Assembly: GCA_013115125.1 (NCBI GenBank)
Contig: JABANN010000243.1
Coordinates: 1-48,154 of the forward strand
Length of the DNA stretch: 48,154 nucleotides
DNA from: Perkinsus olseni
Taxonomy: Eukaryota
Direction of reading: 5' to 3'
The notes under the pieces were generated by a model. That model had not been told where the DNA came from. It worked only from the letters and a program-made list of their open reading frames with translations, and did no database searches. The translations under genes and the position numbers were made by a program. This document shows, one piece after another, positions 1 through 48,154 of the stretch (position 1 is its first letter; every line of letters begins with the position of its first letter).

Positions 1-559
1 CACGCATCGGGATCACAGGGTGATTTTACTCAGGGGTAGTGATGCACGCATCAGGATCCGCATACGGCCCCTGATATAAGCATGCTCTCCGACAGTTTCT
101 ACTCGTCCCAAAAGGCCTCAATAAGGAAAACAGCAGTCATGAAATGTTCTATAGGAAGGAACGGGAAACTGTCAACAATTTTACATGGTAATGCTCTCAA
201 AGTAATGCGACAAGGACTGATATGCTCGAGAAGAGTTCGCATGGCGCTGACATCGGATTCTCTCCGCGCCCCACCAGGATAATTTCTAGTCGTCGAAGGT
301 TACTATTTTGACTCAGTCAGTAATCGCCTTCATCCGCAACCAACGCCGCGGTGAACCATCCCGAGCAGCCGGGACGCACCAGCCACGATTTCATCGAACC
401 AGCTCAGTCGAAACCAGGTAATGATCGATTAATAGAGGAACCATCGACACCGAGCCACGAAAATAATCAAAAAAGTAATCGATTTTCCGGGCGCGCGCTA
501 GAGTCATTCTAACTCGCGTGCGCCCTATTTTTAAATTCACGCAGCATTTGGTAGGCTTG

Positions 560-1390
560 CTCGTAGTACTCATCCTAATGGGCTCCGCCTCAAGGATGAG
601 CGGGACGGCTGGGCGTTTTGCTCGGGCCAGGGGAACGTCATTGTGGGCGCGAAAGTAAGTTGCGAGTCCACTGAGCTTGGCTAGGGTGAAGTTTTGCGAT
701 TGTTTCTTCGCAGTTACAACGCTAATTTTACGAGACGCTCGATGTGCTCGCTGGGCAGCAAAGTGCCTCAAGTCGTCGGAGAGTTGCCGATGAACGGCTT
801 TCCGGAGCAGCAAAGGTGGGATTTGTGGCAGTTATAGTTTTCTTTCAGTTCGCTTTTGAGTGTGTGAGTTTAGTGTCCAACGCCGACAATACGGCTCAGT
901 TAGGGGAAAACCGAAGTACCTTTATGTGGAGGACGGTTCGGCCTGTTGAGCCGGACCTCGACGATTCAGTGTCGCCATGTCTCTTGGTGTCTGAATGATT
1001 GTTGTAAGAACCATTAATTTGTGTTGATGATAATTTACTGTCATTTTCGTTGATAAATCGCTACTTACTTCGAACTTAATTAGCAATGATCGTTGATACT
1101 TATCATCGGTGATATAAGCATAAGTAATATAAGTTTGATACGAGTCGATAAAATATCATTTTATGCGATCATTATGGTGATGTTATCACTGTATAAGCTA
1201 GCCTTGTTCGTGCAAGGAGCAATGGAATGCACCAGCCCTCACCCTCAGAGTGTGCTTCAGAGGTCCTTCCTCTCTCCCTCAGGTCAGTCGGGACGTCCGA
1301 GATTACTACGTTGTTATCTCGGAACATCGGTGATGAGTGCGGGCATCCTCTCGATATTGTTGAGTCGGCCGAGGAGTTGCTGCAGGTGAG
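560..1390 (+). CDS. Possible multi-exon hypothetical gene (frame and limits unresolved)
   Basis: Short GC-richer open stretches bounded by GT/AG sites (donors gtaag ~655, gtggg ~816; acceptors ~713, ~899). No recognisable domain. Confidence 0.25.
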
Positions 1391-1894
1391 CACTTTTCGG
1401 TGTGACCGAAATGAGTGTGTTTTGATAGCTAACTTAATCATTCTCGGCTTCGAACCATGACAAAGACTCACCACCGCCGACCTCGGGTTGGCTGCTCCGG
1501 ACAGTCCTTGCAGCAAAATAGTGTCTGAGGCTTCCAGCTTCAAACGTTGTAGCAGTCACAGTTTACTATGACTTCTGAAATTGCTGCTTCTCTTGACATA
1601 TTTTTCGCGTCGAATCGTCTCCCCATCGCGTAAACGCGAGTAAACACGCGTTCTCACCACTCGTTGAGCCCCGCCTCAGATAGCCACATTCGACTGAGTT
1701 ATTTGCTCTTTTTTCAGATAATTTTCTGCGAAATATCTTCAGTAAATTGGATGGAAAATATAAGTTTCTTATACAAAAGACAAGTCGGGTGGGTTGGAGT
1801 GGAACCAGGAGTATCTTATGTGCATGCGTGCAGGTGATGTTTCGCCAAGAATTTGGTATTTTACGCTAAGTAACCTGTGTTCCATGCCTTGAAG

Positions 1895-1980
1895 GACGGA
1901 TTAGTTTGTTTCTGCTAACACTCTTTTGAGCTGCGTTCTGTCAAGTGGGAAGGTCCCTGGTTCGATCCCGGCATCTGTCA
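1895..1980 (+). pseudogene. Degenerate tRNA-like sequence (tRNA pseudogene or SINE head)
   Basis: GACGGAT (1895-1901) can pair with ATCTGTC (1973-1979), with TAG at tRNA positions 8-10 and T-arm CCTGG-TTCGATC-CCGGC. The D-loop and anticodon stem are not canonical. Confidence 0.35.
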
Positions 1981-3327
1981 TGGGAAAGTGGCTGCTGTTG
2001 GTGGTGGCGCACGCCCAAGTGATCGATTTGCTTGTTTTATGGTCGTGAAGACTTGTACGTCTGGCCCTACCCCCACCAGTGAAGAGGAGGGAGAGACTAA
2101 GGATGCCCGAAGGTAGAAGGGCGGAGCGAAGCTCATAATTGGCCAAAATCGTTGAGGGACGAAATCGATGACGGAATAGCGTGTTGTGTTTTGGATCTTC
2201 ACGGAGATTTTTTCAGGCATTTCAAGGAGGGTCAGAAGCATGTGACGCCACCGCAGGTGAGAGTTCCGATTGGTGTGGTATGGGACTTTGAGTTTCAGGG
2301 TGATTCGACCCGCGGGTTCTACGAGTCATTATTGGAAGAAAAACCCGAGAGTGTGATGGCTATACGGTATTGCGTGGAGTACGGCATATTTGCCGGGGAG
2401 AAGTAGTAAAGGGTTGGGAGCAAAGTTAATGAGGCAAAATATGATTTGCTACGTGCTTCCTGGCGAGAGTTCGGTAAGCCGATCGAGCCAATTTGGTAAG
2501 CAGATAAGCTCAGTCTTGAGAAATTTTGGTGCCACCCGAGAAATGCTCCAAGATTGTGTGTTGAGTGTCACCGCCAGCTAGTCGGAATACCGGCCTTATT
2601 CGCGATACCGGTTTGAACGTCGCTCGGTCTTCGGAGGAAATCTCTGGCATTCGGCGATATTTTCACGTCTGCTGTCAAGTGAGGATGTAAACAATCCGTT
2701 TTGAGCGCTGGGAACTGCTGGATGTGCAATTTTTCGACGGGCATTATGGGAAATAATTTCCGAAAATTGTCGTGAACGTTCTGGAGGCGGGGTTTCCGTT
2801 GTGCCTATATTTTTACCAACCACATAATTCCGATTGGCTCAGGCATCGCAAGCTTTTGGCACGATATAATGACTTGAAGGCAAGTGGTGATTTGAACCCC
2901 AATAAGAGGGCGCTGGATCGCGTTGCTGAGAAGTTCGGGTAATAGGTGATTGGGATGAGTCGAGGGTCGGGAAAATTTTTTGGCTATGATGAATTTTTTG
3001 GGATGATTATATCATCACCTTTATGGTTTATTTTTTCCATAATTTGTATTTTTCATGGTTTTTTTGAAATAAAACTTTAGTTAGCACGTGATTCATTATG
3101 GTTTCTAGGGTGAGCTTACCTGCGTCCCTTCTTGGGGAATTATGAGTTTAGACAGCTTAAAGCGAGGTGGCAGTTTCGTGGCGCGCGACATTATCGTGTT
3201 CAGCATTGCGAGCGAGGAGAGCTCGGCGCCAAGTGCGAAGCGGAGGAAGACTACCAAGGATGAGAAGAGCAAGAAGAAGTCATCGTCCACAAAAGTGAAG
3301 AAAGAGAAGAAAAGCAAGTCGAAGTGA
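1980..3327 (+). CDS. Conserved eukaryotic uncharacterised protein with Lys-rich C-terminus (about 6 exons)
   Basis: Spliced reading ...RHFKEGQKHVTPPQ|GDSTRGFYESLLEEKPESVMAIRYCVEYGIFAGEK|HRKLLARYNDLKASGDLNPNKRALDRVAEKFG|IASEESS...KKEKKSKSK*. The GQK..PP..D..R.FYESL..E.P.S.MA motif is recognised from a plant/alveolate uncharacterised family. Start codon uncertain. Confidence 0.7.
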
Positions 3328-3503
3328 TCATTGACAGCAACACTGTCACCAGCCTTGTGTATTATTAACGATGAGACAACTGCCAATGTTATTGACAAAT
3401 ATTCGACTCCTCCATTGTGTAGAGTTTTCCGTCGGGGATCGCGGGGTTGTTCTGATTCTGACATCTCTAGCCATTACTAGCAGTTGTGCGCTTTATATTG
3501 ATC

Positions 3504-5054
3504 ATGTCGAACGACACCGTCGATCATGGGCCTGCCGATGCGACAGCAATGGCAATCACGGTAATAGGGGCGGGGTGGTTCTCAATCTCCCAGCATACTT
3601 GCCTTGCGGGGTATTTTCTGTGGACTTTTATGATGGTTGGAGAACTTCTTTTACATGATGTGGAGGATGCTCCAAAGTGTGCCCTGGACTCCCTCTTCGT
3701 GTCAGTTCGCCAAAACGATTGGCCGCGTTGCGGACTTCGCCGTGGATCTCGCTGAGCAGCTACACAAGGATCTAGGGTTGGAATATAAGCCAGCTGGACA
3801 CGGCAAGAAGACTAAGAAATCGGTATGTGATGTTATCGGGTTGTGAGCTACGAAGTTCGTTCGTACGAACTGTTCGTAGTTCGTACTTTGTAGCCTATGA
3901 GTATGGCGGTTCGTAGTACGAACCGTTGTACCTTACTCGAGTTGTACCGTGACGCTTCACGCGAATTTGAAATTCGAAATCAAATAAAATTTTTAATCAG
4001 TTCTAGCAATTTTGAATGTCAACTTTTATGCCGTAAGCTTGGGCTGCCTGCTCGAGTGATGCGTGTCTTGTACTGTCGGAAGCAATGAAAAATCCGAGGT
4101 GACAATCGGGGGGGGGATATCTCTTTATGGTGGACCTGCCTGATCCATCGAGAATGGATTCGGAGCACTGCCAGCTCAAATCGGCGCTGCGGCGAGTGCA
4201 GCAATTTGTCTTTTGGCGGTGATAGGGAAGTTCAGCCGAAAAAATCGGCCTGTTGGCAGCCCTTCTGTGGTCTACAAGACGCGACGTAGCTCGGCTGCTC
4301 TGCGACTTCCGGAACGCGCAATGCTGGGCTTGATGTAAACTGCGTTGCTATTGTATTCAAGGTTCGAGACCCGAACATGCCTAAGAAGCCGAAGACTGCC
4401 TTCTTCCTCTTCTGCGACAGCGAGAGAGAGAAAGCTAAGGAGAGGGTGAGTGCGGAGCGGAGTTGACTTGTCTATTGGAAGGTCCCGGGATCGAGGCGGG
4501 GATGTGCCATTTTTCAGGGAGATGGCCCTCCGACCACAAAGGACATGGCGGAAACATGGAAGACTGCTGAGGACTCTGTAGGCATTCTCCGCGGCGCAGC
4601 TCGGCCGTCCTGAGACTAGAATCCATCTTAGGTCAGAACGCACTACAGTAATGAGCAGGCGAAGCTGAAAGAGCAATACGAGAAGGTCAGTGGCTACGAA
4701 TTTGGGGTGTTCAATAGACTGCCTCTCCTGAATTCCCGCGCCGCTCCCAGGATTGAATTTAACGTGTAAAAGACGGTCCTGGGAGGGCTGTTGGAACTCA
4801 GGAGAGATCTGCTCAGCACGCGGATTATGGCCGGACTCGACTGCTTTGCATTCGCCTCAGGATATGAGCGCTTACTATGCTGGAAAGCAGCACAGCGGGA
4901 GCGGCAGTCCCCCACCTTCTAAAAGAGAGGTACGCTCGGCGCTGGTGGTCACAGTGGTAGCTCGTCAAGGGTCGCTTTTCAGAGCCCAGAGACCTCGAGT
5001 GCGTCGGAGGACGAGGAAGAGAATGCTCAGGTTCCTAAGAAGCTGAAGCGGTAG
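3504..5054 (+). CDS. HMG-box (NHP6/HMGB-like) chromatin protein, multi-exon
   Basis: Spliced MSNDTVDHG...|FAKTIGRVADFAVDLAEQLHKDLGLEYKPAGHGKKTKKS|VRDPNMPKKPKTAFFLFCDSEREKAKE...MAETWK...|VRTHYSNEQAKLKEQYEK|DMSAYYAG...|SPETSSASEDEEENAQVPKKLKR*. Classic DPNxPKKPxTAFFLF HMG signature. Confidence 0.85.
4704..4806. repeat. Intronic hairpin element, copy 1 (MITE-like or structured ncRNA)
   Basis: Arms ctctcctga..ttcc..ctcccagga / tcctgggag..ggaa..tcaggagag around loop ttgaatttaacgtgtaaaaga. Near-identical core at 36794-36916. Lies in HMG intron 4686-4860. Confidence 0.85.
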
Positions 5055-5370
5055 ATTATTAACTACTTCCTGTTTCCTTATGCACATGTGAAATTGTGTA
5101 CGAGTGAGTTAATGGGAGGTCTTTTACTGAGCCACGTTACTACACTACGCAAGAAATTTTTTGGGAAAAAACAAAATTTTTTTATTTTTCCGACAGCTGT
5201 GAGCCGATCAGTGGATGGCATGTTACTGTGTGTGTTCCGTATATACTAGAGAATGATTTATAGTACCACTAGGGGCAGGTACCAGTTGAACTGGGCGCAT
5301 AGCGTAGTGGCCGGGGTCTCTAGGTAGGGAATGCTTGCCGGCACACGCTGGGTCTTTTTTGTCTAATGTA

Positions 5371-5715
5371 CTATCTCGTTGTAGTAGGTGAAGTTGTAGA
5401 ACACAACATAAGTAGTTTGGGCTCATAGTGAACGAGATAGAGCGAGAAGTGATTCCATTTCTCTGAGGAGTTTTGCGGTATCCTAAGGATGCCTTTGGAG
5501 CTCGCCTGACACTCTTGACCCCGTCAACTGCGCGGCCTTCGGGTTTTTGGCGAAGGTCGCCTCAAGGGCGACCTGAGTCGGGTTGAAGGGGGTTACGCAG
5601 TACTCCAAAGATAGAGGGACCGATCGGCTCGGAAGCCAGCGCGCTATCTCGTTGCAGGAATGTAGTCGTAGAACACAACATAAGTAGGTTGGGCTCATAG
5701 TGAGCAAGATAGAGC
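5371..5715. repeat. Pair of ~73-bp direct repeats (5371-5443, 5644-5715), each closed by an inverted repeat, flanking a structured spacer
   Basis: Shared ctatctcgttg...gtagaacacaacataagtag(t/g)ttgggctcatagtga..agatagagc. Copy 1 has a perfect 10-bp IR ctatctcgtt/aacgagatag. Confidence 0.85.
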
Positions 5716-6065
5716 AGATAGTCATGAGTAGATGAGAGAATGGGTTGATAATGCGAAGCTAGTATGAGCACAGCTCAGTTGTGCACTACTAGCATTGAGT
5801 GTGCGAGAGGCAAGCTTGGAACTTTGGTATCGACTTATGCAGGGCGAGCGGGTTCCTCCTGACTCTCTTCCGCGCACTAACGAGTGACTAATCAATGGGC
5901 TTAACGCTGCAATCCGGAAAAAATTTTCACAAATTTTGAATTTATTTTCTCCCATGGAAAGATGAACATTTTTCTCGCTTCAAGTCAAGGGCTTGAACTC
6001 GACTTGCAGGTGCATTCTCTCGGTCAAGGTTCTTGATATCAGCTTTTCATTGTTGTCCTTTTTTC

Positions 6066-6600
6066 ATGTCTAGCCGACGGACGCTCGGGCCAGTCGTGTA
6101 TCTGTTATTGGTGTTTGTGACCTGTTTCGGCGAAGGGATTCTCGACAATCGGCAAATTGCTCGCCAAATTCTGCAGGAGCGGTGCCATGGTCATGGGGCC
6201 TCCGACACAGACAAGACTCTGGAAGAACTGGTGACTCAGTTCGGCCTCGGCGAATTCGGTTTTCTTCCTGCGTTGTCCGCGTCATTGTCGCTCATAAGCT
6301 ATGCAGTGGCTCAGGGTGAAGAAGCGGTCAAAGGTTGGGTGGAGTTGGAGACCGAATTTTTGGATACTATGACCAATCTGTTTCACGAAGACGCCAACAG
6401 AACGCTCGTAGGAAATGAGAGCCTCTCGGCATTGCACGGGGCGTCTGGGGTTCTCGAATGGACTGTGGTACACCCGTGTTCACACGTCGGCAAGACGGGC
6501 GTTCGTTCTAAAAGACAGTTTTGACGAGAAATACTTTGGTAGCACCTCTAGGTGGCGGTTGGAGATGCTGCCGTCGCCTGAGTTGATGAGATGCAACGTG
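6066..6600 (+). CDS. 5' exons of a signal-peptide/anchor protein, probably the N-terminus of the downstream GT34 gene
   Basis: MSSRRTLGPVVYLLLVFVTCFGEGILDNRQIARQ... has a hydrophobic N-terminus followed by GT-AG bounded exons. Linkage to the 8766-10491 exons is inferred, not shown. Confidence 0.5.
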
Positions 6601-6829
6601 ATCGGCGTTATTCCATTGCTTGTTCGAGCTTGAGAAGTTGTTGTCCGAGCTCATCAGAGTTTGATAACGCTCCTAGCGTCATCTGGCTGGCAATGCTTTA
6701 TTATTTGTCTCCAGTTTAATTGCTTCATTTGGTCACTCTTCCGAGTTGTCGATGATAGGATGATGAAGAGTAGCTCGTTTATGCGAGAGTTCCTCCCTGG
6801 GGTATTTAGTGACTGAGAGTGCCCGACAG

Positions 6830-7560
6830 GGTCTCTAGACCCTGGATGCCACGTAGGGCATACGATTAAGCTTCACCTCAACTGCGCGCACGTCGCGCTT
6901 GTCGACCCGCGAACGGAACAATCTGTGACAACTTCCGGCGTTTTCAGGCGCGCCTGTTGGCTCACATCGAGAAACTCTTAGTCCAGAAGACTCTACTGGC
7001 TTTTGCCTGCCCCGTTCTCACTGCGGGTAATGTTTACCAAGCAGCGATGGTATGGGCGACATCTGGACAACACAACCGTGCGAGGGTGAGCGACTGGGTG
7101 ATATACGGTCGAGTATACCGAAGCCAACAGCTGCTGGGCATCGCGTCATAGAATTTGCCTTGTCTCTTCGAGTGCGGCCTTGGTCCTTCTAAGTTTACTC
7201 GTCTCACTTGGTCCTGAGCTAAGTCCGCTTCCTGGTCCTTGAGCTCAGTCGACCTTGGTTCAACTGTGTACAGGTCCTTCTGCAAATCGGTAACATGTTC
7301 AAGCTGCAGTCCATCAGCCAGTGGTGGGGGTAGGCCAGATTTCCTCAGTCGCATGTACCTGCTTTTGCCGCTGTTATCAAGAATCACTGGAGTTCTTCGG
7401 ATGAATTAAGTTTACTGTATCACTCTGGCTCGAAACCTGGATGAACCGTTGCGAGAATCCATCTTTGCAGGTACACTGAGTCTCTGAAGGCCAAGGGGCT
7501 GCCGCCTGCATCTAAGCGCTTCGAGACTGCTATGCAAGCGGACTACTCGATCTCTCTAGC
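6830..7560 (-). mobile_element. Probable decayed LTR-retrotransposon gag/protease relic
   Basis: Broken minus-strand frames give Gag-like KDGFSQRF.., LRKSGLPPPLADGLQL and protease-like VEVKLNRMPYVA (no intact DxG). Multiple stops and frameshifts; no LTRs recognised. Confidence 0.3.
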
Positions 7561-8765
7561 GGCCCTAGCCCACAAATTGAACGTAACGCCACGCTCGCTT
7601 GACCAGGCCGGCGATTGAAAACTTCCTGCGGCGCTTGTCGATGGCGTTTTTTATTTGAGATGAAGGATCTTCGCAGAAGAGCGTTTAGCAGGGTAAAATG
7701 CGCACTGAGCCGACGCAGCAGGCACCGAGGGCCGGGCGCGGTAGCGCGCGCCCGGTTGATCTATAGCGTTGACGCTAGTGGGGTGTTCCAGCACTCCCCT
7801 TTAGGTGGAGTGTCTTGCTTCCTTTGGATCGTAAGTTGCGATCGTTGTTAGGTTTCTTTGAGTTTTATGCACTCTCTCTTTTAAAAAAACCCAGCCCGCT
7901 CCACCCGGGTTGGTCTCACGATACCCTTGTGTGGTGTGCCGCCTTGCGCGCTGCCCATGGCCGTAGGTCGTGTACAGCGAAGTGCGTCCACGGCCGGTTC
8001 TCCGGAGGCGTGGCGCAGTTGGCGGCCAGATTGAGGCGATCTGGCGATCGCGTCACGATGCGCTGTCTCGTGGCGCCGGGCGTGTTGCTCGGGCCGCGTG
8101 CTTAGCTGCAGCGAATTCGTGACTCGCGTCGCGTGGTATCGCTCCGACCTCCGATCACTCTCCCACGGTTTTGCCGATCGAGGCGGGCGAGGGTCCGCGC
8201 GTTTTAGCCATGGCTTGTTCGAAGGCCCGCGCAGGTACCACCGCTTTCGGAGGTGAAAGCGGCATCTGAGGCTAGACGGAGGAACATCGAGGTGGAGTGT
8301 GTGGAGAGCTTCTACTGGGATTGGACCCGCGGGCGGCCTCGTAGATACATAGCATCTGTTCCTACGCGGATGACCCCACCTCGAATACTGGTCTCACTTC
8401 GGAGCTTCCTGAGATGGCGCCGAGGAATCATCAAAGCTACGCCGACCATTTCGGATACAGGTGGGGCCCGGCCCTTCCGGTATGACTAGCTGATGTGTGT
8501 AACGCATTCTTTTTGCGTTTGCTACTCTTTCGGGGTTTGATCCCTTAATATTTCACCAGGGCCGGACCGAACGCGTAAGTCATACGTGTGTCAAATATTG
8601 AATCACATCAATGCTTCGATTATATTCTTGTGATACGAGCTTGCCCTAGTTCCTTGAGTGGCAGCTTGCCTTCATTCTCTCTATTAGGGAGATTAGAATT
8701 GAGTAGGCTTGGCCTCGTGATGGCGTGGTAGTGTGTGATCCATGATGGATGTTCGCTCGGTTCAG

Positions 8766-10491
8766 GTATGTGCTACACAGTGATTTAGCGGAAGGCCGGG
8801 AAAATATGGAAGCCCACTACTCTAAGATGATGGTGAGCTTTATCCCTTCTTGCGAGCCGTTCGATCGTGATCAGTCCCAGGTGGTACTTCTGGCCCTGGA
8901 GACATCTCCGACCATCGAGTGGCTGTTGTTCATTGATTGTGACGCGTTCTTCACGGACTTCACCACTAGCCTCGACGCTCTTGTAGATACCTTCGCCCCA
9001 GAGGGATCAGGTGATCAAAACCCCGTGGGATTCTCCGCACTCCTCAATTGGTTTGAATTCATGTTTCCCGCCCGTGAATTGCTGTGGCTGTTGGTAGAGG
9101 TGCGCTGTTGGTGCCGGCGCCACGGTGCCACGATCTCCGCGACGTTCGCGAGCAGGAGTTCCGAGGCTCCCGCTGGGCGAGCGTAGAGGGGCTGGCGGGT
9201 ATCAGAAATTCCTTCACAGAACAAAGCTCGCATCCGACGCCAGAGTAAGTGACACTGATTGAGATCATGACGCGCCTCATCGGTGACGTCCGATTTCCGC
9301 ACGCATGCACACAACTGTCCCCTGCCTCGGGGTTGCCTAGGAATTGCCGGCATCGCATGATATGTACGAGAGAAGCTTAGTTAAGTTGGTACAAGGATCG
9401 CTCCATGAAACATACTATACCCACGCTACAGAGACGGTGAAGTACATCGACAGTTTGGCCGAGTGGTCTAAGGCGCTGGCTTAAGGCGCCAGTCCGAAAG
9501 GGCGTGGGTTCGAACCCCACAGCTGTCATTTATTTGGTCGGTCTACCAGTCATTGCTTGTCCTGGAAGTTGCGAATGTGTCGAGATATGTTCCCCGCGGG
9601 GATTGAGAGGAATCGGGGCAGCAGTTCAGTACATACTTCTCTCGGCTATCAGTTCCTTATCCTCATTGGTCTTTCGTTTCCATCAGATGTAGCATTTATT
9701 GTAGCGGAGGACAGCGGTGGCATCAACACTGGAGTGTTCATGGTGAAGGGTGGTATTGAGTGGTCGAAGGACTATCTGCGGAGGGTCAGCGTGGCGCCGT
9801 GAGAGGCATGATTCGTTGAACTGCGTCCCGAGGCTCTCGCCGCGTCGTCAGATTCACAACTGCCTGGGATCAGAGTCAGTTTTTCTGGGAGGCTGTTAAA
9901 GACAATCTTTTTGCGAATGCTTTTGAAGATTTCAGCTTGCCCAAACAAGTGAGGATACCTTTCGGAGCTCAGCCGAGCCGGTTCCGCAGCTTTATTAGTC
10001 ATTCGCAAGATACGCTTTGTTCACCAGCGGCACCTGAACGCCTTCGTGCCGCCGGCTAGTGTTGACTGGATGGCGTAGGTGGGGTAGTGAGTGCAGTTTC
10101 ACCTGTGATCGCGGTCCTCTCTGTGGAAGTGATATGAAGCTGCCTCTAAAGGTTACCCTCAGTAGAAGCTTCATATTATACCTTCAGTTTCATATCGTAC
10201 CTATCGTTCATATCGTAAGGTACGAATGGCAGCCGGGCGATTTTGTGCGTCATTTCGCTGGCTGTCCGTGGCAAGAGGAACCCTGCTTAACGATGATGAA
10301 AGAAACCGTGAGCTGCTGCATCTCCGCAGTTCATTTGGCAGAGAAACTAGGGAATCTGTGACCTCAGCTTGCCAGCATCTCATCTCTCGCTGATCTGGTG
10401 AGAAATTTTTTGTTACCGGCAGGTGGCCTTTGCCGAGGAAATGCGGCTCCTTGCAGTTCAGGAGAGAGTGAATGTCCATGTTGAACTATAA
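8766..10491 (+). CDS. Glycosyltransferase family 34 (GMA12/MNN10-like), catalytic exons
   Basis: Spliced YVLHSDLAEGRENMEAHYSKMM|VVLLALETSPTIEWLLFIDCDAFFTDF...|DVAFIVAEDSGGINTGVFMVKGGIEWSKDYLRRV...|FTTAWDQSQF...|IRFVHQRHLNAF...|YEWQPGDFVRHFAGC...VEL*. DxD, GxNxGVF, WDQ and GDFxxHFAG motifs of GT34. Confidence 0.85.
9449..9528 (+). tRNA. tRNA-Leu (anticodon AAG)
   Basis: Full cloverleaf: acceptor GACAGTT/AGCTGTC, A-box TGGCCGAGTGG, anticodon arm CTGGC-TTAAGGC-GCCAG, long variable arm, T-arm GTGGG-TTCGAAC-CCCAC, discriminator A, T-rich 3' flank. Confidence 0.96.
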
Positions 10492-10842
10492 TCCTGTAGA
10501 ATGATCTATACTGGCCGAGTCGCGTTCGAGTTTCGATGGTGGGTTAGTCAGAGTCAGTTGTCCTGGCGAGGAGGAAGAACTCCCGGACGAAGTAACTTGG
10601 TCTCTCGATCAACAGCATTTAGCCACCACTGTGAGTGAGTCGCTCAGGATGGCTGCGGATTGACCCTCACTGTCTCCTCCAGGCTCGGCTTTGAACTCCC
10701 TTTAGGTGAATACGTTGCATGGAGGTCGTGATCTGTCTAGCGGTTCGGTTCACTTTCAAGTCGCCCGATGCTTGTTGCGTATCCCTCCTCTGGTAGGCCG
10801 GCAATAGATCACTATGAAGCTTCCATCTTGCGGTTGAATTCA

Positions 10843-12773
10843 ATGCCCCTCGCCCCATGCGGTTTATTCACGAGGAGTCGGTGGCCCCCACTGCAGAGAC
10901 TGTTCAGTACGGTTGCAGCTACGCAACGGATACAGAGAGGAAGCTCGTGAGCGCTTATCGATACTGCTGCTCCGTACTAACTGTTCTCCGTGAAGGCCGA
11001 CTCAGTCCATACCCCTGCAATGGATGAAGTATTGCCCTGAATGCGCCAAGGAGACCAGTAGTATGCCCGAGAGGGGCGCCACCAACGGTAAGGAAGTACC
11101 AAGATAGTTGGGCTACACTCCAGTAGTACTCCACCATCTAGCGTGAATGTTACAAACTTGTCGAGAATGGATCGCCATCTTAATTCCAGTCCCCGAAGGC
11201 CCAAGTCTATCGTTCCTCAGACTAGTGTTGATGGACCTCCAGCAACGTTCGGCGCTGATTTTTTTGAGCCTGAGTGACATATAATTCGCCTATGACTCGC
11301 TGCGTCCTCCAAGGGACCCGTATTGTGTGTTCGTGGCCCACGAGTCTCCCCTTTCAGTACACTATTCTCTATGGAAGCGAACCTTGGCGGAAGCTGGAGC
11401 CCTGCTGGAGTCAAGCCGGATGCTTGAAGAGGAGAAGATACCTAGCCGTCGCATCTTCGACATTTGCGATTTGACCTACGTAAGGTTTGTCTGTTGTACG
11501 ATAGGGTAGCGGGAGTACGTTCGCGGCGTAGCTTGAGAATGGGGCCGTTCATCAACTGAGTTAAGCTCCAGCGCGATCCTTCGTTTCCGAGTGCCACCAT
11601 GCAATTGGCGAAGTTCCAGAAGTTCTTCCCGACGCGACTAAACTGCGCAAGAGTCTTCGATTCTGGCGAGCTTATAATGAAATAGGCCGTTAGTGTCTGT
11701 CTGATTCTCCGTGTAGATTCCGGTCCGTACGAATGCGCTTGCGTAACGGTAATGTCAGCTTGAGGATAGGTCTTTCATCTCTTGTACTTGTTGCAGGCCT
11801 TCGCTGTTTGTGCCGAAAAAAATCTACCCAAACGGAAACGTGAAGAGCTTGTCAAAGGAGGCGTTCCAGCGAGGTAACCTGTCCCGAAACGACTGCATAT
11901 AGCGGTAGAAGTGTTGCCCGAGATCGAAGGAAAGCTCCGTCTCAGTCGCACTGTTTTGAGCAGGAATGTTTCTAGCGGCACTATCACAGCCGATTCTTCC
12001 CTGTAGGCTCTTGACCTACTTTATAGAAGATCCAGAACGATTTACGAAGTTGACAGTGGTGCAGCTGGGCCGGCTTGTTTGGAGTGCGGCCGTCTTGGGC
12101 TTGCTGGGTAAAAACGAAGCAGCCAAAGCAATGTGAGTTCTCCCCTCCCCCGCGGGCGCGAACCCCGTGTAGTGAGGGTAATAGGAGGTTCATGACGCGA
12201 AAAAGCCTTACTCAGTCAGTGCGGCAGAAATCTCTAGGGTATGAGGCTGGTGGAAGTGAGCTCTTAAGTCTCTTTCATGTCTTCAGAACCGAGACATTGA
12301 GGAAAGACGAACGGTATAAGGAACTATCTGGTAGAAATCTGGTACGTGTTGCAGAGGCCCTGAAAGGAGTCAGCCAAGCTCATCCGGGGAGGAGGCATTT
12401 GGTGAGCTCGAATATCGTACAGTGTTGCGCTGGAAGTGATGCGGAACTCAACTTCAGGGCGACAGGATAATGGGCCAGGTCCTCCGTCAAAGGAGTGACC
12501 TACAGAAAATGGGACTTCTCGTTGAAGGCCTTCGAGCGGCAGGTAGGGGAGCGTGCCCTACAGCGGCATCGGAGGTGTTGATCAGGTCAACTCACCGTTG
12601 TGAACTCGGTCACCCAGCACAAGCTGGTGGACTTGTTCCTCAAGGTCATCATACCAGAAGCGGGTACGGAACCTCCTTTGAGCTGCGTGGTGAGACCCAC
12701 GAATTACCTGTTATAACAGGTTGTTCGTGGATCTTCCATTTGCCTTGAGCAATTCTGGGTATGGTTGAAATAA
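10843..12773 (+). CDS. Multi-exon hypothetical protein, possibly an organelle-targeted helical-repeat (HPR/OPR-like) RNA-binding protein
   Basis: N-terminus MPLAPCGLFTRSRWPPLQRLFSTVAATQR (Arg/Ser-rich, no acidic residues). Internal exons LTVVQLGRLVWSAAVLGLL and LSGRNLVRVAEALKGV resemble OPR/HPR helices. The full exon chain was not resolved. Confidence 0.45.
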
Positions 12774-13857
12774 CAACCATTATCACCGACCCGTTGCCTC
12801 CATTCGTTCTCTGACGCTAGCGGCTAGAATGTGCTCTCAGCTAGGATACTTGTATTAGGTACTGCTGAGCTCCTGGTGATACCAGGATGTTTGGACTCGA
12901 TAAAGCTGGCGGACGATGTGGTAGGCAACAGGGAAATAACAAAAACAAAAATCGGCAACTGGAAAAACCGCAAAATCTAGTGGAGTGCCGTTCTCTTGCC
13001 ATTTGCCCTCCGATCACCATCGGTAATTTTGAACGACTATTTGCAGTACGATCCACGGTACAGTGAAATCCATGTGTCGCCGGCTGAGTGGGTCGTCTGA
13101 CAAAGAAGTAGCTTGTGACTGTCATGTGCTGAGCAAGTGAGCTCACCCGCAAGTTGCCTTCGGAACATCGATGAGCATAGTTTCCTGTCAAGTTCCTCAT
13201 CAGCGTCTGCTCCCAGGTAGATCATAAACTTCAGTCGCTTATGGCATGAAGTTGGTGGCCCGTAGAATACGATGTTCTAGACGTCCCGGTTGCGTCCTAG
13301 CGGAATCGATAGTGGCGCTCTGAGCAGGTCTTTGAAGAGTGGACCAATCGCTTCGTCTCCGCGCTCACCGATGCACACAGTGACTCTTTTCTGGCGGATG
13401 AGATTGGCGAGGCTGCTTTCGGCGAAACTTTACGGTCACTCTCCCGCCTTCAAGTTGGACCGCCCGGGCTGACAAGCGGTGAGAAGGGGGAGGACGATAG
13501 ATTTGCTTAATGCCCGTTGATTCATGGTTGCTTCACTTTTTTCACGTTGGTCGTGTAAGAATCCTCGAATCTCTTAAGCTCAGTCTGTGAAAGACTTCCT
13601 GGCCAGCAATGTTCTAACATCATGAGCACCACTCTGCTGCATATATCGTCACTCATCTTGTAGTACCGCGTGTTTCAACGCATGAACAACGACAGCGTTT
13701 CTTTGCTGTGCGATTGGATGATGTCACAATGCCTGTGCATGCTCACACTTTTGTTCTACGCGTTTCTAGTATTTCTAAGATTCTCTCCGCTAACAATATT
13801 GTAGCAAGAATCGCTGTGCTCTAAGCGCACCAGTATACCTTGTTGTGGTTTCTTCAG

Positions 13858-16100
13858 GTGCTTTGGGCATCTTGGTAGATCGAATGTCCACTTTCATTCA
13901 AGGCGGAGATGATGGGCATGGTAACCGCTGTATATTGAGCGACAGCTCGCGCCAATTCATCGCTATCAGCATCTTCACTATCAACTCGTGCGCTGACAGC
14001 CATTATTTGTGCCTTCCGCTCCCTCGGCCATCTCGACGTCGGTGACAACCCCTGTCAGGGTATGGGACAGAAGGAGATACAGGAGAATTCAGCTAAGGTT
14101 AGTCATGGACCGCATAGCAATACTCAGTTGTCATGCACAATCTCCTCCTGTGGCGTTGTCATGATTCATGAGTCTCGTGAAGTAGCAGTTCCAATTCGGC
14201 GGGAGCATTCAGCTAGCCGGTCTTGAAACGAGTATAGTAGGCTTCTTCCCGGTGGCCAGTGCATCAATTATGATTTTTTACTAAAAATTTCCTGGTTCGA
14301 ACCCTGAGCATAGGGGGACTTTCCTCGCCGAATAAAGTCATGTGGAGAGTCATTCCTTTGGCTAATTGTCCCATCTGCGGAGCGGGCGAATATTCACATC
14401 ACCAACCTCATCCGTCTCTGCTTTCAGTTCACGAAGCTTCTCACTCTGTGCTACGGTGCTCTGGAGGTCCCCACGTTGTCAAGCGACCAGCTTTTGCAGC
14501 TTGTGAGCCGGACTGCGAGCATCCATACCGGTACATGATCAACCTGCAGCGGCTCCGATCGAGCTTTCTACTCTCAGATGAGCGGGGACTGCTGCGGGGT
14601 GTGAGGATACCGAAAGAGCATCTCGATCGATTGAGAGACGAAATTATGGAGGTCTCGATGGAAACCGCGTACGCTAACACGGCCCTCATTCACAAGTCCC
14701 TCACGGGAGTGGATTGTGAATCACAACTTCACAACTATGACGACAGGAAAAGTTACATCCTCTGCTATACGTTATTCGTCCTCGATATGCGGCGGTAACG
14801 AGAGCAGACTACTACTCTGCGAGTACTTTGAGAGTAGCCCGCCCTTATCGTGATTCATTTTCACGCTGATCCTCTCCCGCTTCGCCTCCGACGTGATTGA
14901 GAAGCTCCTCAGACAGCTGGGGTTTTTCCCCTGTTAACTAGATACTCTCCCGAGGATCTGCTCACGTTATTGAAGACCTACCATCTTCTGGGTTGGGATA
15001 AGAGCAGAGTTTGCGAAGCGATTGCCGCGGAAGGTGGGCTCAGCCCCTCGATCTTGGTGCGGAGTTTGCCGTACCTGCGACTGGACGGAAGTCATTCGTC
15101 TGAGGCTGAAATCTATCGGAAAGCGCGTAAGTTACGGAGGGTTACAGCTGTGTCGGCATGTACCCTCTCCTGGGCAAGAGTATTCGACGGTGTTTCCTTC
15201 AGTTCGTTCTACGTCCGGACGAGAAGCAGCGCAATGTCTGGTGCAAGTGATGTCAATGGAGGGCGACATTCCTCGGCACCAAGATCCAGCTAAGCTCTTG
15301 CGTACGTTGTTCAAGTATCTCGTGGCTCTGCCATTAGACTTGGATTGGCACTTTTCAATGCCATGTTAGCACACCTTTACCTCCGTATCCCTTCCCTCTG
15401 TGGTTCGAAATCAGTTGGGATTGAAACATAATCCCCAATCCGCATGCTGAATCCATATCCAACAGCTCAATCTTCACTTTCAGGTGAAGTCCTCGATAAC
15501 GCTTTGTCTACGCTGGAGGTAGCACACTTGTCTATCACGCAGATCCTAGCAGCACTGATGAGCGGCGCATGCGACGGAACCAGACGGGAAGAGGTAGATG
15601 GGAGAGTTCTTTTGATCAAAACGTGCCATCCTGGGGCTACCAACGCCCGGATTGGGTTCATATTCAGATTCTATCTGAGCTCGCCGGGAGAGTGCCGAGG
15701 GTAACTATTGTGCAAATCGAGCGGTTGTCCTACGATTTCCATGACCATGCTATGAACCATGTCGAACCAGCGTTTCGCGTTGAGATGGTAAGGTTATCTA
15801 TCGCCACCCGCTAGGATGGGACGCTACCGCTGGTGTCACTGTACTCTCGAGTCAGTGACTGTAGTCGAGTGAATCTGTCGACCGTATGTGGCTCGATATA
15901 GACCTATGAACTGCCAGATAGTGATCCGGGCAGCGTCATGATTCAACTCCGACGTGACATATCTCCTTTGTGCTCTACCAATTTTATGTTCTGTCTCTTT
16001 TCAGAGCCGTCGCTTTCGAGAGTTCGCTGCTTCATGTCCAAACCACGGAGTAGCATCGGCATGGCGAGATGCAGCTTACCACTTGAGCCATGAGTCCTAA
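13858..16100 (+). CDS. Multi-exon hypothetical protein
   Basis: Series of GT-AG bounded open segments, e.g. DERGLLRGVRIPKEHLDRLRDEIMEVSMETA, VMSMEGDIPRHQDPAKLLRTLFKYL, GEVLDNALSTLEVAHLSITQILAALMSG, ILSELAGRVPRVTIVQIERLSYDF. No domain recognised; limits approximate. Confidence 0.45.
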
Positions 16101-17809
16101 TTGCATGCAAAGTTTCAGCACTCTGTTTCAATAGTATGCCTGGTATGTGTTGTACGATTCGCATCTCGGTGGGAGTCGCTGGTACCTTGGACCTGTTAAT
16201 CGCGAAATGGCGTTAGCCACAGAATAATAATCGCGAAAACCGCGGAGAGATAATCGACTTTGTCACCTGTTTTATTAATGTTAATACTCATTTTTTCGAG
16301 AGAACCTAACGCGTTTGTCGTGGTTTATCTTTTCCCACGCGATTTTCGCGAAGTGAAATGGGTGATGTGGTTTTCGCTAGCGATTTTCACTTCGCGGGTG
16401 CATCTCCCTTGTGATGATGTTGTAGTCACTGTAGCATTAAGAATACTCATCGATGCCGAGTCCGCTACGTTTGGGAATAGACAAAGCGTCCGTTGCGAAG
16501 GGTGGTTTCACGATTAATGAATCAAGAATGCAAGGCTTGCTAATATTGACCGTCCAGAACTTCGTTTAGCATCTCGAGATTACCTTGATCATTGGTTGCA
16601 CTCAGTATCTTGCCCTGGTCTGGTTATAGCGGATCTTTGCTGATGTTTTTTCTTGTCTAGGCTCCGCTGATTGCGGCGTGTATCGGCGTGGCCCTGCCCT
16701 GTCATCGCGGTCCGCGATTCGCGGAGATCGCGATCGGCATTGGCTCACGTTGATAGCGCCCTGAGAAAAACCTGCGTGTCTCGAGCAGTTGGAACTTCCA
16801 ACCTGGAAGGTTTTGCTTCCCTACTAGGAATCTCATGAATTATGAACTTAGCATAAATTTTACAACGTATAATTCAATCTCCTTGCCTAGAGACCCCGCT
16901 GATGCCTGTATTTATTGTGCATGGATATGCGGAGCTGCGCTTCTTGTCTTGTCATAGAGAAAGGTGGAGAGGCAGTGACTCACTACTAGTGACAGTGGCA
17001 GTCGATCTGCTGGCCCACAGGGCATAATCGAACCGATTAAATCGGTATTGTCACCACACCTTGGTGCTGAATAACATTCTTGATATGCGTTTCGTGAGAA
17101 GCAGGGTTCGCAGGACAGTGTGTGCTACTGAGATTTTACCAAGTGCCTGAACTTGCAGGGTTGTGTGAATTCAGGAAATTCTAGCTGGCGCAAGTAAGAC
17201 TAATCTGGTATGTACCCGTACAGGGTCAATTTTACCGATACTACTCTTCCGCGAACGATAGACTTCCCTGGAAGACTTCCAGTGGAAGTCTATCAGCAGT
17301 GATTCACTGCCAGTGAGTGCGAGTGTGGGAATGAAGATCTCGTCAGGCCAGGCCGGCCAGTACATTAATCAGGAATCAACTTTCAAAATATCAATCCCTT
17401 TGCTGCTAGCAAGCTCTGCAACGATGCATTACTAACGCATCCCAAAAATACTCTCAATCAACACTGAGGTTGAATCTCACCTTGTGTCGCATTTCTGCTT
17501 CAGCCTGAAGCCTTCAGGCCGAAATAGACATTGACACAATAAAGATCCGCAAGGCTTGCGGTACAAGCTGCTGCTAGAGCGACCATTCGCTCTCTCTTTA
17601 GAGCTCGAGGGAGCTTCTTCCATTCTGAATCATTCTCGCTCCCTTTTATGTAACCGACAACTTGTCGGCGACAAGGCGGCTACATCGTAGGCTACGATTC
17701 GTATCCGCTACAAGCTCAAACCTGCAAAGGTATGGGCCTTGAATGACTCAATCTTCTGTGCATCCCCGTTCCGCACATCCCTTATGCATCGGGCTTCGCC
17801 GGTAATACC

Positions 17810-18260
17810 TCCGAGGTGTCAGTCAGATTGGCATTGTGGGCCCCCGGTACACGTTCTCAGCCATGACTGTTTGCCCTTTACGCGTCTTAAACGCGCCGCG
17901 TTTGTGTATTTCTACGTTGGAGACGGTGATGCTTTTCAACGGTGAAGACCGGAGCTCTCCAAGGACTGTCGGAGCTTTCCTGATCGCCCAGCAAGAGATG
18001 ATTCTCGCAGAGACTCTCTACGTGAGAGTTGGAGTCGGAGGTATCCGAACAATATCGCGTAATTATCGTCCATTCTATGGGAACCTTCGACAACTAGCCT
18101 AGTATACTAGCCTAAAGGTGTTTCAAAAGCTCGTGAGCACTTTTGAATACGCAGATATCAGTGCCACGGGAGAGTTTCGAGTCAAAATTTTTGGGGATTA
18201 TGGCCATTGGCCAGCATTCTCATCCAGCGGCTTGCCAAATCTCATCGAATTGTGTGGGAC
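17810..18260 (+). CDS. Possible exons of a hypothetical gene
   Basis: Open segments with plausible splice sites (LKRAAFVYFYVGDGDAFQ|RTVGAFLIAQQEMILAETLY; DISATGEFRVKIFGDYGHWPAF). No family assigned. Confidence 0.25.
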
Positions 18261-18926
18261 GTGCCCAATAATATGACCGTTCAACGCGCTCTCGGAAGAG
18301 GCTCGCTCAGACAATTTTAGTGAATTACTATGCCTGTATTGAAACTCATGACGTTTCCGGTCTCGGAACTATTCGCTGCCTGACGGGCCGTGGCCGTGCT
18401 ATGCCACGTTATGCGACCCACGTTCGGCACGTGTGAGTCTAGGCGTGGGAACCTCGTGAGAGAGTTACTTCCAGAGAGGAGATATGAATTATGTGAAGGG
18501 GCACTAATGCCATGGACATAAAGCAGCCGTGGACGACTGGTCGTCCATTGTTATGAGGTTGCCCTCCTCGAGAGAAAACCTCCGATATTGAGGCTGGAAG
18601 CCCCTGGCTATTCGCGTCCGTAAAGCACACTGTGCATGCGGGAAATTCAGCGTGCATCACCCTCTCATATCGCTGTGGCGTCCTTCCCAATCGTTTGGTC
18701 TGGGCAAATACCCCACTTTTGTTCGATGAGTCCCGGAAGAGTGCGAAGGGTTTTAGGCGTTTCCGAGGGTCGGACATGGGCGGCCCATGATGAATGTACC
18801 GATTGCATGGACACTTCTACTGCAACTCTGAATCAAAAGGTTTACTCGGGCGAGCAACAACAAACAATCATCCTGTCGAGAATGGCATTGATTGCTGATG
18901 ATGAGGGCTCATCCGGGAAGAGTCCC

Positions 18927-19772
18927 TCACGTTCGCTCGGGCGCGATTATGGTATAAAACAACTTGTCATCCACAGGGTAAGCTGTTATCGGCAGCTCCA
19001 TTTCTTGCGGTATCACATCCTGTGGTAACTTGTCGGCCGCCGGCGACTTGAAATCAAAGACATATCCATCCACACGAAGTGGTTGTCCTGAAATATCTTA
19101 GGTAGACTAGGAGTCCCCGGCACGATCCCGATCACTCACCGTTGTTGATCATGTCCACACTATTCACGTAAATGAAGCCTATCTTCTCGTACGCCCACTT
19201 GGCTGGGTCATTAGGAGGCCATACTGCCAAGTATGCTCCAGCGACTTGCGGCCACCCCTTCTTGATCTGGAAAACTATCGTTCTTGAATGTGAGGACTAG
19301 ACAACTTACCCAAGCAAGTAGCCTTGTAATCATATATGTTGCAATTCCGTTCCTCCGACAGTTTTTTGTCACATTAACATCGTGTATTTGGAGCAACGTT
19401 GGATACCTTGGTACGCTCACTAGAATGAATCCAAGTGTGGCGACCGTCAATTCAGTAGAATTAATAGAGGCGGCTTGAGCCTGAGATACGCAAGGATTAG
19501 TCCGTCGTGATTGGCAGGCAGCAGTCCCATGCAATGAACGACGTGAACCCGGCGTGATCTTTCACCTCTGTCATCTTAGCATAGATTTTCGTAGCCTCCA
19601 TTATGACACTGCTTTGATCTCCAAAAGTGCTAGGCAAGAATTCATAGTGGAGTTGGGCAGGGTCAATGTTTATATTCCTTGGTGTACTCTCGGGTTGTGC
19701 CCTTCGTAAACTAGAGACGATCCACGGCAGCAGCCCAGCGCATAGGAGACTAGGGACGCTAGGGCACAGCAT
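18927..19772 (-). CDS. GNAT acetyltransferase with N-terminal signal peptide, copy 1 (4 exons)
   Basis: MLCPSVPSLLCAGLLPWIVSS...|...LQIHDVNVTKNCRRNGIATYMITRLLAW|IKKGWPQVAGAYLAVWPPNDPAKWAYEKIGF...|GQPLRVDGYVFDFK...ERT*. Motif A (RRxGIA) and motif B (NxxAxxxYEKxGF). Confidence 0.85.
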
Positions 19773-20261
19773 GAAGGTAACAACAACTGCACAACTTTTG
19801 GAACTTGTTCACATTGTAGCTAGGGGTGTACCGAGATGGAAGTTGACTGGCGCGCGAAAAAGGGGCTAAAGTATCACCGCGACGCTTCGAGCGGAAACGA
19901 GGCTACTATGACCGCCACGAGTCGTAGCCCATGAGATGATGGCCTCCTCCGCTCGGCCGATTCGATCCGAATTCGACCACGTCGGGCGTTAATGAGTGGT
20001 CGATCGTTAATGAGTGGTCAATAAGGCTGATAACAGTAGCCCGACTACTGTACACAGTTCAGAGTAATAAGTGATACAATTATCAAACGGTTAACGTCAG
20101 AGTCGGGAAAAACGAGACGTTCCGCGATTGTCAGCACTTCATCATTTGCGTGCTTGCCAGGCAACAAACGTAACAATATCCGACAGATGCTGATCCAGCC
20201 CTCATCAACTCCCTGAATACCACGAAAAGTTGGCTGTATTCAAGCGTTCGTGGAGCGAGCT

Positions 20262-20847
20262 TACTTCCCCTCTATGAACGAACCTATTCTCTCGTACAGC
20301 CTCTTGGCCGGTTTATTGTCCTCCAAGACTCCAAGGTATGCGCCAGCGACTTGGGGCCATGCCCCTTTGATCTGGGCAGCGCTACCAGATCGGGAGTGAA
20401 AACGACTCAGGAAAGCTCACGTATGCAAGTAGCCGCTTGATCATTTCTGTTGCGATTCCTCTTTCCCTCCAGTCCAACTCTACACGAACAGCGAATATAT
20501 AGACCCACCTTTCATGCTGAGGTCTAGTCGCGAGACCATATCCAAGGGAGGCAGCCAGAATCTGAAACACTCATGGGCTTCTCTGTCAGGATTGAGGAGT
20601 GCCAGTGCAAAGTAATGGAGGATTGGAAGCCGCCTGGATATCTTACCTCGGCCTTCCTGGATATAGGGGCCAGGGCTTCGAATGTGCCAACACCGAATAG
20701 ACCCCCGACGCCCTCTCTGAATGTGGCCGGCTGAAACCGATATTCGAGCTGGGAAGCATTAAGTCTGGGTGTGTTGGGGTGGAGGCTTTTGATGGATAAG
20801 ACCATCCAGGGAAGCCACCCCGCGAATAAGAGATTCGGGAGTCTCAT
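20262..20847 (-). pseudogene. GNAT acetyltransferase copy 2, probable pseudogene
   Basis: Exons 1-3 closely match copy 3 (WRERGIATEMIKRLLAY|IKGAWPQVAGAYLGVLEDNKPAKRLYERIG). A 1-nt deletion changes GGC TTC (GF) to GGT TCG, and no homologue of the last exon follows. Confidence 0.7.
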
Positions 20848-22504
20848 ACGCACAAATTGTGCGGCACAATGGTGGCTCAGCAACTGCATGGACCACGCCA
20901 GAGAATGACGAGGAGACGAATGAGGAATAAACCAAGGTGCGCAGATCATCGTTGGCCTGACGGTCAGTAGTATTCCAGGGTACTTCGCATGATGCGAAGT
21001 ACTCTATAGTATTCGACCCAACCCAATAGTATCGATGCGAATCGCATCGATAGGCGGCCTATCATACGCCTATCATAGGGCCTCACCGCATGGAAGTCAA
21101 TCGGCACGCGAAAGACTGCAAAAGGTCGGGCGACAGCGATTCTGCTCCTTTCGCGCCGCGGAATCCGCTACGTCGGGCAGCTAGCGAGTAGCCGCTGTCC
21201 GCTAGAACTACGAGGAACCTCGAGGGGCTCATCCCTGGAAAGGAAGAGTCCTCGAGATTAGTCGCCCTCTGCAAGATTCCTCGTGAAGTTTTTGCGGTGA
21301 CACTCACTCGCACGCCGCAGGGCCTGCACAGTACAGGCCGCACTGGGAGTAGCACTGTTCGGGAGTTGCTCGTCACGAAGGCCTCCTGTCCATAGTTCAT
21401 AGAAGTGTGAGTAGCAGCTTTCCTCGCAGCAGCCTTCGCCCGTCTTGGAGATTTTCTAGTGGCATGTCTCTCAATCGGGGAGCAGCTTCCTAGGGTTCTC
21501 GTGCCGGCGTCAGAGGCTCTTGAGAAATCCAAATTTTCATATTTGTTTTGGGAGTTGTAGCAAGTTGCTGCTAGCAATGTCGATGTCCTGACTAGCCGCT
21601 ATTCAGGACATGAGTATCGCTAGCCAATAGCACGCTTCGTACCCTCCAAGACTTCATTCATCTGTATGCCGAGGTCTGGCCCTCAGTCTCGCCTTCATTC
21701 AGAAGACAGATTCGAAGATAGTCCGAGTGACGGAAACCCTTCATTGTCACACTCGACAGGCGGGGCGCTTGCCGAACAACATGGCTCGGGTCTAAGACCC
21801 GGGGTCTTGCGCTATTCATCAGTGAGCCTCCAGCGACGCAGTGGAGTTGTTTGAGCTGAGCCTTTCTACTTTCATCCTCGACTACACAGCTTTACCGTTC
21901 TCAACGCTCCCCAAGGATGTGATATCGCCCTATTGAATCTCTTGCCCCTCTGAGAAAGGATTGCTCAGAGAAGAAAACCTTACGTGATGCTAGGCCGTTC
22001 CGCAGTCCGAACGCAGAGCGAAATGATGTGGTAGTTTTTTCCTTCAAGCGGAAGAGTCGTCTTGCCCGACTTGAGCGTTGATGAGTGGTCAATCGTTGGG
22101 CTGATTACAATAGCACGGCTACCCTATGCGGTGTCACATAATTCCTCTCCCATTATCAGGTGAGTTCAGTGTTCAATGACCATATTTTCAGCATACCATG
22201 TTACAAAGTTAGCCGACTTTGCACTGATTTTCGCCGTCAGCTCTCAACCGGCTCGCGACGCGCAAATATTCTGCTTGGTCAATTTCTCGGCTTCTTTGTC
22301 CCATCTTTTGCTCACTCCAATCGTTCGCCAGCGAAGCGAAAAAGCGTGAAATATTTCCTCTGCGAGACCATTTCTCTGATACTCATTTCGCGTTGAACAC
22401 TAGTGATCCACCCAACACTGATGGAACTCCAGTCAGTAAACACCATCCTCATCACTATTCTCATGGCGGGAATCACAGCGCTCGGAATGCCAGAAAATTG
22501 GAAG

Positions 22505-23304
22505 CTACTTATTTCCTCTCATGGGTAAACAGAACATCGAAAAGACGTTCCCCCACAACATCGTTTGTCATGGGCAGAGGCACTACTTGCTGAATTAAAT
22601 TCTTCGGCAAATTAGCAGCCGATGACGAATTGAAATGATAGATGTATCCAAGCATCAACGAAGGAATCTCAGGGATATATACCTAACGGGAATCCGGTGG
22701 CACCGAGCATTCCCTGACTTCTAGAACTTGCAAGGCAAGCTTACTTCCCCTTCATGAACGAAGCCTATTCTCTTATATACACTCTTGGCGCGCCCGTTCA
22801 ATGGCAAGACCCCAAGGTATGCACCAGCGACTTGGGGCCATGCCTCTTTGATCTGAGCACCAGATCGAGAGTGGAAACGACTCAGGAAAGCTCACGTATG
22901 CAAGTAGCTGCTTGATCATCTCTGTTGCGATTCCTCTTTCCCTCCACTTCGTCTCTACAATAACAGCGAATATGTAGACCCACCTTTCATGCTGTGGTCT
23001 AGTCACGAGACCATATCCAAGGGAGGCAACCACTACCTGAAATACTCATGGACTCATCTGCTAGGCTTGACGAGCGACAATGCAACGTAGTGAAGGGTTG
23101 GAAGCCGCCTGGATATATCACATTTGCCTTCCTCGATATAGGAGCCAGGGCTTCGAGGATGCCTCTGTCAGCCCCAACTATGGCAGGCAAGAACCGATAT
23201 TCAAGCTGGGAAGCGTTCAGACTAGGACTGTTGGGGTTGAGGCTTCTTATGGACTGGGCAATCCACGGAAGCAACCCCACCAGAAGCAGGTTAGGGAGTT
23301 TCAT
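22505..23304 (-). CDS. GNAT acetyltransferase with N-terminal signal peptide, copy 3 (4 exons, intact)
   Basis: MKLPNLLLVGLLPWIAQSIRS...|VVVASLGYG...WRERGIATEMIKQLLAY|IKEAWPQVAGAYLGVLPLNGRAKSVYKRIGFVHEGE|VYIPEIPSLMLGYIYHFNSSSAANLPKNL...RGNK*. The last exon is homologous to that of copy 1. Confidence 0.85.
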
Positions 23305-23712
23305 ACGGACATTCATGGGTCAGCAACTGCGTCGACGGTCCCTGAGACCGCGGGAGAATGACGAGGAGACGGATGCGGAGTAACAGAGGATGTGCAGCGT
23401 ATCGTTTACCTTACTGTTACTCGTATTCCAGGTTACTCCGGATCGATGTGCCCTCACCATCTCTTTCTCTCTCTCTCGCTCACGGCCGCTGTTCGGCCAG
23501 GCGACTCTGCAAAGCCTCGGAGGATTCGACAGAGTTTATAAGGTCAACAATGGAAGTATAAAGAGGCTGACCAGGCCTTGATAGGGAATGTGACGGCCAG
23601 TAGGCCTTAGTCTGCAAACTATACATAGTACACGACAATCAGTGTTATCGTCGGACCAGAGTAAGAAATGTCTTCATTATTCGATAATACAATAGTAGAT
23701 AATAGTACAATG

Positions 23713-24356
23713 TTTTTTTGTTTTTTTTCTTTTTTTCTTTTTTTTCTTTTTTTTCTTTCTTTTTCTTTTTCTTTTTTTTTCTTCTTTTTGTTTTTTTTCT
23801 CTTCTTTTTCTCTTTTTTTTACAACAACTTCCTCCGGCCGCGGACAGGCGGCACATCACAGGCCAGTCGAATCCGGCGCTCCCATACTGTCCGGTTTTTA
23901 GCATCACCGGGTCTCAGACCTACATCATTCATATCTTGTTTCACCAATTCGATCCATGCCTGTCGGGGCCTGCCGGGTATTCTGGAACTGCTTGAGTGAA
24001 CACGCGGGTTCCAATTCAAGAGTCTGTTGACGATGTGGTCGTCAGGTGCTCTCAATAGGTGACCATGCCATCTCAATCTCCTTGCGCGTAATACGTCTTC
24101 GCATGCAGGCGAACGTGTCCTCACATAGAGCTCACGTGATGGTAGCCTAGTCATTGGAGCCACGCCCAGGACTCGCCTCAGACATATATGGTAAAACGTT
24201 CTGTACATTTGTTCCTCTTCCTTATTGATCGCTAGTGCTTCCGAACCATAGAATAGTGAAGCAAATACCACAGATCTCATGATTACCATCTTTCCGTCCA
24301 GTCCGATATCATGGGACTTCCATATGTCCCGGAGTTTGTGTAGGGCTGCACCTGCA
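23713..24356 (-). mobile_element. 5'-truncated non-LTR retrotransposon (RTE-like LINE), 3' end with A-rich tail
   Basis: AGAALHKLRDIWKS...SLFYGSEA...CLRRVLGV...RARRLRWHGHLLR...GRPRQAW...NRTVW matches the C-terminus of RTE-clade reverse transcriptase ORFs. The TAA stop runs into a ~108-nt A-rich tract (T-rich 23713-23820 on +). Confidence 0.9.
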
Positions 24357-24754
24357 GTACGGAGCAGGGGAGCGAAGGACGCAAATGCCCGATCGACAGT
24401 CGTGCTTTACCCGGATAAGTTTACGGAGGAGATAAACTTCAATCGATTCATTTATTACTCAGGGAAACATAACAAATACCGTCGATTAAGTGTACGTGTA
24501 TGAGCAGATTCTCAACTACATTAACTACATTCTCACGACATACCTAGCCGGCAGTTCCGAAGCCTCTCGCCTCGGATACGACGTTTGGAGTCATATAGAT
24601 CGAGACAGGTCTGAATCGATAAGATTGTCTACATCGATCACAAAACTATTTAGCGTATTTGATATGAAGGCGATTCGTTGAACAAGTTTATCAGATCAAC
24701 GGCTTGTGAGGCAAGCCTAGTCTGGTCGGCTGACGCTGTCAGAGGCTGTCAGCC

Positions 24755-26013
24755 TTACGGCCGACGGCTATGTGACTTCTCGAATCCGCTGCTACTTTTC
24801 GTCCCCTTCAGCCCTTCAGCCCACTGAGCTAAATCATCATGATTGTCGACCATCCACTCGAGTGCAGTTTCATCCAGAGCTTGCTCTGATTCACCCAACG
24901 CACCCCCGCGGGCTACTCTGCTGGCCGTTCCGACTTTACCGCCCGCTCTACTCGCCGATCGCAGAGATCTCGTAGGATTCGACGAAGGCGAGGATTCGCA
25001 CGGGACGCCCGTTTCACTGTTCCCGGTGTTCTCATTATATACTTCGAGCCCTTCAGCCCACTGAATTAAATCCTCATAATTGTCGACCATCGACTCGAGA
25101 GCGGATCCATCCAGAACCGGCTCTGGTTCAGCTAGTGCACCTTCGTAGGCTACTCCAGTGGCAGCTCCGAGTGTACCGCCCAAGCTCCTCGTCGATTGTA
25201 GTGACCTCGTAAGACTTGACGAAGGCGAGGACACCCGGAACTCGCCTGGGGCGCCAGTCCCACTGTACCCTGTTCCCGGACTGTACGCCCTGGGGATTTC
25301 GTGGTCAAAAGGTAGAGCCTGCCCCGGTTCGTCATAACCGGCCGTGGCACTCAATCTCATTTTCGCAGTTGATTGGTCATTGTCCGCTTCGATGTTCTTG
25401 AAGCTGTTCGGTCGAGAGAGTCGCTCCATTATGGCGGGGCTATCGACCATGCTCGTCCCTTGGCTGACTCGCCGACGCTTGGCAGCCGAGGGAGAGTCTT
25501 CCGAGTATTCGGAGATATCAGAGACAGATTGCCCTCCTGCGTCACCTCTCAGTAGGGACTTCAATACTGGGTATTCCGTGGTATCAGGTGTTCTAGAACC
25601 GCTCTCGTCTCGTCTCAACAAAACGCTTACTTCACCGAGGACCAAGTATGTCTGTGACTTGGGGCCTTGACAGATCCCCGCCAGGCGGGGCCCGCCTCCT
25701 TTGCGTACACGGTCTTCAGAAAATGGTCAGCAGGAAGTCTCGGTTCATCTATGAATAGTTTACGTCTGCTTCGTTTTCCCTCAAACCAGACGCATCTTCG
25801 GCTGGAATCACGGCTGGTTGCTCTTATGGGGTAGCTCAGAAACAGTCCGTCTGGTAAGGCGAAAAGTAGAGACCAAGCTCCCTCTTGCATTGTCAATGTA
25901 ACATTGATGAGGCTAGCGTCGGTCATCGGCAGGCTGCTTTCATAGGCGCCGGGGCGAGGTAGCTCGAGAGGGTCTTTTAGGACATAGTGGGGATTGCTAG
26001 AGATTCTATCCAT
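24755..26013 (-). CDS. Lineage-specific (Perkinsus-type) hypothetical protein split by a frameshift, with two 79-aa C-terminal repeats
   Basis: ORF 26013-25627 (LPRPGAYES...CVWF) overlaps a second frame (LAGICQGPKSQTYLVLGEVSVLL...) that continues to 24755. No intron of normal size bridges them. Confidence 0.6.
24805..25232 (-). repeat. 237-bp tandem coding duplication
   Basis: gcccttcagcccactga at 24811 and 25048; gacgaaggcgagga at 24981 and 25218. Encodes SSPSS..TRSL...ALExMVDNxxDLxQWAEGL twice. Confidence 0.9.
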
Positions 26014-27508
26014 TCTTCTAGGACATAGCTCAGAGCTATGAGCCGCCTAGCTCAGAGCCGGCTTAACTCAAGCCGGTAGTCGGCGTACTAGCTTGGCGGC
26101 GACAGTCGGGACACTAGGTGTCCCACTGTGCGCACAATGTAACACGGCATCTCTCCGCGCCGGTTTTAAGAAAAATAAATTCACTCCTCATGTCGCGTTT
26201 TCGCTGGGTTGAGGAATAACCGAGTGAGGGCGAGATTGCAAGATTTTCTCGATAGGGAATGTTCGAAGAGCGGCGGAGAATGGTTGGTGGCAGCTTACGA
26301 GAGATCCCTCATAGATTTCGCAAGCTCTGAATGAGAACTTACCCGCCACTCTGAAGCGGTTTTCCAGTGGTTGGAAGGTTTATAAATACATGGTGTCGAG
26401 TTCATAAGCAAACCAATCTCCGCTTGCTCGGTCTTGGTGCGAGACTTTCCCCTGTCCTCTGCTTTCAGTGGAGCCTGTAGTTTTTCAACTCCCCGTCGAA
26501 GTGTGGTCATGATGACCTAGTCATCAATGTTGTCTTTGGCGGCGAGTACTTCGCCATTGTCACGGTTATTGAATTTTATCGCCGATTTCAATTCTCTCAT
26601 CAAGTTCTTCGAACTGTGGTGGTTGAGTTTGTCTGAGTTGCAATCGGCTGCGGTCAAATCGTAAAGTATTAGCTGTAAAATTCAGGCGAAATCATTCACC
26701 GTTTTCTACGTCATCCGTTCGTGCTTTGCACCGATGCAAGGAGCCTGGCTATTAAGGCTCTTTACTGGGTTTCTCAGGTTGCCTCAAGTTCGAGCCCCGA
26801 TTACTGCGTGATGAAAAAATCTCGATAGCTAAGATCAGATTAATCGTAACTGTGTACCCACCAAAATTTTTCCGAAAATACGGGAAAATTCCAAAAATAT
26901 TAGGATTTTTCAGGGGGGAAAAGTTCGGATCAGAAATTCCCTTTCTCTTTGCCCCACCATGGCGATGCATGCGGGGCAGTTGATCTCTGAGAACAAGCCT
27001 GATCCTGACGAGATTCTGCAGCTGCCGGAGGGCGATGAGCATTTGCATGGCGGAGAGAGAAGGATGTAATGATGGGGTGGAAATTTGGTAATGATTGTCC
27101 GTTTTTTTACGATTTTCGTAATTGTTGCTTTCTCTGCTTTTCGCTGGGAGACCAAGTAGTTTGTTAAAGTTATTATTTTCCTCGCGAAATTCTCGGCAAG
27201 ACTGACTATCATTAATATACCCAATAGAGTCCATAGCTGTCTGTCGTCGCGGTGTGTTGAGTAGGCTGAGAGAGGGAAACGCGCATGTCAGGGGTTCTCA
27301 GAGTCAACAGTTGGTGAGGAAAACGGTTTTCTTCAAAATATGAAATTCATTACTAGGTCTTCGGGACGAAGGTGCGGGGCTCGCGCGACGTCCAGTGTGC
27401 ACTTTACTGTGCGTGAGCCACCCGATTGTCTATAAAAAACTCTCACAAGAAATGCTCGGAATGTGTTGAACACCAACGACGAACAACAGTAATACTGCGA
27501 TACATATT

Positions 27509-28510
27509 ATGAGTAGTGATGTCAAGGAGGGCTCAGAGTCAACAGTTGATGATGAACACGATTTTCTTCAAAATGTGAAATTCATTACTGAGCGAGTGCT
27601 ATTTGCGGAGCGCTTCATCCCGTATCGTGATCTTCGCGCTCCAGCGAGGTTGGAATTTGATGAGTTTTCGTCGAACTACTCACGAATCCGTAGTTACTAC
27701 GAGCCCGAGCTTCGTCAAGATAATACGGGTACGTTTACTATATGGCTGGAGGACCACACGGCCGCACATGCCTTGCGAACGGAACTCTTGCGAAATCGAC
27801 AAGTCAAGTTCGCTGGCTATAAGGTGACGATCGGGAGTATCTTTTCGTCTGTGCGAGGTTGGGATGTTCAGGTGCCACATCCCTTGGAGAACAAATTGTT
27901 GATGAGAGTGCAAGTGACGTCGCGTGAGTTGGGAGGGGGCATTCTGGCGTGGAGACGATGTCTCGATTTTACCGCTAGCTGAATTTGCGGACATTTTTAC
28001 TAGGATTTTACTGACAGCGAAACGACCGGGGGTTTTCTGCTGGATATATCGGCCGCTACGCTGTGTTGCTCAGAAACTACCCCAGTAGAGGCTATGAAGG
28101 AAGCGTTGAAGTCGCTGAGATCGAAGGGCGATCAGGTACTACCGGGAGGAGGTATCTTCTCTATTGCTCGACCTAGTTTCCGTTTTCGCATTTTTAGTAT
28201 TTTTAACGCGCTTAACCGATCTTTATTACACATCGCTTCGTCCAGTATGAGGGTGAACCGGTTTTTGAGGTGAATTCGTTGAGAGGTTCGTCACCGGTTA
28301 GGACGTATCCTTGACGCGTGCTGATTATCATGGCAATTATAGGTAGCTTCCTTAGAGGTTGATTCATGAGTTTTGCGGAAAAAAGATACGACATGGAACT
28401 GTTTGTGTTGTTGATTGCAGTTGGAGAAAGAGTTCGATCGGTCGTTGAAGGCCTACCAAGGGATGTCTGGAACCGGCGTGACTGCGGCTGCAGGACGGAT
28501 GGGCTTCTGA
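27509..28510 (+). CDS. RPB11: DNA-directed RNA polymerase II subunit RPB11 (4 exons)
   Basis: NTGTFTIWLEDHTAAHALRTELLRNRQVKFAGYK|VPHPLENKLLMRVQVTS|QTTPVEAMKEALKSLRSKGDQ|LEKEFDRSLKAYQ...GF*. EDHT and FAGYKVPHPLE signatures. Confidence 0.92.
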
Positions 28511-28735
28511 GTCGACGTTTCCACCACGATCGATTTGGCGTTGAGTGACGAGGCGCGAGATAAATCGACGGCTTTTGGGGTCGTTGACGAGAACATTTTT
28601 CACCAATTCCGTGAAAATTTGCGGGAAATTTACGAAAAAATTCGATACTTGGCTTGATCGACTATTGACTCTGCGAGTTCCTTCATACCACAACTCTCGA
28701 TCATCGAATATTACGAGATCGATTCATGATAAATA

Positions 28736-29173
28736 TTAGATAACGCTGATGACAGTACTGGCGAGAAAAATCAGGGGAAAACGCGCTTCTTTGGACGGTG
28801 GCTCGGTTGAGGCGTCCAACACAAATTTGCCCTCTCTCTCAATCACTACATCGGTGCTGCCATCGTGTCGAATCGTCACCGCGATCCCAAAAGAACAGCG
28901 GACTGGCATGGGCTTCGGAAGCCTCTTGTCGTCTACAATCGCCGGTCTGTACGGACCATCTCGAAGATCCAAGAAGACTTGACATCGTTCGGAGATTTCC
29001 GGAATCTTTTTCGAGGGCGACTGCCGGAGGACGGAGACTGTCCGGCTGTGGATGGTCTCAGAGCTCCCCCGAGCTGACCTGGCCGGGCGGAATCGGCGAG
29101 GCGACCGCATCCCGGAACCGAAGCGGACCATGTATGTCGAATAGTCGGCCCAGACGCCTTGGCGACGGCCCAA
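28736..29173 (-). CDS. Possible hypothetical protein exon(s)
   Basis: 145-aa open frame in a GC-richer island between AT-rich flanks; no motif recognised. Confidence 0.25.
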   Translation of the reverse strand: MGRRQGVWADYSTYMVRFGSGMRSPRRFRPARSARGSSETIHSRTVSVLRQSPSKKIPEISERCQVFLDLRDGPYRPAIVDDKRLPKPMPVRCSFGIAVTIRHDGSTDVVIEREGKFVLDASTEPPSKEARFPLIFLASTVISVI

Positions 29174-29523
29174 GTACAGTACTCACCATCTAAAGACGCG
29201 GGCTCGGGCACCGAATTTTCCGACTCAGGGGCTGAAAATTTCGGATATTCAGGTTTTAAACTACTGCGGATGGCTTAGGGGGTGAACGTGATGACCGTTT
29301 CACGAAAAATCGGGCGAGCGAAAATTTTGGTACATATATATTACTTACTTCCGGAGTGCGGAGGTCCCTGAGGCAAGAGTTGCGTAGAAACAGGGACAGA
29401 GGGGGACGCTTTGGGGACGGCCTAAGTGCGCATCTCATTTGTTGATGGCTGGGGAGATTGCGGAATTTTGGTGATGAGGTTGGGGAATCTTCGGACGGTG
29501 TAGTTTTTTCATGCGTTCTTTCG

Positions 29524-32500
29524 ATGACCACCGACAATGATGATTTTGTCCGCCCGGCCGCGGGACGCTGCAGCAGCGATGCGGAAGGTAGTGGAGAAGG
29601 GCGGCGCTTCTGGGGGTTGGTTTGACTCAATGGGTATACTAGTAGCACGTTGCCTTCTCAGTTATACTTCTGCCCGTTCAGTAAGATTTGGTATGAACGC
29701 GTCTGGTCTCGTTCACTAGAGAGAATGAGAGTACGAGAAATGCTAATCGGTGGACTCTTTTCCGTGATATGGAAAAAATGAATTTTTGACTTGGCGAAAA
29801 ACGTCATTTACGCAGTACGGGTGGAACTCCGGTTATTATTGATAATAGAATTTTCAAATTGCGCACATGTTGGTAGAGACGTGAATTTACCTCCCCGAAA
29901 TGGAATAGGGTTTTGAGCTCGGACGCTGAGAAGACCGTACAGTTATCGAACTTCGTATCATCGAAAGCCTGAGCTTAGGATTCTGGTAATCGCTGTTTGG
30001 TCTTCAATCGTGAATCGCCGTGCCTGGCGGAGTGTGTGAAGTTACCGGTGGAATGGAAATTCCTTTGTGATGAAGAGAATGGGGTCAAACTCGGAGGAAG
30101 AAATTTCCCGAAAATTCGGGCTTACCATGTGACAGTGCAGGATAAACGCGACATTCGGCTTTTAACATGCTTCTACGAGTTGGCATTCTTGAGTGTTTGG
30201 CACCGTAGGAAAGGAGTTTCTCGAGTTAGGAAGTTGATTTTCTCTTCTTATCGAGGACAGCATTAGCTCGAGCGTTGAGCCTCGACGACGTCCACTCCTC
30301 AATAGTAGCTTCCCCCAGGCATCTTACAGGGTACAACAGACACGTTTCTCGCCACAAATGGTGCCACTAGTCATGATACCAATGAATGCTTCCGTGCACT
30401 TTCGCTGTCGATACATGTTTGATTTTCGCTTCTCTTCCCCAGCGCCTCCCGCCCGGTCGTCGAGACCGCCGAACTTGACTCTTCCAGCTCCCACGGAGGT
30501 ACCGGGTCAACTGCCACATCGAGGGAGGACCCTGGTAAGGTTGATGAGAATCTTTGGAAGCTTATGAAGAGTTCGCAGGCTCTTCTGGTGGTCACGACGC
30601 TGCTGTTGAACTTTGACCACGGTGCGGTTCCGGCGGCTTTGGTTGACATTGCGGAGGAGATGAAACTTAATTTCACAGAACAGGTTTTATCGGGGCGTCG
30701 AGTGCAGTGCTGATACCAACTTTTATTGAATTGATTCGCATTGAAGTGATAGCGCCTCGTGAGTTGAAGGTGGAGTGGTATGGGAATAAACTTGTAATTA
30801 AAAAAATAAAAAATATAATTCAAAAAATAATAAAAAAATTCGCAGCACTGCTATTGAGGCGCGTAATTACCGGAGAACGAGGGAATCTCCGCAATACCAA
30901 CAATCTCGCAAATCGTGACTACATAGCGCATCCGATCATCCGTGGTACAGCCGGCCATCGCCGCAGCCAACAGCCATTTAAGGTTGGGCGAAGATAACCG
31001 ACGCTCTAGAGTGAATTGTTCATGAAATCTCTCGTAGGCAGAATTTCTCGGATGGAAAATTGGTAAATGTTCAAGAAATTTGTCGCTGTAAATTATCGAA
31101 TTAATATCATCGGAGATATCTTTCGCTGTGAGTCGATCTGCGATGAGCTACAGTACAAGGCTAGAGGAGAATCTTTGGTGGTTCCAGTTTGAACCCTGTA
31201 CGCCGTTCATTGGCGATATCCTTTTGGTATTTTTTCAGTCACTTTTGGGAGCATTGGTATTTGCCGGTTTAACGGTAGGGTCGCCGGTTGCAGGATATGT
31301 TCTGCAAAGATACTCGCCGAAGATCATCATAGTGGTAATAATAGAGGGGCTCGTCAACACCAATGCTCATACGGAGCTACTGGGAGATCATCTTTATGAA
31401 ATCTCTTTATTGACGGTTCTCATGTTTGAAACGGGAAGCTGGCTGGGGGGGGCGGGTTTTTTTTCGTCGGTATTGACCTCGGGAAAAGAAGGAAAATTAT
31501 TTTCCCGAATTGGAATCGGTTTGGATTTTCTTCCGTTGTTGATATTTTTTGTCAGATATCTTTGACAGTGGAATGCCTGGCGTTGTGGCTGTTCAGTATC
31601 AGCAAGACCAAAGGTTTGGTGTAGATCTTGATGGCCACCCTTGCGCGCATCGCGAAGATTCTTTCGTTCAGGTACATTTTTCGGTTTATTACAGGAGTGA
31701 CGCAGTCGTTTCCCATAATTTATGTAATCAAAATGGAAGGGAGAGTTTACTCATCAGTTCTACGAGGGCGTAAAAACTAAGCTCACAATCGCGTTGTAGT
31801 TTGTCCTATACCGCAAAACTGGGGATCTTTCGTGAAATTATTCTTCTTAGCGGATAGAGCCTCGTCGGTCAGCATCGCGAAAATGACGCTCTTGTGATGA
31901 GGATATTGATTACGCGAGTAATGGCGATTGGTTAGGTTCTCGCGGGAAACGCGATCGATGCTTAGCTACGCTGTAGTTTTTCCTGTGTGAATCCAGCACG
32001 GGAAGAGGATAACTTTCCGCGAAGACAAATTTTCGGCGTTTTGCTGTTTACGAGAAAAGCAGCGCAGCAAAAGTTTTGCGAACACGGACACGAATGAAGA
32101 ATTTTTTCTCAAGAAAATTTTCCTGACTGATGGGTCCAGATCCTATTGTTCACGTGAGTCGTGGAATCGTAGTGGGAAATGGGGGGTATAGTTTTATGGT
32201 CAGTCGCCGGGGAGAGCTCGTCGGGTGACGAAATCAATTAGCGAAATAATTGTGCTACGTCAGAAGAATGATATAAAAAATCTTCGCTGTGCGTTTCGTG
32301 GATACGGTCGTTCAGGTTCCGGTGTGGGTCGACGAGTTCGCCCCGATTGATTATCAAACTCAGTGGATGGGATATGTCCAAATTGCAGTTGCAGGCGGAG
32401 CGATGCTGGGATATCTTGTAGGTTGACCTGGTACTTGGTGGAGTTCAAAGATATTTCGTCTTGGATGCATCTTATACTAGGAGAATTTTTTCAATATCGA

Positions 32501-35500
32501 TTACGAGGGCGAGCGCTTTTTGTTTAGGTAGCCGGTATAGTAGCACGCTTTGGTGGCTCGGTGTACCTGACGTGGCGGTTCAATTTCTTCCTCCAAGCAG
32601 TGTTGTTTCTGCCTCTGCTGCTAGGCTTCATACTGGTGAGTGTCTAAGCCAATCGATCGTCAGGGCGCGCGCTTTTTACAAACATGTATGTTTGTTCAGA
32701 CCAAGAAGAAGTTGATTGATGTCCCGATTGATCATTTTGAATTTGGCGAATTTGCGAGTCGGAGCTTGTAAGTTTTCCCAGCGGTGGTTTTCAGTCAAAA
32801 GAATTGAGTAAAAATTTAAAAAAATTTGAAATTCGCACTGGGATCGGTGAGAAGAAATTGACGCGGCGGAAACGATGTTGTCGGGGCCAATTGGCTAGTC
32901 TGAGGTAAATCTTGCTATCTTGGTTTATCTTGCTCTTTCCGTGTGCTAACAGTGCTTGCAAGAATAGATTGATGCTCAGAATACTGGAGTAAAAGTGTGG
33001 AATTTTTGGTTGGCTTGCGGGGTTTCTGTCAAGCACCTACTATGTGCCAGTTCGATTTGCAAATGGCATTTATGCTCGTATGTCACTCTTGCGACAGAGT
33101 CTCGGGATGAATCATACTTCAAACGGAAGGCAATGATGATATGAATCCGAACAGTGACCAAGTTCAAATCGATCAACCGTTTCGCAAAAGATATCACAGA
33201 AAAACAGTTTCGCGCGAGAAAGTACTGTGCCAATTTCGATATGCAACGCAACAATCATAGTAGCACTGTGAATGGGGTGCATCGATAGACGAGCGATCGG
33301 TGATAGAACTCGGTAATTGCCATTTTCGAATGAATAATATGGCGAAGTAAATTTTAAGTGAAGGTACTGATCGCAAGTTTGACTGGGTTTTGGGCACGAC
33401 CTCTTATTAGGATTTTTTGTGGCGCATAGTGTTCATGTCATTTCTGAGGATATATGAGTTCCGAAAAATGGAAGAAAAAATGGGAAAATGGTTTCGCAAT
33501 TGATTTCTTTTTTTTCCGACTTTTCCATTTCCTCAACTTTTCTATCAGGGGAACCTTAGGTCGACTCTGGCTCTTCTCAGACAGCGCATGCCGTCGTTTG
33601 GAGGTCCGACGCCTCGCCGGCGGTCCTCGGTTCTAGCGTCATTTTCTCCGGGACCTCGTCAGAGTTTGCTCGGCTCCGGCAAAGAGCATCACCCGCCGAA
33701 AGGTTTTGGTGCCCAATTGAAACGCCTGCTGTCATCTCCACTGTAAGCGGGTCATTGCGGATGAATTTCGTGGCGCGGGGTAAAATTCCATCGGCTAGTC
33801 GCATCCTATCGGTATCGGGTTTATGGATGGGCGTGTGAGAAAGATGGTTCCATTTTCTTTGGTTTTTTGCTTCACTCGTCTTTTTTACATACGTAGTTTT
33901 CGGGAGGACATCAGCCGGGTTCGAACCTAGGCACGGTCATTTTTCCCTCATTTATGACATCACCCTGATCGATCAAGATTCACTGGAAGGGATCTCATTG
34001 GATTAGCTTTCATGTCCATTGGACATTGTCCAAGGAGGAAAATACCCGAGCGGAGCGTTGATGAGAATGCTGAGAAAAATGACTGCTTTTCGAATTTTTG
34101 CGTTTTTCGCTATACCGTGCGTTTCTCGGTGTTTTTATCGCTGTGAGTAAAATAACGACGAAGTGACGCAGACAACAAAAATACGCAGAAAAACTTTTCT
34201 TTCCGGGAGACCGCAAAGAGCTAACCGTTTCAGAAGATATTGCTTGGGGGATCGACGTGTGAATGGAGTTGAATACGCCGGGTATTTTGCGTGTGAGCGA
34301 TAACCATACACCCATATGATGAGAAGAAAGCAGAGTTGGGAAAAAGTTGGTATGTTATTATTAAAATGGAAATTGAGCAGATTTCCTTTCGTATCGAACC
34401 CAACTTGGGGTGAAAGCCGTTTCGCACTTTGCATGATACTGTGGGAGTCACGGTTTATTTTCTGTCCAGTGCACGGATCGACCTTGGATACCTTTTTCAG
34501 GTTCGTCTGTATGACTTTCGCGCTCTGCGCTTTGTACTTCGTAGTCACGGGGATTCAGTACTGGGTTATGCAGTAGGTCGAAGCTGGCTTTTCATGAGGA
34601 CAAAAGATACCTTTTTCTCGCTAACCGTATTTCCGTTAATCTTGCGCGGATTGGAATTTATTTTTTTCCGATAACGTGTGCCCCTCGGTGTTCTTTTTTC
34701 TGGAAATCTTGGTGTGAGGTTGATGCTTGCGCTACACGCACGCGAAAGATTCTCAGGTGGTGCGTTGTCGTTCAGGTACTGTATGGTGATTTTCCACGTC
34801 TCTCGGATAGCGGTTGTTCTCTTCTTCACAGTTGTTAGCTCGACGGCCCCGACCTTGGGAGTGTAAGATTCGGTGGAGTATCTTTTTTTTCGTAACGACC
34901 TAGCTCAACCTCGGTGTGTGAGCTTATACTCCAACGCCGGAGCCGGCTTGAATGACTTTCACCGATGTGAAATGTGGTTTTTATATTTTCCTCCGTTTTC
35001 AAGCTCGAGAGAACCTTTTCCGATTCCTTGTAAACGGGATGGAAATCATCCCACACTGTCCGTTGAAGGTAAGAGAAAATCGCCAGGTTTTTTAGGAAAA
35101 CTGTTGAAGGATTTTTTTTCATTTTGCGTTCCCAATGGGAATCTAGGTTCGGTGTGAAGATAGTATTGGGAGAAGGAAAGGAAACCGACTGCATTTTGTT
35201 TCAGATGGTTTGGCGGATGGTCTTGTGATAAGCTCGGTGGCTACAAGGGCGGCTCCCAGTTGATATCACTAAAGCTCTCCCTGTGCTTCGCTCTGATATC
35301 GGCGGTAAGGTGGGTGAGCAGGCTAGTAGTCGGAAGATTCGGTAGTTGGAAATTGCACCCACACGGCGTAATAACGCGGCTCCGTGTGGCGTTTTTATGA
35401 GATCGAGAAGTAGTTTAAAATAGAAAAATCGAACTTGACAGTTATCCATCGGTTTTACGTAAGGGGAATTTTTACCCGAACTCGGAAATTATTACCCGAC

Positions 35501-37027
35501 TCCGTCGATTTTGGCGGCTTTTCCCGGGCGTAGTTTGTGTGTCTCAGATCATGGCTATCGCCTCGTCAATGGTCACCGATATTGAAACCTTCGTCGGAGC
35601 GCTTTGGATATGCCTCTTCGCCGGCGGCTCACTGATGCCTATATGCGTCGGGGTAAGCTTAGCGCTCGCCCGGATGATCGATTTATGGGACGATGGGGCT
35701 TGTAGAGATCCGTGGTTGAGGGACTCGTCACTGCTAGGTGACTGCATCTTGCAATCTTGCGATTTCTCAACGCGTGTGCCTTTTACGAGGAATGATAGGC
35801 TCGCGAGGAATATAAGGCTCGAGGCTGTCGAGTACTCCGGATCGTTCTTGCTCCTTGAAGATTGTTGGTAATTGTTTATGATTCTTTTACGAATTTTTAT
35901 GATTTCTTCCGATTTTTCGCGTTCTTTACATTTTTTTCGTGTTCTTACATGATTTTTTTACGATCGTTATCCGTGAATGTTCATGGCCGTTCGTATTTGT
36001 TTATGATTCTCTCACGATTTTCTATGATTTTTTTTCATTTTTTCGTATTTTTTTTGTTCTTCTATGTTTCTTCATGATTGTTATTCATGAATTTTTACGC
36101 TTTAGGTGCTCATGACCACCGTACCAGCCTACATGCGCTCCTTCAGCTCCGCATTCTCGATGCTCATATACAACTTGTTTGGCTATTTCTTAGCGCCTTT
36201 CCTGTCCGGCGTTGTGATGGATCGATTCGGGTAAGTCTGCGTCACGCGAGTTTGACCGGCGACCGTATCCATCAACATCAGGAGCCCGGCAAGCCTGGAG
36301 GGGTCCACGCAGGCGTTGGTGTACGGCTGGCGTCTGGTTACTTGGTGGTCCCTGTTCGGGGTTGGCTTTTACACGATAGGCTTCTTTACAGCAGAGTACA
36401 AGAGCAAGTATCGACGTCCGAGGGTGGACAGCCATAGACAGCCTTATCATCCAGAGAGCCTGGTAGGGGAGACTTTCTTTCAGTATGAGTTGCGGAAGGT
36501 GTGGTATGAGTTCTATTGCGTTAATTTTTGACATGATTCTTCTCAGCGCACAGCAAAGATTTTCTTTGTCTAGGTGACACCCGACTTCGGGAGCTATGAT
36601 TTGGCGCGGCAAGCTACAGCCAGAGAAGGAGAACCGCCGGGTAAGTGTTGAGAAAAAGTTGGTATCTCTTCTTTCGGCCGGGTTGTTCATGCGGGGCTCA
36701 AAACTCTATAAGGTTGCATTGGTCGGTAGATGTGCAGCAAGCTTCTCTGCAATCACCGTGACCGCGCGCCTCGAAATTCACCGAAATCAGAAAGGGGTGT
36801 TCAAAACACTACTGCCTCTCCTGGCTTCCAGCAGCGCTCCCAGGATTGAATTTAACGTGTAAAAGATGATCCTGGGAGGGCTGTTGAAGCTGGGGAGAGG
36901 CAGCGGTCTTTCGAACGTGCAGGCGTGTCATTGTCGTATCCTTGTGAAGGCTACAAATACAAAAAAATCCTATTTTTTGATCTTCACGACATCCTCTTTT
37001 TTTCTTTACTCGGTCATAAGATCATGA
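29524..37027 (+). CDS. Major facilitator superfamily transporter (Spinster-like), many exons
   Basis: Exons LLLNFDHGAVPAALVDIAEEMKLNFTEQ|SLLGALVFAGLTVGSPVAGYVLQRY, VPVWVDEFAP, FALCALYFVVTGIQYW, TVVSSTAPTLG, GGWSCDKLGGYKG, LWICLFAGGSLMP, YNLFGYFLAPFLSG, GWRLVTWWSLFG. Start and last exon tentative. Confidence 0.88.
35875..36100. repeat. Degenerate T-rich low-complexity tract (tttttatgat-like units) in an MFS intron
   Basis: Repeated ttt(t)atgatt and ttttttcgt words. Confidence 0.7.
36794..36916. repeat. Intronic hairpin element, copy 2
   Basis: Arms gttcaaaa..ctgcctctcctggcttc..ctcccaggat / atcctgggag..gaagctggggagaggcag..tttcgaac around the same loop as 4704-4806. Ends just before the inferred acceptor at 36922. 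Confidence 0.85.
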
Positions 37028-37784
37028 CAACTATTTTCACATAAATATTATGATCATGATCTTTTTCATTTGCATTCGTTACATTGGTCTTCTTGATGTA
37101 TTTCCGTGTTCAGCGAATGGCTTCTTTTTCCTCGACTGTAGCGACCGGTGAACTTATTTTCAGAAACACCAGAGTCCGGTACTTCGACTTCCTCGCAGCC
37201 TGAGGTCCCCACTCGTGACGAGATCTCGTAAGTGGAAAGTTCCGGTTGGTGTGGTATGGAGTTATCCGATTTGTCAGATATGAGGTTGCTCGGCAGCGCA
37301 TCGGCACGGCGGGAATTTAGATACCAATACTTGCTCATTCACGCACTATCATTGTACCATTACTTTTTTCTCCGACCCAGCGCCAGCGCGTTGGCACGTG
37401 AAAAATTGCAGCAGCACCGGCGAACAGAGAACCGCTTTCGTGTTGCGTTCAAGGGGATCTTTGACTGTGGAAAGAGGGCTTAGTGAAATGATTGGCGGTT
37501 GTGTTGCTTGTGGGAAGGTGATGGGAATTTTCCTATCTGAGGGAGCTGGAGTTGAGTGTGATTTGGGGGAAATGTGGTATGTGTTCTGGGATCAATCGAC
37601 CGTTTCACAAGCGATCACCGAGGCTCACTTTTGGCACAAAAACACCCGATGGCTATGCGGTGCATGAACACTGGTTTTCCTCTTTTCGAGAGGGACCAAA
37701 CACTCTCGTGACTTTTTTCATCAATACCGTTGTTTTTCACCTCAGGTGTGTTTTTCCCGTAATTTTCCAGCGAATTTTTCGGTC

Positions 37785-40444
37785 ATGAAAATAAATGAAG
37801 ACGTAAAAATTGAGGGAAAACGGTGCATTCTGGTACCGTACAAACGGGAGATGGTAAACTAACTTTAGGTGGTTATTAGGGAGCTTCAATGAAGTCAGGT
37901 CGAGACGTATCACTCCTGGATGGCGAACTCAGAGCAGCTGCGTGAGGATACGGAAAGCGAGCTGTTGACCCCTGAAGAAGAGTGCGTTCGGGACGGAAGC
38001 TTCGAGCGTCCACGGTTAGAGTGGATGTTGCCAGGAGGGGAAGAGATGGTCTGGTCTGCTCCTTCTGCTCGAAAATCCCGGTTTACCGTCCGCGAATTCG
38101 CTTAACATTGGGAATAGAGCTCGTGTCGCGAATCGATCAGCCGGGGAGAAGGCACTTCTGCCTGGCGACCCCCAACGTTACGATCGATTCGAGACCGGGC
38201 TCTACTGCCCGCTCGTTGTGGCAGCGTTCGAGCGTGTAACTGAATATCGCAACACAGAGCTCATCGTTAAGTTGGTAGAACATCGGTACCAAGTGTAACT
38301 ACGCCGGCGACGGCGTCGGACTTTAAGCTAACACACACACGGTGTTCTCGTTCTGAGCTTGACGATGTGTCTTCTGCGAGTGCGAGGAGCCACTCGTTTG
38401 CGTAGCTTGAATCCCTAGAGAATAGAAGAATCTTAGCTCGCCAATTGAAGCCTGACTTACCTAGGAAATCAGACTGGGAAGTTCACGCCAGAATGAAGCG
38501 GCTGGTGCTGGTGTTGCTTACGCACCGTCTGTGAGTATCTCGTGGTCGTTTTAACTTGGTTGTGGGAGGTGGCGTGAATCTTGGCGCGCCAAGATACTCA
38601 TAATCGATCAGCCGCTTCACGCTTCACGGCCTCTGTGGCTTGGCCGTGGTGATTAGTCTCAGAACCTGTGCTGTGTTCGTTGCTAAACTCCGCTGTTTCC
38701 CGTTTAGTGTATAAGCCTTCTTCCGTTCCGCCTGGCCTCGCGTTTTGACTCTCTGATGGAGGCCTTCAGAAGTAGCATTTCTCGGTAGGTATGAGATGCA
38801 AGCATCCTGGCATGATGACGACGATAAGCTCATCTTCATCGTTTTGGACAAGTCACGGGAAGCCGACCCACGACGTGGGAGAGTCGCTGCTGGTGAGAAG
38901 TACTTCATTCTCCGCTAGTTAAGTTGACGATAACTCTCGTGTATTATGAAGCTTGGTTGTGGTACTGTCATTCTTGCACGTGAAATTTTCTCCCCTGTTA
39001 AACTTGGACTTGGCATTGACATTCTTGGTCTTAACAAATTCGACACGTGTAATTTGGGTGTTTAGCTTCGAACTCGCTTGTGACATTGTCCTTGTCTGTT
39101 CACTTGCCAAACTTACACGGGAAATGGTTTAGTCAGCCGTCGTGTCTACGTCTGCCACCACCCGTTGTCATTTGCGGTGGTTTGTAGTTCAACGCCGGTT
39201 CCTGCGTAGTGAGACTCTCGCCGACGTACTCTGCTAGGGGCTCTCTGTAGTGATTGGTCCGCAGTGTGATGGTTCGTGAAGAGGCTCTTCCGAGGGGTAT
39301 ATTTTGCTGTGGTGCTGTTACTGACAATATAGAATTCGTAGGAGCAGCACTCAGATCGCAGTATGCTCTTGTTGTGACTGGTTTAGTGGGATGCCAAAAA
39401 CTGCTAGCTCGTCGACCAGATTTAGCTGTCGTGCTGTTTCTGACAGTAGGGAGATTGTAATACTCGTCTGAATCCTTCAAGAGAATCTTAGATGAGTATG
39501 AGGGATTCTGTAGGGGGTTGTTTAGGTCACAGGAGGGCCTCGTTGTGACTGGTATAAAAGAATTAAAAGACCGCTACCTCCTCAAGTGCATGAGAATGAT
39601 CAGTCGTTCACACTACATATTGTACCTGATACAATATGATACAATGTATCATTTTCGCAGGCGGAGCGATGTGCGGTGATGTTGGCTGTTTCATATCGGA
39701 AGTTGAAGATGAAGATCATCCTGGCAAGACTATCAAAGGTGACATGGCAGCTGCTGCCTGCTGCCTTATTCTGCTCGCCTAGGAAACGCTTAGTGGATGC
39801 CTCAGCGTCTTGTTTACTCGCTGTATTATCAGGGGGATTCAAGAGGGGAACAGGAAGCAAAAATCCCTTGTTAGCTCAGTTGCTAATTTAGCGTCTCTGA
39901 AACCCTGAGGATAAAAAGTAATACATCAAAAAAACGAATCTAAATAATAAAAAGTACGCAATAACAACGAATCTAGATTAAGATTATGCTGGGCAGGTGG
40001 ATAGTATCGTTACTCGTTGTCTGTCTCAGAAGCAGAGGTCTCTGTGATGACCGCAGTGCCCTGCAGTAGACGAAAAGGGATAGCAAGAGAGGCCGTGACA
40101 CTTGTGGAGGAGTACTGTCGAACGGCCCTCGGCGTCGATAGGTGAGGACGCGAACTTGGAGTGGCTGGGGTTGAGTTCGGAAGCGGTGGAGTTTATACAG
40201 TCCAGTCGAAGAAAGCTGTCCAGAGCGGATTCAAACCGCCTAGCTTGCGAATTTCGAAGCGCCGCTGGGCTAACTAGCACACAGATTTGTATTACAAAGA
40301 GTTTTACTCCTTGGGTATGGCAGGTTCATAGCGAAGATTCGGTTGTCGAACAAAGCATCTCGAGTGATGTTCGGCTCGCTTGGGTATACTGAAGTTAAGA
40401 TCGTCGATTGCTTTGGCGAAGTTCACTGCTTGAAGACCTTCTAG
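37785..40444 (+). CDS. NAT9: N-acetyltransferase 9-like GNAT protein
   Basis: MKINEDVKIEGKRCILVPYKREM|VETYHSWMANSEQLREDTESELLTPEEE|YEMQASWHDDDDKLIFIVLD...|GAMCGDVGCF...|EAEVSVMTAVPCSRRKGIAREAV...|FIAKIRLSNKASRVMFGSLGYTEVKIVDCFGEVHCLKTF* follows the NAT9 consensus throughout. Confidence 0.92.
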
Positions 40445-41077
40445 TCCTACTGCGGACTGACTCTTCGTCTTTCTCGCTCGCCCTGTGTTGATTGAGACTT
40501 CATCGTCCTCGATGCGATTGAAGTATACGTTAAATTGGAAAGAGCAGCAGCAGCCACGACAGGAGCGAGAGAGCGGGACAATCAGTTGTGTGCTGTTCCC
40601 CTCACAGTGTGTTTAGTTTCTTTGCGAAAGATGCGTCGTAGTGTTTTTAATGTACCGATACGCGAAGTGTCTGGTGATAAAATCTCCGGTATTGGTCCGT
40701 GCCCATCCACGCAGATCCCTGGGGCGTGACGTGTGTTGAGCATTGAGTAACCTTAACAGTAAACGCAAGTCATCGGACATAGTCTCAGTAGATCTTCACA
40801 GTTCCAAAGACGCCTGAATCATATTGAGCTTACATTGAGACTTCCTTCTTTCAATTCTTCATATGTTCATGCGTGCTACTAGCGATAAAAGTACCGCAAG
40901 TTTCCAAGTTCCGGCAACGAGTTGCAACACGTGGATCTCGCCTGAATGAGCACGCGTGCACCACCCACTCGGCGATCCGTTGGCTCTGGCAAATACTTGG
41001 CGGGGATTTTATTGACTTGAGTAAACCGCGCCCGCGGAGCTCGGACGAGATCAAGTTGAGTATCTTTACCACCGGGA

Positions 41078-42131
41078 ATGGCGGAACTCGATCACATTGT
41101 CGTAGCGGTGGAAAATCTTGAAGACTCGATAGGAGCCTTCGTGGAAGCTACAGGTGTCCGCCCTGTTGTTGGTGGAAGTCACGGCGGCAGAGGTAGCAAA
41201 AACGCTTCGAAAAGGTATTCTCTCATGGAACTACAGTGACCCTTGTTCTTCTCAGGCACTCGGAATGCACTGCTAGCTCTCGGGCCGCAACTCTATCTGG
41301 AGCTGCTGGCGCGTGATCATTCCCAGGCTAACGGCGAACACCCAGCGTGGCTCGGAGCGATGGACTGTAAGTTGAGAATGGTCACTGGAGAATCTCGTCC
41401 CTTATTGTCGATACATTTGCCTGTCCCCGTGAGTGCTATTGTGTTGGCTGAGCTACGATGTTTCTGTCGCAGTTCTGCGTTGGCATGATAAGTTCACGTT
41501 TCGCTTGTTGAACTAAAAAAACATGGAAGGCTACATTTAGTATCCCAGCTAACTCGATAGTGAGGTCTTTGCAGGCTCAGCATGCGATTCGCTTCCCAGT
41601 GGCAAGTTTACACGATATGTATCTACCTCTCCGCCCGGCGTGTCGTCCCCGTGACGCTGTTGGACACTATGATGTTGAATCCCGTTCGTAGGAGTCTGCG
41701 TCGCTCACGCACACTCAGGCGGCACATTTGCTCGATCGGTGTGAATCAGTAAAGATTCTCTCGTTTCTGTTAATCCCTCTGGGGCCTCCTGGATCCTCGG
41801 GCAAGCTTTCCTTTGTTTCTATCCTACCCGGGGTGGCGGGTGCGTTGTTGAATTCGGGCCCTAGTTTCTTTCTCACTGTGAATCGCCAAGCTTGTTCACC
41901 GGTTGGACTTGCACCCGCTGCGTGATGTGCATCGTGACATTGTGTTATCGGCGTAGATTCGCCTGGCCTCGGTCGCCTCACAACGTTCTGTGTGAGAGTC
42001 CCGTCCGAGGATGTCGACGATCGTTTCAAACACTGCTCCAGGAGGAAGGTGGATGCATCGGTGAGTCACGCTTCGCTGTATCTTCAGCGAACAGAAGTCA
42101 GTCCGTCTGTATCTTTCGATCACAAGTTTGA
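41078..42131 (+). CDS. Glyoxalase-like (VOC, Glyoxalase_3 type) protein, multi-exon
   Basis: MAELDHIVVAVENLEDSIGAFVEATGVRPVVGGSHGGR|GTRNALLALGPQLYLELLARD matches the LDH...GGxH..GTxNAL...YLELI signature. 3' exons not resolved. Confidence 0.8.
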
Positions 42132-42399
42132 CAATCTTTATGATGCTACATAATTTCAATTTGATTTGGCAAATCTGTAACGTGCCTGATTTTCGCTCGC
42201 CCACCTATCAGCGTCCAGTCATGAAGCGCGTTTGATTATCTTGCAATTTTTATATATTGTCATTATGCATAATACGTTCTTTACAGCGCTGGTAAAATCA
42301 CAATGTGGGGCAGGGTAGTTCCTAAAATCCGAGAGAAAAGTACAGATTTGAAGGAAAGCATCTATGGGGATCTGCTTGCCTCAACAAACAGCTCCGGGA

Positions 42400-43000
42400 T
42401 CTAGTTTCTCTCTCGGGCTTTCCGTTACTGCCTTCACCCGCGATCCAGGGGTTTTTGTTGTTGCATTTTTGTCGACTGCCGCGCGGGGTTCCTTGGATTT
42501 GGGCCTCCACCCATCCGAATGATCGTCATGACTACCGGTGGCCCTGAAACTTGCTCTGATGATGTGTTCCGCTCCGCCAGGTTCTTGAATGGCAAGTGGA
42601 TGCTTCAGATCACGAGCATGCTCACGTAGCTCGGCTGCCGCAAGAAGGCACCTCGCCATTCCGCGTGAGCTGGTGTGGCTCGGAGCACCCCGCTGCTGGC
42701 GCTCCTAAGGGGTGAGTCTGATGCCATACCAACTTTCCCGAGAATCACGGTGAAGACTACCGCTCCCCGTTCGAGGCCCAAAGCTTTAGTATCGGTCCTC
42801 GCTCTCTGAACAGTCCTATGCGGGATTTTTTCCGCGAAAAAACTTGATCGGAAAAGAAGGCTATTTTCGACCTCATCTCCGATACGACGCCAGGGCTGAA
42901 CTTTCCCAACTTCACATCGTATGGCGGATCAGGTGCGAGCTGCCTTTGCTGGAGCGCGTCGCAGTTCTGCCTGAGGGAGGAGAGAAAACGGAATCGATCT
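42400..43000 (-). CDS. Possible small multi-exon hypothetical gene
   Basis: Open segments with GT/AG boundaries on the minus strand; no motif recognised. Confidence 0.2.
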
Positions 43001-43683
43001 ACGTGGACGGGATGTTTTCGTTGAACACGTGAGTCCGAGGCATGCTGATGAAAGCTCTCACTGGCCTCTTCGTTTTTAGAGCTTTCACCCCCCAAACGCC
43101 GCTAGGATCGAAACTCCGACTCCGAGCCACTTTGAAGACCCCGCGCGGAAGCCTTGTTCTTCAATGATTTTTTTGCAAGTTTTTAAGAGCTTCCCGTTTA
43201 TCGGTTTGCTGGCTGGTCGTGTTCGCTCGAGGCCTCTCTTTGGGGCCTCGGCTATGTGGTGCCTGTTGTTATTTTGAGGCTTTCGACGGCGCTGGCTGAA
43301 TCTCATCAGTGTCGGTTTTTGCTCGCAATCCCGGTCGAAAATAACTAAATCTGAATCGGATGCTGTGATGGAGTATTATATCACAGTCTTTATGAGTAGC
43401 CTTATGACTAGTTGTATGTGTACAGCATATTGCGCAGCAGTGATCTATTCTTTCATAGCGTAGACAACTGTTGCACGCACATACATAAGGTGCGACTCTT
43501 ACTCCTTCGGGGCCTAGCGTTACCAGTGGTCAGCTTGACGGCTACCCAAAACGTTACATCTCCTCTGATGGAAATGTCTGGAAGTACGATGAGTACGAAA
43601 ATTACGATGCGAATTTCACGAATTTTGCGATGTGAAATTTGTGTTCTTTCACTAGTGTTTTTCATATCGCGGGTGGAACTCCA

Positions 43684-46600
43684 ATGAGAATCTTCATCAA
43701 CAACGCTGATACTTATGTTGGGAATGCTCTATGTGCTGACCTCCAGAAGATCCTCGAGACGCCTACTAGGATCTATGCCACAGTGAAGGGAGGAGACGAT
43801 TGCCAGGTTAGCGGGCAGGGTCTTTATGTCCATGCTCGTATATGTGCTCAGGTACCACCGCCGGTGAGGAGGATAGTGTCTCGTAGAGACCAGTCGAACG
43901 TCCTGAAGGCGGTCTCTCAGTCTCATCTGGCTGTGTAGGCTCGACCTTCTCTTCCGATGCTTTGATATCCGCGCTAGGTTCGACCTCCATAGCAGTGATC
44001 TCGCGGAAGTTGATTTCATATTGAGACGCCTGAAGTCCCAACCCTTGGATCAGCAGCTGGTGGCGTGTCTCCTTTTCTAACCTCTCCAGCGCATGCTCGA
44101 CCAGGTACTGGTTTTGATCTCCAGTGTGATGGTGTGGGCGAGAACTAAGCCGAACAGTGTAGGCAGCCCTCTGCGGACTGCAGGACAGGCGGAGAGATTG
44201 TTAGGTTGATGAGAGCGTCGGTGATGGCTTAGTGCCCGAGACAGCGAGTGAAAACGCTTCTGACGCGGAGGAGCTGCAGAGTTCTGAAACTGCGGTGAGT
44301 AGGGGACGCTGGTCGACGATTGTTATCACCCTAGCCCGACATGAGTGATACTGATAGGAAGCCTGGCCTTCATAGATAGAGCAGAAAGAAATCCTACTAG
44401 CGTTAGGAAACAGGTGAATTGTGTGCTCATACAATCACAGTACCACACCTCCCAGAAATCCTGCGTGCTCCTGACCGCGGGGTGACTGTTATCAGTCCAA
44501 ACCCGACATAAGTGATACTGATAGAAGCCTGGTATTTTTGGATACAGTAGAAGTAAATACTACCAGGGGATCGTGTGCTCCCATTATCACACCGCCACAC
44601 TCTGCATCGCCCGAGAGCTGACCGTGTGTGGAGGTACTCACGGACGCCGACTGGCGCAGGCGGGTGCCGTCAAGTCGCTATAGGAGCTGGAAGAAGCTGG
44701 AGACCTTGGCCTTATCACTAAATTCCTTGGACAGCATCAACGCGTGAGTACCGGGGAGCGCGTGGAGTGTTGTTTTTCCCTTCCTCGTAGCGTTCCTGAG
44801 TCGGGGGCCCTGACCGCGCAAAGCAATGGCTGTTTTTTTCATGCGTTCTGAATTTCTGTCGAATTTTCCCGACTTTCTGAGTCTCTAGGTACGTTGTTTG
44901 CTCCGGTGTGCTTTACGGAAACGGAGAGCTGACCTTGTAAGGCGAGGAGCCCGCTGAGCGTGGGGGTATCTCTGCCTGGTGGTGGTCAGTTATGACGACT
45001 TCCGTGCGGCCTGGCTCGGAGAGGTTACCCACCGTATCATCGGTGATGGCGAGAACATTATACCAACGCTCCATGTGAGTCACTCTGACTCGCCTGGCTG
45101 GGTCACCTAGCTCTACCGACTTCTCCGGTGACCGGTCACTAGCTCGGACGGGCTTCGAGGCCCGTCCAAGTAGGGAGCGCCTGTGATGGTGAGCCTGGGG
45201 CGCGCGCGAGATGGCAACTATCCGTCGATCGTTCCTGGTTGTCCACTGTGATTGCCTCGCTTGTGCTTTCGGAATCTAGAGTACTCGTTATCGGAGCTGA
45301 ACAGTCACCTCGGTCCTGTCGTCCCCCATTCTCCTCATGGGGATGGAACCAGTGCAGGGTGCCCTCTCAGGTGCGCGACCTAGCCCGTTGCGTGAGGCAC
45401 CTGTCAGCAGCCACCGAGGAGCAATCGTGAGTCCCTCTGGAGAGCACACGCGCAGTACACCCTCGGTCAGTTACGTCATAGCGGTTGATGACGGTCTTAA
45501 TAAACAGAAAGAGATTCTCACGGCTATCGTGAATCATCTAGGTGAGAGGAGGCTTGAGTACAGCTCATAACGAGGGGCTGCAGGTACTGGCGTCGAGGTT
45601 CCCAAGATCTCCTATGACCAAGCGGTAGCCTGTCTTGATGAGCGCGAAGTAAGTCACTAAAAATGGAAGCACTCTTTACTTCGCCCGCTTCCCAACTTTC
45701 CTAAATTCTTGAAAAGATGGGAAAAATTTATTTTTTCCTCGCGCCACTGGCGTTACCTCGAGTAACGTCGGAACGTGGCATGGGCGTTTTCAATGAGGGG
45801 TCATCTCCTGTGGAAATCAGTAAGAATCAGGCTGATTCAATCAGCATGATGATCATCTCTTGCTGGGGAAGGTTCGGGGCGTCGTAGCTGTCACCAGCGT
45901 AGGAGTGTAACCACTGCGCTTCGCAAGAGCGCACGGTGACGAAAGCTTCTTGACGAGCTATCTGGTTGCACTGCATATCAACACACGCAACTGAGCACAT
46001 CGGTGAGAGTCTAACTAGGCCGGAACCGGCGATGGGCTATAAACCCACAGACACGGAGACCATCATTGCCAGATGGCGATGAGCCCGAAAGAGCGAAAAC
46101 CCGCATGATCGGTGTTCGGTATCCCTCTTCTCTCTCGACAGGCTTTCCTGCTTGACGTGCGTCTTCAAGCCTCTGATTTCCTCCATCACCCTGAGTTCAC
46201 CTGGTGGAGTAAGGATGGCCCCGTCGCTGCCGTCGACAAGCTCATTAACGAGTATCCACAGCAGTCATCTCACGATCGTCAACCCTCCCATTTAGATTCT
46301 GTGCCTGGAGGAACTTGCGACCACTTAAACTCGTTCTGATCGGTCCACCAGCTTCGGGTAAAACCTTTTACGCGGCGAAGATAGCCGAGAGGTAGGCAAA
46401 AAGTCTGCCCGCTGGAGAAGCCTTTTGATCAGCTATCGTCTCGTTCACATTACGGTGGGGCCTGTCGTCCAGGAGGCGTTGGCCCGCGGGAAGAAGGTGA
46501 AGGCAATGGTCGATCCAGAAGCGCAGGAGAGCGATGCAGAACCGGTGGATGTCGAGTCCCTGGACGACAGAGACAGGCAGGAAGACTTCCGTGATGGACC

Positions 46601-48154
46601 GTCGGAGTTTGGCCCGCGATATCAAAAACACTAGGGCATAACAAATTTGGCATTTTACTTAGCGGAAAAACGGCACTTCGCGGGTGACAGTCCAATGGAA
46701 GCAATTGATTTATTGCTGATAAACTCTGACTCAGAACTGAGTAACTCCTGTCGGGCTCAGGTTCTACCTTAGCCTCCTTGAACAGTGGGAGGAGCTTGAG
46801 GGGACTCAGCCCAACCCGAGGCTCCCTGCGCCGATGGTGCTGCGTTTGAAGGCATTTCTCGGTTTTCTGGGATGATCCTCAGATATGCAAAGCCATCCGA
46901 TATGAGCTGGAAAGAAGGAACGCCTGCAAGTTCAGAGGGTGAGCTGTCACCCGCCAAAAACTGTCATGCGTGCCGAATAGCTATGTCCTTGACGGTTTCC
47001 CGCGGACTGCCGAGGAAGCACGAGAATTGTTTGTGATGCCACTGACGGGAAAAGAGGGTGTCGATGATGAGAATGAGGATGGTGATGAGACTTCAAAGAA
47101 GTCGGTCATCACCTCCCTGAGGGTTCGGGTCATCTTAGATGGTCTCAGACTCGTTGTTGACGACACCCTCCGTCCTGGCTGGGCGTTCCTCCTCCAAAGC
47201 GAGCTCGACGCCTGCAGGTAATTTTGGTACGGTAATTTTTTTCCTGGGTTCCGGCCAGGTCACGTCTTGAAGCGCTCACTGAGGCTGAGGCGACTGGCAC
47301 GCACAATACTGTGGAGGACTTTCAACGCCGAGCGGATGGATGGTGAGAATCATCAGCATACTTCGTCAACGTCGTGGAGTTTGAGCGGTGAAATCCCGAT
47401 CGCGTCCTTGCTGACGAGTTCCCGACGCCGTTCCTGGCGACGGTGTTATTTTTGCGCGACAGTCTAGGTTTCTCACCTGCATGATTTCAGGACGAAGGAG
47501 ATTGAGAGCCACGGCTCGGTGACGGTACTTGATGCCCTGAATAATGTTCTTGAGGGAGAAAGGACCTGTCGAGAGATCAAAGTAGCACGCGTTGAGGCAA
47601 GCGAGCATTGAACCTTTTGTGTAATCAGGTTGATGGTGTCGATACTGATGATGTGGTTGACATAATTTCCCAGGCCATTGAACATGAAGGATGTAGAGAA
47701 TGATTCATAATCCTACTTTTGAGACTCAGTGGGGGGTTGTGGCTTCTCCGATGCTTCGTAGTAAACGCAAGACGGGAAGAGGTGTAAAGTTGACGTAATC
47801 TCTCTAGCTCTGATCGGGAGGGTGGGGTATTAGAAAGCATGCGAAAGACGATCGGCGGATGATGAGTAACGGGAGTCACATTTACTGTTTAGTCTAAAAT
47901 TTAGACTTAGCAGGGAGCTGCGCTGACTCGAGTAGCATTCAGACTTTGAATGCTGCCCGCGTCACGCCTCCCCGGGATTGTCTTCACAGGAATACCGAAA
48001 TTTGGGTCCCTTATGGCGTCGATGGCAAATCTCGATCAGGTCCTTATAACTACATACCGTCTAAGAGGACCGAGGTTGAGGCGAAGACGATTGAGATGGA
48101 GAGAGAGGAGCTTCGGAAGAAGCAGGCGGAAGTGGGTATTTTACTGAGGCTAGC
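43684..48154 (+). CDS. AK7: Adenylate kinase 7 (flagellar/ciliary), 3' end beyond the window
   Basis: MRIFINNADTYVGNAL, LISSVMVWART, YVVCSGVLYGNGE, IGDGENIIPTLH|VRDLA, YVIAVDD, P-loop LIGPPASGKT and YVLDGFPRT give the AK7 architecture (NAD-binding-like N-domain plus AK domain). Confidence 0.92.
44318..44601. repeat. Tandem diverged ~120-130-bp duplication inside an AK7 intron (44318-44450, 44484-44601)
   Basis: Shared blocks tgttatca, cccgacat(g/a)agtgatactgatag, aagcctgg, gtgtgctc, atcaca and ccacac. Confidence 0.85.

What the first reader, a model, noticed from the sequence alone, without database searches (positions are those of the whole stretch)
4704..36916. Same ~110-nt hairpin with conserved loop in introns of two unrelated genes 32 kb apart
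Copies at 4704-4806 (HMG intron) and 36794-36916 (inferred last MFS intron) share a ~50-nt core with only two differences (gctcccaggattgaatttaacgtgtaaaaga[cgg/tga]tcctgggagggctgttg). The outer stems differ in sequence yet still pair (tgaattcc/ggaactca versus tggcttc/gaagctg), which looks like covariation. Both are sense-oriented, begin ggggtgttcaa and lie in the 3' part of the intron. The loop contains a branch-site-like TTAAC. Candidates: a MITE/foldback family, an intron-encoded small-RNA precursor, or a mobile splicing element. A loop more conserved than the arms is not what neutral MITE decay would predict.
Basis: partly seen in the sequence, partly recalled or inferred. Interest (0 to 1): 0.72.

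Follow-up and report, generated by a model that had tools for sequence, protein, structure and literature searches.

The report
Foldback repeat family in Perkinsus introns
Two look-alike 120-base hairpins in introns of two unrelated genes of the shellfish parasite Perkinsus olseni are copies of a dispersed palindromic repeat with dozens of copies, most likely an ordinary miniature transposon that introns tolerate.

Summary
The two copies are real: A at 4704-4826 and B at 36794-36921, both on the + strand. They are 88% identical over 89 nt, share an exact 30-mer, and each folds into a long, nearly perfect hairpin. Both lie in spliced introns in the sense orientation. Intron A is 4686-4860, shown by relatives' protein and transcript sequences. 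Intron B is 36641-37163, shown by spliced RNA contigs.

Several details do not hold. B is not in the last intron, and neither copy sits in the 3' part of its intron. The loop TTAAC is about 95 and 300 nt from the acceptors. The main hairpin has 0 of 29 pairs changed on both sides, and the helix read as covariation is shifted by one position between the copies.

Laying DNA contigs on copy B shows a 17- to 28-fold pile-up exactly on the element, and 51 of 66 laid records fit only partly. It is therefore a dispersed repeat with dozens of copies, also present in RNA contigs.

Best reading: an undescribed MITE-like foldback family of Perkinsus olseni. No target-site duplication or autonomous partner could be shown. 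A role as a small-RNA precursor is untested. It is ordinary and of low interest.

The parts
4704..4826 (+). Copy A of the foldback element (about 119-123 nt). Its 3' terminus is degenerate.
   Evidence: Model R1 scores it at 139.9 bits.
36794..36921 (+). Copy B of the foldback element (about 126-128 nt). The hairpin is almost perfect out to both termini.
   Evidence: R1 scores it at 151.3 bits. DNA contig depth on it is 17- to 28-fold above its flanks.
4742..4793 (+). Conserved centre of copy A: inner stem plus a loop of about 20 nt.
   Evidence: Only 2 differences from the matching stretch of copy B.
36835..36886 (+). Conserved centre of copy B. Many partial matches from other loci begin at 36829-36837 and end at 36865-36899.
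   Evidence: Loose ends and pieces, tables 7 and 8.
4686..4860 (+). Intron of the HMG-box gene that holds copy A (175 nt, GT..AG).
   Evidence: A P. marinus protein (P0005) and a transcript-derived protein (P0006) read straight across ...KEQYEK|DM...AY.... A stop codon lies in the read-through frame.
36641..37163 (+). Intron of the transporter gene that holds copy B (523 nt, GT..AG).
   Evidence: A joint skipping 523 nt appears in one contig each of X7 and X19 (table 5). Boundary letters were checked.
3504..5051 (+). Host gene 1: a small HMG-box protein gene with 7 exons.
   Evidence: tblastn of P0005 and P0006 on the window. The first box exon matches Pfam HMG_box at E 0.0026, below the cut-off because it is a fragment.
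31140..37422 (+). Host gene 2: an MFS-type transporter gene. Its extent is approximate and its 3' end was not determined.
   Evidence: Spliced RNA contigs cover 35547-37422. Single exons give weak, below-cut-off matches to MFS_1 (E 0.013) and OATP (E 0.0014).

Best explanation
The two hairpins are copies of a short (about 120-128 nt), non-coding, almost fully palindromic dispersed repeat of Perkinsus olseni. It is a MITE-like foldback element, most likely spread by a DNA transposase supplied in trans (inferred). Copy A landed in an ordinary short intron of an HMG-box gene and copy B in an already long intron of a transporter gene. Both persist because introns tolerate insertions, and the foldback keeps the extra bases folded away (inferred). 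That both are sense-oriented and intronic is what two random survivors in a gene-dense, intron-rich stretch can easily show.
For: Dispersed and multi-copy:
- In DNA run X1, summed contig depth is 2240 and 1330 in the two bins over the element, against about 80-86 beside it.
- 66 records were laid and 51 fit only partly.
- Listed pieces from six other contigs of 4.9-15.4 kb match 67-94 nt of the element with 8-17 differences.
- The window's own contigs break inside the centre (record 1 ends at 36858, record 8 starts at 36837).
- The more divergent DNA run X9 shows 3016 and 1785 against roughly 40-150.
- RNA run X7 has the element in other contigs, for example a 2013-nt contig.
- Loose-end consensus in X1, X9 and X7 continues outward into the same termini as copy A (GGGTGTTCAATAGA on the left, TCTATTGAACAC on the right).

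Palindrome:
- The arms pair to the ends and both strands fold.
- Copy B carries an extra segment on both arms.

Non-coding:
- A 41-aa frame open through copy A finds nothing in the protein collection.

Not tied to splice sites:
- The copies lie 18 and 34-38 nt, and 153 and 242 nt, from their splice sites.
- Intron A minus the element is about 52-56 nt. The neighbouring introns are 50, 51, 54 and 72 nt.

No curated RNA family matches.
Against: - No target-site duplication was found. A scan of all boundary choices gave only 3-4 nt chance repeats, with inconsistent termini in A and B.
- No autonomous partner or transposase is in the window. The terminal 11-mer occurs only at the two copies, plus two unrelated 1-mismatch sites. 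Of 33 long frames scanned against Pfam, none hit a transposase.
- The outermost 3-4 bases of the two ends are not complementary.
- The centre (inner stem and loop) seems better kept across the family than the mid-arms. Typical MITEs do not show this. However, it could only be judged from where partial alignments start and stop.
- The + strand has more G-U pairs than the - strand (5 and 6 against 3 and 2). This is a weak hint, not significant, of an RNA-level preference.
- Copy number, orientation and intron bias across the genome could not be measured, because no genome was held.
Confidence: 0.72

Rival explanations
1. The family, or some of its copies, is a hairpin small-RNA precursor. It would be released from introns and cut by a Dicer-like enzyme, as in MITE-derived or mirtron-like precursors. 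This does not exclude a MITE origin.
For: - Long, nearly perfect stems of about 45 bp lie in sense orientation in transcribed introns.
- The element is present in RNA contigs of X7.
- Weak matches to miRNA precursor models, the best being MIR5304 at 28.1 bits against a gathering score of 75.
- A review states that BLAST searches found Dicer-like proteins in P. marinus (PMC6027434, passages read).
- Slightly more G-U pairs on the sense strand.
Against: - No small-RNA data were available.
- All Rfam matches are far below the gathering scores, and any long hairpin gives such matches.
- In miRNA genes the stem arms are kept and the loop drifts. Here the loop is kept.
- The minus strand folds equally well.
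Confidence: 0.12
2. It is an introner-like element that creates or carries introns, related in principle to the hairpin introners of the parasitic dinoflagellate Amoebophrya.
For: - Both copies are intronic and sense-oriented.
- Perkinsus branches near dinoflagellates, where hairpin-forming introners with inverted and direct repeats are described (PMC7789003, passages read).
- In intron A the hairpin base lies close to both splice sites (18 and 34-38 nt).
Against: - The element does not reach a splice site in either intron, and similarity between the two introns stops at the element ends.
- In intron B it sits 153 and 242 nt from the splice sites.
- Removing it from intron A leaves a normal-sized intron.
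- In a supplementary table of a published screen, the P. olseni row reads like the rows of species without introners (PMC9860276). The header was not seen, so the column meaning is inferred from other rows.
Confidence: 0.04
3. It is a selected cis-acting RNA structure, such as a splicing or retention regulator, shared by a set of introns.
For: - The centre is conserved (2 of 52 differences between A and B).
- An X7 contig of low depth (17.9, against about 147-160 for the exons) runs from the element across the acceptor at 37163, so some unspliced RNA exists.
Against: - There are dozens of copies with 11-19% divergence, and some sit inside long DNA contigs.
- There are no compensatory pairs.
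- The position within the intron is not fixed.
- The two host genes are unrelated.
Confidence: 0.04

Closest known systems
[quoted passage not shown]
   Same: - Short, at about 120-128 nt.
- Non-coding.
- Arms are inverted repeats reaching the ends.
- Dispersed in dozens of copies.
- Found in genic regions, including introns and transcripts.
   Different: - No target-site duplication is demonstrable from the two copies.
- The superfamily and the autonomous partner are unknown.
- Almost the whole element is palindromic.
- The centre seems as well kept as the termini.
- No family with this sequence was found in print by sequence-word search or by Perkinsus plus MITE/foldback terms. Repbase could not be consulted.
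Introner elements of Amoebophrya (PMC7789003) and introners in general (PMC9860276)
   Same: - Repeated intronic sequences with inverted repeats that predict hairpins.
- MITE-like.
- Found in a lineage near Perkinsus.
   Different: In introners the inverted repeats sit at the intron ends, direct repeats overlap the exon-intron boundaries, and the element makes up the intron. Here the element is internal to canonical GT..AG introns and is flanked by unrelated intron sequence.
MITE-derived miRNA and hairpin small-RNA loci of plants (for example PMC8862332, seen as listing and abstract only)
   Same: A MITE whose transcript folds into a long hairpin that could feed Dicer.
   Different: There is no small-RNA evidence here, and no match to a curated miRNA family at gathering score.
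Known DNA transposons of Perkinsus marinus: Dada (PMC3706591) and Merlin remnants (PMC8101967)
   Same: They show that DNA transposons exist in the genus and could supply a transposase.
   Different: - Dada has 6-7 bp target-site duplications, targets tRNA genes and lacks terminal inverted repeats (passages read).
- The Merlin copies had no recognisable terminal repeats or duplications.
- Neither paper gives termini that could be compared with this element.

Membership tests
MITE / foldback element | Short (under about 800 bp) and without coding capacity | tested here: met
   The copies are 119-128 nt. The one frame open through copy A finds no protein.
MITE / foldback element | Terminal inverted repeats | tested here: met
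   In copy B the arms pair from GTGTTCAA... to ...TTCGAAC. Copy A has a degenerate 3' end. The outermost 3-4 bases are not complementary.
MITE / foldback element | Many dispersed copies at unrelated loci | tested here: met
   Depth is 17- to 28-fold over the element in DNA run X1. 51 of 66 laid records fit only partly. Pieces lie inside six other contigs of 4.9-15.4 kb. The same pile-up appears in X9.
MITE / foldback element | Target-site duplication of fixed length flanking each copy | tested here: inconclusive
   The boundary scan found only 3-4 nt repeats at inconsistent termini in the two copies. More copies with their flanks are needed.
MITE / foldback element | Autonomous relative with the same termini and a transposase | not testable with these tools
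   None is in the window, and no genome is held.
Introner | The element makes up the intron, with splice sites carried by it or recruited at its ends or from the duplication | tested here: not met
   The element ends lie 18 and 34-38 nt (A) and 153 and 242 nt (B) from the splice sites. The flanking intron sequence is unrelated between the two.
Introner | Intron absent at the same position in close relatives (recent gain) | not testable with these tools
   Only relatives' proteins were available, not their gene structures.
miRNA / hairpin small-RNA precursor | Stable hairpin in a transcribed region | tested here: met
   This is not specific, because any transcribed palindrome meets it.
miRNA / hairpin small-RNA precursor | Discrete small-RNA duplex reads from the stem | not testable with these tools
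   All four laid runs are contigs, which cannot show small RNAs.
miRNA / hairpin small-RNA precursor | Match to a curated family | tested here: not met
   Nothing reaches gathering score. The best score is 28.1 bits against a threshold of 75.

The most novel reading that the evidence does not exclude
The foldback family is more than junk. Its hairpin may be maintained because folding hides about 120 nt from a spliceosome tuned to 50-70 nt introns. Excised introns may then hand a ready-made stem to a Dicer-like enzyme. That would make it a perkinsid source of intron-derived hairpin small RNAs and a possible stage before the hairpin introners of Amoebophrya.
Probability: 0.1. Interest if true: 0.6.

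Novelty: new member of a known kind. Interest (0 to 1): 0.22.

Why it matters
As found, it matters little. It adds an apparently undescribed short palindromic repeat family to the sparse catalogue of mobile DNA in Perkinsus, a notifiable parasite of clams and oysters. It also explains why some introns in an organism with 50-70 nt introns are longer.

The family could serve as a marker for strain and haplotype comparison through insertion presence or absence.

It would matter more if the family proved strongly biased toward introns in the sense orientation, or if it produced small RNAs. In that case it would bear on how hairpin-bearing mobile elements and introns interact in the lineage that leads to dinoflagellates.

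Tried and rejected
- Whole-genome search: not possible, because no genome is held for the window.
- More copies from public collections: exact-pattern scans found nothing. These were two of metagenome contigs, one of genome contigs and one of viral contigs. This says only that those collections do not hold this organism.
- Mis-annotated exons carrying the element: the 41-aa minus-strand frame of copy A found no protein.
- Earlier notes of this scan: no look-alike stretch, no notes on this genome, and only unrelated Naegleria findings under the word Perkinsus.
- Literature by sequence words: 0 papers. For Perkinsus plus MITE, foldback or palindromic terms, none of the 12 papers listed (of 2,443 holding at least 2 of the 5 terms) holds the word Perkinsus.
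- Further diverged copies in the window: model R1 with filters off found only A and B. The two 1-mismatch hits of the terminal 11-mer, at 7780 and 43132, are unrelated.
- Branch-site idea for the loop TTAAC: rejected on distance from the acceptors.
- Strand asymmetry of G-U pairs: too few events, many shared by descent, so not significant.
- Metatranscriptome run X19: it laid a single spliced contig and nothing on the element. Lack of cover is not evidence.
- Intron B in X7: the part upstream of the element has no cover. This is not evidence either.
- Empty orthologous site in the divergent run X9: no contig bridges the site, so it could not be judged.
- Two copies in 48 kb against roughly 30-60 pieces in about 42 Mb looks like clustering. 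However, the window was picked because it has two copies, so nothing is inferred from this.
Full report
**What is there.** The window carries two copies of one short element. Copy A is at 4704-4826 and copy B at 36794-36921, both on the + strand.
- They align at 84% mean column identity over 151 columns that include flanks.
- They share an 89-nt gapless block at 88% identity (family D7).
- A 30-mer from the centre is exact in both copies and occurs nowhere else. None of 100 shuffles gave a match at up to 3 mismatches.
- Similarity begins exactly at GGGGTGTTCAA in both copies and fades within about 10-15 nt after the last stem pairs.
- Each copy folds into one long hairpin. The 116-nt stretch of A gives -53.8 kcal/mol (z -5.2) and the 131-nt stretch of B gives -70 kcal/mol (z -8.0). 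None of 200 shuffles folds as well.
- The reverse strands fold about as well (z -6.5 and -8.9). That is what a DNA palindrome gives, and it does not point to an RNA.

**Organism and host genes.**
- An exon-bearing frame at 8746-9186 finds only Perkinsus olseni proteins. One of them, P0004, is on record on a contig of 48154 bases, which is the window's length. The window is therefore P. olseni, an alveolate parasite of clams.
- Host gene 1 is a small HMG-box gene.
  - A P. marinus protein (P0005) and a transcript-derived protein (P0006) read ...NEQAKLKEQYEK directly followed by DM(N/S)AY....
  - tblastn places these two pieces at ...4685 and 4861....
  - So 4686-4860 is a 175-nt GT..AG intron, and copy A lies inside it, 18 nt after the donor and 34-38 nt before the acceptor.
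- Host gene 2 is an MFS-type transporter.
  - Single exons give only weak matches to MFS_1 and OATP, below the cut-offs.
  - One contig each of X7 and of the metatranscriptome run X19 joins 36639/40 to 37163/4, skipping 523 nt with GT..AG ends.
  - Both also show the neighbouring introns of 453, 51, 111 and 50 nt (table 5).
  - Copy B is therefore intronic, 153 nt from the donor and 242 nt from the acceptor. One more intron follows, so this is not the last one.

**It is a dispersed repeat.** No genome is held, so I laid contigs of four public runs on 35400-37800.
- In DNA run X1 the summed depth is about 80-86 along the stretch but 2240 and 1330 in the two bins that cover the element.
- 66 records were laid and 51 fit only partly.
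- The listed pieces come from six other contigs of 4.9-15.4 kb. They match 67-94 nt of the element with 8-17 differences.
- The window's own locus is split into two contigs that end and start inside the centre (36858 and 36837), as happens where words are shared with other loci.
- A more divergent DNA run, X9, shows 3016 and 1785 against roughly 40-150.
- X7, which holds spliced RNA, shows 934 and 629. It carries the element inside other contigs, for example one of 2013 nt.
- Where partial matches stop, the loose-end consensus continues into the same outer sequence as copy A: GGGTGTTCAATAGA and CTCTCCTGAA on the left, ...ACTCAGGAGAGATCT and TCTATTGAACAC on the right.
- My estimate is at least about 27 contig-equivalents and at most about 60 records in about 42 Mb of contigs, counting only copies at least 80% like B.
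- In the window itself, a covariance model of A and B with filters off finds only these two copies.

- Covariation. In the common alignment the main hairpin has 29 predicted pairs. 24 are unchanged, 5 are changed on one side (wobbles) and 0 are changed on both sides. The 3 pairs counted as changed on both sides lie in a small helix in the badly aligned 3' tail.
- Mirrored segment. Copy B has an extra segment on both arms, while A has it on the 5' arm only. Arms can co-vary in this way in foldback DNA, so it does not need selection on an RNA (inference).
- Conserved loop. Between A and B the 11 differences fall 4 in 50 central positions and 7 in 39 outer ones (Fisher p = 0.20). The striking 2 of 52 depends on boundaries chosen after the fact. 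Across the family, many partial alignments start at 36829-36837 and end at 36865-36899. So the centre does seem better kept than the mid-arms. But the termini are kept too, and the evidence is only the ends of local alignments to one copy.
- Branch site. The loop TTAAC lies about 95 nt (A) and 300 nt (B) upstream of the acceptors, which is too far.
- Strand preference. Sense-strand G-U pairs slightly outnumber antisense ones (5 and 6 against 3 and 2). There are too few events, many shared by descent, to count.

**Mechanism.**
- Shown: a short, non-coding palindrome, dispersed in dozens of copies, sitting inside canonical introns that are spliced.
- Inferred: it is a MITE-like foldback element moved by a transposase in trans.
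- Copy A fits an insertion into an ordinary short intron. 175 nt minus 119-123 nt leaves 52-56 nt. The introns nearby are 50 and 51 nt in the transporter gene and 54 and 72 nt in the HMG gene.
- The long transporter introns carry other repeats. The 453-nt intron holds a 2- to 4-fold depth bump at about 35643-35804 and a 125-nt tandem repeat (family D9).
- Not shown: a target-site duplication and an autonomous partner.
- Two copies both in sense orientation and both intronic is not significant.

**Comparison with known systems.**
- The element meets the size, inverted-repeat and copy-number criteria of MITEs. The duplication criterion is open.
- It is not an introner.
  - In Amoebophrya introners the inverted repeats sit at the intron ends and direct repeats overlap the exon boundaries (PMC7789003, passages read). 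Here the element is internal.
  - A large screen for introners lists P. olseni with the same row pattern as species without introners (PMC9860276 supplement). The header was not seen, so the column meaning is inferred from the Symbiodinium and Alternaria rows.
- Nothing in Rfam reaches gathering score. The sub-threshold hits are generic miRNA-hairpin models.
- A review reports Dicer-like proteins in P. marinus (PMC6027434, passages read). Processing of such hairpins is therefore possible but untested.
- DNA transposons are known in the genus (Dada, PMC3706591; Merlin remnants, PMC8101967). Nothing links them to this element.
- I found no printed description of this repeat. Repbase and the genome paper's repeat tables could not be checked.

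**Verdict.** The element is best read as an ordinary, apparently undescribed MITE-like foldback family of P. olseni (confidence about 0.72). The small-RNA and splicing-related readings remain possible at low probability and could be settled by a genome-wide census and small-RNA mapping.

Noticed in passing
window 478-499(-), 2006-2027(+), 7743-7764(+), 32496-32517(-), 32652-32673(-), 35661-35682(+): A 22-nt motif (AGCGCKCGCCCKNNNGATCKAT) occurs 6 times at up to 3 mismatches, against 0.03 expected. Its flanks align only weakly. One copy begins 8 nt after the donor of the 453-nt transporter intron. It could be a regulatory site or the end of another repeat family.
   Followed up: partly
window 35643-35804: A second low-copy repeat lies inside the 453-nt transporter intron. 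X1 depth is 152-330 against about 80, with several odd joints.
   Followed up: no
window 35864-36082: AT-rich tandem repeat of about 125 nt (family D9, 70% identity) in the same intron.
   Followed up: no
window 20255-21003 and 22735-23443: Direct duplication with about 2.47 kb spacing, in several blocks of 72-89% identity (families D2, D6, D8, D18, D20). A third partial copy lies at 19178-19270 (D5). It is probably a tandem gene family.
   Followed up: no
window 23819-24406 (-): A 195-aa open frame that looks to me like the tail of a non-LTR retrotransposon protein (from recall). Pfam gives only a weak DUF6451 match (E 0.0034). A long T-rich run at 23697-23838 lies next to it.
   Followed up: partly
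window 9449-9528 (+); also 1958-1983, 33917-33942, 43976-44001: A tRNA-Leu(AAG) gene, plus three further fragments that resemble a tRNA T-arm (family D11). Dada transposons of P. marinus target tRNA genes (PMC3706591). No link was tested.
   Followed up: no
window 36837-37192: An X7 contig of low depth (17.9, against about 147-160 for the exons) runs from the element centre across the acceptor at 37163, so some unspliced RNA or DNA carry-over is present in that run.
   Followed up: no
window 27470-27982 (+): A frame with an RNA polymerase Rpb3/Rpb11 dimerisation domain (RNA_pol_L_2, E 1.1e-13). It is a neighbouring housekeeping gene.
   Followed up: no
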